A DNA stretch of 64,000 nt from assembly GCF_028368995.1 (NCBI RefSeq), contig NZ_JAQNDL010000001.1, positions 704,001-768,000 of the forward strand. The letters run 5' to 3'. Source of the DNA: Nannocystis bainbridge (GTDB lineage: Bacteria > Myxococcota_A > Polyangia > Nannocystales > Nannocystaceae). Below, piece after piece: positions 1 to 64,000 of this stretch. The position numbers and the translations under genes are program-made. Positions within the stretch are counted from its first letter, which is position 1; each line of letters opens with the position of its first letter. The notes beneath the pieces were generated by a model. It was given only the letters and a program-made list of their open reading frames with translations. It was not told where the DNA came from and did not search any database.

Positions 1-833
1 ACCTGGCCCGCCGCCGTCTTGCGCGCCACATAATCGGCGTACATCGCGTTCTGGGCCGCCCGGCGGCTCGCCGCGTTGGCAGCATTGGTCCGCGCCACTT
101 GCTGCGCGTTGTGATAGCCGATGCTCTGGGCGTCGGCGACGGTGGCCGCCCCGCCCCCGGCGACGATCGCCCCGCGGTTGACGTCGGTGCCCGAGACCAC
201 CCCCGGCTCCGAGTGCATGCTGCGTTGCCACGCGTCGGAGATGCCGACGATCACCCCAGTGACGGCGAAGCCGGCCAGCGTCCCGCCCGCGAAGATCACC
301 GTCAGGTACACGCTCCCGTAGTCGAGGATCGTGTCGAGGAAGCTCCGCCGCGTCCCCTTGATCCGGACCGCCGGGCCGCCGATGAGCACGTTCTCCGAGC
401 CGGTCGCGATCTTCGCGTCGCACAGCAGCGCGTCGCCCTTGCGGGCCGCCGGCCGGCACGCGTAGAAGACCGTCTTGCTGCCCTCGACGATCGCCTTGGG
501 CCCGTGGTTGTAGACCACCGGGAAGTAGCACACCGAAAGATCGGTCACCGCCGCCGCGTCGCGGTTGTTGATCAGGACGTTCGAGGTCCCCGGTCCGACC
601 CCGCCGGTCTCGACCCCCGGGCTCGGCGCCAGCGCGTCGTAAAGCGCCGCCGCCCCGAGCCCCGCCGCCCCGCCGACCGCCGCCAGCCCGGCGATCGCCC
701 CCAGCGCCAGGCCGCCCGTGCCCACCACCAGCAGCCCGATCGCCACCGCCGCCACCGCACCGACGAAGAAGCCGAGCAGCTTCGACGAGTGCTTGATGGT
801 GTCGTCCATGCGGGCTGCCAGCGCGAAGCTCAT
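1..833 (-). CDS. prePAAR + transmembrane + PAAR-domain effector (T6SS-type), runs off the window start
   Basis: My translation from ATG at 833 (not in ORF track): MSFALAARMDDTIKH (prePAAR AARxxDxIxH motif), a Gly/Ala hydrophobic TM stretch, then PAAR-like GTSNVLINNRDAA...HGPKAIVEGSKTVFYACRPAARKGDALLCDAKIATGSENVLIGG and a second hydrophobic segment. No stop before position 1. Confidence 0.85.
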   Translation of the reverse strand, partial: MSFALAARMDDTIKHSSKLLGFFVGAVAAVAIGLLVVGTGGLALGAIAGLAAVGGAAGLGAAALYDALAPSPGVETGGVGPGTSNVLINNRDAAAVTDLSVCYFPVVYNHGPKAIVEGSKTVFYACRPAARKGDALLCDAKIATGSENVLIGGPAVRIKGTRRSFLDTILDYGSVYLTVIFAGGTLAGFAVTGVIVGISDAWQRSMHSEPGVVSGTDVNRGAIVAGGGAATVADAQSIGYHNAQQVARTNAANAASRRAAQNAMYADYVARKTAAGQ

Positions 834-849
834 GACAACCTCCCTCGCG

Positions 850-1311
850 TCACGGACGGTTCGGATCGGCCGGCGGCGTCACCGTGGCAGTGGCGAGGAT
901 CTCGTCCCACAGCGGCTGGATCTCGCGGACCCCCTTGCGGGTCGCCGACATCACGATCGACACCACGCTGCCCTTCATGTCGATCGCCACCACCTGGCGC
1001 TGCTCGTACTCGACCCCGCGGGCGGTCAGCGTATAGAGAAACTCGCCCGCCGGCACCGAACCGAGGGTGCGGCTGCGGCGGTCGATCAGCGCGAACTCCG
1101 GCATCGTCCGCGCGAACTCCACCAGCATCCCGTCCATGTATTGCTGCAGCGTCGTCCGCGGGTCGATCGACTCGCGCCGCACCACCACCGACGCGCCCTT
1201 CTCGCCCTCTTCGCCGTTGGAGAACACCACCATCGCGTTGCGCTTCCACGTCGGCGGCACCGCCAGCTGCACGCCCTCGCCGGCGTTGATCAGGTTGTTG
1301 GGTGTAGCCAT
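850..1311 (-). CDS. Eag/DcrB (DUF1795-like) effector chaperone
   Basis: MATPNNLINAGEGVQLAVPPTW...ASVVVRRE...TLQQYMDGMLVEFARTMPEF...VEYEQRQV pattern, directly upstream of the prePAAR gene as expected for Eag chaperones. Confidence 0.75.
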   Translation of the reverse strand: MATPNNLINAGEGVQLAVPPTWKRNAMVVFSNGEEGEKGASVVVRRESIDPRTTLQQYMDGMLVEFARTMPEFALIDRRSRTLGSVPAGEFLYTLTARGVEYEQRQVVAIDMKGSVVSIVMSATRKGVREIQPLWDEILATATVTPPADPNRP

Positions 1312-1720
1312 CGCAATCAGCCTCTCCGTCGCCGCGAGCCCACGGTCCGATCGACCTATCCTGTCCCCGCGACGGCTGTCAAGGCGGAGTCGCCCGCGAA
1401 TGCGAGCACCCGCCCGCTCGCGCCCACCGCCGCGGCCGAGCGCGCTCGGGCGGCGCGGCAGCGAGCGCCGACGGGCGACCGGCACCACGCATATTCGTGT
1501 CATTCACGGCGGGTGTCGTCTACCCCGCGCAAACACGGTGCCCAGATTCGCCCGCGCCTATCGTCGCACCCGCCGCTCGCCGCGAAATGTATCGACCGCG
1601 AAAGGATTCGGACGGGGCTCGAGCCGCGCGGCGAATGATAGGATCCTACCACGGGGCGCGCTCCGGTGGCCCAGGCCCGCGCTCCGTCGAACCGACCGAC
1701 GAACGCCGCCGAGCCGGCGC

Positions 1721-2620
1721 TCAGAACACCCACGTATAGCCGCCGCTGACACTCGCGCTCAGCTCGCCCCCGCCGCTGAGCGACACCACGATGCCGACGG
1801 GCGCCGGCGTCGTCTCGCCGCTGACGAGCGCGAGCCACCCGGCCTCGTCGTCGGGCACGGCGAAGACCACCTGAAGGCCGGCGCCCGGGCCGACCGCGAC
1901 CTCGACGGTCACCGCGAAGTACGGGCCCTTCAGATCGGCGGGCCGCGGCGTCCACACGCCGAGCTGGTCCCCCAGCGACGCGCCGATCGAGACCGCCACC
2001 CCGCCGACCCCGAAGAAGCCGCCGATCGCCGCCGCGTCGGGCAACGTGCACGCGTAGCCGAAGCAGCCCTCGGCGCCTGCCCCGTAGGCCGCGCTGCCGC
2101 CCCCGCCCAGCGACAGCGTGGCGAACTTTCCGCACGTCGCGGCGATCGCCCGCAGCTCGGGCCGGCCTGCCAGCGCCTTCACCGACGCCAGCGTCACCGC
2201 GTCACGCTGCCTGCCGGCCGCGGCGAGGACGACCCGCTCGAATTCCGCCGCGCCCCTGGCGTCGGCGAGCAGCGCCGTCCCGCCCGCGACCATCGCGTCG
2301 ATCAGCGCCTTCTGCCCGCGGACCGTCGCCATCGCCGCGGCGAGCAGCAGGTCGACGAGGCCGTCGTCGAGCCAGCGCTCCAGCGCCGCCAGCGTCTCGT
2401 TCCACGCGCTCTCGCCCAGCCGCAGCGCGTCTTCGTACGTCGATTCCGCCAGCGCCCCGGCCTGCGCGCCGACGCCTGCGAGCGTCGACCCGGCGACGTC
2501 CGCCCCCTGCACGGCCCCGTCGGCGACCTTGTCGGCCGCGTCCTTGACCGCGCCCGTCGCCTTGTGGGTCGCCTTCTTCAACTTCTTGCCGGCCTTCTTG
2601 AACGCCTTGCCGATACCCAT
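1721..2620 (-). CDS. hypothetical protein (Lys-rich amphipathic N-terminus, Gly-rich beta-strand C-terminus)
   Basis: MGIGKAFKKAGKKLKK..., AAGGGAG RBS upstream, strong GC3 bias, ends ...SGGYTWVF. Confidence 0.7.
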   Translation of the reverse strand: MGIGKAFKKAGKKLKKATHKATGAVKDAADKVADGAVQGADVAGSTLAGVGAQAGALAESTYEDALRLGESAWNETLAALERWLDDGLVDLLLAAAMATVRGQKALIDAMVAGGTALLADARGAAEFERVVLAAAGRQRDAVTLASVKALAGRPELRAIAATCGKFATLSLGGGGSAAYGAGAEGCFGYACTLPDAAAIGGFFGVGGVAVSIGASLGDQLGVWTPRPADLKGPYFAVTVEVAVGPGAGLQVVFAVPDDEAGWLALVSGETTPAPVGIVVSLSGGGELSASVSGGYTWVF

Positions 2621-2860
2621 ATGCAGTGCTCCCTTCGAGGAGCTGCGGTGATAGCCAGGCGATGTGGAGAGAGTATGGAGGAGGCGCTCGTCGCATTCGC
2701 GCGCACGTCTCATTCATGACACCGACGTCGAGCGGCGAGGTCTGCCATCGCCCAGAAGCACGGCCGTCATGCGCTCCGCCCTCGGCGGCGCCGCGGCCAG
2801 GAAGCGCGCATCGCCGCCCCGCGACCGCCCCGCGAGCGAGCGCCCGCGGGGCGCACGACC

Positions 2861-4939
2861 TCACGGCTTCAGCGTCAGCGTCAGCGTCACGCTGTCGAGC
2901 GTGCCGGTGTCCTGCGGCGCCCGGTCGCCGGCGCAGAACTTCCACACGCCCTTGGCCGAAACGCCGTCGAAGTCGCCGAAGTTGAGGCCGGGGCCCGCGC
3001 CGTGGTTGGGGAAGTAGTCGCAGGCCCCATCGCCCTGGCACACCACCCCGCTGTCGGCCAGCGTGTTGCCCATCAGCTCGGCGTCCTTGACCCCGCCGTC
3101 GCGGAACAGCACGGGGAAGTCCTTCGACAGGTTGGAGCTGTCGCCGGCGGTCCCGGACGTGCCGTCGTCGGCGAACTCGGTGTAGCCGGGCCGGCTCATC
3201 ACCGTCAGCACCTTGGCGCCGCCGGGGCTGACCAGCTTGAACACCAGGTCGCCGATCCACGTGTGCGTGATGCCGACCTGCAGCGTGACGTCGTCGACCT
3301 TGTTGGCGTTGACGACGTTGAGGTCGACGCAGACCATCTGCGCCAGCTGCCCCTTGTACATGTTGTCGGGCACGGCCGCGCCCAGGCCGGTGAGCTTGAC
3401 CTGCGCGCCGAGCTCGAGCTTGCAGCTGGCGTCGCAGCCGTCGCCGGCCACCGCGTTGCCGTCGTCGCACTGCTCGAGGTCCATGCGGATGAACCCGTCG
3501 CCGCACTTGGCGGTCTTGCACTGCGCGCACGCGTCGGTGTCGACGAGGTTGCCGTCGTCGCACTCCTCGACGCCCGCCTGCACCTTCGCGTCGCCGCAGG
3601 TCGCCGTCTGGCACGACGACGTGCACGCCGCGTCGTCGGCGTTGGCCTGGCCCTCGTCGCACGTCTCGCCCGGCTGGACGAAGCCGTCGCCGCACGCCGC
3701 GTTCTTGCACACCGCCGTGCAGGCGTCGTCGTTGCTCTGATTGCCGTCGTCGCACTCCTCGCCGGGGCCCTTGAAGCCGTCGCCGCAGACGTTGTCGGTG
3801 CAGTCCGCCTTGCAGGCCTTGTCGTCGCCGTTCATGGCCCCCTCGTCGCACTGCTCGTGGTTGTCCCACACCAGGCCGTCGCCGCAGGCCGCCAGCTTGC
3901 AGCCGAACGTGCAGTCGCCGGTGTCCTTGTTGAGCGGACCGGCGTCGCAGGTCTCCATCAAGCTGGCCTGGGTGAACCCGTCGCCGCACACCGGCGCCTT
4001 GCAGAGGCTCGTGCACGCGTCGTCGTTGTCGGCGTTCCCGTCGTCGCAGACCTCGCCGACGTCCATCGTCCCGTTGCCGCACGCCTCGAGCTCGCAGGCC
4101 GCGTTGCAGCCGTCGCCCGGCGCGTCGTTGCCGTCGTCGCAGGCCTCGCTCGGGCTCGGATCGCCGTCGCCGCACACGTTGGCGACGCAGCCCTCCAGGC
4201 ACTCCTGCCCGGGCCCGTTGTCCTTGCCGAGATCGCAGGCCTCGACCCCGTCCAGCACGAAGCCGTCGCCGCAGGCCGCCAGCTTGCACGTCGGCGTACA
4301 CATCGCGCCCTGCCCGTTGCCCGCCCCGTCGTCGCACTCCTCGCCGACGCCGTCCTGGATCAGCGAATCACCGCACGCCGCCAGGGTGCACGCATTGGTG
4401 CACGCGTCGGTGTCGACGTCGTTGCCGTCGTCGCACGCCTCCATCAGCCCGGCGATGCCGTCACCGCACTCGGGCACCGCGCACGCGTTGGTGCACGCGT
4501 CGCCGTCGCGGCGGTTGCCGTCGTCGCAGCCCTCGCCCGGCCCGACCGCCCCGTCGCCGCACTCGTTCGGCGAACAGTCGGCCTTGCAGGCCTTGTCGTC
4601 GCCGTTGTCGGCCCCGTTGTCACAGCCCTCGCCGGCCTCGACCACCCCGTTGCCGCACTCCACCGGCGCGCCGGTCGTCGAGTCGGTGTCCGTGTCGGTC
4701 GGGTCGGTCGTGGTGGTGGTCGTGGTCCCGTCCGTCGAGGTCCCGGTCGTCGGCGCCGTCGTCGTCGAGGTCGTCGGTGTGCCCGTGCTCGCCTCCACGT
4801 CCGTCGTCGCGTCGGTGCTCGTCCCGTCGGTCCCCGTCTCCGAGGTCGTCGCGCTCGGTCCGCTGCACCCGACCACCAGCGCCGCGGTCACCGCCAGCGC
4901 GCCCACCTCTCGCTCGCCAATCCAACGATTCCATCGCAT
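2861..4939 (-). CDS. Myxococcus Cys-rich repeat (DUF4215-type) lipoprotein with C-terminal proprotein-convertase P-domain
   Basis: Lipobox LVVGC, Thr-rich linker, 13 CG[DN][GSA]...CD.G repeats, then a P-domain signature ITHTWIGDLVFKLVSPGG...GVWK...DTGTLDSVTLTL. Confidence 0.85.
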   Translation of the reverse strand: MRWNRWIGEREVGALAVTAALVVGCSGPSATTSETGTDGTSTDATTDVEASTGTPTTSTTTAPTTGTSTDGTTTTTTTDPTDTDTDSTTGAPVECGNGVVEAGEGCDNGADNGDDKACKADCSPNECGDGAVGPGEGCDDGNRRDGDACTNACAVPECGDGIAGLMEACDDGNDVDTDACTNACTLAACGDSLIQDGVGEECDDGAGNGQGAMCTPTCKLAACGDGFVLDGVEACDLGKDNGPGQECLEGCVANVCGDGDPSPSEACDDGNDAPGDGCNAACELEACGNGTMDVGEVCDDGNADNDDACTSLCKAPVCGDGFTQASLMETCDAGPLNKDTGDCTFGCKLAACGDGLVWDNHEQCDEGAMNGDDKACKADCTDNVCGDGFKGPGEECDDGNQSNDDACTAVCKNAACGDGFVQPGETCDEGQANADDAACTSSCQTATCGDAKVQAGVEECDDGNLVDTDACAQCKTAKCGDGFIRMDLEQCDDGNAVAGDGCDASCKLELGAQVKLTGLGAAVPDNMYKGQLAQMVCVDLNVVNANKVDDVTLQVGITHTWIGDLVFKLVSPGGAKVLTVMSRPGYTEFADDGTSGTAGDSSNLSKDFPVLFRDGGVKDAELMGNTLADSGVVCQGDGACDYFPNHGAGPGLNFGDFDGVSAKGVWKFCAGDRAPQDTGTLDSVTLTLTLKP

Positions 4940-5180
4940 CGGCGCACATTAGAGCGGCCCCGCGACGCCGGCAACGCGCAATGTCGTGCGCCGCTGCAGT
5001 CGCCGACACTCGTATGATTCCGCCCCCGGGTGGAACTCCTCGCGGGCGACCGCAGACTTCGACGCCAGCGCCCCGTCAGGGCCCGCGTCTCCACTCGCGG
5101 GTCCGCGCCCACACCACGCATCACCCCTCGGGGATGGCACACGCACGCGCGGACCGACGCCCGCGGCGAGTCCCCATCAC

Positions 5181-5633
5181 TTACGACGGCGGCGCACACA
5201 CGCACGCGCAGGCCGGATGCGCGGCGCCGTCTGGGTCGCCGGCCTCGCACGCGTCGTAGCCGAGCGGATCGGCGGTGCAACCATTGACCAGCCGCGTGAT
5301 GCCCGGCGCCTCCTCGCGGAAGGCGGGCGCGATCAGCCGCTCCGGCGCCTCCCCGTCGCCCTGGCAGCCGCGGATCGGCAGACAGGCCGGCGGGCCCGGC
5401 GTGTCGACATAGGCCACGCAGCGCAGCTCGTCCGCGGTCTCGCAATCGCCCGTGACGACCACGCTCCGCACCCACGCGCAGCGAAACTCCGCCCCGCCGG
5501 ACGCCAGGCAGGCCTCGTTCGTCTCGGCGGCCGCGCACTCCCGCATCGCCTCCGCCGTCCGCTCGTCCTCGCGCCCCTCGCAGCCGGTCGCCGCCAGCGA
5601 CAGCAGCGCCACGAGTCCTTTCAATGATGACAT
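5181..5633 (-). CDS. small Cys-rich lipoprotein
   Basis: MSSLKGLVALLSLAATGC lipobox, many Cys; follows cfa on the same strand. Confidence 0.7.
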   Translation of the reverse strand: MSSLKGLVALLSLAATGCEGREDERTAEAMRECAAAETNEACLASGGAEFRCAWVRSVVVTGDCETADELRCVAYVDTPGPPACLPIRGCQGDGEAPERLIAPAFREEAPGITRLVNGCTADPLGYDACEAGDPDGAAHPACACVCAPPS

Positions 5634-5651
5634 GCGCATGCCCGCTCCTCC

Positions 5652-6785
5652 TCACCGCAGCGAGCGGTACCCGCCCGCCACGCCGCGCTTCGACAGCACG
5701 ATCTGCCACAGTTGATTGCGACAGCCGGCGCGGAACGACCCTGCCATCGTCTGCAAATAATAGCTCCACATCCGCCGAAACCGCGCCGGCATCGCCGCCC
5801 CGCGGGCCTCCGCGTGGGCCACGAAGTTCGCGTGCCAGGCCATCACCGTGCGGTCGTAGTCGGCGCGGAAGTTGTGCCAGTCCTCGATCACGAACAGCCC
5901 GTGGGCCGCCCGGCTGATGTCGGCGGTGGCCGGCAGGGCCCCGTTGGGGAAGATGTGGCGATTGAGCCACGCGTCGGTGCGCCCGTGCTCGTTGCCGATC
6001 GTGTGCAGCAAGAACAGCCCGTCGTCGCGCAGCAGCCGGTGCGCCGACTCGAAGAACGCCCGGTAGTTGCGGTGGCCGACGTGCTCGAACATGCCGACGC
6101 TGGCCAGCTTGTCGAACGGGCCCATGCCCAGCAGCGCCGGGTCGCGCCAGTCGAGCGCGTGGTAGCTGCCGCCGTGCCCTTCGTCGTGCGCGGCCGCCCA
6201 GTCGCGCTGCGGCGCCGACACCGTGATCCCGGTCGCTCGCGCCCCGCGGCTGGCGATCGCGTGGCGGACCAGCCCGCCCCAGCCGCAGCCGATGTCGAGC
6301 AGCGACTCACCTGTCCCGAGGTACAGCTTGGAACAGACCAGCTCGAACTTGGCCCGCTGGGCCGCGTCGAGGTCCGCGGCCGCGCGCCAGTAGCCGCACG
6401 AGTAGGCCATCGTCGGCCCCAGCATCGCCGCGAACAGCTCGGTGTCGAGGTCGTAGTGGACCTCCGCCACCTGGCCCGAGCGCCCCGTCGTCTGCAGGTT
6501 CACCAGCCGCGACGCCGTCGCCAGCGCCGCCGTGCGCCAGTCGAGCACCGCCTCGTCGCCGCTGGTCGCCAGCACCCGCGCCGTCAGCTCGTCGATCGCC
6601 GCGCAGTCCCACCAGCCGTCCATGTAGCTGTCGCCGAGCGCCAGCGACCCGCCGAGCGCGACCCGCCGCCACAGCCGCGGGTCGTGCACGTGGATGTCCC
6701 ATGGGTCAGGTCCGCCCACGCGCGCCCCGGCGCGCTCCAGCGCCCGCTCGACCGCCCGGCGCGCCGCGCTGTCGAGCCCGCCCAC
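5652..6785 (-). CDS. cfa: cyclopropane-fatty-acyl-phospholipid synthase
   Basis: GSLALGDSYMDGWWDC, HYDL, MAYSCGYW, AQRAK, LLDIGCGWGG, SVGMFEHVG, IFPNG motifs. Confidence 0.9.
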   Translation of the reverse strand: MGGLDSAARRAVERALERAGARVGGPDPWDIHVHDPRLWRRVALGGSLALGDSYMDGWWDCAAIDELTARVLATSGDEAVLDWRTAALATASRLVNLQTTGRSGQVAEVHYDLDTELFAAMLGPTMAYSCGYWRAAADLDAAQRAKFELVCSKLYLGTGESLLDIGCGWGGLVRHAIASRGARATGITVSAPQRDWAAAHDEGHGGSYHALDWRDPALLGMGPFDKLASVGMFEHVGHRNYRAFFESAHRLLRDDGLFLLHTIGNEHGRTDAWLNRHIFPNGALPATADISRAAHGLFVIEDWHNFRADYDRTVMAWHANFVAHAEARGAAMPARFRRMWSYYLQTMAGSFRAGCRNQLWQIVLSKRGVAGGYRSLR

Positions 6786-6786
6786 G

Positions 6787-7557
6787 TCAGTCCCGCTTCT
6801 TGAGGCCCGCCAGCGCGCTGGCCTGGGCGCGCACGCTGTCGGGGGCCATGACGACCTGCATCGCCATGCGGTCGAGCTCCGGGTGCGCGGCGATCGCCGC
6901 CATCGTCGGCTGCTGCAGCGCCAGCTTGCTGGCCGCGTAGGCCGACGCGCTGTCGACCCCGATCCGCCGCGCCTCTGCCAGCGCCGTCGCCAGCAGCTGC
7001 TCGGGCGCGACCACGCGGTGCAGCACCCCGAGCCGCTCGGCCGCGGCGACGTCGTAGAGCTGGCCCGACAGCGTCATCGCGGCGGTCGCCGGCGTGCCGA
7101 TCGCGTAGCGCACCATCTCGATGTACGTCCACGGCATCGGGATCCCGACCGGCACCTCGTTGATGGCGAAGCGGGCCCGGCCCTCGGCGCCGACCCGCAC
7201 GTCGCACGCGACCGCCAGGATCAGCCCGCCGGCGAAGGTGTTGCCGTTGATCGCCGCGACCGTGCGCCGCGGCAGGCTGAACACCCGTAACAGACTGCGG
7301 CGGAATTCGTCGAACCACGCCTGCAGCTCGTCCATGTCGTTGCGGGCGAACCGCGGGAACACGTCCTCGAAGTCGAGCCCCGCCGAGAACGTCTTGCCTT
7401 CCGCCGTCAGCACCACCGGCAGCGCCGGGTGGTCGTGCTCGACCGCGTCGAACGCGGCGTGCAGGTCGGCGAAGAACTCCGGGTTCATGCGGTTGACCGG
7501 GTTCGAGCGCATCGTGACGATCACGGCGCCCTCGCTGCGCTCCACGCTCCACTTCAT
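6787..7557 (-). CDS. enoyl-CoA hydratase/isomerase (crotonase) family protein
   Basis: Start MKWSVERSEG; FSAGLD, TVAAINGNTFAGGLILAVACDVR, INEVPVGIPMP motifs; start overlaps the upstream stop. Confidence 0.88.
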   Translation of the reverse strand: MKWSVERSEGAVIVTMRSNPVNRMNPEFFADLHAAFDAVEHDHPALPVVLTAEGKTFSAGLDFEDVFPRFARNDMDELQAWFDEFRRSLLRVFSLPRRTVAAINGNTFAGGLILAVACDVRVGAEGRARFAINEVPVGIPMPWTYIEMVRYAIGTPATAAMTLSGQLYDVAAAERLGVLHRVVAPEQLLATALAEARRIGVDSASAYAASKLALQQPTMAAIAAHPELDRMAMQVVMAPDSVRAQASALAGLKKRD

Positions 7558-8420
7558 ACGAATGGCTCCCCGCGCTCGCTGGCGCCGGCTGTCCCTTGCG
7601 ACAGGTTGCTCGGCGTCTTCAGGTCCCACACCAGGCCGAGCGCCGCCCACAGGCGCAGCACGTACCAGCCGACGTCGAACTCCCACCACACGTGGCCCTG
7701 GCGGGCCGACGACGAGAACCGGTGATGATTGTTGTGAAACTCGCCGAGCGCCAGGACCCCGAGCGGCCAGTGGTTGCGGCTGAAGTCCTCGCAGGCGTAG
7801 CGGCGGTAGCCGCCCCAGGCGTGGCTGAACGACTGCACCCAGTGCGTGATCTCCCAGATCAGCACCGTCGGCAGCAGCCCGCCCCACAGCACGCCCTCCG
7901 CCCCCCGATGACAGTAGAGCCCGGCGCACATCGCCGCGAACGGCACGAAGTGCCAGGTGTCGAGCCAGCGCAATTCGGGGTAGCGCGCCAGGTCCGGGAT
8001 CGCCTCGAGGTGGGTCACGCGGTGGCGGCGGTCGAGGAACCACAGGTAATGCGAATAGAAGAACCCCTGGTAATGCGGCGAGTGCAGGTCGCGGCTGGTG
8101 TCGGCGTTGCGGTGGTGGCGGCGGTGCGTCTCGGCCCACCAGATCACCCCGCCCTGCAGGGTCGTGCTGCCGAGCAGCGCCAGCAGGAACTGGAACGGCC
8201 GCGACGTCTTGAACGCGCGGTGGGCGAAATATCGGTGGAACCCGACCGTCAGCGCGAACATCCGCGCCGCGAAGCAGGCGGCGAACAGCGCGAACGCCGG
8301 CCACGACAGCCCGGTGACGACCACCCCGAGGCACAGCGCGTGGACCAGCAGGTAGAAGCCCGCCGCCGACCACGAGAGCTGCGCCAGCGGCAGCGAAGCC
8401 TTGCGCCGGTCGTCTCGCAT
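7554..8420 (-). CDS. acyl-CoA (delta-9 type) fatty acid desaturase
   Basis: His boxes HRYFAH, HRRHH, HNNHHRF; DLHSP; WWEFDVGW. Confidence 0.9.
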   Translation of the reverse strand: MRDDRRKASLPLAQLSWSAAGFYLLVHALCLGVVVTGLSWPAFALFAACFAARMFALTVGFHRYFAHRAFKTSRPFQFLLALLGSTTLQGGVIWWAETHRRHHRNADTSRDLHSPHYQGFFYSHYLWFLDRRHRVTHLEAIPDLARYPELRWLDTWHFVPFAAMCAGLYCHRGAEGVLWGGLLPTVLIWEITHWVQSFSHAWGGYRRYACEDFSRNHWPLGVLALGEFHNNHHRFSSSARQGHVWWEFDVGWYVLRLWAALGLVWDLKTPSNLSQGTAGASERGEPFV

Positions 8421-8424
8421 CGCC

Positions 8425-9216
8425 TCAGCTCCCGGCCGCCTCGAGCGGCCCCGCGTCGCCCGGGCGCACCGCCGGCAGCGGCGCCCCCGGCCGCCACTTG
8501 CGGTCGTACACGTAGAGCTCGCGCGCCAGCCCGCACGCCGCCAGCGCGCGGATGACCGCCCAGCCGACGTCGAACTCCCACCAGCGGTTCGAGAACTTGG
8601 CCGAGCGCGGGAACCGGTGATGGTTGTTGTGAAGCTCCTCGCCGGCGATCACCAGCGCCAGCGGGACCACGTTGCGGCTGCCGTCGCGGGTCGCGTGATT
8701 GCGGTACCCCGCGTGGTGCCCGAGCCCGTTGATCACCCCGGCGCACAGCGGCATCCACATCAATTGCAGCACGAACCCCAGCAGCCCCAGCCCCGGCCCC
8801 AGCAGCCCGACATAGATGGCAGCCAGCAGCAGCAGCCCGAGGTTGCTGCGGCCCTCGTAGAGGCCCCGCTCGAGCCAATCGTCGGGGCAGTCGTGGCCGA
8901 ACCGCCGCAGCGTCGCCTCGTTGGTGCTCTCGCGGAAGTAATAGCGGTACCCGGCGAAGAAGATCTGCGCGATCCCGTGGACCACCGGCGAGTGTGGGTC
9001 GCCCTCGCGGTCGACGTAGGCGTGGTGCTTGCGGTGCACCGCCACCCACGCGCGCACCCGCGTGCCCGTGGTCAAGAAGATGAGGAAGCGGAACACGTGC
9101 GCCGGCAGCGGGTGCAGCGCGACCGCCCGGTGGGCCAGCGCGCGGTGGGCATAGACGCTGATGCTGATGTTGGCCAGCCAGCCGAACCCGACGCAAAGAA
9201 GGAGGACCTGGAGCAC
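8425..9216 (-). CDS. fatty acid desaturase (DesA-like)
   Basis: His boxes HRALAH, HRKHH, GEELHNNHH; GDPHSP; WWEFDVGW. Start uncertain (GTG 9216 or 9249). Confidence 0.88.
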   Translation of the reverse strand: MLQVLLLCVGFGWLANISISVYAHRALAHRAVALHPLPAHVFRFLIFLTTGTRVRAWVAVHRKHHAYVDREGDPHSPVVHGIAQIFFAGYRYYFRESTNEATLRRFGHDCPDDWLERGLYEGRSNLGLLLLAAIYVGLLGPGLGLLGFVLQLMWMPLCAGVINGLGHHAGYRNHATRDGSRNVVPLALVIAGEELHNNHHRFPRSAKFSNRWWEFDVGWAVIRALAACGLARELYVYDRKWRPGAPLPAVRPGDAGPLEAAGS

Positions 9217-9305
9217 CGCGCCGATCCTTATCAGGCGCCGCCCGGGCAAGTCAACGCCGCCCGCGCCCCGCGCCCCGCCGGCTCGCCCCGGCCCGCTTCA
9301 CCCCA

Positions 9306-9343
9306 TGACATGACCTTTGGGCCATGCCGCATCGCGCATGTCC
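9306..9343. repeat. 14-bp-phased CATG palindrome array (3 units)
   Basis: CATG at 9309, 9323, 9337, just beyond the stop of the HTTM gene. Confidence 0.7.
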
Positions 9344-9348
9344 CAAAG

Positions 9349-10209
9349 TTAACCTCGCGCCGCGTCCGCCCGCGGAGCGACCCGGGCGACCGCCCGCTCG
9401 ACCGCCGGCGGATCGATCACCGCCAGGTACAGCAGCACCATCGTCGCCGAGAACGTGTGGACTGGCAGCAGCACGTACAGCGCCGCGTGCAGCAGCACGC
9501 CCAGCGGCAGCAGCACGCGGTGCCAGCGGGGTCGCCACACCCCGATCGCCAGCGCGAACTCCAGGGCGACGATCGACGACGCCGCGATCGCCGAGGCGAT
9601 CGTCATAGCTGTCCCGAGAGGCAGGTCCGATCCGAAATAATAAAAGCCCGCGAGCTGCTCGAGCCGCGCCCCTGACAGGAAGCCTGGCTCGCACTTGTCG
9701 ATCGCGCTCCACAGGTAGATCGCCGACAGCTGCGCCGTCATCAGCCGCAGCCCCAGCAAGGGTCCGCGCTCGTCCGGCGCGGGCGCCCCGAGCCGACTGG
9801 CCCGCGCCAGCGCTCGCCCGCGATCGATCGACAGCGACCGCCCGCACGGCGTCAGCGCGCACAGCACCGTCGCCGACATCAGCAGGAAATGGTGGTGGTG
9901 GATCCACGCCGTGCGCCCGCCCGCGGCCCCGACCCCGAAGTACATCGTCGCCACCACGATCGCCGCCGTCGCCGTGGCCGCCCGCGTCCACAGGCCGACG
10001 AACATCAGGGCCGTCGCTGTGAAGAAGCCCAGCGACAGCGCCACCATGGCCGGCCCGTCGGCGTGGACCAGCACCATGTCCTCGCCCCAGCGGGCCCACA
10101 GCAGCAGCGCGAGGCCGATCCGCACCAGCGCCATCGGTACCGTCGAGCCCTCGGCCGCGGCCCACGCGACCAGGCGGGCCCACGCGGATTCACCGGTCTT
10201 CGTGGCCAC
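9349..10209 (-). CDS. HTTM domain membrane protein (vitamin K-dependent gamma-carboxylase/SdpB-like)
   Basis: MALVRIGLA, FVGLWTR, HHHFL, PCGRSLSID, QLSAIYLWSAIDK...FLSG, multiple TM helices. Confidence 0.8.
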   Translation of the reverse strand: MATKTGESAWARLVAWAAAEGSTVPMALVRIGLALLLWARWGEDMVLVHADGPAMVALSLGFFTATALMFVGLWTRAATATAAIVVATMYFGVGAAGGRTAWIHHHHFLLMSATVLCALTPCGRSLSIDRGRALARASRLGAPAPDERGPLLGLRLMTAQLSAIYLWSAIDKCEPGFLSGARLEQLAGFYYFGSDLPLGTAMTIASAIAASSIVALEFALAIGVWRPRWHRVLLPLGVLLHAALYVLLPVHTFSATMVLLYLAVIDPPAVERAVARVAPRADAARG

Positions 10210-10654
10210 GCGGCCGCGTCCCCGGGATCTGCGGCCGCGGCGGCAGCGGCCGGCACAGGTCGTGTTCGCCGGCGTGCAGCAGCACCCAGCCGCGCATCGT
10301 GGCGATGCGGGCCCGCGCGCGCAGGTCGACCGACCCCAGGCGCGCGCACAGCTCGCCTGCCACGCGCATGAGCCCCGCCTCGCCCGTCATCGTCCGCAAC
10401 CACCGCGGCGCCGTCGCTCGCTCGCGGCCGAGCGCCGCGTAGCGATCGATCGGCGCCTCGCGCCCTTGCCCGTCGCGGACGCTGAACTCCGCGACCACCA
10501 GCCCGACACCGACCTCGTTGAACAGCTCCCAGTCGCGCACGAACCGGCTGCGCCCGCCGAACAGCTGGCGATACGCCGGGATCAGCAACAGCCCCGCCGC
10601 GACCGCGACGAACACGATCGCCCGCGCCCGCCTCGCCGTCGTCGTGGTCGCCAC
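10190..10654 (-). CDS. hypothetical partner of the HTTM protein (N-terminal TM, WxLF motif)
   Basis: GTG start, ATTTTARRARAIVFVAVAAGLLLIP...RDWELF...; overlaps the HTTM start by 20 nt. Confidence 0.65.
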   Translation of the reverse strand: MATTTTARRARAIVFVAVAAGLLLIPAYRQLFGGRSRFVRDWELFNEVGVGLVVAEFSVRDGQGREAPIDRYAALGRERATAPRWLRTMTGEAGLMRVAGELCARLGSVDLRARARIATMRGWVLLHAGEHDLCRPLPPRPQIPGTRPRGHEDR

Positions 10655-10847
10655 ACCACGACCGTAACAGATCCTCCGACCTCGCCGCGCGCTGACGGGC
10701 CTCGCACCGGCCCCATCCGCGAGCGACCGCCGCGGCTTGCAATCGCGCCTGTGCTGCGCCGCCCTCCTCGGCCCTCGCGTTGACGGCTCGCCGGACTGCT
10801 GGCCATCTCCCTCGGAGGGGCACGTGCTCGCCCCGGTCGAGACCTCT

Positions 10848-11702
10848 ATGCCGACACGTCGCTCGCCGCTCCTCGTCCCGCTGGTCCTCTTCGCCTGCAC
10901 CGATCGCCCGCTCGGCGAGACCGAAGCCAGCACCGCCGGGCCGAACACCAGCGAATCGCCGCCTGCCACCGGCACCACCGACGACCCGCCGGGCACCGCG
11001 ACCACGCCGACCTCCACCACGACGTCGCCGCTGCCGACCACCGCGACCACCGACGCGACCACGGCCACCACGATCGATCCCGGCGCCACCACGACCGTCG
11101 ATCCGAGCGCCACCACGGCCGTCGATCCCAGCACTGGCACCACCGTCGATCCCGGCGGCACGACCGTCGATCCCGGCGGCACCACCGACGATCCGCAGCC
11201 GAAGCTCGACCTCTTCGAACCGGAGCCGACCTCCGGCCTGTTCGGTTGCACCCTCGACGCTCCCGCCGGCACCATGGTCAGCGGCAGCTCGACGCTCGGC
11301 CCATTCGCCGCCCAGCGCGCCTATTTCGGCTTCGACACCCTCGGGGAGGAGCCGTACTCGCCGCGGCTCCTGTTCGTCTCGCCCGCCGCCGATCCGGCCG
11401 TCGAGGTACAGCAGCTCAATGGCAGCACCGGCCCGATCCTCCACGGCTTCGCGTGGAGCGATCCGTTCGAAAAAGGCGGCTGGATCGGCCAGTGGCCGCT
11501 CTCGGCCTACGTCTTCGCGGAGGGCATGGTGGGTGACATCGCCCGGCCCGAGACCGTAGTCATCGACGCGCGGCTCGGCAACTGGGACGCGCACGATCCC
11601 GCCGATCCGCCCCGGCTCGTCGGCAGCCTGCAGGGCGGGGTCTCCGGCCCCTTCGACGCCGTGTTCTGCGACAAGCTGGTGGCGATCATCATCCCCGAGT
11701 GA
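10848..11702 (+). CDS. Thr-rich lipoprotein
   Basis: MPTRRSPLLVPLVLFAC lipobox, TTVDP repeats, globular C-terminal domain. Confidence 0.75.
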   Translation: MPTRRSPLLVPLVLFACTDRPLGETEASTAGPNTSESPPATGTTDDPPGTATTPTSTTTSPLPTTATTDATTATTIDPGATTTVDPSATTAVDPSTGTTVDPGGTTVDPGGTTDDPQPKLDLFEPEPTSGLFGCTLDAPAGTMVSGSSTLGPFAAQRAYFGFDTLGEEPYSPRLLFVSPAADPAVEVQQLNGSTGPILHGFAWSDPFEKGGWIGQWPLSAYVFAEGMVGDIARPETVVIDARLGNWDAHDPADPPRLVGSLQGGVSGPFDAVFCDKLVAIIIPE

Positions 11703-11722
11703 GCCGCCCGCGAGCTTCGGCG

Positions 11723-11746
11723 CGACATGGTCTTCGGGACATGTCA
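11723..11746. repeat. 14-bp-phased CATG palindrome array (2 units)
   Basis: CATG at 11726 and 11740, between convergent stop codons. Confidence 0.6.
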
Positions 11747-12448
11747 GTCGAGGTCCCAGTCCCAGGAGAAGCTGGCCAGCCACTCGAGGAACCCGTCGGA
11801 CTCTCGCCGCGGATCGCTCTCGGCCGAGCAGTGAAAGATCCGCCCGGCGCCGGCCGGCGACAGATCGATGCAGCTTACGGAGTCCTCGATGCCGCCGAGC
11901 ACGAACCACTGCGCATCGAGCAGATCGGCGAGGTACCGCTGCTGCTCGCGGATGAACGCGAGCGGCCACAGGTACGGGAAATCGTCGCCTGCGCTGCCGT
12001 CGTGGCGCCGGTACCAGGCCCGCACGTCCTCGGGCAGCGTCACGCCGAGCGCCTTCTCGGTGCGCGCGATCTCCCGCGCCGAGGCGCCGTCCCGCAGCTC
12101 GACCCCGACCTCCTCGGCGCGCGCCTCGACCTCGACGAACACCTCCTCGGCCGTGCGCGGCGCGACCGGCTGCTTCGCGGCCTTCTTGCTCGCCGACTTT
12201 GCCGTCTTGCCCGCGGCCGACTTCGCCGTCTTCTTGCTCACCGACTTCGCGGTCTTCTTGCTCGCCGACTTCGCGGCCTTCTTGCTCGCCGACTTCGCCG
12301 GCTTCTTCGCCGTCTTGCCCGCGGCCGCTTTCACCGGCTTCTTCGTCCCCGGCTTCGCGGCCGTCGTGCTCGCCGACTTCGCAGTCTTCTTGCTCGCTGA
12401 CGGCGCCGAACGGGTGATCTTCCTGGCAGCGGGCTTGGTGGTCGTCAC
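11744..12448 (-). CDS. SMI1/KNR4 (SUKH) domain protein with histone-H1-like Lys/Ala N-terminus
   Basis: KKTAKSAS repeats, then GASAREIARTEKALGVTLPEDVRAWYRRHDG...CIDLSPAGAGRIF. Confidence 0.8.
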   Translation of the reverse strand: MTTTKPAARKITRSAPSASKKTAKSASTTAAKPGTKKPVKAAAGKTAKKPAKSASKKAAKSASKKTAKSVSKKTAKSAAGKTAKSASKKAAKQPVAPRTAEEVFVEVEARAEEVGVELRDGASAREIARTEKALGVTLPEDVRAWYRRHDGSAGDDFPYLWPLAFIREQQRYLADLLDAQWFVLGGIEDSVSCIDLSPAGAGRIFHCSAESDPRRESDGFLEWLASFSWDWDLD

Positions 12449-12556
12449 GCTCTGACAGCGTCCCATCTCCTCGCGCGGGTTTCAATCCGGCCGCGCGCCG
12501 AGACGCGAAGCATCACCACCCGCGGCGCTGCCCCGGCGCGTCGGCGCGTCCGCGCT

Positions 12557-13060
12557 TCAGAACCGCAGCCGCAGCCCGCCCGGCCCGAGCCCGAGCTGCG
12601 GCGCTCGTTCGGGCATTCGTTGATACAGCAAACGGTCGGTGAAGATCGCCGCCGGCACCAACCCTGCCAATGCCACTGCTGCGAAGATCGGCGCCGTGAT
12701 CTCGGCCCAGCGGCGATCGGGGCAGTCGCGCACGTAGCTGCCCGTGTGCGTGTCGCCGCAGGTGCCGAGGAACGCCAGCGGAACGGCCGTGCCGATCAGC
12801 CCCACGATCGCCACCGTCCACGACACGGCGGCCTGGATCTTCACCTTGCGCCGCTGCGCCTGCCACTGCTTCTCCGGGATCACCGGCGGCAGCAGGTCGG
12901 GCGGCGTGATCGCCACCATCGGCGTCGGCACTGTCCGCGGCGTCGGCTCGCCCTCATGATCCGGGCGCACCATCTCGCGGTCCTCCGGCGGAGCGCCGCG
13001 CGCCGCCACCGGCGCCATGAGAGCGACGCCGATCGCCAGCGCCCACCTGCTCGCCCGCAT
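12557..13060 (-). CDS. secreted/membrane hypothetical protein
   Basis: MRASRWALAIGVAL signal-like start, two TM segments, C-terminal GPGGLRLRF. Confidence 0.7.
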   Translation of the reverse strand: MRASRWALAIGVALMAPVAARGAPPEDREMVRPDHEGEPTPRTVPTPMVAITPPDLLPPVIPEKQWQAQRRKVKIQAAVSWTVAIVGLIGTAVPLAFLGTCGDTHTGSYVRDCPDRRWAEITAPIFAAVALAGLVPAAIFTDRLLYQRMPERAPQLGLGPGGLRLRF

Positions 13061-14274
13061 CACGACTCCGGCCGCAGCTCGACCTTCAGCCACCCTGGCT
13101 GGCGCAGGTCGAACGCCTTGTAGGCCGCGATGACGTCGGTCAGCGGCTCGACGCGGGTGATGAATTGCAGCGGGTCGACGGTGCCGCGCTGGACCAGGTC
13201 GAGCAGCTTCGGGATGTATTTGCGGTGGTGGCAATTGCCCATCTTCACCGTCAGGTTCTTGTTCATCGCCTGGCCGATCGGGAAGAACTTCGCCGTCGGC
13301 GGATACACCCCGACGATCGACAGCGTGCCCGCCTTGGCCAGCGCCTCGACCGCCCACTCGAGCGCCTGCGACGGCGCGTCACCGGGGTGCCAGTGCTCGC
13401 CGTCGGGCCTGGCGTGCGGCGCCACGGCCTCGAGCTCGCGCGCGTGCTGGTCGTACTTGCGCTCGGCCTCGGCGCGGGCGGCCCCGCGGTGCGCGTGGCA
13501 GGCGTCGACGCCCACGGCATCGATCGCCCGGTCGGGCCCGATCCCGCCGGTCAGCGCGCGCAGCGTCTGGACCGGGTGATCGACCTCGAAGTTGATGATC
13601 TCGGCCCCCTGGGCCTGCGCCATGGCCAGGCGCGTCGGCTCGTTGTCGACCGCGAAGACCCGCCCCGCGCCCATCAGCTTGGCGCTCAGGATCGCAAACT
13701 GCCCGACCGGCCCGCAGCCGAACACCACCACCGTATCGCCGTCCTTGATCTCCGCATATTCGGCGCCCATGTAGCCGGTCGGGAAGATGTCCGAGAGCAG
13801 CAGCGCCTGGTCGTCGCTGACCTCGTCGGGCAGCTTGACCAGGTTGACCGCCGCGTACGGGATGCGCGCCTTCTCGGCCTGCAGCCCGTGGAACGGCCCC
13901 GTCTCGGTCGGACCGCCGTAGAACGCGGTGCCCGCCTGCGACCCCTTGGGGTTGGCGCGGTCGCACTGCGCGAAGTAACCGGCGCGGCAGTACGAGCAAT
14001 GACCGCAGGCGATCGTCGAAGGGATCACCACGCGATCGCCGACGCGGAAGTTGCGGACCTCCTTGCCCACCGCCTCGATCACGCCGACCCCCTCGTGGCC
14101 GAGGATCGTGCCCGGCTGCATGCCCGGCATGCTGCCGCGGATCATGTGGAGGTCGGTCCCGCAGATCGCGCTGGCGGTCAGCCGCACGATCGCGTCGGTT
14201 GGTTCGCGCAGCTTCGGTTCGGCGACATCCTCGAGGCGGATGTCCCCCACATCACGAAATACGACGGCTCGCAT
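13060..14274 (-). CDS. zinc-dependent alcohol/formaldehyde dehydrogenase family
   Basis: ICGTDLH, GHEGVG, CGHCSYC...C, LSDIFPTGY, GCGPVG. Confidence 0.93.
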   Translation of the reverse strand: MRAVVFRDVGDIRLEDVAEPKLREPTDAIVRLTASAICGTDLHMIRGSMPGMQPGTILGHEGVGVIEAVGKEVRNFRVGDRVVIPSTIACGHCSYCRAGYFAQCDRANPKGSQAGTAFYGGPTETGPFHGLQAEKARIPYAAVNLVKLPDEVSDDQALLLSDIFPTGYMGAEYAEIKDGDTVVVFGCGPVGQFAILSAKLMGAGRVFAVDNEPTRLAMAQAQGAEIINFEVDHPVQTLRALTGGIGPDRAIDAVGVDACHAHRGAARAEAERKYDQHARELEAVAPHARPDGEHWHPGDAPSQALEWAVEALAKAGTLSIVGVYPPTAKFFPIGQAMNKNLTVKMGNCHHRKYIPKLLDLVQRGTVDPLQFITRVEPLTDVIAAYKAFDLRQPGWLKVELRPES

Positions 14275-14537
14275 CGCTGCGCTTATGCGACGTTTCGCCC
14301 GCGGGTCAACCGACCGGCCGCGGGCCTCGACGTTGCACGAGGTTGCGCGAGCCACCTTGTCGAGACCGCTGCCGGCGAATGCTTCGACCGGGCGGTGGCG
14401 GCGCGAGCGTGGGCTTGCGCCCGCCTCGGCAGCGCCAGCCCCGTGATTCGCAGTTCCCCACCGAGCGCGTGGCCCGCGACGCCAGCCGCCGCCATGGTGC
14501 CCTCGTGGAGGAGCGCGGCGGGGTGGCTGCGAGCGCG

Positions 14538-16712
14538 ATGACCAAGCCCGCGGACGACGAAGAGGACCGCTTCCAGATCCTCGCCACCGCCTCGCTCACC
14601 CTGAGCGGCGCCCGCGTGCTCAAGCAGGGCGACACCTTCGCCGTGTTCGACCGCTTCGGCGACATCCGCCCGTCCGGTGCCTTCGGCGCCCAGGGCCTCT
14701 ACCACGACGGCGCCCGCTTCCTCTCGGCCCTGCGCCTGCGCCTCGGCGGCCAGCCGCTCCCGCTGCTCAGCTCGACCGTCGGCGCCGACAACATGGTGTT
14801 CGTCGTCGACATGATGAACCCCGAACTCCCGCCCGGCGGCGACGTCGTCGTCCATCACGGCACCCTGCACGTCGCGCGCGAGAAGTTCCTGTGGCAGGCC
14901 GCCTGCCACGAGCGGATCCACGTCACCAACTACGGCCCCGACGCGGTCGAGCTCGAGCTCGAGCTCGCCTTCGCCGCCGACTTCGCCGACGTGTTCGAGG
15001 TCCGCGGCACCCGCCGCGACCGTCGCGGGGCCATGCATGCACCTGTCCTCGGGGACAGCTCCGTCGAGCTCGCCTACACCGGCCTCGACGGCCTCGTGCG
15101 GCGCACCCGACTCGGCTTCGACCCCGCGCCCGCGGTCTGCGCCCCCGACCGCGCGCTGTACCGGCTTCACCTCCCCGCCCGGGTCACCCAGGAGCTCCAC
15201 GTCACCGTCGCCTGCGAGCTCGGCGACGACGAGCCCGCCGCCTGCCCGCGCTTCGCCGTCGCCCACGCCCGCGCGGCCGAGCGCCTGCACGAGCTCGCCG
15301 CCCGCGACTGCACCATCGAGAGCTCGAGCGAGCAGTTCGACGACTGGATCCGCCGCTCGCTCGCCGATCTGCGGATGATGATCACGCGCACGCCCGCCGG
15401 CCTGGTCCCGCACGCCGGCGTGCCGTGGTTCTGCGCCCCGTTCGGGCGCGACGCGATCGTCACCGCCCTCGCGGCGATGTGGGTCAGCCCCGACCTCGCG
15501 CGCGGCGTCCTGCGCTTCCTCGCCGCCACCCAGGCCGATCGTGCGGACCCGGCCACCGACGCCGAGCCCGGCAAGATCGTCCACGAGATCCGCGGCGGCG
15601 AAATGGCCACGCTCGGCGAGATCCCGTTCCGCCGCTACTACGGCAGCGTCGACGCCACCCCGCTGTTCGTCGTGCTCGCCGCCGCCTACCACGAGCACAC
15701 CGGCGACGGCGCGACGATCGCCGAGCTGTGGCCGCAGGTCGAGCGCGCCCTGCTGTGGATCGAGCGCCACGGCGACTGCGACGGCGACGGCTTCGTCGAG
15801 TACGGCCGCCGCGCCGAGCACGGCCTGGTCCATCACGGCTGGAAGGACTCGCACGACGCCGTGTTCCACGCCGACGGCAGCCCGGCCGAGGGCCCGATCG
15901 CGCTGTGCGAGGTCCAGGGCTACGTGTACGCCGCGTACCAGGGCGGGGCGCGGCTGGCCGAGCTGCTCGGCGACGAGGCCCGGGCCCGGGTCTTGCGGGC
16001 CCGCGCCGAGCGCCTGCGGGCCCGCTTCGACGCCGCGTTCTGGTGCGAGGAGCTCGAGGGCTACGCGCTCGCGCTCGACGGCGGCAAGCGGCCGTGTCGC
16101 GTGCGCACCTCGAACGCCGGCCAGTGTCTGTTCAGCGGCATCGCCCTGCCCGAGCGCGCGCCTCGCCTCGCCGACCGCCTGCTCGCCGACGACATGTTCT
16201 CCGGCTGGGGCATCCGCACCGTCAGCGCGTGCGAGCGGCGCTACAACCCGATGTCGTACCACAACGGCTCGATCTGGCCCCACGACAACGCGCTTATCGC
16301 CCTCGGCCTGGCGCGCTACAACCTCAAGGACCACGTCCTGCGCGTCCTGCAGGCCATGTTCGAGGCCTCGGGCGCCGCCGAACTCAGCCGCCTGCCCGAG
16401 CTGTTCTGCGGCTTCCCCCGCCGCGACGGCGCCGGCCCGACGATGTACCCCGTCGCCTGCTCGCCGCAGGCGTGGGCCGCCACCGCCCCGCTGCTGCTGC
16501 TGCAGGCCGCCCTCGGCATGCAGGTCGAGGGCGCCGAGGGCCGCGTCCTCTTCCTCCGCTCCGCCCTGCCCCCCGCCCTCGAGCGCGTCTCGATCCGCAA
16601 CCTCCGCGTCGGCGCCGGCACCATCGACCTCGCCCTCCATCGCCACCCCGAAGACGTCGGCATCCACATCCTCGGCCGCCGCGGCCCCGTCGAGATCGTC
16701 GCCGTCAAGTGA
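14538..16712 (+). CDS. amylo-alpha-1,6-glucosidase (glycogen debranching enzyme family)
   Basis: LKQGDTFAVFD, ADFADVFEVRG, AGVPWF..FGRD, EPGKIVHE, YYGSVDATPLF, GWKDS, YHNGSIWPHDN, ACSPQAWA. Confidence 0.92.
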   Translation: MTKPADDEEDRFQILATASLTLSGARVLKQGDTFAVFDRFGDIRPSGAFGAQGLYHDGARFLSALRLRLGGQPLPLLSSTVGADNMVFVVDMMNPELPPGGDVVVHHGTLHVAREKFLWQAACHERIHVTNYGPDAVELELELAFAADFADVFEVRGTRRDRRGAMHAPVLGDSSVELAYTGLDGLVRRTRLGFDPAPAVCAPDRALYRLHLPARVTQELHVTVACELGDDEPAACPRFAVAHARAAERLHELAARDCTIESSSEQFDDWIRRSLADLRMMITRTPAGLVPHAGVPWFCAPFGRDAIVTALAAMWVSPDLARGVLRFLAATQADRADPATDAEPGKIVHEIRGGEMATLGEIPFRRYYGSVDATPLFVVLAAAYHEHTGDGATIAELWPQVERALLWIERHGDCDGDGFVEYGRRAEHGLVHHGWKDSHDAVFHADGSPAEGPIALCEVQGYVYAAYQGGARLAELLGDEARARVLRARAERLRARFDAAFWCEELEGYALALDGGKRPCRVRTSNAGQCLFSGIALPERAPRLADRLLADDMFSGWGIRTVSACERRYNPMSYHNGSIWPHDNALIALGLARYNLKDHVLRVLQAMFEASGAAELSRLPELFCGFPRRDGAGPTMYPVACSPQAWAATAPLLLLQAALGMQVEGAEGRVLFLRSALPPALERVSIRNLRVGAGTIDLALHRHPEDVGIHILGRRGPVEIVAVK

Positions 16713-16728
16713 GGCGCGCTGACGAAGA

Positions 16729-16780
16729 GGACATGTCCATCTCGACATGTCCTCTCGAACATGCCGCAGAGGACATGTCC
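16729..16780. repeat. 14-bp-phased CATG palindrome array (4 units)
   Basis: CATG at 16732, 16746, 16760, 16774 (two perfect GGACATGTCC), between convergent genes. Confidence 0.9.
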
Positions 16781-16798
16781 TCTGCGACACCCGCGCGA

Positions 16799-17230
16799 CT
16801 ACGACTGGCGCAGCGACGCCTTGAGCGTGATCGTGCGGACCCCGGCGAGCGCCTTGGACACCGGGCAGGCCTTCTTGGTCGCCTCGGCGATCTCCGCGAA
16901 CTTGCCCTCGTCGAGGCCCGGCACGTCGGCCTCGGTGGTCAGCTCGATGGTGGTGATCGAGAAGCCCTCGCCGTCCTTCTCGAGCTTCACCGCCGCCGAG
17001 GTGTGGATCGACCGCGGCGGCGTCCCGGCCTTCTCGAGGCCGAGCGACAGCGCCATCGAGAAGCAGCCCGCCAGCGCCGCGCCCACCACCTCTTCGGGGT
17101 TGCTGGCCGGCTGGCCCTCGAACCGCGAGGCGAACGAGAACGGGATCTCGGGCGCGTGCTCGGGCTTCATCGTGCCCTTGCCGGTCTTGATCGAACCTTC
17201 CCACTGAGCGCTGGCTTTGCTGATTCCCAT
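16799..17230 (-). CDS. osmC: OsmC family peroxiredoxin
   Basis: ASAQWEGSIKTGKG, FSFASRFEG, NPEE...AGCFSMALS, CPVSKAL. Confidence 0.92.
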   Translation of the reverse strand: MGISKASAQWEGSIKTGKGTMKPEHAPEIPFSFASRFEGQPASNPEEVVGAALAGCFSMALSLGLEKAGTPPRSIHTSAAVKLEKDGEGFSITTIELTTEADVPGLDEGKFAEIAEATKKACPVSKALAGVRTITLKASLRQS

Positions 17231-17657
17231 CGATGATTCTCCGGCGCGCAACGTAGCACGTCCCCCGCGCGCGGCGGCGGGCCCCGCGACCGCCGGGCCC
17301 CGCCGCAGCGGGCTCGGCCGGCAGGCTCGGCCGGCAGGCTCGGCCGGCGAACCACGGGCGAGCAGCGTTTGTCGTCCTCGCTGCCCGCGGGCGATCACCC
17401 CGCGACCGCCGCGAGCCCGACCCACTCACGCCCCGCGCAGAAGCCGTGCCCACCCGCTGCGCGAGCGCCCGACCCCGGCACCCGCCATCGAAGCGCCGGC
17501 CGCTCGATCCCGACGCGCCCTCGCGGCGCTGGCACATTCGCGGTCGCCAGCCCCGCCCGATCGCCGCGATGCGTCGCTCACCCGCCCGCGAGCCCGTCCC
17601 GATCGATCACAGCCGCGAGCGCGTCATGCGAACGACCACGCGGATCATGGAAGGCCC

Positions 17658-18059
17658 ATGCAGCATTGCATCCTCACCGCGGCCCTCTGCCTCTCGCTCG
17701 CTGCGACCGCGGAGCCGCCCGCCAGCCCGGTCGCGGAGCCCCGGACGCCAGCAGCCGCGCAGGCACCCGCGCTCGCGGCAGAGACCGACCCTGGCCCCCG
17801 GATCGCCGAACTGCCGCGCGCCGCCGGGCCGACGACCGCTCCGGGCCCGACGCTCCCGCTCGCAGCGACCGGCAGGAACCCCGCGTGCAGCGTGACCCGG
17901 TGGGGCCTCAAGGCCCTGACCTACGCCGCCAACATCACCTGCTGCCTCGGCGGCCTGGTCGCCTGCGTGGTCTGCTCGGTCGGGCTCGACCCCGTCAAGG
18001 ACGGCATCAAGGCGATCGACTGCAGCAAGGAGTGCCGGCCCGACTGTCCGCTCGCCTAG
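17658..18059 (+). CDS. secreted small protein with Cys-rich C-terminal domain (bacteriocin-like, unproven)
   Basis: Signal peptide MQHCILTAALCLSLAA, Pro/Ala linker, C-terminal 60 aa with 8 Cys. Confidence 0.65.
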   Translation: MQHCILTAALCLSLAATAEPPASPVAEPRTPAAAQAPALAAETDPGPRIAELPRAAGPTTAPGPTLPLAATGRNPACSVTRWGLKALTYAANITCCLGGLVACVVCSVGLDPVKDGIKAIDCSKECRPDCPLA

Positions 18060-18062
18060 TCG

Positions 18063-18128
18063 TCGCCTGTCCTCTCGCGCATGCCCCGACGGGCATGCCC
18101 CATGCGACATGCCCCTTCAGACATGTCC
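18063..18128. repeat. 14-bp-phased CATG palindrome array (4 units + 1 degenerate)
   Basis: CCTG at 18066; CATG at 18080, 18094, 18108, 18122; fills the gap between convergent stops. Confidence 0.88.
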
Positions 18129-18130
18129 CA

Positions 18131-19345
18131 TCAGCCCTTCGTCCGCCGCACCAGCGCCTCCGCGGCCGCCAGGCGCTGCTCCGCGTGGTCGATGTCCCCC
18201 GCGATCGCCCCGCCGCAGCCCGGGCACGTCGTCGCTTCGCGCGTCAGCAGCGCCCGGCACTCCGGCTCCGAGCAGCACGGGCGTCGCCGTCGGCCGAGCA
18301 GACGCACCACCAGGATCATCACCACGATCACTGCCACGATCCACCCCGGGTGGATCAGCGCCACGCCGATGCACGCCAGCAGCCCGACGAGCCCCATGGG
18401 CACCGCCAGCGCCGCGAGATCGGTCCGGCTGCGCCGCCACACCCGGAACACCGGGCGCCCCGCGTTCGACGGCTTGTCCGGCAGGGCCGGCGGCTCCTCC
18501 TGCTCGAGCTCGTCGTGCGTGTCGCCCAGCGCCCGCGTCAGCGTCGCCACGCTGTCGGGCGGCGGCCAGCGCTCGCGCGGCGGCAGCCCCAGCTCGCTCG
18601 CCAGCGCCGGCCGCTCGCGCTCCAGCCAGCGCAGGGCCGCGCGGAAGTAGCTGGCCTGATTGGTCTCGAGGCAGGCCAGCACCACCTCGCGGCCGGCCTC
18701 GCGCACCTTCACCTGCGCCGCCAGGGCGAAGCACAGCTCCTGCGGCGTCAGGTAGCCGATCCGCTGCACCGACCAGCTCGAGCGGAACGTGCCGTCGAAG
18801 ACCTGCTGCGAGCGGTGGCGCAGCGCCGCGTTGGCGCTCAGCACCCCGAACCCGAGGAACACCGCCGTCAGATCGGTCAGCTCCTCCTCCTCGTCGCGGT
18901 CGTCGACGCACAGCGCGTGGTGCGAGCGGAACGCGTGCGCCACCTCGTGGGCCAGCGTCGCCGTGATCCCGCCGGCGTCGTCGAGCAGCGTCAGGTCGGC
19001 GCCGAAGTGCGCCACCTCGCCCTCGATGCCCATGAACAGCCCCGCCGCGCCCTCGTGGTGCTGCGACGCCCCGATCAGTGTGGGCTCCTCGGGCGTCGGC
19101 GGTCGCCCCTCGTACAGCTCGACCTCCGCCCCCAGCTCGAGGTCCGCGTAGCGAAACAGCCGCCGGATCAGCCGCACCACCCCCGCCGCGGTGCGCGTGA
19201 AGCGGTCGGGGAAGAACTCCGGCCGCGGCAGCACGATCGGCGTGCACACGAAATGTTGCCAGTCGGCCCGCCGCAGCAGATCGGCCAGCTGCGCCAGCAG
19301 CCACGCCCGGCGCTCCTCCGCCGGCAAGGCGTCGAACTCGGACAC
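18131..19345 (-). CDS. hypothetical protein with HExxH zinc motif, two TM helices and C-terminal Cys zinc ribbon
   Basis: LAHEVAH, EELTDLTAVFLGFG, GYL; C-terminal CSEPEC...CPGC. GTG start at 19345 inferred. Confidence 0.7.
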   Translation of the reverse strand: MSEFDALPAEERRAWLLAQLADLLRRADWQHFVCTPIVLPRPEFFPDRFTRTAAGVVRLIRRLFRYADLELGAEVELYEGRPPTPEEPTLIGASQHHEGAAGLFMGIEGEVAHFGADLTLLDDAGGITATLAHEVAHAFRSHHALCVDDRDEEEELTDLTAVFLGFGVLSANAALRHRSQQVFDGTFRSSWSVQRIGYLTPQELCFALAAQVKVREAGREVVLACLETNQASYFRAALRWLERERPALASELGLPPRERWPPPDSVATLTRALGDTHDELEQEEPPALPDKPSNAGRPVFRVWRRSRTDLAALAVPMGLVGLLACIGVALIHPGWIVAVIVVMILVVRLLGRRRRPCCSEPECRALLTREATTCPGCGGAIAGDIDHAEQRLAAAEALVRRTKG

Positions 19346-19620
19346 GCCCGTCAATGTAGCGAGCGCCGCCGCCCCCTGTCCACCGCCCCGAGTTTCACGC
19401 GGCGTACAAAAACTCGAGCCGCGCGGCGTGAGCCACCCGCCCCCCGTCGTCCGCGGCCCTGCGCGCCCCGTGAGCCCGCGACGCGGCGCCCAGCGCCCCC
19501 CGCTCGCGGCGTCAGCGATCGGCCCCAGGACCGCGGAGCGGCGCGGATGCACCCGCGCGTGCGGCCCAGCGCACGTCCCCTGCGGCCCCCGCGGCGCGTC
19601 ACCTCGCCTATCATCCTCGC

Positions 19621-20838
19621 GTGTCCACGCCGGGCTTGCTCGCCAACCGGGGTTTCCGGCGCCTGTGGCTGGCCCAGGCCGTGTCGCTGTTCGGCGACTG
19701 GTTCACCTACGTCGCCGTCGGCACCCTCGCCCTGTCCGAAAGCACAGGTCTCGCCGGCGTCGCCGCCGTGCTGGTCGCCCACACCTTGCCGCGGGCCGTG
19801 CTCGCCCCGTTCGCCGGTCGCCTCGCCGATCGGCGTGATCGCGGCGTCATCCTCGTCGTCGGCAGCCTGCTGCGGGCCCTCGTCGTCCTCCTCATGATCG
19901 CCGTCGTCGGCAGCGGCGACGCCGGCACCGTCGCCCTCGCCGGCCTCGTGTTCCTGCGCATGGCCCTGTCGGCCTTCACCGATCCGGCCGCCAGCGCCGC
20001 GCTGCCGCAGCTCGTCCCGGCCCACCAGCTCGGGTCCGCCAACGCCCTGCTCGGCGCCACCTGGAGCACCCTCTTCTCGCTCGGCGTCGCCGCGGGCGGC
20101 TTCGTCACCGCCTTTGTCGGCCCGCGCGGCGCCCTCGCGATCGACGCCGCCACCTTCTTGCTCGCCGCCCTGCTGTTCGCCACCCTCCCGCGCCTGCGCC
20201 CCGGCGAGCCGATCGCCAGCGAGGCCTCCGCCTCCGCGATCGACTCGCCCGACTTCCTCGCCGCCTGGCGCCGCACCTGGCGCGACCCGGCCCTGCTGCA
20301 AGCCGCCCTCGCCAAGATGCCCGTCGCCCTCGCCAACGGCGGCGGATGGTTCCTGCTGCACGCCTATGCCGGCCTGCAGGGCGTCGGGGCCGTCGCCGTC
20401 ACTCTCGGCGTCATGCACGGCGTGCGCGGCCTCGGCACCGGCCTCGGCCCGCTGCTGTGGGCCCGCGTCGAGCGGCTGCGCGGCACCGTGCCCGGCATCC
20501 ACCTCGGCACCGCCGTCACCCTCGCTGGCGTGGCCCTGTTCGCCGCCTTCGACCTGCCCGCCGTGCTCGTCGTCGCCTCGATCCTGTGGGGCCTCGGCAT
20601 GGGCGCCACGTGGGTCACCTCGACCACTCGCCTGCAGCTGCTCACGCCCAACGCCCTGCTCGGCCGCCTCGCCGCCATCGACCTCATGGCCCACACCTGC
20701 GCCCAGTGCCTCGGCGGCCTGCTCGGGGCGCTCGTCGCCGACGCCCTGCTGTTCCCCGCCGCCGCCGGCTGGCTCGGCGCCGCCGGCGGCCTGCTCGCCT
20801 GGGGCCTGCTCGTCCTGCTGGTCCGCTCGCGCGCGTGA
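19621..20838 (+). CDS. MFS transporter (H+ antiporter/macrolide efflux-like)
   Basis: NRGFRRLWLAQAVSLFGDW, AGRLADR, PAASAALPQLV..QL.SAN, about 12 TM helices. Confidence 0.9.
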   Translation: MSTPGLLANRGFRRLWLAQAVSLFGDWFTYVAVGTLALSESTGLAGVAAVLVAHTLPRAVLAPFAGRLADRRDRGVILVVGSLLRALVVLLMIAVVGSGDAGTVALAGLVFLRMALSAFTDPAASAALPQLVPAHQLGSANALLGATWSTLFSLGVAAGGFVTAFVGPRGALAIDAATFLLAALLFATLPRLRPGEPIASEASASAIDSPDFLAAWRRTWRDPALLQAALAKMPVALANGGGWFLLHAYAGLQGVGAVAVTLGVMHGVRGLGTGLGPLLWARVERLRGTVPGIHLGTAVTLAGVALFAAFDLPAVLVVASILWGLGMGATWVTSTTRLQLLTPNALLGRLAAIDLMAHTCAQCLGGLLGALVADALLFPAAAGWLGAAGGLLAWGLLVLLVRSRA

Positions 20839-20849
20839 GCGACCTGTCA

Positions 20850-20873
20850 CGGCATGTCCCACGGGACATGTCG
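20850..20873. repeat. 14-bp-phased CATG palindrome array (2 units)
   Basis: CATG at 20853 and 20867, behind the MFS stop. Confidence 0.7.
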
Positions 20874-20912
20874 CCTCAGGCTCGCGTCACACCATGACCA
20901 GGACGAACAGGC

Positions 20913-21024
20913 GCCTGTCCCATGAGACAGCCTCGGTTCACGTGCTCAGGATGGACAACAGCCTGTCCCATGAGACAGATTTTGCATGTCCTAGCGACGA
21001 ACACGCGCCTGTCCCATGAGACAG
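20913..21024. repeat. three copies of near-palindromic 18-mer GCCTGTCCCATGAGACAG
   Basis: Exact copies at 20913-20930, 20961-20978 and 21007-21024. Confidence 0.9.
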
Positions 21025-21039
21025 ATTCCGTTCACGTGC

Positions 21040-21859
21040 TCACGGAAGACCCCGCGCCTCGGCGATCGCGGCCCGCTCCCACGCGGCCGAGCGCGACCTC
21101 CCCTCCGCCTCGAAGAACGCCTCGATCTCCCGGACCGGGCCGTTGCGCGCCCCCGAGCGCGCGTCCTCGTAGGGCAGCGGATGCGCCCACAGGCCCGGCT
21201 CCGGCCCGAACGCATCCATCACAAGGACGCCCTCCGCGATCCGTGCCCCCCCCGACACACGCTCCGCGATCGGGACACGCTCGCCGCTGACGATGTCGAC
21301 CAGCGCGAAATCTCGCAACTCGAGCACCGGCCAACCGGGCCCGCTGCTCGGGGGCGCCATCACCTCGCGCGTGGAATTACCTCGAAAAACTTCGTCTCGT
21401 TGAGACGAAACGACGCCATCCCCACGCCCGTCAGCAGCCGCTCCCTCTCGCCGCTGGCGAGATCGACCCGCCAAAAGCTGCCTATGCCGGCTTGGTCCTG
21501 GCCGGGCAACCAGTACACCACCCGATCGCCATCGAGTTCGCGCAGGGAGAGCCCATCATTGCGCGACGTGTGCCGGTAGAAATCACGGACCTCGCCGGTC
21601 CGCGGATCCCAGAATGCCTCCACCTCGCCGGCGTCGCTCGCTCGCAAGATCCGGAACTGATCTTCAAACCAACCGCGTTGCTCGAGGTGCTCCGGCACCG
21701 CGATCGCAGCGCCCGTATCGAGCCGTGCGGCGGCCACGTAACGGTTGTCGGGGCCGACCATGGCCGCCCGTCGCGGCCCGTATGGGCTACGGACGGCGAG
21801 TTCAGTGAGCCTTCCATGTCCCAGGTCGCGCTCGTTTTCGTCCTGTCGTCGCGGACCAT
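21040..21859 (-). pseudogene. probable frameshifted remnant of a beta-propeller-like protein
   Basis: Overlapping protein-like segments in different frames (…AFWDPRTGEVR…FWRVDLASGERERL…; …LVDIVSGERVPIAERV…); composition less GC-biased than neighbours. Confidence 0.4.
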
Positions 21860-21866
21860 AAATTCA

Positions 21867-22784
21867 TCAATCCGCCGCGGGCCCGGCGAACTCCACCATC
21901 CCCACGCTGCCGACCCGCAGCCCCGCGCTCGCCCCCTCGTGCAGCCGCGCCTCCGCGAACAGCAGCCGCGTCCCCGCATCGATCTCGGGCGCGATCGCCA
22001 TCACTTCGCCCTCCACCGTCCGCCCCTCCTCGACGAACGCCACCTTCACCGCCGCGCCCAATCGCAGCCCCGCGCTGCGCGCCTCGGGCACCGCGAATCG
22101 CACCCGCCGCGCGTCCGAGATCAGCTGCACCACCGCCCGGCCCGGCTCGACCGTCGCGCCTGCGTCCACGTGGCGTCGCGCGACCTCCCCGGCGAACGGC
22201 GCCCGCAGCTGCGCCTCGACGATCCTCGCCGACGCGTCCTCCACCGTGCTGCGCTGCCGCTGCAGCGACGCGCTGGCGCTGCGCTTGCGGGCCGCCGCCA
22301 GCTTCTCGGCGTAGCGGTGCTCGCGGACCTCCGCCCCCGAGACCACCCCCTCCAGCTGCTCGGTGTCCGCGCGCAGCTCCCTCGCCCGCTGCAGCTCGAG
22401 CTCCAGTCGCTCGAGCTCGGCCTTGCTCGCAGCCCACGCCGCCGTCGCCCCTGCCAGCTCGTGGCGCTCCTCGCGGACATCGAGCGCCGCGATCACCTCG
22501 CCCGCGTTCACGTGGTCGCCGACCTGCACCTCGATGCGATCGATCCGCGAGAATTCCGGCGCCGTCAGCACCACCTCCGCCTCGGGCACCAGCACCCCGA
22601 TCATCGGCTCCGAAGCAATGACGGCAGCCGCGACCGCCGCCTCGTCCGCGCGCACCGCAGCGGGCTGTGGTGATTCGCCGGGGCCGTCCTCGTGGGAATC
22701 ACAAGCCACCGCGAAGCACCACAATCCCCACGCCGCGATCGCTGCGTGACGACGTCCTGCTGCCCTCATTACCGCGCGCCTCAT
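21867..22784 (-). CDS. efflux RND-type periplasmic adaptor (membrane fusion protein), lipoprotein
   Basis: FAVAC lipobox, VQVGDHVNAGEVIAALD, coiled coil, LRAPFAGEV, IAPEIDAGTR; ATGA overlap with the ABC gene. Confidence 0.85.
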   Translation of the reverse strand: MRRAVMRAAGRRHAAIAAWGLWCFAVACDSHEDGPGESPQPAAVRADEAAVAAAVIASEPMIGVLVPEAEVVLTAPEFSRIDRIEVQVGDHVNAGEVIAALDVREERHELAGATAAWAASKAELERLELELQRARELRADTEQLEGVVSGAEVREHRYAEKLAAARKRSASASLQRQRSTVEDASARIVEAQLRAPFAGEVARRHVDAGATVEPGRAVVQLISDARRVRFAVPEARSAGLRLGAAVKVAFVEEGRTVEGEVMAIAPEIDAGTRLLFAEARLHEGASAGLRVGSVGMVEFAGPAAD

Positions 22785-24988
22785 GACTCCTCCCTCTCAT
22801 AAAGCCGGCGGTACGCGCCGCCGTGGCTCATCAACTGGCGGTGCGTCCCCGACTCGACGATCCGTCCGCCGTCCATCACAAGGATCAGGTCCGCGTCGAC
22901 CACCGTCGACAGCCGATGCGCGATCACCACGCGGGTGCAGCGCAGCGACGCCAGCGAGCGCTGAATCGCCGCCTCGGTCACCGTATCGAGGTTGCTGGTC
23001 GCCTCGTCGAGCAGCAGCATCGCCGGCGCGCCGACCAGCGCGCGCGCCAGCACCAGTCGCTGGCGCTGGCCGCCCGACAGCGACGCCCCGCGGTCGGCCA
23101 GGATCGTGTCGTAGCCCATCGGCAGGGCCGCGATCTCGTCGTGGATCGCCGCCCGCCTGGCCGCGTCGATCACCTCGTCGAGGCTGATCTCGGGCCGCCC
23201 GAGCGCGATGTTCTCGCGCACCGACACCCCGAACAGGTCGCCGCGCTGCGTCACCACCCCGAGCTGCTCGCGGACGCTGCGCAGATCGAGCCCGGCGATG
23301 TCGAGGCCGTCGTAGAGCACCCGCCCGCCCTGCGGCGCATAAAGGCCGACCAGCAGCTTGGCCAGGGTCGACTTGCCTGCTCCCGACGCGCCGACCACCG
23401 CCACGAACTGGCCCGGCTCGACCCGCACCGACACCTCGCGGACCGCCGGCGGCACCGACTCCGAGTAGCGGAACGTCACCGCCTCGGCCTGGATCCGCCC
23501 CGACAGCCGCGGCGCCCGCTGGACCCGCGACGCGTCCTGCTCGGGCTCGGTCTGCATCACGTCTTCGATGCGCTCGAGGTAGCTGCCCAGCACCTGGAAC
23601 TTGACCGCGACGCCGACCAGCGTGGTCATCGGCCGCAAGAACCCCGAGCCCAGCGCCGACAGCCCGAGCATCGCCCCGAGCCCGAGCTCTCCGTCCAGCA
23701 CCAGCTTGGTGCCCACGCCCAGGATCACCAGCGGCGCCGCCATCGCGAACGCGTCGAGCAGCGAGCCGATGGTCGCGTCGAGGCGACCGCGCCGCAGCGA
23801 CACGTTGAGCGAGTCGACGAACAGGTTGGACCAGCGATCGACCGCCCGGTACTCGGCGCCCATGCTCTTGAGCGTCTCGATGCCGGTGAGCATCTCGACC
23901 TCGTAGCTCGAGGTCCGCGCCTGCACCGCCAGGCCCTCGGTCATCAGGTCGCGCTGGACCCGGCGCGTCGCAGCGTACAGCGCCAGCTGCAGCGACGCGA
24001 GCACCAGCACCACCGCGCCCATCAGCGGGCTGACCCAGAAGATCAGCACCAGGTACACGCTGACCAGCGTGCCGTCGAGCAGGGCCGACATGGCCCCCGA
24101 CGTGAGGATCTCGCGGACGGTGGCGTTGCTGCCGAGCCGCATCAACAGGTCGCCGGCCGACCGCTTGTGAAAGAACGAGTACGGCAGGTCGATCAGGTGA
24201 TCGAGGAAGCCGATCGTCATGTCAGCGTCGAGCAGCGTGCGCAGCTGCACCAGCAGGTTGGCGCGCACCAGCGAGCTGACGAAGGTGAAGAGCACCATCA
24301 TCGCCAGCCCGGCGACCAGCACCCCGAGCAGGTCTGTGTCGTGGCGCGGGAGGATGCGGTCGACCAGCAGCGTGGTCATCAGCGGCAGCGCCAGCGCCAG
24401 CAGCTGCACCAGCACCGACATCAGCAGCGCGCGGCTCCACAGCGCGGGGTAGGCCAGGATCCGGCCGAAGTAACGGCGCACCAGCGGCTGCTGGCGACCG
24501 CCGGCCGCGAACGCCTCGCCGGGCTCGAGCAGCAGCGCCACCCCGGTGAACGCCTGCTCGAACTCGGCCCGCGACACCCGACGCCGCCCGTGCGCCGGAT
24601 CGAGGATCACCGGACCGCGGCGATCGACCCGTTCGAACACCACGAAGTGGTTGAACTCCCAGTGGAGGATCGCGCCGGCCTGCAGCATCTCGAGCTCGTC
24701 GAGGTCGTCGATGCGCACGCCGCGGCCGCGCAGCCCGTAGCCGCGAGCGGCCCGCAGGATGCCGAGCGCGCTGACGCCGTTGTGGTCGACCCCCATCGCG
24801 TCGCGCAGCTCGTCGAGCGGGTGGGCCCGGCCGTGATAACGCAGCACCATGCTCAGGCAGGCCGCGCCGCAGTCGGTCGCGGTCATCTGCTGCACGTGCT
24901 CGAGCCGACGCGGCTGCCCGATCGCCCCCAGACGCTGCAGGGCAGGGAAGCGCCGCGACAGCGCACGATCTCGTTCGGTAGTTGGCAT
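22781..24988 (-). CDS. peptidase C39-containing ABC transporter (PCAT)
   Basis: QQMTATDCGAACL, ILHWEFNHFVV, ILDPAHG; TM domain; GASGAGKST, LSGGQRQR, LLLDEATS, IAHRLST. Confidence 0.95.
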   Translation of the reverse strand: MPTTERDRALSRRFPALQRLGAIGQPRRLEHVQQMTATDCGAACLSMVLRYHGRAHPLDELRDAMGVDHNGVSALGILRAARGYGLRGRGVRIDDLDELEMLQAGAILHWEFNHFVVFERVDRRGPVILDPAHGRRRVSRAEFEQAFTGVALLLEPGEAFAAGGRQQPLVRRYFGRILAYPALWSRALLMSVLVQLLALALPLMTTLLVDRILPRHDTDLLGVLVAGLAMMVLFTFVSSLVRANLLVQLRTLLDADMTIGFLDHLIDLPYSFFHKRSAGDLLMRLGSNATVREILTSGAMSALLDGTLVSVYLVLIFWVSPLMGAVVLVLASLQLALYAATRRVQRDLMTEGLAVQARTSSYEVEMLTGIETLKSMGAEYRAVDRWSNLFVDSLNVSLRRGRLDATIGSLLDAFAMAAPLVILGVGTKLVLDGELGLGAMLGLSALGSGFLRPMTTLVGVAVKFQVLGSYLERIEDVMQTEPEQDASRVQRAPRLSGRIQAEAVTFRYSESVPPAVREVSVRVEPGQFVAVVGASGAGKSTLAKLLVGLYAPQGGRVLYDGLDIAGLDLRSVREQLGVVTQRGDLFGVSVRENIALGRPEISLDEVIDAARRAAIHDEIAALPMGYDTILADRGASLSGGQRQRLVLARALVGAPAMLLLDEATSNLDTVTEAAIQRSLASLRCTRVVIAHRLSTVVDADLILVMDGGRIVESGTHRQLMSHGGAYRRLYEREES

Positions 24989-24994
24989 GACGAC

Positions 24995-25960
24995 CTACAG
25001 GCGTTTGAGCGCCGGGATGAGGGCCTCGAGCACGGTCTCGGAGCGCAGGCGGGCCTCGAGCACGCCCTGCATGCCGTCGTAGACCCGGTACTCGGTGTCG
25101 TCGGCGACGAAGGTGTCCGCCGGCAGCTCGGTCTCCACCACCACCACCGGGCCCGCCAGCGCGATCGCACCTTCACGATCGCGCCCGAGGTAGCGCATCG
25201 CCTCGGCGGGGCCGACCACCTCGTCGGCCACCACGCGCAGCGCCACCTCGTGCCGGCTGTCCGGGAACCCCTCGAGCTCGAGGAACAACCGGCTGTCCCC
25301 CGCGCGCAGCAGCGGCCGGTAGTGCCCGGGGAACAGCCCGAACACGACCGTGCGCGCCGTGTCCTGCTCGACCGCCACCACCGCGTCGCCCGGCGCCACC
25401 GGCTGCCCCGGCCGCACGCGCACGTCCGACACCCTGCCCGGCTGCGGCGCGACGATCTGCCGCTCGCGCACCCGCGCCTGCGCCAATTGCAGCTGCGCCT
25501 TCAGGATCGCCAGCCGCTCGCGCCTGGCGTCGTCGGCCGGCGCGCGCAGCAGCTCGACGAGTCGCTGGCGGTACTCCTGCTCCACGCGCGCCAGCTCGGC
25601 CCGCGGCGCGGCGTCGTCGAGCTGGACCAGCACCTGCCCGGTAGCGACGCGCTGACCAGTGCTCACCGCGATGTGCTGCACGGTGCCGGGCACGTCCGAG
25701 GTGACCGCCACGCGGCCCTCGCGGCGCACCACCGCGACGCCCTGCGCGTACTCGCCGATGCTCGCGCTGGTGGCGAACGCGACGCTCGCGACCAGCAGCG
25801 CCAGCGTCACGCCGACGGCCCAGCGCGTCCACGTCGCCACGATGTGCAGCGGGCGGCCCGGTCCCGCGCCGCGGCGGTGCGCCTGCACGGCCGCCTCGCG
25901 GAAGATGGCCCGCCGCGCCCCCGGCGAAGCGCTGCTCGGCTCGTCGAACGACTCGGTCAT
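24995..25960 (-). CDS. HlyD family secretion adaptor
   Basis: N-terminal IFREAAV motif, TM helix, VSTGQRVATGQVLVQLD, IVAPQPGRV, YDGMQG. Confidence 0.85.
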   Translation of the reverse strand: MTESFDEPSSASPGARRAIFREAAVQAHRRGAGPGRPLHIVATWTRWAVGVTLALLVASVAFATSASIGEYAQGVAVVRREGRVAVTSDVPGTVQHIAVSTGQRVATGQVLVQLDDAAPRAELARVEQEYRQRLVELLRAPADDARRERLAILKAQLQLAQARVRERQIVAPQPGRVSDVRVRPGQPVAPGDAVVAVEQDTARTVVFGLFPGHYRPLLRAGDSRLFLELEGFPDSRHEVALRVVADEVVGPAEAMRYLGRDREGAIALAGPVVVVETELPADTFVADDTEYRVYDGMQGVLEARLRSETVLEALIPALKRL

Positions 25961-27153
25961 CGCACCCCCCGTTCCCCGATCACGTCGTGACGCGCCGGCT
26001 CCTCGCGGCGCACCACGACCAGCCCGTCGAGGACCTCGTGCCAGGCTGCGCGCTGAAATTCATGGTTGATGGGGCGAGCCTCGACGGAGCCCAGCGCCCG
26101 CAGCTCCGCCGCGTCGAGGTAGCGCAGCGCCTGCTCGGGCCCCAGCGCCCGGCCCTCGAGCGACGCGGGCGGCGCGACCGAGAGCTCCCGACCCGCGCGC
26201 CCGCGCGGCTGGGTGGCCCCCGACCAGGCGGAGAAGCCGATCGCCGCGGCCCGCTCGCCGTACTGCGCGTGCACGTACTGCCCGAGCGGCGAGAACCCGC
26301 GATAGGCCGCGATCGCCTCGAGATCCTTGGCCGCGTGCACGGTCGCGCACCACACGATCGTCTTGCCCGCGTCGCCCTGCCGCCGCCGATGCCACACGAA
26401 GTTGGCGAACATCGACCGGTCGCGTTCATTAAAACCATCGCGCCGATCGACGACAAAATCTCGCGCGACCCACCGCGCCAGGTTGCTCGCCATGACCAGG
26501 TCCTCGGCCGCTTTCGGCGACGGCGCCGCGCCGGCGATCGCCGCCTGGATGTCCGCGAGACATTTCACGAGCGCCGCCTGCGTCTCCGGCGAATGCGGGT
26601 GGTCCTCGTCGTAGGTCCACAGGTGATGCCGCGCGATCTGGGCCTCGCACGCGTCCTTGCGCCCCGGCGGCAGCCAGGCCGCCAGCACCGCCGGCAGCTC
26701 TCGCTGCGCATAATAAGCCGTGGAGTGGAGCTGGTCGTCGAGCCCGCGCAGCTTCAACCGGCCCGCCGCCGCCGCCGCGTGCATGAACCCGATCCACGGC
26801 TGCGTCTCGCGGGCCTCCGACCACACCGCGCCGATGGCGTTCGCCACGTCGCGCGCCGTCGCAGTGCCCGCGGCGTACTTGTGCTCGAGCGCGAGCATCT
26901 CGTAGATGTCGCTCTCGATGAACAGCGCCTCGAACCCGCACGAATCGACCAGCGCGCGCACCAGCGCGGTCTTGATCGCCCAGGTGCGACCGTCCCCGTG
27001 CTCGCTCTCGCCGAGCAGCACGACCTGCTTGTCGCAGACATCGGCGACCAGGCGCTCGAGCTCGCGCTGCTCCGCGCTCGCGCTCGCCGGCGCCGAGGCG
27101 GGCCCCGGCGCGCACGCGGCGAGGGCCAGAAACACGATCGTGGGCCGCTTCAT
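25957..27153 (-). CDS. erythromycin esterase (EreA/EreB) family lipoprotein
   Basis: MKRPTIVFLALAAC lipobox; VVLLGESEHG, GFEALFIES, RGLDDQ, RDRSMFANF.W, KTIVWCATVHAAK, PLG.YV, LDGLVVV. Confidence 0.85.
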   Translation of the reverse strand: MKRPTIVFLALAACAPGPASAPASASAEQRELERLVADVCDKQVVLLGESEHGDGRTWAIKTALVRALVDSCGFEALFIESDIYEMLALEHKYAAGTATARDVANAIGAVWSEARETQPWIGFMHAAAAAGRLKLRGLDDQLHSTAYYAQRELPAVLAAWLPPGRKDACEAQIARHHLWTYDEDHPHSPETQAALVKCLADIQAAIAGAAPSPKAAEDLVMASNLARWVARDFVVDRRDGFNERDRSMFANFVWHRRRQGDAGKTIVWCATVHAAKDLEAIAAYRGFSPLGQYVHAQYGERAAAIGFSAWSGATQPRGRAGRELSVAPPASLEGRALGPEQALRYLDAAELRALGSVEARPINHEFQRAAWHEVLDGLVVVRREEPARHDVIGERGVR

Positions 27154-27170
27154 GGTCGTCGCCTCGACCT

Positions 27171-28316
27171 TCAGCCCCGCACGATCGGCAGGTGCACGCG
27201 CGCCTGGTAGTGCGCCAGCGCGGCCGCGGCGCCCGCCCGAGTCTGCCAGTCGGCCCACGTATCGGTGTACGGATCGTAACCGCACTTGAGCGGCTTGCTG
27301 TCCTCGACCGCCGGGTCGGCCAGCAGCGCCCGGCAGCCGGTGCACGCATAACGGTACGGACAATCGCGGCAGACCTCGATCTCGTCGTTGCGGGCGGCCC
27401 AGACCCGGCGAAACGCCTCGTCCGCGACCACCTGCGCCAGCGAGACCGCCCGGTGGTCGCCGAACGACCCGCGCATGGCCGGGCAGTTGCGGACCTCGCC
27501 GCGCTCGTCGATCGCCAGCTTGCGATTCAGGCAGCCGCTGAATTGCCGCAGCTCGTTGAAGGTCGGCGTGGTCGGCGGCAGCAGCTGCCGCTTGCCGATC
27601 TGCCCGCAGTCCAGCGCCGACTCGAGCGGCTTGACGGTCATCGAGATCTCGAGCGTCAACAGCGTCGCGGCGTCCCCACGCGCCCCGTAGTCGACCGCGA
27701 GCCGCCGCTCCTGCGGCGCCGAATGGACCGTGAGCCCGGTGATGAGGCGATGGGCGCCGACCACCGCCACGTAGTCGTCGTCGCTGCGCCCGGGCTCGTG
27801 GGCGAGGATCGCCTCCAGCGTCTGGATCGACGAGCCCCGGCACAGGCGCGCCAGCTCGTCGAGCTCGGCCAGGCCGAACACCCCGGCGTAGCCCCGCACC
27901 TGGAGGTGCTGGCAGCCGAGGCCGCTCAGCTCGGCGACGATCTTGCGATAGTCGTGGTGCTGCCCGCGGACGTCGACGATGGCGTTGTGGATCGCGCAAG
28001 GCGCGTCCCAGGCCCTGGAGATCTCCGGAAACGCCGCCGCGTCGGCGACGACCGCCACGTATTCGTTCGCCAGCAAGAAATCCAGGAACGCCACGAAATC
28101 GTCGTGCTCCTCGGGCGACAGCGCGTCCACGATCTCGCCCAGGCGGCGGGCCCGGAACAGCGCGAAGAACGGGAAATAGGCCGACGGGAACGTCGAGATG
28201 TGCTTGCGGGTGAGGTCGTAGATCGCCGACGCGGCGGCCCCCTCGACCGGCACGCAGTCGGAGAAGAGGAACACGTACTCGTCGCGTCGGTCGCGTAACA
28301 ATTGAGTGGAGTCCAT
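27171..28316 (-). CDS. SPASM-domain peptide maturase of grasp-with-SPASM type (no radical-SAM motif)
   Basis: LFSDCVPVEG...IYDL, CGQI, CLNRKLAIDERGEVRNCPAM, IEVCRDCPYRYACTGCR, KPLKCGYDP; no CxxxCxxC. Confidence 0.88.
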   Translation of the reverse strand: MDSTQLLRDRRDEYVFLFSDCVPVEGAAASAIYDLTRKHISTFPSAYFPFFALFRARRLGEIVDALSPEEHDDFVAFLDFLLANEYVAVVADAAAFPEISRAWDAPCAIHNAIVDVRGQHHDYRKIVAELSGLGCQHLQVRGYAGVFGLAELDELARLCRGSSIQTLEAILAHEPGRSDDDYVAVVGAHRLITGLTVHSAPQERRLAVDYGARGDAATLLTLEISMTVKPLESALDCGQIGKRQLLPPTTPTFNELRQFSGCLNRKLAIDERGEVRNCPAMRGSFGDHRAVSLAQVVADEAFRRVWAARNDEIEVCRDCPYRYACTGCRALLADPAVEDSKPLKCGYDPYTDTWADWQTRAGAAAALAHYQARVHLPIVRG

Positions 28317-28319
28317 CGT

Positions 28320-28520
28320 TCAAAGCTCCGGTTTGGAGATCGGTTTGCCCGCGTGACGGGCGTACATCACCGAATGGCGGTACTTCGGCAGCTCGAGCGT
28401 CGCCCGCTGCGTCGCCTCGGCGTCGACGATCGCGGCGCTGATGACGATCCGCGCGTAGCCCAGCGGCAGGCTCGCCTTGAGAAGGGGGGTCAGGGTCATC
28501 TCTTCAAACTCTTTGCTCAC
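28320..28520 (-). CDS. small hypothetical protein inside the RiPP operon
   Basis: 66-aa ORF overlapping the ATP-grasp stop and ending 3 nt before the SPASM start; no recognisable motif. Confidence 0.45.
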   Translation of the reverse strand: MSKEFEEMTLTPLLKASLPLGYARIVISAAIVDAEATQRATLELPKYRHSVMYARHAGKPISKPEL

Positions 28521-29499
28521 GCGCCACCAGCCTCTCTGCGATCATTCGCTCGATCGCCATGTTGCAGCGCTCCGACAGCGGGCCGAACTGCCCGACCGGG
28601 TTGACCTCGAGCAGGTAGTATTCGCCGTGCGCGTCGACGATCATGTCGAACGAGCCGGTGTTCAGATCGAGCGAGCGCGCCAGCAGGGACAGCTTGGCCT
28701 CGATCTCCGGCGGCAGGCGAAACGGGACCACCCGGTTCGGTCTTTCGCTGTTGTACTTGCGATAGTCGACGCGGGTCTGCGCGTCGCTCTGCGAGAAGAT
28801 GGCCGCCGCGCGAAACTGGTCGTCGAGGAAGAACACCCGCAGCTCGAAGGCCTTGTCGACGTACCGCTGGAACAGCGACGGCGCCATGCGCTCGCCCACG
28901 CCCTCGAGCACCCGCGGCTCGAGCGCCTCGGTGTACGTGAAGTACCCGGTCCTGCTCTCGGTCGTGTCGAACAGATAGAGGCCGTCGGACATCGCCTTGG
29001 TCACGTAGCCGCAGCCCGAAGCCACCAGGCTCTGCGCGTGGCTGCGCAGGTTCGACACGCTGTACGGCGGCGTGCGCAGGCCGACCTCGCGCGCGCGCCC
29101 CAGCACCACCAGCTTGTTGGGGGCCGAGCCGTTGGCGCTGCCCAGCACGGCGCTGCGCCGCCGCAGCAGGTCGTGAAAGTGGTCGCGCAGGGTGCGGTTC
29201 TCCAGGTCGAGCTTGTGTTGCAGGTGCCGCGCCAGCGCCGGGTGCTCGGGCGCCGCCACGCTCGGGAACAGGCCCTTGAACCAGAAGCCGCCCTTGCGCA
29301 GCCAGACGCTCGTCACGTCCTCGAGGCCGAACGCGTCCTCGTCGACCCGGACGGAGAAATCATCGTCCGAGATCGTCAGCTCGACGCTGTACTCCTCGTC
29401 CGCGTTGATCCGCACGACCTTCGCGTCGCTCAGGTGGTCGATCCATCGCATCACGTCGAGGGTCGAAGGATCCCCGGAATTGCTGAAGATCAAGATCAT
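28504..29499 (-). CDS. ATP-grasp peptide maturase (graspetide synthetase, grasp-with-SPASM type)
   Basis: MILIFSNSGDPST..V..W, SVWLRK, NKLVVL..A..VGL.TP, PSLFQRYVDKAFELRVF, AAIFSQ....T.VDYR, LNTGSFDMI, LEVNPVGQFG; GGAG RBS. Confidence 0.92.
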   Translation of the reverse strand: MILIFSNSGDPSTLDVMRWIDHLSDAKVVRINADEEYSVELTISDDDFSVRVDEDAFGLEDVTSVWLRKGGFWFKGLFPSVAAPEHPALARHLQHKLDLENRTLRDHFHDLLRRRSAVLGSANGSAPNKLVVLGRAREVGLRTPPYSVSNLRSHAQSLVASGCGYVTKAMSDGLYLFDTTESRTGYFTYTEALEPRVLEGVGERMAPSLFQRYVDKAFELRVFFLDDQFRAAAIFSQSDAQTRVDYRKYNSERPNRVVPFRLPPEIEAKLSLLARSLDLNTGSFDMIVDAHGEYYLLEVNPVGQFGPLSERCNMAIERMIAERLVAREQRV

Positions 29500-29591
29500 G
29501 GCAGGCTCCATCGCTCGTATCGCCCGCATCGGGCCGGAGAGGCGCGGCCTCCACCGGCACATGCCGGTAGAGGCCACGACCCTCGCGCGGG

Positions 29592-29753
29592 TCAGTCGTT
29601 GTCGTTGACGCCGTCGATGTGGCACTTCGACTTCGTGCCCGAGCTCTCCGGGGGCATCCCGCCGGTCACCTGGCACAGCTCGTCCGCGCCGAGCGTGTTG
29701 GCCGTGAACTTGGGCAGCTGCTTCTCTTCGTTCTTTCTAAGGTTCTTTTTCAT
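29592..29753 (-). CDS. RiPP precursor peptide 3 (53 aa, double-glycine leader)
   Basis: MKKNLRKNEEKQLPKFTANTLGADELCQVTGG-MPPESSGTKSKCHIDGVNDND. Confidence 0.88.
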   Translation of the reverse strand: MKKNLRKNEEKQLPKFTANTLGADELCQVTGGMPPESSGTKSKCHIDGVNDND

Positions 29754-29770
29754 GACACGATTCCATCTCT

Positions 29771-29786
29771 CCCCGTTCGCACGGGG
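29771..29786 (-). promoter_or_regulatory. stem-loop upstream of precursor 3 RBS
   Basis: CCCCGT-GCGA-ACGGGG on the transcript strand. Confidence 0.55.
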
Positions 29787-29860
29787 TTCTCTCCGCGCTC
29801 GCCCCGTACCATCGGGGGCGAGCCTCATGGTCCATTCTTGCGTGTTCGCTTCGCCGCGGC

Positions 29861-30043
29861 TCAGGCCACGCCGCCGCCGCCGTCGCCGTCGTCGATGCCG
29901 TCGATGTGGCAGATCGACCACGTGCTGCCGGACTCCGGCTCCCTCCCGCCGGTCACCCGGCACAGCTCGTCCGCGCCGAGCGTGCGGCCGCTGAACTTGG
30001 GGAGCTTGTTCTCGTGGTCTCGCTTCTTCATGGGCTTATTCAT
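29861..30043 (-). CDS. RiPP precursor peptide 2 (60 aa, double-glycine leader)
   Basis: MNKPMKKRDHENKLPKFSGRTLGADELCRVTGG-REPESGSTWSICHIDGIDDGDGGGGVA. Confidence 0.88.
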   Translation of the reverse strand: MNKPMKKRDHENKLPKFSGRTLGADELCRVTGGREPESGSTWSICHIDGIDDGDGGGGVA

Positions 30044-30059
30044 GGTCTAGTTCCATTCC

Positions 30060-30077
30060 TTCCCGCAGGTGCGGGAA
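30060..30077 (-). promoter_or_regulatory. stem-loop upstream of precursor 2 RBS
   Basis: TTCCCGC-ACCT-GCGGGAA on the transcript strand. Confidence 0.55.
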
Positions 30078-30113
30078 AATCATCGTTCAAGACGGTACCG
30101 CTGCCAGTCACTG

Positions 30114-30281
30114 TCAGTTGCAGCCGTCACAAGTACCGTCGACGTGGCAGACGCTGTGCGTGTTGGCGGTCTCCGGCGGCATCCCGCCCTTGACCTGGCA
30201 CAGCTCGTCCGCGCCGAGGGTCTGGCCGTGGAACCTCGGCAGCTTCTTCTCGTCGTCGCGCTTCTTCATGGGCTTGTTCAT
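30114..30281 (-). CDS. RiPP precursor peptide 1 (55 aa, double-glycine leader)
   Basis: MNKPMKKRDDEKKLPRFHGQTLGADELCQVKGG-MPPETANTHSVCHVDGTCDGCN. Confidence 0.88.
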   Translation of the reverse strand: MNKPMKKRDDEKKLPRFHGQTLGADELCQVKGGMPPETANTHSVCHVDGTCDGCN

Positions 30282-30297
30282 GTCTAGTTCCATTCCT

Positions 30298-30314
30298 TCC
30301 CGTTTCGCACGGGA
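30298..30314 (-). promoter_or_regulatory. stem-loop upstream of precursor 1 RBS
   Basis: TCCCGT-GCGAA-ACGGGA on the transcript strand. Confidence 0.55.
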
Positions 30315-30424
30315 CAATCATTCAAGGGTATTCCCCGCACCGCGTGATACGGGGGTAGGTGTAAGTCATCGCCGCTAATCGAACTCAAGTCGACGATGCA
30401 CCTCGGACACGCGTCCCCTCGCCG

Positions 30425-30480
30425 CTGGTTTCGAAAAAATTTTAAATCATCAAAGCACCACGACCGGGCCTGATTTTCCC
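30425..30480. promoter_or_regulatory. AT-rich patch upstream of the RiPP operon, likely promoter region
   Basis: TTTCGAAAAAATTTTAAATCATCAAAG is the most AT-rich stretch I saw in the window; -10/-35 elements not assigned. Confidence 0.4.
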
Positions 30481-30828
30481 CGAATAGCGCGGGCTGGACG
30501 ATGATTCGCCGCCCCTGACATTCGTGTCGCGGCGAAACGCCGGGGCGACACGCGAGAATCCTCGACCGCCGCGCGAGGCCGTCTCCGCGCAATCGAGAAC
30601 TCGTTGGTCGGCGCTCCGTGAGCTCCGACACTATCCCCATCGCCGGCCCGCGACCAGCGCAGCGAGGGTCCGGGCGACCCACTGCATGGATTGCCCGCCC
30701 GCTGCGAGACGGCCGCTCTCCATGGCCATTCACCGCACCACGAATGGCCATACCCCCGCGATGCTCCCCGGTGCGCGAGGGCCGAACTGCCGCTTCGCCG
30801 GCGGCCGCGACCCGGTTATGCTCCGCGC

Positions 30829-31818
30829 ATGCGCCCCGCGCCTCACCGCCTGACGATCGCCCTCGCGGCGCTCCTCGCGTGCGGCCCGGCCCGCGACGAG
30901 GCCCCGGCCCCGCTCCCGGTCCCGCATGCGCCCGCGGACCCGCCCGGGCCCGCCGCGCCCCTCGAAGCACCCCCCGCCTCGCGCGACGACGCTTCCGTGC
31001 ATCACCAGGCATTCGCCCGCCGCGTCCTCTACACCTGGACCACCCCGGCCCAGATCGACGCCCTGCGCCGCTCCCGACGCCTGCTGGTCGCCGACAGCGA
31101 CGTCGGCGAGCGCTCGCCCTACCTGCGCGCGCTCGACCGCCTCGCCGGCACCCACCCGCTCGCCGCGATCCTGCGCGACCACCCCGGCCATCGCCGGCGC
31201 CGTTACGCCTGGACCAGCCCGCTCGCCACCACCCTCGGCCTCGGCGAGCGCCGCTACGGCGACGCCCTGATCCGCATCGACCTCACGGACGACGCCCTCG
31301 TGGTCGGCTTCCGCCCGCACGCCGCCGAGCCGTTTGTCCTCGAGGACATGTCCGGAGAGCCAGTCGATCTCGCCGTCGCCCTCGCCGACCCCGGGCGGAT
31401 CGCCGCCGTTTATCACGTCCGCGACGGCCCCGACGACGCCGTCGCCTTCCGCGAGTACGTCGTCTGCAACGAGTCGCGGATCGCCGCCTGGTCGGTCGCC
31501 ACGCCGGAGCTCCGCGCCCGCGTCGACGCCGACATCGCCCTGCTCGAGGCGCGGCGCCGCGACCTGGCCCATCTGCCCGCCGCCGCCGTGCGCAGCCCGG
31601 CCACCGCCGTGTGGGCCACCGCGCCGGACCGCCCGACCCCGCTCGATCTCTGGCACGCCCGGCTCGCCTTCGACAACGAGCGCTACCGGCCCACGCCTGC
31701 CAACCTCGCCGCCATCATCGCCGCGCTACGCGACTACGACCCCGCCGGCGAGCCGCTGATCCACCGGCCCGATGCCGCCTTCCCCGAAGGTCAGCTCGCG
31801 TCCCAGACCGCGCGGTAG
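30829..31818 (+). CDS. hypothetical lipoprotein (possible ADP-ribosyltransferase-like fold)
   Basis: ALAALLAC lipobox; RVLYTWT, YAWTSP, YGDALIRIDL, FREYVV. Confidence 0.65.
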   Translation: MRPAPHRLTIALAALLACGPARDEAPAPLPVPHAPADPPGPAAPLEAPPASRDDASVHHQAFARRVLYTWTTPAQIDALRRSRRLLVADSDVGERSPYLRALDRLAGTHPLAAILRDHPGHRRRRYAWTSPLATTLGLGERRYGDALIRIDLTDDALVVGFRPHAAEPFVLEDMSGEPVDLAVALADPGRIAAVYHVRDGPDDAVAFREYVVCNESRIAAWSVATPELRARVDADIALLEARRRDLAHLPAAAVRSPATAVWATAPDRPTPLDLWHARLAFDNERYRPTPANLAAIIAALRDYDPAGEPLIHRPDAAFPEGQLASQTAR

Positions 31819-32291
31819 CGGGCCTGCAGCTCCGCCCACTCCTCCGGCGCGCCGACGAAGATCCCCTCGCTCCACGAGAACACGTCGCTCGGGCGATCGT
31901 CGGCCTCGTACAGCGGGATCACGTGCACGTGCAAGTGACGCGACGTCTGCGTCATCTCGCCCGCGCTGCTGCCCGTCGACGCCACATAGCAGCGGCGCGG
32001 CCGCATCACCCGTTCGACCATGCGCGCCGCCTGGTGGGCCAGTTGATTGGCGCGGGCCCACAGCGCCGGATCGACCGCCGCGAACGACGTCACGTGGGGC
32101 TTCGGCACCACCATCACGTGACCCCAGCGGCGGACGTAGCGGGGCAGCATCACCAGCATCGCCTCGTCCTCGAAGATCGCATGGACCGCCCCGACCTCGC
32201 GGCGGACGATCGCGCACATCAGACACTCGGGCGCGCCGCCCTCGGCCTCGATGCGGCGCAGCGCCTCGTCGCGTGAGATCAGCGTCGGCAT
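31791..32291 (-). CDS. HIT family protein
   Basis: CLMCAI, GHVMVVPKPH, HLHVHVIP histidine triad. Confidence 0.88.
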   Translation of the reverse strand: MPTLISRDEALRRIEAEGGAPECLMCAIVRREVGAVHAIFEDEAMLVMLPRYVRRWGHVMVVPKPHVTSFAAVDPALWARANQLAHQAARMVERVMRPRRCYVASTGSSAGEMTQTSRHLHVHVIPLYEADDRPSDVFSWSEGIFVGAPEEWAELQARYRAVWDAS

Positions 32292-32425
32292 GCCCGGGTG
32301 CGCCGCGAGTGTCTCACGGCTGCCGGCCGCGACGCATCACCGGCCCCGCGCATTCCCGGTATGGGCGTGACCTTCGCGGCCGGCCGCCGCGCGCGCCCGC
32401 CCGGGGCCCGTGATAGCGTCCTCGC

Positions 32426-34540
32426 ATGACCCCTCGCTGGCTCGGCCCGCTCGTGCTCCTCGCCTGCGCCCCGCACGAGCACCCGCGCGAGCCGCAGCGC
32501 GAATGCGCCGCGGGCATGGTCGTCGTCGAGGGCTCGCTCCAAGGCAGCCCGGCGATCGATCGATTGTGCGTCGACGCCACCGAGGTCACCACCGCTGCCT
32601 ACGGCGCCTGCGTGCACGCCGGCGCCTGCACCCCGACCGTCGTCGGCGACGTCGCCGAGTGCAACCTGACCCGCGCCGACCGCGGCGAGCACCCGATCAA
32701 CTGCGTCGAATTCGAGCAGGCCCGCGCCTATTGCAGCTGGCTCGGCAAGCGCCTGCCGAGCGACGCCGAATGGGCCCACATCGCCCGCCCGCGGCTCGCC
32801 GGCGCCGCCTGGGTTTGGGGCACCGCCGCCATCGACGCCACCCGCGCCTGCATTCACCAGAGCGGCACCTGTCCCGTGGGACAGCATCCGGCCGGCGCCA
32901 GCGTCGACGGCGTGCACGACCTCGTCGGCGGCGTCGCCGAATGGGTCGTGCACGGCGAGCGGCTGCGGCTGCGCGGCGGCAGCTGGCGCGCCGCCCCCGG
33001 CCCCCCCTTCAGCGAAGAATCCACCGACTCCATGGCCGCCGCCGACTCCGGCGTGCGCTGCGTCGTCGCCCCGTTCTCCACCGTCACCGCCCCCGACCTC
33101 GAAGCCTGGACCCCGCTCACCGCCGGCCAGGCCGAGCTGCCGGTGCTGGCCGCTCCGTCGCCGCCCTTCGTGCCCCCGCGCCCGCTGGCCAACCTCCAAT
33201 TGCTGCGCGGCGACCCGCAGCGGCACGACCCCGCCCGCTGGTGGCCGGTCGGCGACGACTGGCTGACCGGCTACGACGGCGGCCAGCCCGACGTCCTCGG
33301 TTTGCCCGACGTGCTCGAGCGCGCCAGCCTGCCCGAGGGCCTCCGCGAATTCACCCCGGTGCGCCAGCTCGGCAGCGACCTCCTGCTCATGCGCGGCGGC
33401 TGGGCCAGCAGCCTGCGCTTTGTCGCCGTCGAGCGCAGCGGCTTCAAGATCCGCTGGCAGATCCCGTTCGCCAACTACGGCTCCTCCTTCGAGCAGTTCG
33501 TCGGCCCGCGCACCCTCGTCGCCGAGATCTACGGCCAGCAAGGCGACGCGATCGTCGGCTTCGGCCTGGCCGACGGCCGCGAGCTGTGGCGGATCGCCGG
33601 CGGCGAGCAGGGCCCGTTCGTCCGCGCCAGTCGCGTATGGACCGACGGCGACCGCGGCTATGTCCGCGGCGACCGCGGCCTGCTCGCCTTCGATCTGGTC
33701 ACCGGACAGGTCCTCTGGGACGGCGTCACCCTCGACGACGACTGCGGCGTGGTCGCAGGCGACGGCGTCATGGTCGTCGAGGGCCCGGAGCCCGAGGGCC
33801 ACCGACGCCTCGACGCGGCCACCGGCGCCGAGCTCGGGCGCCTCGAGGGCAGCGGCGGTCGCTGCGTGTGGGGCGTCCACCCGAACGAGGGCGGCGTGGT
33901 GCCGGCTGTCCTCGAGGACAGCCGCCTATTCTCCTTCACGGTCCCCGACGGTCGCGGCATCACAGTCCTGCGGGTCCACGACATCACCAGCGGTCGCGAG
34001 CTGTGGCGCCGCGGCGGCCTCGAGCCGCACGTCCTGGTCGCCGACCGCGAGGCTGTCTACGTCAGGCGGGCGCGCGACCTCCTCATCGGTCTCGAAGCGG
34101 CCACCGGCGCGCCGCAGATCGAGATCTCGCTGGCGGGAGAGTTCGCGCTCAGCCTGCTCGCCGGCGGTGGTCCGCGCGGACCGCTGCTGCTCAGCTTCGG
34201 CGAGGTGGGCAACGATTGGCTGCTCGGCCGCGGCGAACAACCGTCCGCCGCCGAGGCGTACACCGTGCGCGGCCGGCTCGTGCCCGACGGCCTGTCGCGC
34301 AGGAGCGTCGCCGGCGTGCCCGTGCGGGTCGGCGGCGAGCGGACGCGCACCGACGCCGCCGGCCGCTTCACCGTCAAGGGCGTGGCCCGCGGCGCCGTCG
34401 CGGTCGCGCTCGGCAACGACAGGGGCCCCGGCGAGCCCGGCGGGTCGACTGTCCGCTTCGAGCCGGTCACCGTCGTGCTCGCGGGCCGCGGCCCCTACGA
34501 CATCGGCGACGTCCCCCTGTACGCCTGGTACACCGAATGA
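32426..34540 (+). CDS. lipoprotein: FGE-sulfatase (SUMF1-like) domain + PQQ-like beta-propeller + beta-sandwich
   Basis: VLLAC lipobox; DATEVT...HPINCV...ARAYCSWLGKRLPSDAEW...DLVGGVAEW; A.DGRELWR repeats; RTDAAGRFTV. Confidence 0.8.
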   Translation: MTPRWLGPLVLLACAPHEHPREPQRECAAGMVVVEGSLQGSPAIDRLCVDATEVTTAAYGACVHAGACTPTVVGDVAECNLTRADRGEHPINCVEFEQARAYCSWLGKRLPSDAEWAHIARPRLAGAAWVWGTAAIDATRACIHQSGTCPVGQHPAGASVDGVHDLVGGVAEWVVHGERLRLRGGSWRAAPGPPFSEESTDSMAAADSGVRCVVAPFSTVTAPDLEAWTPLTAGQAELPVLAAPSPPFVPPRPLANLQLLRGDPQRHDPARWWPVGDDWLTGYDGGQPDVLGLPDVLERASLPEGLREFTPVRQLGSDLLLMRGGWASSLRFVAVERSGFKIRWQIPFANYGSSFEQFVGPRTLVAEIYGQQGDAIVGFGLADGRELWRIAGGEQGPFVRASRVWTDGDRGYVRGDRGLLAFDLVTGQVLWDGVTLDDDCGVVAGDGVMVVEGPEPEGHRRLDAATGAELGRLEGSGGRCVWGVHPNEGGVVPAVLEDSRLFSFTVPDGRGITVLRVHDITSGRELWRRGGLEPHVLVADREAVYVRRARDLLIGLEAATGAPQIEISLAGEFALSLLAGGGPRGPLLLSFGEVGNDWLLGRGEQPSAAEAYTVRGRLVPDGLSRRSVAGVPVRVGGERTRTDAAGRFTVKGVARGAVAVALGNDRGPGEPGGSTVRFEPVTVVLAGRGPYDIGDVPLYAWYTE

Positions 34541-34615
34541 GCGCGCGTTCGCTCATGTCGCGGCTTCGCCGGCAGATTCGCCGTCAGGGCCCGGTATGAT
34601 ACAGGAGGTGCTGCA

Positions 34616-35635
34616 ATGGTCGACGCGCAACGACAGGACGGTCAGGACGCCGCGAGGCAGCGGCACGACGCGGTGCTCCTGCGCGTGGCCGAGACCGCAG
34701 CGATCGACGCCGGCGACCTCGACCGTGCGCTCGCGGTCCTGACCGAAGCCGCCGCCGAGGGCCTGCAGCTGGAGCGCGCCTCGGTATGGGTCTACACCCC
34801 CGACCAGGCCGCGATCGAATGCCTCGACCTCTACCAGCGCGGCGCCGGTGAGCACGACACCGCGCCGACCCTGCTGGCCGCGGCCGAGTTCCCGGCCTAC
34901 TTCCAGGCCCTGGCCGCCGCCCGCACCCTCGTCGCCGCCGACGCCCGCACCGACCCGGCCACCCGCGAGCTCGCCGACACCTACCTCGCCCCGCACGGCA
35001 TCGGCGCCGCGCTCGAGGCCCCGATCCGCCGCCGCGGCCGCCTCGCCGGCGTCCTCTGCAACGAGCACGTCGGCCCCGCGCGCCCGTTCTCGCGCGACGA
35101 GCAGGCGTTCGCCGCCGCGATCGCCGACAACGTCGCCCGGGCCCTCGACGCCGCCGACCGCCGCCGCGTCGAAGACGGCCTGGCCCACGCCAAGGCCGCG
35201 CTCGAACAGCTCGACCGCGAGAACCGGGCCCTCATCACCCGCCTGCGCCGCAGCGTCGAGCGATTGTCCACACCTGTGCTCGAGGTCTGGAGCGACGTGC
35301 TGGCCCTGCCGATCATCGGCATCCTCGGCGAGGAGCGCAGCGCCCAGATGACCGAGCGCCTGCTCGGCGAGCTGGCGCGCACGCGGGCCAGACACGTCAT
35401 CCTCGACCTCACCGGCCTCGACGACTGCGACGAGCAGACCGCCGCCGCCATCGGCGTCATGGCCCGCGCCGTCCGCCTGCTCGGCGCCGAGTGCGTCCTC
35501 TGCGGCGTCCGCCCCGACCTCGCCCGCGCCTTCGTCGACCTCGACCTCGACCTCCGCGGCCTGCAGATCCTCCGCGACATGCGCCACGCCCTGCAGGACG
35601 TCGTCACCCGCCGCGCCCACGCCCGGACCCGCTGA
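34616..35635 (+). CDS. GAF + STAS domain protein (RsbR-like)
   Basis: GAF: PAYFQAL...DARTDP.TREL...YLAPHGI.A.LEAPI...GVLCNEHVG; STAS: LSTPVLEVW..VLALPIIG...VILDLTG...LLGA.CVLCGVRP. Confidence 0.88.
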   Translation: MVDAQRQDGQDAARQRHDAVLLRVAETAAIDAGDLDRALAVLTEAAAEGLQLERASVWVYTPDQAAIECLDLYQRGAGEHDTAPTLLAAAEFPAYFQALAAARTLVAADARTDPATRELADTYLAPHGIGAALEAPIRRRGRLAGVLCNEHVGPARPFSRDEQAFAAAIADNVARALDAADRRRVEDGLAHAKAALEQLDRENRALITRLRRSVERLSTPVLEVWSDVLALPIIGILGEERSAQMTERLLGELARTRARHVILDLTGLDDCDEQTAAAIGVMARAVRLLGAECVLCGVRPDLARAFVDLDLDLRGLQILRDMRHALQDVVTRRAHARTR

Positions 35636-35646
35636 GCTGGCCCATC

Positions 35647-35731
35647 GGGCATGTCCGACGAGACATGTCGTAGGGGACAGGAGACCGCCGACTCGACATG
35701 GCCCTCAGAGCATGTCTCTCGAGACATGTCC
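35647..35731. repeat. 14-bp-phased CATG palindrome array (two sub-arrays)
   Basis: CATG at 35650, 35664, (CAGG 35678), then 35697, 35711, 35725; between convergent genes. Confidence 0.88.
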
Positions 35732-35757
35732 TGCGGGACACTGGCCCGCCGGCCCGC

Positions 35758-36270
35758 TCAATCCTGCCAGTAGCAATAGCCCGACTGGCACTGCATCCCG
35801 TCCGGGCAGATCTGCCCGCCCGCGCAGTAGAGGGCGCAGCCGTTGGCGCCGCTGCCGAGGATCGCCGCGCACACCGGCACGGAGGTCCCGGTCGCCGGCG
35901 GGGCGAAGCAGTCGCACACGTCGACGCAGTCGCGGATCCCACACACGCTGAGGCCGCCGCTGGTGGGCGCCAGGCACAGCAATTGGCCAGTCGCCCCGCT
36001 CTCCTGCCATTCGCAGCCGGACAGGTCGCCGGGCTGACACTGCCCCCAATCCCCGATCGCGTGGGCGGCACAGCCGTCGTCGACCGTGGTGTTCTGCCCG
36101 GCCGTGCTCGTGGTGCCCGTGGTCGTCAGCTCGGCGCTCGTGTCCGTGGCCGTCGTCGTCGTCGTCGTCGTGCTCGTCCCGGCCGCCGTGTCGGTGGTCC
36201 CCCCGATCTGGCCCTGACAGGCGAACGACAGCGAGAGCAGGAGCGTGGCGGCGCGGCGCGAGGCGAGCAT
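35758..36270 (-). CDS. Thr-rich, Cys-rich lipoprotein
   Basis: MLASRRAATLLLSLSFAC lipobox; C-terminal CALYC...CPDGMQC..GYCYW. Confidence 0.78.
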   Translation of the reverse strand: MLASRRAATLLLSLSFACQGQIGGTTDTAAGTSTTTTTTTATDTSAELTTTGTTSTAGQNTTVDDGCAAHAIGDWGQCQPGDLSGCEWQESGATGQLLCLAPTSGGLSVCGIRDCVDVCDCFAPPATGTSVPVCAAILGSGANGCALYCAGGQICPDGMQCQSGYCYWQD

Positions 36271-36475
36271 CGCCGCGATCCTACCCGGACTCGCCGCCGC
36301 CGACGCCGGACCCGCCACCGACCGCGAAGCGCCCGTGCTCGCCGCGCGCCGGCCCCCTGTCGCCGCGATCACACGCCCCGCGAACGACCGTACGCGCCCG
36401 CAGACCGCCCGCCTCGCGCGCGATCGCCCGTAGCCGCCCGCCCGCGCGCCGGTGGAGCCGCGGCGCCCGTCGCCC

Positions 36476-36841
36476 ATGACTGCGCCGGTGAACCACTCCG
36501 CCCGCACCCTCGCCCTCCTCCTCGCCCTCGCGGCCCCCGAGCGCGCGCGCGCCGGCGACGACGAGGACGACGGGTACCTGGCCGGCAACAACCACGGCCG
36601 CATCGACCTCATCCACCTCGACAGCGCCGTCCAGGGCCGCGGCCCGTGCGTGCAGATGAAGCCGTCGATCCCCGGCAAGTCGGCGTGGGCCTGCCTGTGG
36701 CGCAACACCCCCCTCTACGTCGAGCTGCGCGAGCTGCTGCAGGCCGCCTTCATCACCGGCAAGCGCTGCATCGTCTACTGGAGCGGCGTCGACCCCCGGG
36801 GCCACAAGACCATCGACCGCGTCGAGTGCTGGCGCACCTGA
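36476..36841 (+). CDS. small secreted hypothetical protein
   Basis: Signal peptide ending ARA, about 90-aa domain with 4 Cys. Confidence 0.7.
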   Translation: MTAPVNHSARTLALLLALAAPERARAGDDEDDGYLAGNNHGRIDLIHLDSAVQGRGPCVQMKPSIPGKSAWACLWRNTPLYVELRELLQAAFITGKRCIVYWSGVDPRGHKTIDRVECWRT

Positions 36842-36866
36842 GACGGCGCGACCTGGCAGGCCTTTC

Positions 36867-36890
36867 GGACATGACCATGAGACCATGCTT
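36867..36890. repeat. 14-bp-phased CATG pair
   Basis: CATG at 36870 and 36884, behind the stop at 36841 and abutting the IS3 remnant. Confidence 0.5.
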
Positions 36891-36913
36891 CAAACGCTGT
36901 GTACGAGAGCCCG

Positions 36914-37076
36914 AGGACGGCCATCTCGGAGTGGATCGAAGTGTTCTATAATCGCCCGCGTCGCGACTCGTCGATCGGCGACTCGACCCCGATCGCCTAC
37001 GAGGAGAACTTCTACGCCGAGCAGGCGCAGACTCAAGCGGCATAAGCAAGGTGTCCACCTTTTCGGGGCAATCCCT
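36914..37076 (+). mobile_element. IS3-family transposase 3' remnant with right inverted repeat
   Basis: My translation RTAISEWIEVFYNRPRRDSSIGDSTPIAYEENFY...AA* (stop 37043-37045) matches the IS3 OrfB C-terminus (I..FYN..R.HS.LG..SP..YE); followed by GTGTCCACCTTTTCGGGGCAATCCC, an IS3-like end. Confidence 0.8.
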
Positions 37077-37100
37077 CTCGCAAGCAGAGGTCGCTAGGGA

Positions 37101-37412
37101 TCACTCGGGCGAACGGTTGCCGCTCGGTCCAGGCGGAAGCTCGGCCCGCCCTGTTGCCAGCGCACGGCGCCGGCGGACGACGAGGGCACGCAGGCCCCGC
37201 TCGACGACACCGAACCCGAGAACGGGCCCGAGCAACGCGGCGATGAACGCGGCTGGCAGCTCGAAGCCGGCGTAGAGCACGATCCAGCCGAGGGCGACGG
37301 AGAATGCGCCAATCGCCGCGCCGAGGAACGAGCAAAACAGCGGCCAGTCCCACTTGAGCGCGCGCCAGAACCACCAGGTGGGCAGGAACCCGAGACGCTG
37401 TGGATGCGTCAT
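37101..37412 (-). CDS. small membrane protein (2 TM), possible immunity protein
   Basis: MTHPQRLGFLPTWWFWRALKWDWPLFCSFLGAAIGAF...; lies downstream of the Cys-rich ORF. Confidence 0.55.
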   Translation of the reverse strand: MTHPQRLGFLPTWWFWRALKWDWPLFCSFLGAAIGAFSVALGWIVLYAGFELPAAFIAALLGPVLGFGVVERGLRALVVRRRRALATGRAELPPGPSGNRSPE

Positions 37413-37471
37413 CAGACGGCGCTGCGCGTCGCGCTGGCTCGGGAAACTCGCGGGAACTAGCACGCCCACGG

Positions 37472-38067
37472 TCACCCCTCCGTCCAACCCGGCTCGCAGG
37501 TCTCGGGCTCGCTCTCGCATGCCTTCTCGACCAGCCAGCCGCACCCGACGGCGAGGGCCGCCGAGACGGCGCACGTGAACGCCGCCGCGGGCGGGATGCA
37601 CCCGAGCACGCCGATGAACGCGCATTTCGCTTGTTCCTCCGCCTTGCCGCGCGTCGCTCCGCAGGCGTCGGCGGGCGCCCCTACGTCCGCCTCGAACACC
37701 CGGACCTGAAGCACGGCGAAGGCCGCGAGCATTTCGACCGCGCGGGGCGACGTGTCGGCAAGCAGCTCGACGCCCGCCGGCGTCGCCTGGGGGCCGTCGT
37801 CCGAGCCCGTGAAGAGCAGGACGCCGTCGGCGACGTACTCGGTAAGCAGGCCAGCGCCTTGCTTGGTGGTTCGGAGCTCGAGCTGAACCGCCGCCCGTCC
37901 CCGGTAGCGAGTCGCGGAGCGGACCCGTCGAACGCCGGTCGTTGCGTCGCAAACGTCCGAGACAGGCGCGAGAGACTGCGCCAGCAACCGCTGGGCTCCG
38001 GCTGCGTGGACCAGAGCGGCGTCGGTGGCGGCGAGGAAGTTTGAAAGGATGAGAGTGACAGTTCACG
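37472..38067 (-). pseudogene. protein with Cys-rich hydrophobic C-terminus; 5' end apparently frameshifted
   Basis: The frame of ORF 37472-37987 stays open upstream (TVTLILSNFLAATDAALVHA) to a stop next to an out-of-frame GTG near 38066; C-terminus CAFIGVLGCIPPAAAFTCAVSAALAVGCGWLVEKACE. Confidence 0.5.
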
Positions 38068-38306
38068 AGCTCGCCTCGCAAATCTGACAGCCACGGGTGA
38101 ACGCATCTCGTGTCCTTCACTGGCGACGAAAGCGAGGAAGCGAGTGCTCCGGTTCGCGTGCGCAACGAATTATGGTCCTGGAGATCTGGGGGAAACGCGA
38201 CGGGTCCGCGCGACAGAGGCCGATCTGGGGGGCTGGAATGAGCACGCAGGACGGGCGTTCGGCACCGAAGTGCGGGACAGCGCGGTGCCCCGAGTATCCT
38301 TGTCGC

Positions 38307-38935
38307 ATGCGCCGCCTCGCGCTCGCCGTCGCCGTCGCCGCCCTCGCCTGCGGCACCAACACGTCGCCGGGGTTCTCGACGGGGCCGGGTATGACGTCCG
38401 TGACGACGCCGGGCACGTCGACCTCGACCTCGTCCACCAGCTCCGCGGGCTCGTCTTCGACCTCCACGTCCGGCGGCGCCGAGCCCGAGGCTTCGACCGG
38501 CACATCATCAGCGTGAACACGGACGAAAAGTGGCGCGGCCTACACTGCGAAGCGGCCGAAAACTGCGGGAACAAGGGCAACTGCGGCCCAAACGCCATGG
38601 ACTACGTCTGCGGCTCGCACGCCGACACCGTGTTCAAGTGCGACCGGACCCGCGGCGCCGGCCTGCTCTACAACGCCGGCCCCTACGCCACCAACCACGT
38701 GTGCGAGCTCTACGGGGGCAACCGCTACATCATCGAGGGCGAGACCGGCCCGGACGCGTTCGCCTGCATCGCCCAGGTGGGCACCTTCGGCGACGATCCG
38801 CCGCTCGCCGACACCCTCGTCGCCGCGGTGTCCGACGAGCTCAACGGCCCGGGCGGCTGCAACGAGGGGTTCTTGCGCGACGACGCGCTGCTCGTGTTCG
38901 TCTTCATCATGGACAACGAGGACGACGAGTCGGCG
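38307..38935 (+). pseudogene. internally deleted/frameshifted myxobacterial vWA-like lipoprotein
   Basis: MRRLALAVAVAALAC plus Thr/Ser linker stops at 38516; another frame carries CDRTRGAG...FACIAQVGT...NGPGGCNEGFLRDDALLVFVFIMD, then breaks off. Confidence 0.65.
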
Positions 38936-39093
38936 TCGGCTTCGCCGTCCCGATCGGCGCCGGCATCCAGGGCATGATCGGCGACCACTTCCTGCTCGGC
39001 TTCGAGCCGCGCGCGGTGTTCGACATGTTCTTCGGCGGCCGCGGCGTCGCCTCCTCGTTCGACGCCCGCGTCACCCTCGGCGCCAAGTTCTGA
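38930..39093 (+). pseudogene. orphan C-terminal strands of an outer-membrane beta-barrel protein
   Basis: VGVGFAVPIGAGIQGMIGDHFLLGFEPR...SFDARVTLGAKF*: alternating hydrophobic strands and terminal Phe, no N-terminal part. Confidence 0.55.
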
Positions 39094-39116
39094 GCCGGCT
39101 CGCGGGGAGGCGCCGA

Positions 39117-39182
39117 TCACATGCCCTCGGAGACATGCCCGTTCGAACATGCTCCAATCGACATGTCCGATACGACATGTCC
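39117..39182. repeat. 14-bp-phased CATG palindrome array (5 units)
   Basis: CATG at 39120, 39134, 39148, 39162, 39176. Confidence 0.9.
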
Positions 39183-39485
39183 CATGAGCCTCCCTGACCA
39201 CTCGGCAGCGATCCCACCGCGGCCCGCCTCGCCGTCTCGGGCCGATCCCCCGCCGCGGACGTCGTCGCCCGTGCCGCCCCCGCGACGATCTCGCGGACTC
39301 GCCGTCGGCGCCGCTGCCCGCCGCGGCGACACGATCACTACCGCCGCCAGCCGCCGCGGATCGCGGAGTCCCCGAAGCGAGCCGCCGCGGACGGACCTTC
39401 GCGTCTCTGGCCGCCGCGCCTCCGCGGCGCGAGAACGCACGTACCACCGGCGACGCCCTCCGCTATCCTCCCCTCGCTCGCGTCC

Positions 39486-41297
39486 ATGTCCCAAGCAAGC
39501 TCCGCCCCGTCGCATCCCCCGCGTTATGACATCGTGATCGGCGGGGGCGGCCTCGCCGGTCAGGCCCTCGCCCGTCAGCTCCGCCGCGAGGTCCCCGAGG
39601 CCACCGTCGCCGTCGTCGAGCGCCAGCGCCGGCCGCTGCCCGTCGCCGCCCACAAGGTCGGCGAGTCGTCGGTCGAGCTGTCCTCGCACTACTTCAGCGT
39701 CATCCTCGGCCTCGACGAGTACCTGCGGGCCAAGCACTACCTCAAGAACGGCCTGCGCTTCTACCCCGGCGGCGGCCACACCCACGCGCTCGAGGACCGC
39801 ACCGAGATCGGCCCGCCCGAGCGGGCCACGGTGCCCTCCTTCCAGCTCGATCGCGGCCGCCTCGAACAGGACCTTCGGGACATGAACGAAGAGGCAGGCG
39901 TCACCTTGATCGAGGGCTGCGTCGTCAGGGACGTCACCCTCGCCGAGGACGACGGCGACCACCTCGTCCACGTCGAGGCCCACGGCGGCGGCGAGCCGCG
40001 GACCTTGCGGGCCGGGTGGTTCGTCGACGCCACCGGTCGCCGCGGCCTGCTGCGGGCCAAGCTCGGCCTCACCCGCCCGAGCGGCCACCTCGCCAACGCC
40101 GCCTGGTGGCGCGTCGCCGGCCGCGTCGACGTCGCCGACCTCGTGCCCGCCAGCGCGACCACCTGGCACGGGCGCGACCCCGAGCACATCCGCTGGTACT
40201 CGACCGTCCACTTCATGGGCCCCGGCTACTGGCTCTGGTACATCCCGCTGGCCCCGGGCGACGACGGCCAGGCCCACACCTCGATCGGCATCGTCGTCCA
40301 CGACGAGCTGCACCCGTTCGACACCATCCGCACCCGCGAGCGCTCGCTCGCCTGGGTCGAGAAGCACGAGCCCCTCTGCTTCGCCCAGATCAAGGACCTG
40401 CCGATGGTCGATTTCCTGACCCTCAAGCACTACAGCCACGCGACCGAGCGCATGTACTCGCCGCAGCGCTGGTCGCTGATCGGCGACGCCGGGGCCTTCA
40501 CCGACCCCTTCTATTCGCCGGGCTCCGACTTCATCGCCCTCGCCGCCAGCTTCACCGTCGAGATCGTCAAGGCCCGGCTGCGCGGCGGCGACTTCGCCGA
40601 GGCCGCCGAGCGCTTCAATCGCCTCTACCTGCTGTTCTTCGACACCACCTGCGAGCTCTACCGCAAGGCCGCCCCCGTCTACGGCAGCCCGCGCGTGCTG
40701 CCGGCCAAGGTCTACTGGGACGACTTCGTCTACTGGTCGTTCGTCTGCCAGTACTTCTTCCGCGGCCTCTACAAGCTGCCGGGCGACCAGCAGGCGCGCT
40801 TCGAGCAGCTCGGCCTCGAGTTCGCCGCCCTGCAGTTCCGCGCCCAGAAGCTGCTGAGCGAGTGGGCTCGCCGCGCCGACAACACCCCGCGGCCCGTCAG
40901 CGTCGACCTGCCCGTCATCCCCTCGATGCTCGCCACCCTCTACCTCGACCTCGTGCGCGACATGAGCCCCGACGAGGTCTTCGCGTACATGCAAGACAAG
41001 CTGGTCCAGGCCGGCGAGATCCTCGGCGAGCTGGCCCTGCGCGCCCTCGCCGACCTCGCCCCCGGCGCGCGCGACGAGCTGACCCGCGCCGTCGACCTCC
41101 CGAGCTGGCCCCGCCGCCCCCCCGCCGACCGCATCGCCAACGAGGCCGAAGTCGGCGGCAAACGCCGCCGCGCCCTCCTCCCGGTCATCCGCGACATGGA
41201 GCGCACCCTCGGCCGCCTCACCGGTGACCACGACGCCGCCACCCTCGAGGCCCTGGTCGCCCACGCCTTCGCCCCGCCGGCGCAGGCCGCAGGCTGA
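39486..41297 (+). CDS. flavin-dependent halogenase-like FAD oxidoreductase
   Basis: GGGGLAG, HKVGESS, QLDRGRLE, VDATGR, WLWYIPL (WxWxIP), GDAGAFTDPFYSPG. Confidence 0.82.
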   Translation: MSQASSAPSHPPRYDIVIGGGGLAGQALARQLRREVPEATVAVVERQRRPLPVAAHKVGESSVELSSHYFSVILGLDEYLRAKHYLKNGLRFYPGGGHTHALEDRTEIGPPERATVPSFQLDRGRLEQDLRDMNEEAGVTLIEGCVVRDVTLAEDDGDHLVHVEAHGGGEPRTLRAGWFVDATGRRGLLRAKLGLTRPSGHLANAAWWRVAGRVDVADLVPASATTWHGRDPEHIRWYSTVHFMGPGYWLWYIPLAPGDDGQAHTSIGIVVHDELHPFDTIRTRERSLAWVEKHEPLCFAQIKDLPMVDFLTLKHYSHATERMYSPQRWSLIGDAGAFTDPFYSPGSDFIALAASFTVEIVKARLRGGDFAEAAERFNRLYLLFFDTTCELYRKAAPVYGSPRVLPAKVYWDDFVYWSFVCQYFFRGLYKLPGDQQARFEQLGLEFAALQFRAQKLLSEWARRADNTPRPVSVDLPVIPSMLATLYLDLVRDMSPDEVFAYMQDKLVQAGEILGELALRALADLAPGARDELTRAVDLPSWPRRPPADRIANEAEVGGKRRRALLPVIRDMERTLGRLTGDHDAATLEALVAHAFAPPAQAAG

Positions 41298-41388
41298 CTT
41301 GTCCAAAGGGACATGTCTCGATGGACATGTCCTTCACCACAGGTCCATCAGGACATGCCCCCATGTGCATGTCCCCAGAGACACGACC
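41295..41388. repeat. 14-bp-phased CATG palindrome array (7 units, 3 degenerate)
   Basis: CTTG 41298, CATG 41312, CATG 41326, CAGG 41340, CATG 41354, CATG 41368, CACG 41382; spans the whole gap between convergent stops. Confidence 0.9.
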
Positions 41389-41390
41389 GC

Positions 41391-41999
41391 TCACCGCACG
41401 AAGTTCAAATGATAATGCGGCGTGCTCGTGCGGCTCTCGTCGACCACCGCGATCCCGCGCGCCTTGGCCAGCCGCTTCAGGATCGCCCGCTCGCGCTTCT
41501 CGAGCCCGTGGCAGCGGACATCGACCGCCCCCTCGCGCAGGTGCTTCGACACGAAATCACCCGCTGCCACCTGGGCCTGGATCACCGCGGTCAAGGCCGC
41601 CAGCGCCGCCGCTCGCCCTGCTGTCCGTGCCGTCGCGTACGCCTCCACGACCGCCCTGGCCGCCGACTTGTTGGCGTAGTTGCGGACCACATCGTCCCCG
41701 CGCTCGAGGTTGCGCAGCATCAGCTCCGCCTGCACCTCGGGTCGCCGCGTCCCGTCCGTGATCATCAACGGCTTGCCGGTCGCCTGGTGGAACGCCGCCG
41801 CCAGCTCCGCCAGCCGCGGCTCGATCGCCGGCGGCACCTCGACCCCGGGCGCCTGCGAATAATCGGCGTTCACCACCACGACCGACGCCGCGGCGCTCTC
41901 GACCGCCAGCGGCGCGCTCGACGATTCACCCGTCGACACCTCGGCGCTCGCCGGCTCGCCCGTCAGCGCCCCCAGCAGCGCGATCGCTCGACCGATCAT
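41391..41999 (-). CDS. secreted zinc peptidase of M15/DD-peptidase (Hedgehog-like) fold
   Basis: ITDGTRRPEVQA, SKHLREGAVD (SxHxxGxAxD-like), PHYH. Confidence 0.7.
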   Translation of the reverse strand: MIGRAIALLGALTGEPASAEVSTGESSSAPLAVESAAASVVVVNADYSQAPGVEVPPAIEPRLAELAAAFHQATGKPLMITDGTRRPEVQAELMLRNLERGDDVVRNYANKSAARAVVEAYATARTAGRAAALAALTAVIQAQVAAGDFVSKHLREGAVDVRCHGLEKRERAILKRLAKARGIAVVDESRTSTPHYHLNFVR

Positions 42000-42192
42000 C
42001 CCCGCGACCATACCTCAACTCTCCGCAGCGACCGCTCGCCCCGCTCGGCCGCGACCTCGTCCCTGGGCTCGTCCCGCGACCTCGCCGCCTCGCGCGGCCG
42101 GTTCGGCGAGGGCCCGCGCGGCTCCCCAGTCGAGCGATTTCGCCCCCTCGTCTTGCTGCCCCATCGACCCCGACCTTGATTACCCTGCACCC

Positions 42193-42693
42193 GTGATCGC
42201 GCGACCGCTCCTCGTCCTCGTCCTCCTGGGCGCTTGCGGCTCCGAAGCGGCCAAGCCTGCCCCTGCGCCGGCCGAGCCGCCGGCCAAGGCCTCCGAGCCG
42301 CCGGCCAAGGCCGCCCCGTTCGCCGAGCCCAAGCTCAAGCCGCCCCCGCCGCCCGAGGGCGCCGCGCTCCTGCCCGACCGCAAGCTGCCGCTCTACGTCC
42401 AGCGCTGCGACACGGGCCACCCCTGCCCCGATCTGCTGCAGCCGGCCGGCGAGACCCACTGCCGCGACCTCGAGCTCGGCGGCTTCAAGCACTGGCGCCT
42501 GCCTGACCGCCTCGAGGTCAAGCGCTTCGGCGAGATCGCCGACCTCGCGCAGGCCGAAGGCTTCCACTGGACCCGCACCGCCTTCGCCGAGGACACCGCC
42601 CAGGCCTGGATCGTCGACCCGAAATCGGGCCAGGAGACCACCATCCCGCGCGATCGCAAGCCGTTCCGCGTCCGCTGCGTGTTCGAGCCGTGA
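42193..42693 (+). CDS. lipoprotein with Lcl/DUF1566-like domain
   Basis: VLLGAC lipobox; C..LELGGFKHWRLP..LE, FHWT, AWIV, VRCV. Confidence 0.72.
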   Translation: MIARPLLVLVLLGACGSEAAKPAPAPAEPPAKASEPPAKAAPFAEPKLKPPPPPEGAALLPDRKLPLYVQRCDTGHPCPDLLQPAGETHCRDLELGGFKHWRLPDRLEVKRFGEIADLAQAEGFHWTRTAFAEDTAQAWIVDPKSGQETTIPRDRKPFRVRCVFEP

Positions 42694-42761
42694 CCGCCCC
42701 GCCGGTCCTTCCGCGCGCGCCCCGTTCGAGCCGCGCGCTCCCGCCTGCTATCGTCCTCCGC

Positions 42762-43280
42762 GTGCGTCGCCTCGCCGTCGTCCTCGCCCTCGTCGCCTGT
42801 GGCCCGCCGTCCTTGCCGGCGGTGACCGACGGCGACGCGGCCGGCCCCGGCACCACGGCCGGCGCGGGCAGCTCGAGCACGACCGGCTGCATGGTGAGCG
42901 GCGACTGCGACACCGACGCGATCTGCGTCGCCGCCTACGGCCCCACCACCGGCGAGCTGGGCGGCGAGCGCGGCCCGGCCGAGTGCACCGACGAGACCGC
43001 CTGCATCGACGCGCTCGATCTGACGCGCTGGTGCTTCGATCACCAGTCGTGCTGCGGCGACCTGCGCTGCCGCACCGCCGACGGCGTCTGCGAACCACCT
43101 GACCTCGGGGTCAGCACCGGCGAAACCACGACCGGCGATCCCACCACGAGCGACGACACCACCACGACCTCGACCGGCGCCACCACGACCGGCGCCACCA
43201 CGACCGGCGACACCACGACCGGCGACACCACCACGACCGGCGACACCACCGGCTCGACCTCGAGCAGCACCACCGGCTGA
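42762..43280 (+). CDS. Cys-rich lipoprotein with Thr-rich tail
   Basis: GTG start, RRLAVVLALVAC lipobox, Cys-rich core, TTTG repeats. Confidence 0.7.
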   Translation: MRRLAVVLALVACGPPSLPAVTDGDAAGPGTTAGAGSSSTTGCMVSGDCDTDAICVAAYGPTTGELGGERGPAECTDETACIDALDLTRWCFDHQSCCGDLRCRTADGVCEPPDLGVSTGETTTGDPTTSDDTTTTSTGATTTGATTTGDTTTGDTTTTGDTTGSTSSSTTG

Positions 43281-43287
43281 TCGCCCT

Positions 43288-43440
43288 CGCCGATCGACCT
43301 CAGGCCGCTCACCGCCCTGGCGATCGACCTCGAACCGCCCCTCGCCGTCACGGCGATCGACCGCGAGCCAGAGTGACGACCCTCCGGGCGATCGACCTCG
43401 CGCCTGCAGATCGCCGACGGCCAGGCGATCGACCTCGCGC
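43288..43440. repeat. five spaced copies of (GG)CGATCGACC(TCG)
   Basis: CGATCGACC at 43291, 43321, 43354, 43389, 43426, between convergent genes. Confidence 0.8.
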
Positions 43441-43460
43441 CTCCGCGGCGCGTCCGGCGC

Positions 43461-44078
43461 TCAGCCGACGCGATAGTTGGTAGCCAGGCGCACGTACTTG
43501 TGCGCCAGACCACGGTGCATCGCCTCGTCGGCCGCCGTCAGCGTGCGGATCACCTTGCCGGGTGCGCCGAGCACCAGCGAGTGCGGCGGCACCACCGTGC
43601 CGGCGGTGACCAGCGCTCCGGCGCCGACGATCGAGCCCTCGCCGATCACCGCCCCGTCGAGGATGGTCGCCTGGATCCCGACCAGCGTCCCGCCGCCGAT
43701 CCGGCAGCCGTGCACGACCGCCCGGTGGCCGATCACGACCTCCTCGGCGACGAAGGTGGGATCGCGATCGCCGAGGTGGATCACCGTCCCGTCCTGCACA
43801 TTGCTGCGCTCGCGGATCTCGACGCGGTTCACGTCGCCGCGCAGGACGCAGCCGTACCAGACGCTCACGTCGTCGGCGAGCAGCACGTCGCCGATCACGG
43901 CCGCGCCCGCGGCGATGCGGACCCGCTCGCCCACCGCGGGCGCGCGGTCGAGATAGCGCTCGACGATCGCCCCGGGAAACCGGGCCCGGAGCGCGCTGGC
44001 GCGGTCCTCGGCCGCCGCGGCGCCCGCCGGCGGAGCATCCACGCACGCGACCGAATCCACCACTGTTCGCGACGCCAT
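43461..44078 (-). CDS. gamma carbonic anhydrase family (hexapeptide repeat) protein
   Basis: VIGDV...SVWYGCVLRGD...SNVQDGTVIH...IGHRAVVHGC...LVLGAPGK. Confidence 0.9.
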   Translation of the reverse strand: MASRTVVDSVACVDAPPAGAAAAEDRASALRARFPGAIVERYLDRAPAVGERVRIAAGAAVIGDVLLADDVSVWYGCVLRGDVNRVEIRERSNVQDGTVIHLGDRDPTFVAEEVVIGHRAVVHGCRIGGGTLVGIQATILDGAVIGEGSIVGAGALVTAGTVVPPHSLVLGAPGKVIRTLTAADEAMHRGLAHKYVRLATNYRVG

Positions 44079-44148
44079 GAGGGCCCGGAGTCTACCCGTC
44101 TCGCTCGAGGGCTTGCCATCCCCGCGTACGATCGCGTAGAAAAGCCCC

Positions 44149-45348
44149 GTGGCAGCGTCGACGCGATCCAAACCCGCCAAAAAGGCCACCAGCAAGGCCA
44201 CGGCCGCCAAGAGCACCAGCGCCAAGGCCAAGGCCGGCGCCAAGCCGGCCGTGACCAAGAAGGCCCCCGCAGCGGCCAAGAAGGTCGCCGCCGCGAAGCC
44301 CGCCGAAAAGCCCGCCAAGGCTGCCAAGCCTGCCAAGGCCGTCGCCAAGGCGACCCGGGTGAAGGCCAAGGCCAAGGCGGCCGAGGAGCCGAAGACCACC
44401 AAGGTCGCCAAGGCCCCGGTCAAGCCAGCCAAGGCTGAGCCCAAGGCCGAGCCCAAGGCCGAGCCCAAGGCCAAGGTCCCGGCCAAGGCCGCCAAGAAGC
44501 CCGCCGAGGTCGCCAAGCCCGCGCGCAAGCCGGCCAAGGCCCCCGAGCCCGACCTCGAGGACGAGGACGAGGACGCGGTCGAGGCCGCCGAGGAGGAGAT
44601 CGACGAGGTCGAGGCCGATTCCGACGACGACGACGCCGTCGTCGCCGTCCAGGCCCCCCCGGCCCGCCGTGGCAACGAGCTCGACGAGTCCATCCTGTCG
44701 CGCGCGCCCCCCGCCTCGCAGTCCCCGCTCGGGCTCCAGCCCGCGGTCCCGCCGGCCGAGCGCAAGAAGAGCGTGCTGGAGATCGCCGAGGAGGACGACG
44801 AGTTCGACGACGAGCCGCCGCCCCCCAGCCTCGAGAACCTCGGCGCTTTGCTCCAGCGGGTCCACCACCTCGCGCAGTTCGGCACCGAGACCGAGATCCG
44901 CGAGGAGCTGCCGCCGCTGGTCGAGCTGCTCGAGCAGATCGACGACCCGGCCGTGCTGCCGCGCCTGCTCGACCTGCTCGAGGACAACGACCCGCACGGC
45001 GTCTACTGGAACATCCTCTACGTCCTGGAGAACTTCGACCAGTACCTGGCCGTGCTCCTGGGCGGCCTGCCGTCGCTCTACCACCGCGCGCCGGAGTGGG
45101 CCTACACCTGCGTCATCCGGATCCTCCGCACCCGCGGCGACGAGGACGATTGCACCGCGCAGTTCGAGCAGATCATCAACAACGGGCCGCCCGAGACCCG
45201 CACGCTGATGCTGCAGATCCTCCGCGAGCTCAGCGAGCACCCCGACACCGACGCCGACCAGCGGCAGAACGTCGCCCGCACGGTCACCGCGCTCGGTGGT
45301 GACGCCCCCGTCGCCGACAAGGCGCCCGAGCCGACGCCGGCGAGCTGA
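44149..45348 (+). CDS. histone-H1-like Lys/Ala/Pro N-terminus + acidic linker + Imm30-like helical domain
   Basis: About 130 aa of AK/PAK repeats, Asp/Glu tract, then LLEDNDPHGVYWNILYVLENF..YL..LL..LP.LY..APEWA.....RIL. Confidence 0.75.
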   Translation: MAASTRSKPAKKATSKATAAKSTSAKAKAGAKPAVTKKAPAAAKKVAAAKPAEKPAKAAKPAKAVAKATRVKAKAKAAEEPKTTKVAKAPVKPAKAEPKAEPKAEPKAKVPAKAAKKPAEVAKPARKPAKAPEPDLEDEDEDAVEAAEEEIDEVEADSDDDDAVVAVQAPPARRGNELDESILSRAPPASQSPLGLQPAVPPAERKKSVLEIAEEDDEFDDEPPPPSLENLGALLQRVHHLAQFGTETEIREELPPLVELLEQIDDPAVLPRLLDLLEDNDPHGVYWNILYVLENFDQYLAVLLGGLPSLYHRAPEWAYTCVIRILRTRGDEDDCTAQFEQIINNGPPETRTLMLQILRELSEHPDTDADQRQNVARTVTALGGDAPVADKAPEPTPAS

Positions 45349-45349
45349 G

Positions 45350-47911
<2,562 letters not shown>

Positions 47912-47925
47912 GCGCCCCACCAGGG

Positions 47926-48033
47926 CAGCATATCCCCGCGGACATGCCCGTTCGCGCATGCCTGAACGAGCATGTGCAAACGCGCATGTGCGAACGAGCA
48001 TGTCCGAACGCGCATGTCCGAACGGACATGCTG
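47926..48033. repeat. 14-bp-phased CATG palindrome array (7 units + 1 degenerate), longest in window
   Basis: CATA 47929; CATG at 47943, 47957, 47971, 47985, 47999, 48013, 48027. Confidence 0.93.
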
Positions 48034-48469
48034 GTCCGGGGCTCCACCAGCGCCCCCGGGGACCGGCCGCGAGGTGCCCGGGGCCCGGCCGCGGTGTTTC
48101 GGTCCACCGATGCGAGACCGCGGCTCGCGCCTCGAACTCGCCGTGCCTCGCCCCCGTGCCCTTCGCACCGCGACGGCCCGAGCGAGCCGCGCGCCCGCGA
48201 GCGCGACGCCGCGGCCCCATTGTCAGCAGCAGGTCCCTCCAAACCAACCCGCACGGCGCGCTCATGCCATCACTCCCTCGCTCTGCGCGCCTACGCCCAT
48301 TGCGAGCACACGCCCTATCGATAGCCTCCCGGGGCCCCCGCTCCGCGTCTCGATCCCCCACCACGACAACCGCCGCCGATCGCCGATTCGCCGACTCGAT
48401 CCTCGTTCCTCGCGCCCCCGAGCGAACCCGCCCGCGCCCTGCCGACCGGCCGTGCTACCCTGCGCGGAC

Positions 48470-49471
48470 ATGTGGGCTCTGGACAATCGCACCGGCTACG
48501 CCGCGGCCCGCAACTGGGCGCGCGACAAGGACGGGGTGCACTGGTGGATCGTCGCCGTCAAGGCCACCTTCGACGTGAGCCCGCAGGGCCGCGCCGTGCT
48601 CGCCGACGTGCAGCCCGAGCCCGTGCTCGCCCCCGAGTATTTCGGCGATCCGGGCGCCTCCAGCCTGCGTCACGACTCCGACCTGCTCGCGCCCAAGCCC
48701 GGCACCGACGTGCTGGCGATCGCCCACGCCCACGCCCCCGGCGGCCGCCCGGCGACCGCCGTCCCCGTGACCCTGCGCGTCGGCGCCCTGACCAAGCAAT
48801 TGCGGGTCCACGGCGAGCGCACCTATGATTCGCTGGGCGTCGGCCTGTCCGCGCCGGAGCCATTCTCGACAGCCCCCATTCGCTACGAATACGCCTTTGG
48901 CGGCTTCGACACCGCCGACCCCGACCCGGCCCGCCAGCGCATGGACGAGCGCAACCCGGTCGGTCGCGGCTTCGTGCGCCGCTCGCTGACCCGCGCCGGC
49001 CAGCTCGCGCACGCCATCGAATATCCCGACGGCGATCCCGCCGACGCAGGCCCGGCCGGCTTCGGCCCCGTCGATCCGTCCTGGTCGCCGCGCCGCCAGC
49101 TCGCCGGCACCTACGACGCCCGCTGGGAGCAGACCCGGCGCCCGCTGCTGCCCGCCGACTACGACCCTGAATTCGCCATGAGCGCCCCCGCCGACCAGCG
49201 CGCCGCCGGCCCCGTCCTCGGCGAGCGCGTCGAGCTGCACAACATGACCCCCGAGGGCATTCTCCGCGTCGAGGTCCCCCGCGTCGCCCTCGCCTTCACC
49301 ACCCGCTTCGGCGCGCGCCGCCAGGAGCAGCCCTCGCGGCTGACCGCCCTGATCCTCGAGCCCGAGGAGCGCCGCCTGTCGCTGGTGTGGCAGAGCTGCC
49401 TGCGCGTCGCGGCGCCCGACGCCGACTACCTCGACGTCACGGAGATCCGCGAACACCGAGGTGCCGCATGA
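48470..49471 (+). CDS. DUF2169 family T6SS effector adaptor
   Basis: MWALDNRT...WIVAVKATF, DSDLLAPKPGTDV, VHGER, IRYEYAFGG, RNPVGRGF, PAGFGP...W.PR...AGTYD..W, APADQ. Confidence 0.92.
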   Translation: MWALDNRTGYAAARNWARDKDGVHWWIVAVKATFDVSPQGRAVLADVQPEPVLAPEYFGDPGASSLRHDSDLLAPKPGTDVLAIAHAHAPGGRPATAVPVTLRVGALTKQLRVHGERTYDSLGVGLSAPEPFSTAPIRYEYAFGGFDTADPDPARQRMDERNPVGRGFVRRSLTRAGQLAHAIEYPDGDPADAGPAGFGPVDPSWSPRRQLAGTYDARWEQTRRPLLPADYDPEFAMSAPADQRAAGPVLGERVELHNMTPEGILRVEVPRVALAFTTRFGARRQEQPSRLTALILEPEERRLSLVWQSCLRVAAPDADYLDVTEIREHRGAA

Positions 49472-49745
49472 ACGCGCCGATCGCCGACGGCGAGGCCCCG
49501 TCACTGCCCGCTCCGAGATCCCGCATGAACGCGCCGCCCAGCCCTGACAGCGCGCTCGGGTCACTCGCGCCGCGAACACCAAGGTGCCGCATGTACGCGC
49601 CGCCCAGCCCTGACCGCGCGCTACCGTCACGCCTCGCCCTCGCCCCGCGAACACCGAGGTGCCGCGTGAACGCGCCGCCCAGCCCTGACCGCGCGGTCCC
49701 GTCACGCCTCGCCCTCGCCCCGCGAGGTGCCGCGTGAACGCGCGG
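49451..49745 (+). repeat. tandem amplification of the stop/start gene junction (5 copies)
   Basis: GAGGTGCCGC-(A/G)TGAACGCGC-like units with start codons at 49468, 49525, 49591, 49666, 49734. Confidence 0.85.
49468..49737 (+). CDS. 89-aa repeat-derived bridging ORF
   Basis: MNAP...RMNAPPSPD...RMYAPPSPD...RVNAPPSPD...RGAA*; ATGA overlap with DUF2169 and GTGA overlap with the next gene. Confidence 0.4.
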   Translation: MNAPIADGEAPSLPAPRSRMNAPPSPDSALGSLAPRTPRCRMYAPPSPDRALPSRLALAPRTPRCRVNAPPSPDRAVPSRLALAPRGAA

Positions 49746-50783
49746 CTCGAAGTCGTCGCCATCGGCGCGCGCACCCCCGTCGGTCACGACGCGATCAGCA
49801 GCGCCGCCGCCGTACGGGCCGGCATCGCCCGCTGCAGCGAATATCCGTTCGCCACCCCCGACGGCGCCCCCCTGGTCGCCGCCGCCGACTCGCGCATCGA
49901 CCCGCTGCTCGAGGGCAATCCCCGGCTCGTACCGCTGCTCGCCAGCGCGCTCGCCGAGGTCGCCCGCACCCTCGCCCGCGGCGCCCCGCATGCCGGCCCG
50001 CAGCACCTCCTGCTCGCCCTCCCCGAGGCTCGCCCCGGCTTCGACAAGCGCGAGGCCGCCGAGCTCCTCGGCCTCGCTCTGGCCTGCCTGCGACGCCTGG
50101 GCGTGGCTGCCGAAGCTCGGGTCGCCGGCCACGGCCACGCCGGCGCCGTCCAGGCCGTCGAGCACGCCGCCCGCATCGTCGCCGCCGATCCCGACGCCCT
50201 GTGCTGGATCGCCGGCGTCGACAGCTGGCTGCACGCCGACACTCTGTTGTGGCTGGAGGACCAGCGCCGCTGCGCCCAGCCCGGTGTGCGCAGCGGCTTC
50301 ATCCCCGGCGAGGCCGCCGGCTGCCTCGCCCTGGCCAGCCCCGAGCTGCGCCGGCGCCTGCGCCTGCCGGCCCTCGCCCTCGTGCGCGGCGCCCGGACTG
50401 CCCGCGAGGCCCACCTGCGCACCAGCGACACCGGCACCTTCGGCGAGGGCATGCGCGACGCCGTCGTCGGCGCCGCCAGTGACCTGCGCCTGCCCGACGA
50501 GCGCATCGACACCCTCTACAACGACATCAACGGCGAGCGCTACCGCAGCGAGGAATGGGGCTTCGTGGCCCTGCGCACCGCCGAGCTGTGGAAATCGCTG
50601 CAATACGACGCCCCCGCCGATCGCTGGGGCGACGTGGGCGCGGCGACGGTGCCCCTCGCCGCCATCCTCGGGGTGCAATCTTTCCGCCGCAGCTACGCCT
50701 CCGGCCCGCGGGTCATGATCACCGCCGGCTCCGACGGCGGCCTCCGCGGCGCCCTGCTCCTCCAGCGCCCCGCGGGCCCCTGA
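49734..50783 (+). CDS. thiolase/beta-ketoacyl-synthase-like T6SS accessory protein
   Basis: GARTPVG...SAAAVRAGI, AGVDSW, GFIPGEAAG, DINGERYRSEEW, GDVGAA; canonical position between DUF2169 and DUF4150. Confidence 0.85.
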   Translation: MNARLEVVAIGARTPVGHDAISSAAAVRAGIARCSEYPFATPDGAPLVAAADSRIDPLLEGNPRLVPLLASALAEVARTLARGAPHAGPQHLLLALPEARPGFDKREAAELLGLALACLRRLGVAAEARVAGHGHAGAVQAVEHAARIVAADPDALCWIAGVDSWLHADTLLWLEDQRRCAQPGVRSGFIPGEAAGCLALASPELRRRLRLPALALVRGARTAREAHLRTSDTGTFGEGMRDAVVGAASDLRLPDERIDTLYNDINGERYRSEEWGFVALRTAELWKSLQYDAPADRWGDVGAATVPLAAILGVQSFRRSYASGPRVMITAGSDGGLRGALLLQRPAGP

Positions 50784-50800
50784 GACGCCTCGAGGTCCCG

Positions 50801-51976
50801 ATGTCCAGCATCTCCGTCAACCCGCCCAAGACGCCCGTCACCACCGGCAGCAACGGCATCGCCGCCGCCACCGTGCCCAACGTGTGCAAGATGCCGGGCC
50901 CGCCCGCCCCGTTCGTCCCGACCCCGCTGCCCAACATCGCCAAGTCCGGCAACTCGCCCAAGGATTTTTCAAAGAAGGTCACCTTCGACGGCTGCAAGGT
51001 CGCCATCAAGGGCGCGACCTTCAAGTCCATCGGCGACCTCGCCAGCAAGGCCACCGGCGGCGGCATCGTCTCGGCGAACGTCGAGGGCCCGGCCCGCTTC
51101 GTCGGCCCCGGCTCGCTCGACGTCAAGGTCGAGGGCAAGAACGTCCACCTGCTCAGCGACCCGATGCTCAACAACTGCGGCCCGAGCGGCAGCCCGCCGA
51201 ACGCCGCCACGCTGCTCGGCCTGGTCCAACCGACCGGCCTCGTCGCCCTCGTCGGCGACGAACAATGCGCCCTCTGCCACAAGTCCCACGGCGACGCGGC
51301 GCGGCTCGAGGAGACCGCCGACACCAGGGCCGACGCCAGCACCTTCCAGGCCGCGGCCACGGCGGCGCGGGCGAAGAAGATCAAGGTGCGCGGGACGATG
51401 CTGGGCGTCGTCCGCTGCAAGGACGATTTCGTCTACGCCGCCAACTCGGGCGGACAGATCCCCGAGCTTCACCAGGAACTCTCGAAAGAGTGGCACACCC
51501 CCGTTCCGGAGCGGCTGTTCGCGTTCGAGTCGCTCGTCGGCGACGAACGACGCGAGCAGTTCCAGGACATGTGGAAGAACCTTGGCGAGGCGAGTCGCGC
51601 CTGGAAAGCCCGCAAGGAGCTCAAGGACGCGACGAGGACGGAGCAGCAAAAAGAGAAGGACGCGGGCGAACCCTTCTATCCGCCAGGCTCCTGCGCCGCT
51701 CAGAAAGCCGTCGTGCTGGCACTGATCCACGGTGCCCGACCCGTGGGTCTCACCGAACGCTGGTCCAGTCCCACCGGCCCGAAGTCTCGCGTGCTGGTCC
51801 ACTTCCGTTCCAGGCCAGGCGGCAGGCGAAAGCTCGGTTACTTCGGCGGGGAAGATGCCGTACCGCCCTGTGGCACCTGTCAGGTGATGCTGACGATGTT
51901 GCTTTGCCCGGACGAACGCGCTCCCAAGTGCGATCACCAATCACCCGGTTCGCAGGTCTGTCGATGCACCCCGTAG
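50801..51976 (+). CDS. DUF4150 (PAAR-like) protein with C-terminal deaminase-fold-like toxin domain
   Basis: PNVCKMPGPPAPFVPTPLPNIA...S.DVKVEGKNV..L.DPMLNN; C-terminus YAANSG...PGSCAAQK...VPPCGTCQ; codon bias drops in the C-terminal half. Confidence 0.85.
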   Translation: MSSISVNPPKTPVTTGSNGIAAATVPNVCKMPGPPAPFVPTPLPNIAKSGNSPKDFSKKVTFDGCKVAIKGATFKSIGDLASKATGGGIVSANVEGPARFVGPGSLDVKVEGKNVHLLSDPMLNNCGPSGSPPNAATLLGLVQPTGLVALVGDEQCALCHKSHGDAARLEETADTRADASTFQAAATAARAKKIKVRGTMLGVVRCKDDFVYAANSGGQIPELHQELSKEWHTPVPERLFAFESLVGDERREQFQDMWKNLGEASRAWKARKELKDATRTEQQKEKDAGEPFYPPGSCAAQKAVVLALIHGARPVGLTERWSSPTGPKSRVLVHFRSRPGGRRKLGYFGGEDAVPPCGTCQVMLTMLLCPDERAPKCDHQSPGSQVCRCTP

Positions 51977-52704
51977 AAGATGAAATGGAACGCTTCCTCG
52001 CCCGGCTCATGCCTGGCATCGATCTCGGGTGGGAGGGAGCTTCGACGGCGGAGATCCGCGAGATCGAGGCCCTCGCCGGGCGTCCGCTCCCCGACTTCTA
52101 TCGCTGGTTCCTCGCGCGGATGGGGCGCAACATGGGAGCGCTCGGCTACGCCAGCGTCGACTTCTCCGCCGCCCGCATCCTCGCTTGCTATCGAGAAGAG
52201 CTCCGCAGTCCGGATCCTCGTTACCTCCTGATCGGTTATGAAGACGATCCGGTGGTCCCCATGCATACCTGGTACGATCTCGCTCGCCCGATGCGGGGTG
52301 ACGCGCTCGTGCTGAGTCGGGGCATCGGAGACCCGCTCATACAGCTCGACTTCGAGACCTTCCGTGAGCAACTCGCCTGGAAAGCGATGCTGAACTTCCG
52401 GCTCGACGCCTTGCCAGCATCATGCAAGGGCAGCTTCAAATCCCACCGGGCGGACGTGCGAGCCCGCCTCGATCAGGCAATGAACGCCTTGAACTTCGAG
52501 CAGCCCGTCCCCTCCGGAGATTTCTGCGGAATTTTCGATCGCACAGACGCCGCCATGATCTGCAGCGTCACCCCGAGAGAAGAACCGGAGAAGATCCTGT
52601 TCTTCCGGCTCGCCGCCGCGAATGCAGGTACCATGCGCCGGATCCTCGGCGTCATCGCCAGGGAGACGGACCTCGAGGTCGTGATCGATCCTGGACAACC
52701 GTGA
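51964..52704 (+). CDS. SMI1/KNR4 (SUKH) immunity protein
   Basis: GASTAEIREIEALAGRPLPDFYRWFLARMG; overlaps the toxin stop. Confidence 0.82.
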   Translation: MHPVEDEMERFLARLMPGIDLGWEGASTAEIREIEALAGRPLPDFYRWFLARMGRNMGALGYASVDFSAARILACYREELRSPDPRYLLIGYEDDPVVPMHTWYDLARPMRGDALVLSRGIGDPLIQLDFETFREQLAWKAMLNFRLDALPASCKGSFKSHRADVRARLDQAMNALNFEQPVPSGDFCGIFDRTDAAMICSVTPREEPEKILFFRLAAANAGTMRRILGVIARETDLEVVIDPGQP

Positions 52705-52797
52705 AGCGATGCGAAGCCTCGACCGCTAACCACGCACGCTCTGAAGGCGGCCTCGCCCGCATCATCGCGTCCCGTCGTTGACGGCATGGTCCCTTCG

Positions 52798-54027
52798 TCA
52801 CGCCGCCCGCCGCTCCCAGCGTAGCGGCAGCGAGCGCAGCCCTCGTAGGCTCGAGTAATCGTTCCAGTCCGCGCGGCCTTCCGCCCGGGCGAACGCCGGC
52901 AAGCGGCCGATCAGCTCCGTGAACGCGATCTTGCCTTCCAGCCGGGACAGCGGCGCCCCCACGCAGAAGTGGATCCCCTGCCCGAACGCCAGGTGACCGC
53001 GGGTATCGCGGTGAATGTCGAAGCGATCGGGCTCCGGGAATTGTCGCGGGTCGCGGTTCGCCGCGCTCAGCAGCAGCAGCACCAGCTCGCCCGCTGCCAA
53101 CTGCGTCCCCGCCACCTCGACCGCCGCCCTCGTGCGGCGGAACAGCATCGTCGCCGGCCCGTCGTAGCGCAGCACCTCCTCGATGAACGGCGGCACCAGC
53201 CCAGGATCGGCGCGCAGCTCCTCCAGCACCTCCGGGTGCTCGAGCAGCAGGTGCGTCCCTGTGGCGATCACATTGGTCGTCGTCTCGTTGCCTGCCACCA
53301 GCAGCAGCACCGCCGTCCCGAGCACCTCCCCGGCGGTGAGCGCTCCGTCCTCGCTCTCCGCGCGGACCAGCAGGCTGATCAGGTCGTCGCGCGGCCGCTC
53401 GCGGCGCGCCGCGATCATCGCCTGCAGGTATGCGAAAAGATCGCGTCGGCTCGCCACCAGCCGCACCGACTCCTGCCGCGACGCGCATTGCTCCCGCGTC
53501 ACCTTCGCCAGCGTCAGCAGATCATCGCTCCAGCGCTTGAACTCCGCCCCGCGCGCCGCATCGACCCCCAGCATCTCCGCGATCACCGTCACCGGCAGCG
53601 GGATCGCCAGGTCCGATACCACGTCGAATTGCTCGCGTTGCAAGATCGCATCGACCAGCCCGCTCGCGACCTGCTGCACCCGTCTCGCCAGCAGCGTCAT
53701 CGCCCGCGGCGTGAACGCGGCGCTGACCAGCTTGCGCAGCCGCGTGTGCTCCGGCGGGTCCGCGTTGAACATGCTCGGCCCACGCGCGCGCTCCAGCTCC
53801 TGCCACGCGCGCGCGTCGATGTGCGGCGGTCGCAGGCGATCGAGCCCCGTGTCCGACGAGAACAGCTCCGGCTGGCGGAGGATCCTCGCCACCTCCGCGT
53901 GGCGCGTCACGGCCCACCACCCGTAGCGCTGCAATCGATGGACCGGCGCCGCCTCGCGCATGTGGGCGAACAGCGGGTGCGGGTCGCTCGCCGCCTCGGG
54001 CGAGAACAGGGCCGTCGAGAAGTCCAT
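52798..54027 (-). CDS. cytochrome P450
   Basis: DPPEHTRLR, AGNETT, EEVLR, SAANRDP, HLAFGQGIHFCVG. Confidence 0.95.
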   Translation of the reverse strand: MDFSTALFSPEAASDPHPLFAHMREAAPVHRLQRYGWWAVTRHAEVARILRQPELFSSDTGLDRLRPPHIDARAWQELERARGPSMFNADPPEHTRLRKLVSAAFTPRAMTLLARRVQQVASGLVDAILQREQFDVVSDLAIPLPVTVIAEMLGVDAARGAEFKRWSDDLLTLAKVTREQCASRQESVRLVASRRDLFAYLQAMIAARRERPRDDLISLLVRAESEDGALTAGEVLGTAVLLLVAGNETTTNVIATGTHLLLEHPEVLEELRADPGLVPPFIEEVLRYDGPATMLFRRTRAAVEVAGTQLAAGELVLLLLSAANRDPRQFPEPDRFDIHRDTRGHLAFGQGIHFCVGAPLSRLEGKIAFTELIGRLPAFARAEGRADWNDYSSLRGLRSLPLRWERRAA

Positions 54028-54263
54028 GGCGTCCTCCACGCGGCCCAGGGTACGAGCGGCGCTCGCCGCAGCAACGCGACCACCGTGCGCGTGCCCGGGA
54101 GCCCGCAGAACCCGGCGCGCCTCGCCGCCGGCCTCACAGGCGCACGCAGCGTCGCCGCTGACCTCGGCGGGAGCCCCTCGCCGGCGCCCCCGCCGTCCTT
54201 CGCCCGCCCGAGCGCCGCTCCCGCCGGCGACGCTATCTCCTGGCGATCATCATGTGCCCTTCA

Positions 54264-54329
54264 GAACATGTCTCAAAGCACATGCCCCGAAGCCCATGCC
54301 CCGATAGACATGCCCTCACGGGCATGTCC
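54264..54329. repeat. 14-bp-phased CATG palindrome array (5 units)
   Basis: CATG at 54267, 54281, 54295, 54309, 54323, just past the stop of the P450 ending at 54336. Confidence 0.9.
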
Positions 54330-54335
54330 GAAAGT

Positions 54336-55613
54336 TCACCCGCGCACCGCCGGCACCGCCGCCGGCGTGCGGAAGAACAGGCTCGGCAGGTAGCTGCGGC
54401 GCGCTCCTTCGGCCAGGCGGAGGTTCGGCAGCGCCGCGCGCAGCGCCTGGATCGCCGCGCGGACCTCGAGCCGGGCCAGGCTCGCGCCGAGGCAGCTGTG
54501 CACGCCCCAGCCGAACCCGAGGTGGCGCGCGCCGTTCGGGCGGGTGAGGTCGAAGCGCAGCGGATCGGGGAACACGCGCGGGTCGTAGTTGGCCGCCCCG
54601 AAGAACGTCATCACCGTCGCGCCGGCCGGGATCTCCACCCCGCCCACGCTCGTCGCGCGGGTCGTGTGCCGCGGCTCCATCTGCACCGACGCATGCATGC
54701 GCAGGGTCTCCTCGATCGCAGCCTGCAGCAGCGCCGCGTCCTCCCCGACCCGCTGCCACAGCGACGGCTCGCCGAGCAGCGCGAACAGCAGCGAGCCCAT
54801 CAGGCTGGCCGACGTCTCGTAGCCCGCGAACAGCAGCACCACCAGGTGCGAGATCAGCTCCTCGGTCGACAACGCGTCCTCGCCCTCGCGCGCGCGCAGC
54901 AGCGCCGAGATCAGGTCGTCGGCCGGCTTGGCCCGGCGCTCGGCGATCAGATCGGCGTAGTAGCGCTGATAGGCGAGGAAGCCGTCGGCCGCGGTCAGCT
55001 TCGCCGCTTCATCCAGGGCGGGGTCGTACAATTTGAACCAGTCGTCTTGCCACAGCTTCAGCTGCGGCATGTCCTCGTACGGCACCCCGACCAGCGCCGC
55101 GATCACCCGCATCGGCAGCTTGAACGTGAAGTCGCGCATCATCTCGAGCTCGCCCTGCCCGCTGGCGAGCTCGGCCGCGAGCTCGCCGGCGAAGCGGCGG
55201 ATCTGCGGCTCCATCTCCGCCACCCGGTTCGGCGTGAACGCCTTCGAGAACAGCAGCCGCGCCCGCGTGTGCGACGGCGGGTCGTTGTTGAACAGCCCCG
55301 GCGGCAGCGGGAACGTACCTTGCTGCAGCCGCGCCAGCAGCTCGGGCGTGAACGGCACCACCGGCTCGAGCAGGCGCGCCGACGAGAACAGCCCCGGGTC
55401 GCGCAGCACGTGCATGACCTCCGCGTGGCTCGTCACCAGGTAGGCGAAGAACGCCTTGCTGTAGGCCACCGGCGCGCGCGCGTGGGCCTCCGCGTAGAAG
55501 CTGCGCGCCGGGTCCTCCTGGTACACCGGCGAGAACGGCTGGAACAGGTCGCCGACGGCGAGGCGCTCGGCCTCGGAAGCAGGTGAAGGGGACACGCGGG
55601 CGTCGTCGGTCAT
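54336..55613 (-). CDS. cytochrome P450
   Basis: DPPSHTRAR, AGYETS, EETLR, AANYDP, HLGFGWGVHSCLG. Confidence 0.95.
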   Translation of the reverse strand: MTDDARVSPSPASEAERLAVGDLFQPFSPVYQEDPARSFYAEAHARAPVAYSKAFFAYLVTSHAEVMHVLRDPGLFSSARLLEPVVPFTPELLARLQQGTFPLPPGLFNNDPPSHTRARLLFSKAFTPNRVAEMEPQIRRFAGELAAELASGQGELEMMRDFTFKLPMRVIAALVGVPYEDMPQLKLWQDDWFKLYDPALDEAAKLTAADGFLAYQRYYADLIAERRAKPADDLISALLRAREGEDALSTEELISHLVVLLFAGYETSASLMGSLLFALLGEPSLWQRVGEDAALLQAAIEETLRMHASVQMEPRHTTRATSVGGVEIPAGATVMTFFGAANYDPRVFPDPLRFDLTRPNGARHLGFGWGVHSCLGASLARLEVRAAIQALRAALPNLRLAEGARRSYLPSLFFRTPAAVPAVRG

Positions 55614-55751
55614 CGCCTCCAGGGGTTACCAGACTCGCCCGCCTGCGAGCAATCGCCGGCGGTCGCGCGCACGGGCGCCCATGCATGTGCAAGCGGGTCC
55701 GCGTCCGCCGAGTCCGAAGCGGGGGACCGGGCCCCCCCTGGACGGACACGT

Positions 55752-55789
55752 GCCCGTGCTCTTTCGAACATGTCCTGGAGGACATGTAC
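55752..55789. repeat. 14-bp-phased CATG array (2 units + 1 degenerate) between divergent genes
   Basis: CGTG 55755; CATG 55769, 55783. Confidence 0.65.
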
Positions 55790-55951
55790 CGAAGATCACG
55801 CTGTGATCGCCGCGTTCACCGTGGCGGTCGAATGAGACAGTGGCACACACGAAACACCGCGGACAGCGCGTTGGGGGCTCTGATACCGTTGTTCCGACGC
55901 GGCGACATATGCGCCGCGCGTCGACATCAGCAGCCTCGAGGAGTTTTCGAA

Positions 55952-57421
55952 ATGACGATCCCTAGCACCCGACGAGCCTTCTTGCGTGGCGGCGCGGCCG
56001 CCGTCCCCGTCCTCGCCTTCAGCCCGTCGGCCCATGCCTGGCTGGCCTGCACCGACGCAGCCGCCGACGCGATCGCGATCCCTGGCCTCGACGGCGAGCT
56101 CTTGACCGCCCCAGCCGACCGCGCCGCCGCGGCCGACGACTGGGGTCACATCGTCAGCGACATGCCGCTCGCGGTCCTCGTGCCCGCCTCGGTCGACGAC
56201 GTTCGCAAGGCCGTCAAGTTCTGCCGGAAGCACTGCATCAAGGTCGGGCCGATGAGCATGGTCGGCAACAGCCACAGCACGCAGGGTCAGTCGCAGGCCA
56301 AGTGTGGCCTCGTGATCGACATGTCGGGGCTCTCGGAGATCCACGCCGTCAACGCCACCGACGCGGTGGTCGACGCCGGTGTGCGGTGGTTCGAGCTGCT
56401 GCAGCAGACCCTGCCGCTCGGCAAGAGCCCGCCCGTGCTCACCGACCACATCGACCTCAGCGTCGGCGGCACGCTCTCGGTCGGCGGCATCGGCGGTCAG
56501 ACCCCGCAGCACGGCCTACAGGCCGACAACGCGCTCGAGCTGTGGGTCGTCACCGGCGACGGTGACCTCGAGGTGTGCTCGCCGACCAGCAACGCCACCC
56601 TCTTCAACAGCGTGCGCGGCGGCCTCGGGCAGTTCGGCATCATCGTCAAGGCGCGCGTCAAGCTGATCGCCGTCAAGCCGCTGGCGCGCCGCTACTCCGC
56701 CGTCTACGCCGACGTCGCCACCCTGCTGGCCGACCAGGTCGCGCTGATGAACGAGGGTCGGTTCGACTACGTGGAGGGCCTCGCCTTCCCGCAGCCCGAC
56801 GACAGCTACGTGCTCACGATCGAGGCCGTCAAGTACTTCGACGCCGGCTCGCCGCCGAATGACGCCGCCATGATCGCCGGCCTCCATTTCATCCCCGGCA
56901 CCGACACGGCCGAGACCCTGCCGCTTTACGACTTCTACAACCGCCTGGAGCCGATCGTCGAGTTCACCAAGTTCACCTGCGAGTGGTACCTGCCCCACCC
57001 GCTCACCGACTTCTTCCTGCCGCTCTCGGAGGCCGCCGACTTCATCGAGTCGACCCTCGCCCAGACCCCGGCCGTCGACGTCGGCTACGGCCCCGTGCTC
57101 ATCTACCCGTTCCCCAGGGCCAAGGTGACCGCGCCGTTCATCCCGCTGCCCAACGAGAAGGTGACCGTGCTGTTCTCGCTGCTGCGCTGGGCGTCCTCGG
57201 CGGACCCTGCGGTGGCGGCGGACCTGGTGGAGAAGAACCGCACGGTCTACGAGGGTGTGCGTGAAGTCGGCGGAAAGCGCTACTCGATCGGCAGCGTCGA
57301 GCTGTCGTTCGCCGACTGGATCCTCCACTTCGGCGCCCGTTGGCCGCAGTTCTTGGCACGCAAGTTGATCTTCGATCCCAAAAACACCCTGACGCCCGGC
57401 CAGGGCATCTTCCCTTGGTGA
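55952..57421 (+). CDS. Tat-exported FAD-binding oxidase, cytokinin dehydrogenase-like
   Basis: TRRAFL Tat motif; SHSTQGQSQ, LSVGGTLSVGGIGGQ, LELWVVTGDG, GGLGQFGII, PHP, GPVLIYP, FDPKNTLTPGQGIF. Confidence 0.88.
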   Translation: MTIPSTRRAFLRGGAAAVPVLAFSPSAHAWLACTDAAADAIAIPGLDGELLTAPADRAAAADDWGHIVSDMPLAVLVPASVDDVRKAVKFCRKHCIKVGPMSMVGNSHSTQGQSQAKCGLVIDMSGLSEIHAVNATDAVVDAGVRWFELLQQTLPLGKSPPVLTDHIDLSVGGTLSVGGIGGQTPQHGLQADNALELWVVTGDGDLEVCSPTSNATLFNSVRGGLGQFGIIVKARVKLIAVKPLARRYSAVYADVATLLADQVALMNEGRFDYVEGLAFPQPDDSYVLTIEAVKYFDAGSPPNDAAMIAGLHFIPGTDTAETLPLYDFYNRLEPIVEFTKFTCEWYLPHPLTDFFLPLSEAADFIESTLAQTPAVDVGYGPVLIYPFPRAKVTAPFIPLPNEKVTVLFSLLRWASSADPAVAADLVEKNRTVYEGVREVGGKRYSIGSVELSFADWILHFGARWPQFLARKLIFDPKNTLTPGQGIFPW

Positions 57422-57510
57422 TGGCGAACTCGGCGCCGCGCGCGGCCTCGCTCGCGGCGCGATTCAACGTGCACCCAACACCCTGCCGGTCCGCTATCCT
57501 GACCGCGCGC

Positions 57511-57945
57511 ATGAGCGAGTCGTTCATCCCCCGTGACGCCCGCGGCGTCATCGACACCCGTACCGAACGGCTGTGGCTTCACCCCGATGGTTACGTGATC
57601 GGCGAAGTGCGACCCGGCCTCATCGCCGACCTCGATGACGCGATCATCAACGTCGAGGCCGTGGCCAAGCTGGCCGTCGGCATTCCGCGGCCGCTGCTGC
57701 TCGACATGCGCGCCCACGCGAGCTCGGCGACCCGCGAATGTCGCGAGTACTACGCCGGCGCCGAGGCCCAGCGGGTCAACCTCGCGGTGGCGATGCTGGT
57801 GCGCTCGAACGTCAGCCGCGTGATCGGCAACTTCTTCCTCGGCCTCAACAAGACCCGCTTCCCGTTCCGCATGTTCGCCGACGTCGACGAGGCGACCGCC
57901 TGGCTGCGCAGCTTCATCGCCAAGGGCCCTGCCGAGCGGTCGTAG
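57511..57945 (+). CDS. STAS/SEC14-like (SpoIIAA-like) small protein
   Basis: PLLLDMR...REYY...AVAMLV.S.VSRVIGNFFL...P.RMF....EA.AWL. Confidence 0.75.
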   Translation: MSESFIPRDARGVIDTRTERLWLHPDGYVIGEVRPGLIADLDDAIINVEAVAKLAVGIPRPLLLDMRAHASSATRECREYYAGAEAQRVNLAVAMLVRSNVSRVIGNFFLGLNKTRFPFRMFADVDEATAWLRSFIAKGPAERS

Positions 57946-57955
57946 GGACGATCCC

Positions 57956-58339
57956 ATGGCCCAGCGAGAGATCGTCACCCGCACCGAACGGATCTGGATC
58001 GAGGACGGCATCGTGCGCTGCGTGGTGCTGGCCACGGCCACCCACACGCTTGAAGACGCCGAGGTGAACGCGCGCACCGTCGTCGAGCTGGCCGAGGGTC
58101 GCAAGCTGCCGATGCTGCTCGACACCCGGGACTCGCGCGGCCTCGACCGCGACGCGCGCCTCTTTTACGTCCGCCCCGAGGCCGCCGAGCAGGTCTCGGC
58201 GCTGGCGATGCTGATCGACTCGCAGATCGGCCGCATGTTCGGCAACTTCTACACCAACGTCCACAGGCCGCCGTTCCCGCTGCGCCTGTTCAACACCGAG
58301 AGCGACGCGGTCGCCTGGCTCAAAGCGCAGGTCGTGTGA
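57956..58339 (+). CDS. STAS/SEC14-like small protein, paralog of the previous gene
   Basis: TRTERIW, PMLLDTR, ALAMLI.S.IGRMFGNF, FPLRLF....DA.AWL. Confidence 0.75.
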   Translation: MAQREIVTRTERIWIEDGIVRCVVLATATHTLEDAEVNARTVVELAEGRKLPMLLDTRDSRGLDRDARLFYVRPEAAEQVSALAMLIDSQIGRMFGNFYTNVHRPPFPLRLFNTESDAVAWLKAQVV

Positions 58340-59445
58340 ACGATCCGTCAGGCCATCGGCCCGGGCGGGACCCCGCCGCGGAGCCACCGGACGCCCGCAT
58401 CGCCGCGCTGCTGCGGGCCGCCGCCGCGCTGGCGCCCGACGCCGCCGCGTTCGCCAGCGACCCGCGGGCCGCCGCCGAGACCGCCCTGGCCGTCGCCGCC
58501 GCCGAGCTCGCGGCCCTGCGCGCCTATCGCGAGCGGACCGAGCGGCAGATGGAGGAGCTCTTCAACACCATCACCGCCTACGCGGCGCTCGAGTACGACC
58601 GCCGCGCCGTGGTCCTCGACGACAACGACGAGCTCATCAACGCGATGGCGATCGGCCTCAACATGATGGGCGAGGAGCTGTCGCACACGATGAAGGCGCT
58701 GGTGCGCGCGCGCGACGAGGCGCTGGCCGCCAGCCGGGCCAAGAGCGCCTTCCTCGCCAACATCAGCCACGAGCTGCGCACGCCGCTGAACGCGATCATC
58801 GGCTACGCCGAGATCATCCGCGAGGACCTGGTCGAGACCGGCCAGGACGCGCTGACCCTCGACGTCGACCGCCTGCAGGTCGCCTCGCGCCACCTGCTCA
58901 ACCTCATCCAGGACGTCCTCGACCTCGCGCGCATCGAGGCCGGCCGCGTCGACGTGCGGCTCGAGACGACCGACCTGCGCACGCTGCTGCAGGAGCTGCA
59001 GACCACCCTGGCGCCCTCGGTCAAGGACGCCGGCAACGTGCTGCACGCGCGCGTGCAGGTCAGCCGCCCGCAGATCCTCACCGACCCGCTGCGGCTGCAG
59101 CAGATCCTGCTCAACATCCTCGGCAACGCCAACAAGTTCACCGTCGGCGGCGACATCACCCTCTCGGCCGGCGACCACGTCGAGCACGGCCGCGATTTCG
59201 TCGACATCACCGTCGCCGACACCGGCATCGGCATCCCCGCCGACAAGCTCGAGACCATCTTCGACGCCTTCACCCAGGTCGACGAGACCTCGACCCGCCG
59301 CTTCGGCGGCACCGGCCTCGGATTGGCCATCAGCCGCCGCCTGTGCGACCTGCTCGGCGGCTCGATCGTCGTCACCAGCGAGCTGCGCCGCGGCTCGACC
59401 TTCCGCGTGCGCCTGCCGGTCGACGGCCCCGAGCGGCACCGCTGA
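58336..59445 (+). CDS. cytoplasmic sensor histidine kinase
   Basis: AKSAFLANISHELRTPLNAIIG, QILLNILGNANKFT, DTGIGI, FTQVD, GGTGLGLAIS. Confidence 0.93.
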   Translation: MNDPSGHRPGRDPAAEPPDARIAALLRAAAALAPDAAAFASDPRAAAETALAVAAAELAALRAYRERTERQMEELFNTITAYAALEYDRRAVVLDDNDELINAMAIGLNMMGEELSHTMKALVRARDEALAASRAKSAFLANISHELRTPLNAIIGYAEIIREDLVETGQDALTLDVDRLQVASRHLLNLIQDVLDLARIEAGRVDVRLETTDLRTLLQELQTTLAPSVKDAGNVLHARVQVSRPQILTDPLRLQQILLNILGNANKFTVGGDITLSAGDHVEHGRDFVDITVADTGIGIPADKLETIFDAFTQVDETSTRRFGGTGLGLAISRRLCDLLGGSIVVTSELRRGSTFRVRLPVDGPERHR

Positions 59446-59480
59446 CCTGCTCGCCGGGACATGTCCTCGCAGACATGTCC
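59443..59480. repeat. 14-bp-phased CATG palindrome array (2 units + degenerate)
   Basis: CCTG 59446; CATG 59460, 59474; between convergent stops. Confidence 0.8.
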
Positions 59481-59491
59481 CGAGGCACAGC

Positions 59492-61471
59492 TCAGAACGA
59501 GCCGATCATCTTGAAGTAGACGATCGACGAGCCGGTCGCCCGCTGGCCGAAGTAGGTCTTGTCGCCGCCGAGCAGGGCGAAGCTGCCGAGCTCGAAGTTG
59601 ACGTAGCCCCACGGCGGCGCGAACAGCAGCGCCGGCGCGATCACCCCCGAGGGCCCCTTGGTCTTCGGGTTGTTGCCCGGCAGGTCGACCATGCCGAACG
59701 CGCGGAACACCAGCTTGCGGCCGAAGAAGATCAGGTCGGTGCCGCCGAGGATGTAGTTGCCGATGTGGCCGGCGCCGAACTCGTTGATCATGCCGCGCAG
59801 GTACTGCGCCTGCACGTACACGTGCTTGCCGAAGGTGTAGTCGAACCCGGCGGTGGCCTTGATGAACGGCTGCTTCTTGATCGCCGGGCCGGAGATGAAC
59901 GCCTCCGGGTTGGCCATGTTGTCGTTCGGCGTGACGTCGACGCCACCGCCGGGCAACGGCGGCAGGTCGATCGTGAACTGCCTGGCCTCGGGGATGATGA
60001 GGGCCGCCTCGCCCCACAGGCCCATGTTGCCGAGGAACGGCACCTGGGTGGCGAAATCGAGGCCGATGACCTGCATCTTGGGATAGATGAGGCGCACGTC
60101 CGAGCGGAAGTGATAGCCGTCCGGCGGGTCGGTCGGATCGTTGAGCGCGTGGACCTGCGTCGTCTTGGCCTCGACCGGCAGCGGGATGTCGTGGCGGCCG
60201 TAGTAGTACGACGCGCTGATGTCGACCTCGCCGAGCCGCGAGCCCATCTTGAACGCGAACTGCCCGTTGGAGAACTTGTTCTCGGGCATCTCGACGTGGC
60301 CGAACACCCGCGGCACCAGCTTGGGGTTCTTCGGCAGGTAGTCATCCTGCAGGTACGTGATCTTCGCCAGCTCGCGGTCGTTGGCGAACGGCGTCTCGGC
60401 GTACGGGTCCCTCAAGCCGGCGGCCGCCGACGGGGGCAGCAGCGCCGGGAAGAACAGCGGGATGTAGACGCCCTGGAAGTAGAGCTTGTCGCGGTCGCGC
60501 AGCGGCGAGTAGTCGATCACCGCCATCTGGTTGGCGATCGGCTCGGTGAACAGCGGCCGATCCTCGAGGTCGTCGGCGTTGATGTTGTTGGTCGGGTTGA
60601 ACTTGTCGGCGGTGCCCCACACGACGATCTGGCGCCCGATCTTGATGTCGAGGCCGGGGGCGATGTCGGTGAGGGCGACGTAGGCCGCGCGGCTCTCGAG
60701 GTGGAACCGCTGGATGTAGACCTGCGAGGCCAGGTCGTCGAGCTCGCGCGACTGGTTGGTGCCCATCAGCACCGGGTCGACCTCGCCGACCACCTGCACG
60801 TGCTTGTTCGGCGTGTACGCGAAGTAGAACTCGAAGCGGTTCTCGTTACGGCTGATCTTGCGCGTCTCGACGCGGTCGACGTCGTAGTGGAGGCTGCTGA
60901 TGATGCGGAAGCGCGTGTGCAGCTTGCCGCCCGTCTTCTGCAGGATCTGCTCGCTCGGGCTCTGCAGCTTCTGCTTGCCCACCGGCGCGTCGGCCTGCTT
61001 GCTCGCCGGCTCCGCCGTGGTCGAGACCGTCGTCGTCGGCCCGGTCGAAGCGCCCGCGGGCTGGCTGCTGCCGCCGCCGAACACGTCGTCCATCTCGAGG
61101 TCGCGCGCCGTGGTCGTGCCCGCCGGCTCGCTGCCCCGCGCCGGCGCCTCGGACGAACCAGTGTCGGCGCCAGCGCCGAACACGTCGTCCATCGACAGCG
61201 CGCCGCTATCGCCCGGCTTCGCGGCCGGCTTCGTTGCCTCGGGCGGCTTCGCTGCCTCGGCTGGCTTCGCTGCCTCGGGCGGCGGTTTGGCCGCGCCGGT
61301 GCCGAACACGTCGTCGACCGAGACGTCGGTGTTCGGCTTCGCCGTCTTGGCCGCGCCCGGCTTGTCCGGGACGCCCTCGGGGCCTTGATAGTCGCGAGCA
61401 GCAGGCGCATGGGTCACGGCCCAGAGCGCCCACTGCAGACAGGAGATCGTTACGCCGACGGGGGGTAGCAC
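59492..61471 (-). CDS. outer membrane beta-barrel protein (DUF1302-like) with repetitive N-terminal extension
   Basis: AYV.L...DIKIGRQIVVWGTADKFNPTNNIN, C-terminal ...YFKMIGSF; three DDVFG repeats in the N-terminus. Confidence 0.72.
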   Translation of the reverse strand: MLPPVGVTISCLQWALWAVTHAPAARDYQGPEGVPDKPGAAKTAKPNTDVSVDDVFGTGAAKPPPEAAKPAEAAKPPEATKPAAKPGDSGALSMDDVFGAGADTGSSEAPARGSEPAGTTTARDLEMDDVFGGGSSQPAGASTGPTTTVSTTAEPASKQADAPVGKQKLQSPSEQILQKTGGKLHTRFRIISSLHYDVDRVETRKISRNENRFEFYFAYTPNKHVQVVGEVDPVLMGTNQSRELDDLASQVYIQRFHLESRAAYVALTDIAPGLDIKIGRQIVVWGTADKFNPTNNINADDLEDRPLFTEPIANQMAVIDYSPLRDRDKLYFQGVYIPLFFPALLPPSAAAGLRDPYAETPFANDRELAKITYLQDDYLPKNPKLVPRVFGHVEMPENKFSNGQFAFKMGSRLGEVDISASYYYGRHDIPLPVEAKTTQVHALNDPTDPPDGYHFRSDVRLIYPKMQVIGLDFATQVPFLGNMGLWGEAALIIPEARQFTIDLPPLPGGGVDVTPNDNMANPEAFISGPAIKKQPFIKATAGFDYTFGKHVYVQAQYLRGMINEFGAGHIGNYILGGTDLIFFGRKLVFRAFGMVDLPGNNPKTKGPSGVIAPALLFAPPWGYVNFELGSFALLGGDKTYFGQRATGSSIVYFKMIGSF

Positions 61472-61488
61472 CGAAGGTCACGCGAAGA

Positions 61489-62259
61489 TCACCCGCGCAT
61501 CAGCGTGCGGCGGGAGAACAGATCGTCGGAGACAGGGGTCTTCACGTCGATCTCGGACAGGTTGATGACGGTCTCGTCGCCCGTCTTGAGGTTCTTCATG
61601 CGGATCTTGGTCGGGATCTGGGTCCCCTCGAACGGGGTCCACGCCTCGCGCACCTGGGTGCGGACGTGCTTGCCGGAGGGGTCGAAGTAGTGGATGCGAG
61701 AGACGCCGCCGACCTTCGAGTCGATGAAGATCTCGAGCTTGCTGAACGAGCTCGTCTGGCCGGTCTTCGGCTTGAGCACCAGCTTGGTCTCGTCGCCGGT
61801 CTTGCCGATCAGCTCGGCGTCGAACGACGGCGACAGCTTGGCGAGCACCATGTCCTCGGGCGTGAACTCGCTGCCGAGGAAGCCCTGGTTCTGCATGTGG
61901 GCCGCCACGCGGCGGACCTTCTGGAACTCGGGGCTGTACATGTAGATGGTGTCGCGGTCCTCCATGAGGATCTTCATGCCGGCGACATCACCAGGGGCGG
62001 TGAAGTGGATGAACTGCTTCTCCAGCCCCTTCATCGACATCTTGAAGACCATCGTCTGGCGGAGGTTGCCGCTCTTGAAGATCTCCATCGACGCCGTATA
62101 GGTCTGATCGGGGAACTTGGCGGCCCGCTCGTCGGCGACCTTGAGGATCGCAGCACCCTTGCTGAACGCGTCCTCGGCGGCGCTGACTGCTTGCGGGGCG
62201 ACCATCACGGTCGCGGGCAACACGAGGGCCGAGGCGAGGAGGAAGGTGACTGACTTCAT
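61489..62259 (-). CDS. outer membrane lipoprotein-sorting (LolA-like) protein
   Basis: Signal peptide; F.APGDVAG..IL, IYMYSP...KVRRVA, FLGSEFTPEDM. Confidence 0.85.
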   Translation of the reverse strand: MKSVTFLLASALVLPATVMVAPQAVSAAEDAFSKGAAILKVADERAAKFPDQTYTASMEIFKSGNLRQTMVFKMSMKGLEKQFIHFTAPGDVAGMKILMEDRDTIYMYSPEFQKVRRVAAHMQNQGFLGSEFTPEDMVLAKLSPSFDAELIGKTGDETKLVLKPKTGQTSSFSKLEIFIDSKVGGVSRIHYFDPSGKHVRTQVREAWTPFEGTQIPTKIRMKNLKTGDETVINLSEIDVKTPVSDDLFSRRTLMRG

Positions 62260-62495
62260 GGCTTCGAGCTCCGGATTGTATCAGGGGGACAGGTGACGCG
62301 CGCCGCCACGCCGGGCGACCGCACGCGGCGCGTTGGACGACCGGACTCGCCGGCTATTCTGCCCGGGCCGCGCCATGACACCCAGTTGTGGGCGATAAAG
62401 ACGGAGCGCGCCGCCCGAGAGCACGACCTCTCGCATGAGGCCGGTGATCCGGATCACACAAGTCACTCCGCGGCCTCCGCGACAGTGCTGCGCAC

Positions 62496-64000
62496 CTATT
62501 TGCGCACCCCCGGTCGCGCCAGCCAGGGCGCGAACCAGCAGGCGCCGAGGGCCGCGCCGACCAGCGCGATGGCGAGGCCGAGGCCGAGGTCCCGCAGCGG
62601 CGCCATCTCGGACGCGAGCAGCACGAGGAACGCCGCCGCGAGCTGCAACGCCGAGATGAGCGTGACCACGCCGATGTCACTGACGGCCCGCGCGCCCGCG
62701 TCGGCGGTCGTATAGGTGCGCGCGCGGAAGTTGAGGTGGATCGCAAAGTCGACGCCGGCGCCGACGGCGATGCAAGAGATCATGCTGGTGCCGACGCTGA
62801 TCGGCATGCCGAGCAGGCCGAAGATGCCCATCGTCACGCACAGACACCACACCGCCGGCACCAGCGCGAGCATCTGGCGCGCCAGCAGCAGCGTCAGCGC
62901 CAGGCCCACCAGCGACACGGCGGTCGAGGTGAACAGGCTGCGCGTGACGCTCTCCGCGAACGCGGCGCCGATCACAGGCTGGCCCGTGAGACGTGTCTTG
63001 AAGGACAGGTTGCGACCCTCGCCGTCGGCGACGCGCCACTCGTCGTCGTCGAGCTCCGACAGCGCGCCCTTCACCGAGCTGCAGCTCGGACCGGCCGCGT
63101 CGGCCGGCGCCTGCAGCGGCAGCTCGAGCGCGCCGCAGCGGGCCTCGACCTGGAAGCGCACCAGCGCGTCGTCGGCCCACGGCCCGAGGTGCTTGGCGAC
63201 GAAGCCGATGCCCTCCGGATCCTTGGCGGCGAGCGTCGGCAGCTTGCTGCGCAGCAGGGCCTCGAGCTCGGCGCCACGCGGCGCGACCAGGCTGGCCGGA
63301 TCGATCGCGTCGATCTCCTCGCGCGGCACGCCCTCGACCGGGCTGTCCTCGGAGTCGAGCGCGCGGTCGCGGACCTCGGTCAGCGCGGCGAGCAGCGCCG
63401 GCGACGGCGCGCTCGACGGTGAGGCCTGAATCAACTTGTCGGCGTCGACGGGCCGGCCGAGCAGCCGCGACAGCCGCTGCCCGACCTCCTGCACCTGAAC
63501 CGCGCGCACCTTGGGATCGGTGGTCGGCCCGACGACGAAGCGACCGGCGGCGTGGCGATCGAGCAGCGCCCGCACCGCGTCGGCGACTTCCACCTGCGCG
63601 TCGCCCGACATCGGCGCCAGCTTGATGTGGATCAGCGCGCCGGCGGTGTCGTCGGTGACGATCTGCGCGACCGCGGGGTGGCCCTGCAGCAGCGCGAACA
63701 CCCGCGACGCGCGACCCGGCGTCTCGGGCACGCCGCGGCGGCCGCCGAGCGCCTCGTTGAGCAGCGCGTGCGGCTCGACGATCGAGCGCACGTCGACCAC
63801 GCCCTCGATCGCCCGCACCTGCTCGGCGAGGTCGCGGATCTCTCGCAGCGCCGTCGGCTCGGCCAGCGCCTTGCGATCGCTGTCGCCGAGCTGCTCGGCC
63901 TCGACCGCGACCTGCAGGTACGTGGACCCGCCGAAGTGGTCGTTGAAGAACCGGTTCGAGCGCATCGGCTCGCTGTCCTCCGAGAACACCTCGGTCGGAT
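62496..64000 (-). CDS. MMPL/RND family transporter, 5' part outside the window
   Basis: F.EDSE.......F...FGGS, LTGQPVI, CIAVGAGVDFAIH, multiple C-terminal TM helices. Confidence 0.85.
   Translation of the reverse strand, partial: PTEVFSEDSEPMRSNRFFNDHFGGSTYLQVAVEAEQLGDSDRKALAEPTALREIRDLAEQVRAIEGVVDVRSIVEPHALLNEALGGRRGVPETPGRASRVFALLQGHPAVAQIVTDDTAGALIHIKLAPMSGDAQVEVADAVRALLDRHAAGRFVVGPTTDPKVRAVQVQEVGQRLSRLLGRPVDADKLIQASPSSAPSPALLAALTEVRDRALDSEDSPVEGVPREEIDAIDPASLVAPRGAELEALLRSKLPTLAAKDPEGIGFVAKHLGPWADDALVRFQVEARCGALELPLQAPADAAGPSCSSVKGALSELDDDEWRVADGEGRNLSFKTRLTGQPVIGAAFAESVTRSLFTSTAVSLVGLALTLLLARQMLALVPAVWCLCVTMGIFGLLGMPISVGTSMISCIAVGAGVDFAIHLNFRARTYTTADAGARAVSDIGVVTLISALQLAAAFLVLLASEMAPLRDLGLGLAIALVGAALGACWFAPWLARPGVRK

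Follow-up and report, generated by a model that had tools for sequence, protein, structure and literature searches.

REP and BIME elements, found with RAYT (TnpA-REP) transposases, are hundreds to thousands of lineage-specific, clustered palindromes that lie after stop codons and between convergent genes (PMC11893778). TRIT elements of Mycobacterium are likewise palindromic, mostly bidirectional and stop-linked, and are restricted to one genus with a GC-rich genome; they number 147 copies, conserved in sequence and structure and centred near position -8, for which the authors suspected a binding factor (PMC3152330). HIP1 of cyanobacteria is a hyper-abundant, uninterrupted 8-mer palindrome under selection in and between genes, with no evidence for a role at the level of the gene (PMC5861425). 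DNA-bound proteins can also act as natural roadblocks: LacI, CcpA, CodY and Fis at cbpA illustrate that a bound dimer can halt elongating RNA polymerase, with release by Mfd, and Fis can shield a gene from a promoter farther away; the cases known are single loci, and none is known to make up a genome-wide system at gene ends (PMC10310618, PMC3547828). One of these reports names Mfd as the main releaser at the LacI roadblock and the push of a ribosome as a means of rescue (PMC10310618). Cyanobacteria lack Rho, and the Rho-less bacteria known to date depend mainly on intrinsic terminators (PMC11347177).

Here we analyze a 64,000-nucleotide stretch of the genome of the soil bacterium Nannocystis bainbridge (contig NZ_JAQNDL010000001.1, positions 704,001 to 768,000; hereafter the window) together with the whole genome (G000) and its relatives. 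This genome has about 2,000 arrays with about 8,000 copies of a 14-bp dyad, TGYCC-N4-GGRCA. The arrays share with REP/BIME elements an extragenic, post-stop position and enrichment between convergent genes, but differ in the 14-bp unit, the zero-gap phase, the absence of linkers, the weak covariation, selection on copies within genes and the lack of a Y1 transposase in G000. Compared with TRIT, they are far more numerous and form phased rows with a density peak at +20 to +60, a weak structure signal and a Rho-less host; neither a stable hairpin with a U tract nor a match to a curated terminator model was found for them. Like HIP1, the unit is a hyper-abundant palindrome conserved in and between genes, yet it is interrupted, phased and tied to gene ends, with a sequence other than GCGATCGC and a strong stop-codon bias. 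From sequence alone, the arrays are candidate roadblocks. Neither this element nor a loss of Rho in Nannocystis is described in the literature searched, which included few subscription papers.

The 14-bp unit and its phase

All 13 intergenic loci that the preliminary description had listed as carrying CATG cores 14 bp apart were recovered. The window contains 224 CATG sites, with 32 pairs at 14 bp, 19 at 28, 12 at 42 and 7 at 56, and only 0–4 pairs at each remaining distance up to 80 bp; when 224 sites were placed at random in 2,000 trials, 14-bp pairs averaged 0.75 and never exceeded 5. The genome-wide spacing check proposed earlier gave 3,736, 2,073 and 1,586 pairs at 14, 28 and 42 bp, whereas spacings out of the 14-bp register gave 62–476. 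Also confirmed were the single step of 19 bp (35678-35697) and the decay of cores at the array edges (to CAGG, CAGC, CATC and CCTG). Many edge units and single units contain no CATG.

The repeat unit had been taken to be RRRCATGYYY, which turned out to be the junction between adjoining TGYCC-N4-GGRCA units arranged head to tail. The dyad is centred on the supposed spacer, and past the last CATG one further unit is kept up to its CA, after which the signal ends. Thus, the bases between cores are not free as had been proposed: the central four vary widely, while the remainder is constrained. These four bases are 38–45% A/T against a background of 28.5% and show strong neighbor dependence. The phase is strict, with 3,258 unit pairs at exactly 14 bp and none at 13, 15 or 16 bp.

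The arrays might have arisen as dispersed repeats, either selfish or derived from msDNA, which grow by slippage; REP/RAYT, Ssn/SRM and the msDNA-like repeats reported from N. exedens would be models. Neighboring units are slightly more alike than chance predicts (4.65 versus 4.19 of 10 positions), a few arrays are recent near-perfect tandems, and three xis-integrase modules of G000, like integrases of genus g264, are preceded by units. A review also mentions repeated msr-msd copies in Retron-Nex1 (PMC6868368). On the other hand, the 3,736 units comprise 2,740 distinct sequences with unshared flanks, orthologous positions are kept while the sequence turns over, and, as to repeats derived from retron msDNA (Ne160, Ne144), the retron-type reverse transcriptase gene of G000 has no upstream unit (best score 7.3). 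The REP/BIME identity suggested earlier found no support, since the window has no Rfam match and the 90% complete G000 has no match to the Y1/RAYT transposase family PF01797, for which the control was positive in 6 of 14 genomes. A motif scan for Ssn/SRM recovered no GIY-YIG protein of any sort and was therefore too insensitive. We regard a selfish origin as very improbable.

Another possibility is that the units work once transcribed, folding into rows of 5-bp hairpins which shield RNA 3′ ends or make polymerase pause, in the manner of REP or TRIT. A unit is indeed able to fold into a short stem closed by four loop nucleotides, commonly TTCG or CGAA; Watson–Crick pairing slightly exceeds expectation (0.484 versus 0.433 and 0.630 versus 0.595), real three-unit arrays fold 0.5–0.7 kcal/mol below shuffled ones (185 arrays), and a residual excess of T.G over C.A is left in the transcribed orientation (223 versus 142). 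However, paired positions share no more than 0.017 bits of mutual information, the innermost pair none, the loops show no strand preference (19 versus 14), and the T.G/C.A asymmetry flips with the replication strand (150:23 on the leading and 73:119 on the lagging strand). Hairpins would not need zero-gap phasing either. Selection for an RNA hairpin was rejected as a candidate on this weak signal, and an RNA role appears improbable. Given the weak pairing covariation, the unit is most likely a DNA site for protein binding, as predicted from its sequence, rather than an RNA element. The earlier proposal that a dimeric protein binds phased sites at the 3′ ends of genes is in line with the exact 14-bp step, the turnover of spacers with the phase retained and the weak covariation, and we consider it very probable that the unit is bound by a protein.

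Position at gene ends

The arrays of the window mostly adjoin stop codons. Units fill convergent gaps at 16720..16789 (five abutting units, between a glycogen-debranching-type gene and an OsmC gene), 41300..41383 (six abutting units, behind a flavin halogenase gene) and 59460..59489 (two units, behind a histidine kinase gene), and five more abut in a convergent gap at 18068..18137. At 35638..35740, two three-unit sub-arrays (35638-35679 and 35699-35740) each lie beside one stop of a convergent pair. The single unit of 11726..11743 (11728-11741), with CATG on both sides, touches the stop of an SMI1/KNR4 gene in a convergent gap, and that of 36870..36887 (36872-36885) follows a stop by 27 bp. 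Seven abutting units stand behind the stop of a LonB-like protease gene (47931..48030); six, at 54255..54338 between two minus-strand P450 genes, extend to the stop of the upstream gene; and at 9309..9352 two scored units (9311-9338) are accompanied by a weak third that overlaps the stop of a minus-strand HTTM-domain gene. A strong unit (20855-20868) follows the stop of an MFS transporter gene within 20853..21023, where one unit recurs three times out of phase, at 20916, 20964 and 21010, as part of a local 46–48 bp repeat.

With our own gene calls, 11 of the 13 loci, rather than the claimed 12, lie within 30 bp of a stop. The two units at 55757..55786 are an exception, as they occupy a divergent promoter gap between a P450 gene and an FAD oxidase gene. 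The four units in a tandem gap at 39120..39179 (39122-39177) are uncertain: the upstream stop is 27 bp away if the open reading frame ending at 39093 is real, and 141 bp away if it is the one at 38977 that our caller chose. Convergent placement, put at about half, holds for 8 of 13. Two abutting units within a called gene (31335..31362) had been overlooked, and additional single units occur at 6695, 7590, 15044, 19733, 32870, 33907, 39869, 40976 and 62994.

The same pattern extends to the genome, in which 798 of 1,318 convergent gaps contain units. Their density per kb is 13.1 in convergent, 3.4 in tandem and 0.83 in divergent gaps and about 0.2 in coding sequence, a 16-fold bias of convergent over divergent; at least four cores are present in half of the arrays in convergent gaps, versus 8% of those in divergent gaps. 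Density peaks 20–60 bp past the stop, in tandem and convergent gaps alike, and this peak persists in gaps of 250–800 bp, so that the units do not merely fill free space. The first unit often overlaps the stop codon or lies right next to it, with peaks at -3 and +2. A comparison of orthologous gene ends showed retention of the box in 36 of 52 cases and its gain in 10 of 146; position and phase are conserved across species while spacers and sequence turn over. Copies within genes are also under selection: at 4-fold sites of their arms, A/T was kept in 21 of 24 cases, compared with 479 of 1,327.

Units are spread over the whole chromosome, in genes and between them, and are depleted in low-GC, foreign-looking islands. 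These features, together with the selection on genic copies and the highest density between convergent genes, would also suit docking rows for a nucleoid or topology protein, Fis-like or other, that bends or loops DNA or handles positive supercoils between convergent genes with no part in termination. The A/T-rich, neighbor-dependent central bases are as expected for shape readout, and HIP1 has been argued to serve chromosome structure (PMC5861425). Pure architecture, however, does not predict a stop-linked peak in long tandem and convergent gaps, and we hold this explanation to be rather unlikely, though the strongest of the rivals.

Thousands of genic and intergenic copies that are scarce in foreign-looking DNA could instead label the cell's own DNA, in a DUS- or HIP1-like way, for uptake, for recombination or for a recognition that depends on methylation, and have been co-opted later at gene ends. 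A crude motif scan found two ComEA-like genes, and a D12 adenine methyltransferase is present. Head-to-tail phasing and the strong convergent bias are nevertheless unexpected for an uptake tag, and the D12 enzyme, found in 69 of 73 family genomes irrespective of the motif, was rejected as a motif-linked factor. The related idea of a methylation-read array gained little support, as this sole D12-class methyltransferase is single-copy throughout the family, motif-free genera included, and CATG is missing from many edge and single units. A self-DNA mark is quite improbable.

Relatives, termination context and the candidate reader

The survey of related genomes called for earlier showed that the motif is confined to three genera, with 23 of 73 Nannocystaceae genomes. 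In a genome of a sister genus (G428) outside the set used to build the matrix, the order of densities was repeated (2.78, 0.71, 0.23 and 0.05; 300 kb sampled). Among 35 triple sites examined from low-copy sister genera, 15 fell in divergent and just 3 in convergent gaps. In a phage collection, a double unit was matched once, at a level like that of chance, and a single phage had a Fis-like copy.

Rho was found above the cut-off in none of the 73 family genomes; three of the best weak matches, when checked, were FliI/SctN, and six Rho proteins used as queries against G000 gave at best a 22–24% match. Rho is thus missing from all 50 motif-free genomes of the family, and it is also absent from 33 of 38 genomes of the same class. 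Samples of 140–280 kb from three motif-free genera held no comparable gene-end word, so that Rho loss does not require such a signal. Terminator-like hairpins occur at 407 of 6,015 gene ends (6.8%, versus 4.9% in the control), near chance level in this 71% GC genome. Mfd is present, and rRNA operons have an ordinary terminator. Missing Rho and rare canonical terminators give context to the termination role suggested earlier. Boxes and hairpin terminators are not mutually exclusive (odds ratios 1.0 and 1.1), and calls of a hairpin with a U tract are no commoner at box-bearing gene ends.

Of five DNA-binding families profiled across the 73 family genomes, a stand-alone Fis-family protein of 60–80 amino acids, encoded in G000 at C1:1320087-1320287 among other places, followed the motif. 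It has 3–14 copies in 23 of 23 motif genomes; among the 50 others, 45 have one copy, two have none and three have 2–3, and the counts did not change with a profile that included outgroup copies. This match rests on one clade and represents one to three events, not 73; the duplications in g1 and g265 form separate clades. The protein matches PF02954, is among the most codon-adapted small proteins and, within the class, is limited to Nannocystaceae (24 of 24 family genomes versus 0 of 136 from elsewhere). Its recognition helix, GITRHALKRR, is near-invariant (at least 90% conserved in 38 sequences), and the best matches of its structure model are 2M8G, Fis and 4FTH (none below E 0.001; TM about 0.6). 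It therefore resembles the DNA-binding domains of E. coli Fis and NtrC4/Nlh2 in family match and model fold, but differs in being so small, family-specific and multi-copy. Sites of the Fis family follow a G-N13-C geometry, unlike the G-N10-C of the unit. Of 30 Fis-like genes examined, 13 are preceded by another dyad, 17 bp long and with G-N13-C, which may be what the protein really targets. Copy number, fold and helix conservation make this protein a possible, if doubtful, reader of the unit.

Other candidate readers fared worse. LexA shares a 5-N4-5 box layout with the unit, but lexA has no upstream unit and instead a direct-repeat box resembling the Myxococcus consensus; one of two recA genes has an upstream unit. 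PadR operators read ATGT-N8-ACAT, and PF03551 has no match in G000 (control 14 of 14). The ribbon-helix-helix family RHH_1 (PF01402) has no match in G000 and was found in 1 of 10 other g1, 2 of 5 g264 and 0 of 7 g265 genomes. A nucleoid protein of Rok-like winged-helix type occurs across the family, in 69 of 73 genomes, and has expanded most in g269, a genus without the motif. A minor candidate is a small family of winged-helix proteins of WTFL type. Its own promoters carry 3–4 abutting TG-N10-CA dyads in g256, in g257 and in a single genome of g265, but those in g1 lack the unit; the family favors TGA..TCA and is widespread among motif-free genera (g256, 8 of 8; g269, 6 of 11).

Two-way barriers as a proposed function

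The explanation we favor, at somewhat short of even chances, is that the arrays are protein-bound, two-way transcription barriers at gene ends. The dyad would be a double-stranded site for an abundant two-fold symmetric protein, for which the Fis-like protein multiplied in the same three genera is the best candidate, and head-to-tail rows would have been recruited to gene ends as orientation-independent barriers in a GC-rich genome without Rho and with few intrinsic terminators. A polymerase with a trailing ribosome would get past bound units, and single units within genes would therefore be tolerated; untranslated read-through or antisense polymerase would stall at arrays and then be released, probably by Mfd.

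That the arrays function as a barrier to RNA polymerase is, taken by itself, just about as uncertain as the whole. First units at the stop codon argue against it, as a hard block there would shorten the message unless translation rescues it. So do the Rho-less, motif-free relatives and a Rho-positive one (G230), whose own palindrome, different in sequence, has 945 copies and is about tenfold denser in convergent gaps; Fis-like expansion does not account for the latter, with 2–3 weak matches there, mostly to long proteins. The non-exclusive relation of boxes to hairpin terminators, the ordinary terminator of rRNA operons and the preference of triple sites in low-copy sister genera for divergent gaps also count against barriers.

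An extended form of the barrier explanation, which we think unlikely, is that after Rho loss three Nannocystaceae genera turned a Fis-like operator into a genome-wide, DNA-encoded termination system, in which phased rows would stop untranslated polymerase in both directions, single sites within genes would damp antisense transcription, and the gene for the reader would have reached as many as 14 copies so that the thousands of sites could be occupied.

Together with a DNA-binding protein whose copies increased in these same lineages, the arrays may be a sign that gene ends are marked in a manner not described before. In a GC-rich clade without Rho and with few intrinsic terminators, they and the 66-amino-acid candidate reader make the question of how transcription ends testable in a culturable genus, and they bear on heterologous expression of Nannocystis natural-product genes. 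If their role is architectural, the unit would still stand out, since a candidate reader has been named for few of the hyper-abundant palindromes of bacteria.

The repeat unit is a 14-bp dyad

All 13 array loci of the preliminary description are present in the window as given, and the genome-wide excess of CATG pairs spaced by 14, 28 and 42 bp that it anticipated was borne out. Among the 224 CATG sites of the window, 32 pairs are separated by 14 bp, 19 by 28 bp and 12 by 42 bp, compared with a chance expectation of 0.75 pairs at 14 bp (maximum 5 in 2,000 trials of random placement). The 11.05-Mb genome of N. bainbridge contains 3,736, 2,073 and 1,586 pairs at these spacings, as opposed to 62–476 when the distance is no multiple of 14. 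Chains that include one or more 14-bp steps number 1,955.

RRRCATGYYY, previously proposed as the repeated element, turned out to be the junction of two abutting copies of TGYCC-N4-GGRCA (the unit). Beyond the last CATG at an array edge, TGYCC-N4-GGRCA is conserved once more up to CA and is followed by background composition; because of this extra copy, the dyad is centred on what had been regarded as spacer. Exact copies number 1,004 within called genes and 1,824 outside, whereas other spacers (0–3 and 5–12) yield 12–79 copies within genes and 6–28 outside. A weight matrix derived from array sequences, circular for this genome but not for others, detects 8,188 units scoring at least 13. Neighbouring units lie 14 bp apart in 3,258 cases and 13, 15 or 16 bp apart in none, and the 3,736 internal units comprise 2,740 distinct sequences. 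A local 46–48 bp repeat (window 20905–21045) contains the same unit three times without keeping the 14-bp phase.

From sequence statistics, we infer that the unit is a double-stranded DNA site. Watson–Crick pairing inside units is hardly above expectation (0.484 v 0.433, 0.630 v 0.595 and 0.569 v 0.564), and mutual information (MI) between paired positions is at most 0.017 bits; adjacent central bases are strongly interdependent (MI 0.16–0.25). The excess of T.G over C.A tracks the replication strand, being inverted on the lagging strand. That the units act as RNA hairpins is distinctly unlikely, and no Rfam family matched in the window. Three-unit arrays (n = 185) fold 0.5–0.7 kcal/mol below shuffles, and a residual T.G excess persists in the transcribed orientation; a minor RNA role is conceivable.

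Position at gene ends and conservation

Gene positions came from our own dicodon caller (8,213 genes, uncurated). Unit density per kb is 13.1 in convergent gaps, 3.4 in tandem gaps, 0.83 in divergent gaps and ~0.2 in coding sequence (the last counted at score 14). Of the gaps that measure at least 30 bp, a unit is present in 798 of 1,318 between convergent genes, in 1,043 of 3,633 between tandem genes and in 242 of 1,504 between divergent genes. Even in gaps of 250–800 bp, density is maximal 20–60 bp past the stop codon and falls off further out; the first unit often overlaps the stop codon, with peaks at −3 and +2. Units are sparse at low GC (mean 1–6 per 20 kb at ≤70% GC vs 13–19 above 71%). 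A role of units so placed in chromosome architecture or supercoil handling is conceivable, if doubtful. At the edge of a 150-kb unit-poor island (contig C1:1097383–1098840), an excisionase-like helix-turn-helix runs in frame into a tyrosine integrase, and two units lie right on top of the possible start codon. The longest array in the window is followed by DUF2169 and PAAR-like genes of a type VI secretion-associated cluster (48470–51976).

Three congeners, whose orthologues are 87–89% identical, were sampled over 340 kb: a gene-end unit of N. bainbridge was also present in the orthologue in 36 of 52 cases, and orthologues of unit-free ends had one in 10 of 146. In examples at orthologous gene ends, spacers differ and the 14-bp phase is retained; a fourth, more distant genome retained the gene-end unit in 1 of 5. 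Within genes, A/T at four-fold sites in unit arms was kept at 21 of 24 sites, compared with 479 of 1,327 elsewhere.

MTGTCY-N4-RGACAK occurs in 128–2,824 copies in 11/11 genomes of g1 (the genus of N. bainbridge), 150–289 in 5/5 of g264 and 103–1,048 in 7/7 of g265, and in 0–12 copies in the remaining 50 Nannocystaceae genomes. The triple-CATG pattern numbers 1,670 in N. bainbridge vs at most 12 among 400 other genomes of the phylum. In G428, a g265 genome, the gene-end density order matches that of N. bainbridge. Among the matches listed for low-copy genomes, 35 triple sites include 15 divergent, 13 tandem and 3 convergent; this mostly divergent or tandem placement suggests an older promoter role.

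We found no published description of a phased TGYCC-N4-GGRCA element in the literature searched. It resembles REP, TRIT and HIP1, yet departs from each on a defining test, and it belongs among the hyper-abundant palindromes. We regard a self-DNA mark as very unlikely. An origin from selfish or msDNA-derived repeats seems the most improbable of the readings, although the accessible part of PMC6868368 describes msDNA-like repeats in N. exedens that may overlap the element; no Y1 transposase was found in N. bainbridge. The genome encodes a retron-type reverse transcriptase (C1:2369264–2370817), with upstream inverted repeats bracketing an msr-msd-like region, and three near-identical group II intron-like reverse transcriptases elsewhere.

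A Fis-like candidate reader

Codon-adaptation ranking and paralogue families brought up a stand-alone Fis-like protein that matches PF02954; the nearest folds to its model are 2M8G, Fis and 4FTH, with no E value under 0.001. It has 3–14 copies in 23/23 genomes of the three motif genera, compared with 0–1 in 47 of the 50 motif-free genomes; the remaining three, all of g268, have 2, 2 and 3. A profile including outgroup copies left counts unchanged where both profiles were run, and placed the family in 24/24 Nannocystaceae genomes and 0/136 other genomes of the class. Copies correlate with motif counts within the 23 genomes (Spearman 0.59), which as kin are not independent. The recognition helix is almost invariant, in line with an increase in dose; g1 and g265 duplicates cluster apart in a weakly resolved tree. 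Copy-number profiling covered five families, and any clade-specific expansion would match this pattern. An IMG/VR phage contig carries a copy of the Fis-like gene immediately after a RecT-like gene (L330:3841–4096).

Of 30 Fis-like genes examined, 13 have an upstream 17-bp dyad, TGATCY-N5-RGATCA, ~23 nt ahead of a −10-like element; it also occurs in this position at ~20 N. bainbridge promoters (upstream regions at C2:671178–672404, C4:32440–33078, C2:2988728, C1:1913456 and C5:53556). It is closer to Fis-site geometry than the 14-bp unit, which casts doubt on the Fis-like protein as reader. Its targets, many apparently leaderless, include recA, endonuclease III-like and exonuclease-like genes and several Fis-like genes; the set resembles a DNA-damage regulon under an activator.

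Other candidates were set aside: PadR and RHH_1 were not found in N. bainbridge, its lexA lacks a unit, and WTFL, a small winged-helix regulator family, is not clade-specific. The WTFL divergent promoter has 3–4 abutting 14-bp TG-N10-CA dyads (L102–L106, L196/L199; C2:2427363, C2:2694575), the predicted operator of an uncharacterised family; by this example, abutting 14-bp dyads with CATG junctions would serve as ordinary operators in Nannocystaceae. In a highly codon-adapted family of 69/73 Nannocystaceae genomes, a basic linker connects a helical N-terminal part to a winged helix at the C terminus (C2:1707006–1707575, C3:1107326–1107877, C1:1867104, C2:756542; two in unit-poor islands), a layout we take to be Rok-like. 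A 65-aa protein (C1:1377114–1377311) presumably resembles a bacterial histone.

Rho and a possible barrier function

Rho (TIGR00767) scored above cut-off in none of the 73 Nannocystaceae genomes; among the best weak matches, the three checked were FliI/SctN. Six Rho proteins of the phylum, used as queries, gave no better than a 22–24% match in N. bainbridge. In the phylum sample, 5/38 same-class genomes have Rho, compared with 151/162 others; many of the genomes without a detected Rho, in Nannocystaceae as well as in the class sample, are large and GC-rich. The available text of PMC11347177 names Haliangium ochraceum as the sole Rho-less myxobacterium among 12 and describes Rho-less clades as abundant in intrinsic terminators.

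In N. bainbridge, a hairpin followed by a U tract was called at 407 of 6,015 gene ends (6.8%) vs 4.9% of 1,127 control stretches; units and hairpin terminators showed no mutual exclusion at its gene ends, and an ordinary terminator closes its rRNA operons. Against a tight link between Rho loss and the motif, the 50 motif-free Nannocystaceae genomes likewise lack Rho, and samples from three motif-free, Rho-less genera contained no comparable gene-end word. In G457, of motif-free g269, several short convergent gaps hold GATCG-rich words (L139–L142, L297–L306); over 280 kb, GATCG did not reach significance as a word of gene ends. Another iterated palindrome, TGTGTACACA, has 945 copies in G230 (L307–L316), 114 in G503 and 0–4 in the other 119 genomes searched of family f2. 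In 200 kb sampled from G230, which has Rho, it is unphased and roughly ten times denser in convergent gaps, at 2.4 per kb vs 0.2 in genes. That the phased element is a new termination system in full is unlikely.

In the accessible portion of PMC10310618, Fis is counted among natural roadblocks, and Mfd is the main releaser at LacI, with ribosome push as a rescue; the part of PMC3547828 available reports insulation of cbpA by Fis. Mfd is present in N. bainbridge. A candidate protein on the arrays would block untranslated transcription from both directions. We tentatively favour, on the pattern of the sequence, this reading of the units, by which they may be protein-bound, two-way barriers against untranslated transcription.

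Follow-up and report, generated by a model that had tools for sequence, protein, structure and literature searches.

The window analysed here is a stretch of 64,000 nucleotides from Nannocystis bainbridge (contig NZ_JAQNDL010000001.1). Between positions 21867 and 30281 an ORF check found ten ORFs, all intact and all on the minus strand, in agreement with the ten-gene operon described in an earlier note made from the DNA. Listed from the highest coordinate downwards, they are:

30114..30281, minus strand: precursor P1 (55 aa; 22-aa core after GG: MPPETANTHSVCHVDGTCDGCN)
29861..30043, minus strand: precursor P2 (60 aa; 27-aa core REPESGSTWSICHIDGIDDGDGGGGVA)
29592..29753, minus strand: precursor P3 (53 aa; 21-aa core MPPESSGTKSKCHIDGVNDND)
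28504..29499, minus strand: ATP-grasp ligase (graspetide synthetase; 331 aa; TIGR04192)
28320..28520, minus strand: small protein of the LPL family (66 aa, or 59 aa if translation starts at the ATG at 28499; by motif and position)
27171..28316, minus strand: RRE + remnant radical-SAM barrel + SPASM protein, below "SPASM protein" (381 aa; TIGR04193 and fold matches)
25957..27153, minus strand: erythromycin-esterase-like lipoprotein, accessory gene (398 aa; PF05139)
24995..25960, minus strand: HlyD-like membrane-fusion adaptor (321 aa)
22781..24988, minus strand: C39 peptidase-ABC exporter (735 aa; PF03412, PF00664 and PF00005 over cut-off)
21867..22784, minus strand: second periplasmic adaptor, RND MFP type (305 aa; TIGR01730, 116.8 vs 94.9)

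From the ligase to the last gene the spacing is −17 to +17 nt; a promoter scan returned 0 sites, and 4 terminator-like sites were counted against 2.8 expected by chance. Outside the ligase, SPASM, LPL and precursor genes, the remaining ORFs match other families. Profile matches agree with the HlyD adaptor, C39-ABC exporter and second adaptor named in the earlier note; the exporter contains the QQMTATDCG, HFVV, Walker A and LSGGQ motifs, and the operon has no gene for an outer-membrane channel. The lipoprotein, likewise called an esterase from the outset, scores 68.1 bits on PF05139 (cut-off 26.4) and its motifs align with those of 2RAD, while on the EreB model it reaches 16.2 against 750 bits, so that only the broad fold family is matched. 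Its gene is absent from locus L036; of the 47 metagenome loci that extend 1.5 kb or more downstream, 2 have a BLAST match to it. The codons were rightly described as GC-adapted: codon use in the operon is ordinary for the genome (22nd to 66th percentile among 5610 long ORFs), with a GC3 of 0.86–0.97. Since, in addition, the precursors occur in 5 of 5 genomes of the genus (at least 90% complete), there is no support for the main cluster having been transferred very recently. Of 401 in the class sample, 8 were over the cut-off; the phylum-wide sample returned only G000 (1 of 401) and overlooked carriers known from the class sample.

The ligase scores 263.1 bits on TIGR04192 (cut-off 230) and the SPASM protein 261.5 bits on TIGR04193 (cut-off 175), which upholds the original assignment to the grasp-with-SPASM graspetides. 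These correspond to branch 5 of Makarova et al. 2022 (PMC8939145), who report a cluster 23 protein at almost all branch 5 loci, and to group 14 of Carter et al. 2026 (PMC13097080), to which the cluster almost certainly belongs. P1–P3 are rows 17156, 17158 and 17159 of supplement file 2 of the latter study, listed as group 14 graspetides, the P2 row starting four residues later than here, and their core motif recurs in Bacteroidota, Alphaproteobacteria/Proteobacteria and other Myxococcota. A new family is thus ruled out, and the locus itself is already catalogued and is no discovery. Group 14 appears to be a large group, its rows spanning at least 15336 to 17349 of the published table. Bacteroidota account for 52 of the 61 group 14 rows in one part of the supplement, consistent with the statement that this kind of system is mostly found in that phylum.

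As first described, the three precursors are paralogous and have GG leaders: pairwise identities are 60–70% (E 1e-16 to 1e-26), with a double-Gly site in each. A fourth precursor was observed on another contig (C5). The monoisotopic masses calculated for the unmodified linear cores of P1, P2, P3 and the C5 precursor are 2286.876, 2686.157, 2229.963 and 2197.784 Da. Pfam gave no match for P1–P3, and NCBIfam a weak one to TIGR04497, far under cut-off (E 0.035). The PFFARFL leader and TxKxPSD core of microviridins (motifs from PMC7823629) are absent from P1–P3; leaders of this type also lack, by eye, the Phh(x)h motif, which is reported as missing from grasp-with-SPASM leaders (PMC8939145). Donor and acceptor positions are conserved in the cores. 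Across 31 cores, Thr, Ser and Cys interchange at the donor positions, Cys replacing Thr or Ser in 9 of 93 cells at −7, −4 and −2, and one further Cys is conserved in this subfamily. No position across the 31 cores has a conserved Lys, which excludes a conserved lactam and makes the Lys amides listed in the earlier note unlikely for this cluster. The donor swapping is hinting, at the level of the sequences, at natural thioester links in the products, which are suspected on account of both this exchange and the further conserved Cys; only non-native thioesters are mentioned for graspetides in PMC13097080. The ring topology is not readable from sequence.

In the ligase, residues K129, K168, Q211, E219, D245-Y-R247, D285, E298 and N300, which we take to have their usual catalytic roles, are present and, except for Y246, show little or no variation across 51 relatives. 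The protein aligns to 5IG9, 5IG8, 7M4S and 7MGV, and its catalytic residues are intact judging from the alignment of relatives and that to MdnC.

The SPASM domain of the neighbouring protein is recognised by PF13186 (25.3 vs 21.5). The model of this protein (pLDDT 92) has an RRE at about residues 8–91, followed by a remnant radical-SAM barrel and then the SPASM domain, so that the "SPASM-only" description stands as regards the domain but leaves out the two parts preceding it. The RRE fold (model residues 8–91) matches PbtF (Z 9.0, rmsd 2.6, 80 aligned), lasso B1 (Z 8.5, rmsd 2.4, 77 aligned), TbiB1 (Z 8.2, rmsd 2.6, 76 aligned) and PqqD (Z 7.4, rmsd 2.7, 83 aligned). The CxxxCxxC radical-SAM motif occurs in 0 of 117 aligned SPASM rows and was flagged in none of 69 near-full-length metagenome rows, on which grounds an active radical-SAM enzyme is rejected. 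All 8 SPASM Cys are present (237, 262, 278 and 328; 316, 319, 325 and 345). They are retained in 69 of 69 metagenome rows and in 116–117 of 117 rows per column, and free SPASM proteins keep them together with C21, C135, D115, R141 and E255 across about 35–77% identity.

Such conservation would seem to exceed the needs of a plain scaffold, which counts against the three-part synthetase favoured below. It could instead indicate a real tailoring enzyme whose Fe-S clusters, alone or with an outside radical-SAM enzyme, modify the core, and the conserved polar barrel residues and the core Cys conserved in this subfamily point in the same direction; a thioether at the conserved Cys is an example of the SPASM modification suggested for branch 5 (PMC8939145). 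This is nevertheless unlikely. The radical-SAM motif is missing, and the eight protein Cys would presumably complete both clusters, therefore leaving no open iron. Cys-free precursor candidates, moreover, adjoin intact SPASM genes: 12 of these, picked by eye at 8 loci, were checked, and all 8 SPASM Cys are found at 7 of the 8 (L106 is outside that count). One Fe-S site is also lost in the natural fusions, and the barrel is occupied by the LPL protein in the complex model, both described next.

The small ORF has no family match in the profile search, and its identity was judged by motif and position, the LPL family being described in section 6 of PMC8939145. The LPL motif is at residues 18–20 and KPISK at 59–63, and the gene ends 3 nt before the SPASM gene. 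Every one of the 55 metagenome loci with enough DNA has a ligase gene upstream, and in 53 of them a K-x-[IVL]-S-[KR] motif (a pattern written after the sequences were seen) occurs between the ligase and SPASM genes. A complex model of the ligase, SPASM and LPL proteins scored 0.87, compared with 0.35 for the best of 3 controls, one with the SPASM protein replaced and LPL kept. The mark used for such scores is reached by 116 of 157 solved pairs and 2 of 215 mismatched pairs, in a calibration set up differently from the present model of three chains with custom alignments. The score may be due to likeness to solved complexes of ligase with leader (5IG9, 7MGV) and of radical-SAM enzyme with peptide (5V1T, 9GMC). 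At least 92% of contacts are shared between runs, the partner pLDDT is at least 76, and the LPL protein is predicted to bridge the ligase and the SPASM barrel: its residues 44–50 contact ligase 8–32 in the model, and I61/S62 contact barrel residues 111, 113, 137, 139 and 168, while the RRE is absent among the listed contacts. Ligase residues 187, 197 and 200, also LPL contacts in the model, align with the leader-binding residues V182, D192 and N195 of MdnC (PMC7823629). The acidic leader-binding pair of MdnC, E191/D192, aligns with R196/V197 here, which counts against the three-part reading.

Single-chain fused versions occur in the same bacterial family. Nine related proteins are ligase-SPASM fusions, which keep the conserved RRE residues and, in 4 of 4 checked, the ligase catalytic residues. 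All four Cys of one Fe-S site are lost and the other four kept (4 of 4 checked), the loss pattern being identical in all nine. The ligase hairpin region is variable in the fusions and unplaced in the fusion model. Their linker contains an island ending in [KRT]PI[LV]R, with 11 of 25 columns invariant versus 0 of 26 and 0 of 30 in the flanking regions. The LPL motif is absent from the linker, and the LPL profile gives −4.4 to −4.5 bits in three of four and no score in the fourth; with 20–51 of 250 shuffles scoring as high, LPL homology of the linker by profile is not significant. In the AlphaFold fusion model the island, which is covered by nine fused rows, is unplaced (pLDDT 29–36). At locus L034 a single ORF encodes SPASM together with a segment resembling LPL (5.6 bits, E 0.0045 against 5 proteins). 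In a midpoint-rooted tree, most rows of which have no taxonomy, the fusions group apart on a long branch, and their precursors differ; they may therefore be no guide to the free system.

The joint loss of the LPL Ser62 and the Fe-S site in the fusions could suggest that LPL is a substrate or cofactor peptide, bound in a precursor-like manner and modified at Ser62 or a flanking Lys near the first Fe-S site. All 56 free rows have S62, the modelled SPASM contacts of LPL include 236–240, 261–262, 326 and 328, and LPL-like proteins are found by eye among the published candidate precursors (4 of 61 rows in one part of the supplement). However, the LPL alignment has no conserved GG site or acidic acceptor (the lack of a GG motif is also reported in PMC8939145), and the LPL equivalent is apparently covalent in L034 and probably so in the fusions, which a tether fits better, making this explanation very improbable. 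Rather doubtful, too, is that the ligase needs no help in reading the leader and closing the rings, so that LPL and the SPASM protein would merely stabilise or regulate it as a chaperone or an iron/redox sensor. Most characterised graspetide ligases do act alone and MirC is partly a solubility partner (PMC13097080), and the control with the SPASM protein replaced still gave 0.35 with LPL; but even the fusions, in which an Fe-S site has gone, retain the RRE residues, the model places LPL across the leader site that the ligase itself has, and the leaders are without the Phh(x)h motif.

The product is very probably an exported cross-linked peptide, and on balance we favour a maturase that is a three-part synthetase, its products being secreted peptides with two or three rings. 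According to the model, LPL would sit on the ligase over the surface that binds the activating leader in microviridin ligases, and its KPISK tail would enter the emptied radical-SAM barrel, tying the ligase to the SPASM protein. The latter would perform no radical chemistry, its free N-terminal RRE holding the leader and feeding the core to the ligase. By analogy with known ligases, the enzyme and ATP would activate Asp +3, +7 and +9 (the conserved Cys being position 0) for linkage to a Thr, Ser or Cys donor at −7, −4, −2 or 0, which would close two or three rings; some of the links may be thioesters. C39 exporters cut peptides after GG and export them, and the one encoded here would similarly secrete the cores with the adaptors and a channel encoded elsewhere. 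More tentatively, the esterase-like lipoprotein might open the rings of re-entering peptide, a weakly suggested form of self-protection. Characterised graspetides are mostly protease inhibitors (PMC8939145), and partner-dependent ligases have a precedent in rosaritide and corallotide (PMC13097080). For group 14 as a whole, it is a serious possibility, if one falling a little short of probable, that the maturase is a radical-SAM enzyme minus its radical site, kept as a leader-binding subunit, clamped to the ligase by LPL and, in this subfamily, forming thioester rings too. With a similar reserve, one end of LPL could quite possibly act as an in-trans leader and the other as a permanent pseudo-substrate. 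No description of such a RiPP maturase, an LPL complex, a ligase-SPASM fusion, a natural thioester or, in line with the cluster having been called uncharacterised, a characterised group 14 product was found in the literature searched, which included few subscription papers.

The experiment suggested in the earlier note, the ligase with and without the SPASM protein, leaves out LPL, which the evidence suggests is needed. If the ligase does need both, the gene set for co-expression is known, some published "precursors" are LPL proteins, and a leader-swappable ring-forming enzyme is on offer. The cluster is a good test case: its cores are short, it offers three or four natural substrates, and both relatives that can be cultured and fused versions exist. 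Natural thioester graspetides would, if true, be new chemistry for the class.

Compared with other grasp-with-SPASM systems (TIGR04192/TIGR04193; branch 5, PMC8939145; group 14, PMC13097080), the cluster shares the ligase, several GG precursors, the C39 exporter and the LPL gene directly before the SPASM gene, but its host is a myxobacterium while the group is mostly from Bacteroidota, and it has an extra esterase-like lipoprotein, a second adaptor and the fourth precursor on another contig. The SPASM protein resembles the RRE-radical SAM-SPASM maturases CteB, SuiB, TigE and PqqE/PqqD in domain order and fold (Foldseek E 9e-7 to 2e-4; Z 10.7–11.0, rmsd 5.3–6.9), but the CxxxCxxC loop is missing and the barrel shortened, and SAM cleavage is therefore not expected. 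The ligase fold and catalytic residues are those of the microviridin ligases MdnC/MdnB (5IG9, 5IG8; PMC7823629), whose leader-activated hairpin site is covered by LPL in our model, whereas the activating PFFARFL motif within the precursor, the two ligases and the TxKxPSD core are all absent here. Rosaritide MirA/MirB/MirC (group 21; PMC13097080) is closed by three Ser/Thr-Asp esters, with three residues donating and three accepting, numbers also expected here, and both systems have a C39 exporter; its ligase needs a co-purifying partner with a weakly RRE-like N-domain, but that partner is SurA-like and not a dead radical-SAM/SPASM protein, there is no bridging small protein, and the core differs.

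The ten genes described in the earlier note were all found, intact and in the same direction, and the cluster it had claimed is real and complete. The operon and the open reading frame next to it are as follows:

Window 21867-30281, minus strand, operon of ten genes
Window 21360-21761, minus strand, 133-aa open reading frame 3′ of the operon, no family match

The three precursors (P1-P3) share 60-70% pairwise identity, and each consists of a basic leader with a double-Gly end followed by a core of 21-27 residues. Both the ligase (263.1 bits, curated cut-off 230) and the SPASM protein (261.5 bits, cut-off 175) score over threshold, and family matches were obtained for the exporter, both adaptors and the esterase-like lipoprotein. 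From the ligase gene to the last gene, neighbours overlap or lie at most 17 nt apart, and codon use in the operon falls at the 22nd-66th percentile among the 5610 long ORFs of the genome. A terminator-like hairpin (21413-21392) is seen at the 133-aa frame. The lipoprotein retains the 2RAD motifs and scores far below the EreB cut-off; it is considered accessory, since its gene is missing in the related locus L036 and present in only 2 of 47 metagenome loci. Branch 4 has a similar gene, for which both tailoring and resistance were left possible (PMC8939145).

The structure of the SPASM protein was predicted with a pLDDT of 92 from an alignment of 117 rows: the query plus 116 matches out of the 120 listed (155 were found), with one near-identical and three partial rows omitted. 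The model resembles CteB, SuiB, TigE and PqqE, and its residues 8-91 match four solved RREs. CxxxCxxC occurs in none of the 117 aligned rows, and eight cysteines are kept in 116-117 of 117 rows per column. They are also present in all 69 near-full-length proteins from the 80 kept metagenome loci, a count which is partly built in, the search patterns being Cys-bearing. With eight ligands from the protein, no iron would be left open. That the SPASM protein is a tailoring enzyme appears unlikely: precursor candidates without Cys adjoin intact SPASM genes, which disfavours thioether formation as a family-wide role.

Wherever a metagenome locus has enough DNA, the ligase gene lies 5′ of the SPASM gene (55 of 55), and in 53 of these loci the stretch between the two holds a K-x-[IVL]-S-[KR] motif, counted without a shuffle control. 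In L107 (4415-5995) and L108 (4251-5831), a membrane protein of ~526 aa is encoded between the two genes. In the window, this position is occupied by the gene for the small LPL protein (66 aa). Across 56 LPL rows chosen by eye from metagenome gaps and relatives, S62 never varies and K59 and P19 hardly do, so the tail is better conserved than the LPL motif. In a model of the three-chain complex, LPL scores 0.87 versus 0.35 for the best control; among solved pairs 116 of 157 reach the score mark, against 2 of 215 among mismatched ones, counts which apply only roughly to a three-chain model. The runs have at least 92% of contacts in common, with partner pLDDT of at least 76. LPL I61 and S62 are predicted to enter the remnant barrel and LPL 44-50 to touch the ligase N-domain, and the modelled ligase surface includes positions aligned with MdnC V182, D192 and N195 (roles taken from PMC7823629). 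That the LPL motif itself lies on this surface is our inference, since the contacts listed do not cover its pairs; no contact of the model involves the RRE. Part of the LPL score may stem from resemblance to solved complexes with a leader or substrate. A three-part synthetase composed of ligase, LPL and SPASM protein is the reading we lean towards; a ligase acting alone is improbable, and LPL being itself the substrate very improbable.

Ligase and SPASM protein are joined in a single frame of 713-797 aa in four genomes from the family of the window:

L040:5379-7520, ligase-SPASM fusion
L041:480-2849, ligase-SPASM fusion
L042:6986-9331, ligase-SPASM fusion
L043:7007-9400, ligase-SPASM fusion

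Together with eight clusters from a database search (P0121-P0128), three of which are identical to the genome loci, these give nine distinct rows. Their precursor type is distinct, and database names cover at most the ATP-grasp part. The fusions keep the ligase catalytic residues and C316/319/325/345, while C237/262/278/328 are lost together (4 of 4 checked), a joint loss which supports the grouping of the Fe-S ligands; RRE residues are retained. Their linker contains an island of 25 residues with 11 invariant columns, the flanks having none. In 8 of 9 rows this island terminates with [KR]PI[LV]R, a motif that 10-15 out of 250 shuffled versions of each protein also contain. Derivation of the island from LPL is only plausible, since its score against the LPL profile was not significant and AlphaFold left it unplaced. 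In locus L034, one reading frame (8444-9778) holds an LPL-like segment and the SPASM protein with all eight Cys retained, and a Cys-free precursor candidate lies at 11158-11385.

For the cores, 31 related precursors were picked by similarity and a C-x-x-D-G anchor, the invariance of which is thus built in. Counting from the conserved Cys, putative donors (T/S/C) stand at -7 and -4 in 31 of 31 cores and at -2 in 30, and putative acceptors (D/E) at +7 in 30 and +9 in 26, with the flanking positions -6, -5, -3 and -1 carrying T/S/C in 13, 9, 3 and 1 cores, respectively. Cys occupies 9 of the 93 donor cells; ligases supplied with Cys form thioesters (PMC12291112), links termed non-native in PMC13097080. 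P1 would more likely carry two rings, as its +9 acid is missing.

Synteny of the cluster extends to N. exedens, with four precursors, to N. punicea, with three, and to other relatives with one to four. Of the 401 genomes in the class, 8 (the present one counted) exceed the TIGR04193 cut-off, and precursors occur in 6 of the 11 genomes of the genus (5 of 5 among those at least 90% complete). In a tree of 62 ligases, that of the window falls in a 12-row clade (55-68% GC, support 100/99), nested in a 24-row clade (95/98) including low-GC loci which share the core motif. In locus L035 (genome G294) the ten-gene-type cluster is complete, with a single precursor and a ligase GC of 55%, versus 65-68% in Nannocystis; it is possibly a less adapted copy. 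Locus L039 (G354:C2:701000-718000) has frameshifts in the genes for the first precursor, SPASM protein, esterase and exporter, reflecting either sequencing error or decay. A gene read from its sequence as AraC-like lies 5′ of the cluster in four relatives (L001:4001-4825; also L002, L036 and L037); it is absent from the window, and its best match in the genome (contig C4) has 53% identity.

In the same genome (G000), a fourth precursor lies apart from the cluster, accompanied by 1.1 kb of upstream sequence (C5:437101-438213, ORF 437150-437317, minus strand). This stretch shares 88% identity with the 5′ end of the L037 cluster, whereas the main cluster shares 82% with L037; it could have arrived by later transfer, have been moved as a fragment or be an artefact of assembly. 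An NRPS-like gene lies ~2.9 kb away, with a tandem repeat in between. Two more ATP-grasp ligases in tandem (C3:1967084-1968942), 27% identical to that of the window, probably belong to a microviridin-type cluster.

Peptides matching P1, P2 and P3 were found under graspetide group 14 of Carter et al. 2026 (PMC13097080), all members of which co-occur with a SPASM protein and for which the main text consulted gives no product. The core motif recurs in its supplement in Paraflavisolibacter, Ferruginibacter, Allosphingosinicella, Novosphingopyxis, Hellea and Kofleriaceae. In one part of 400 of supplement file 2, Bacteroidota account for 52 of 61 group 14 rows, Acidobacteriota for 6, Pseudomonadota for 2 and Myxococcota for 1; by eye, 4 of the 61 "precursor" rows (part 313) resemble LPL proteins. 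A 2026 preprint describes such clusters as carried by mobile elements and, in the portion consulted, gives no chemistry. The cluster of the window is of a known, catalogued kind, with chemistry apparently uncharacterised. As far as our literature search reaches, three results are new, namely the model in which LPL acts as a bridge, the fusions in which one Fe-S site is lost in a coordinated way, and the exchange of Thr, Ser and Cys at donor positions; through them the question of group 14 becomes directly testable. The same group is branch 5 of Makarova et al. 2022 (PMC8939145), which has an identical layout, and where the small gene was named the LPL family and its product proposed to act either with the SPASM protein, as a PqqD-like helper, or with the ligase, as its partner.
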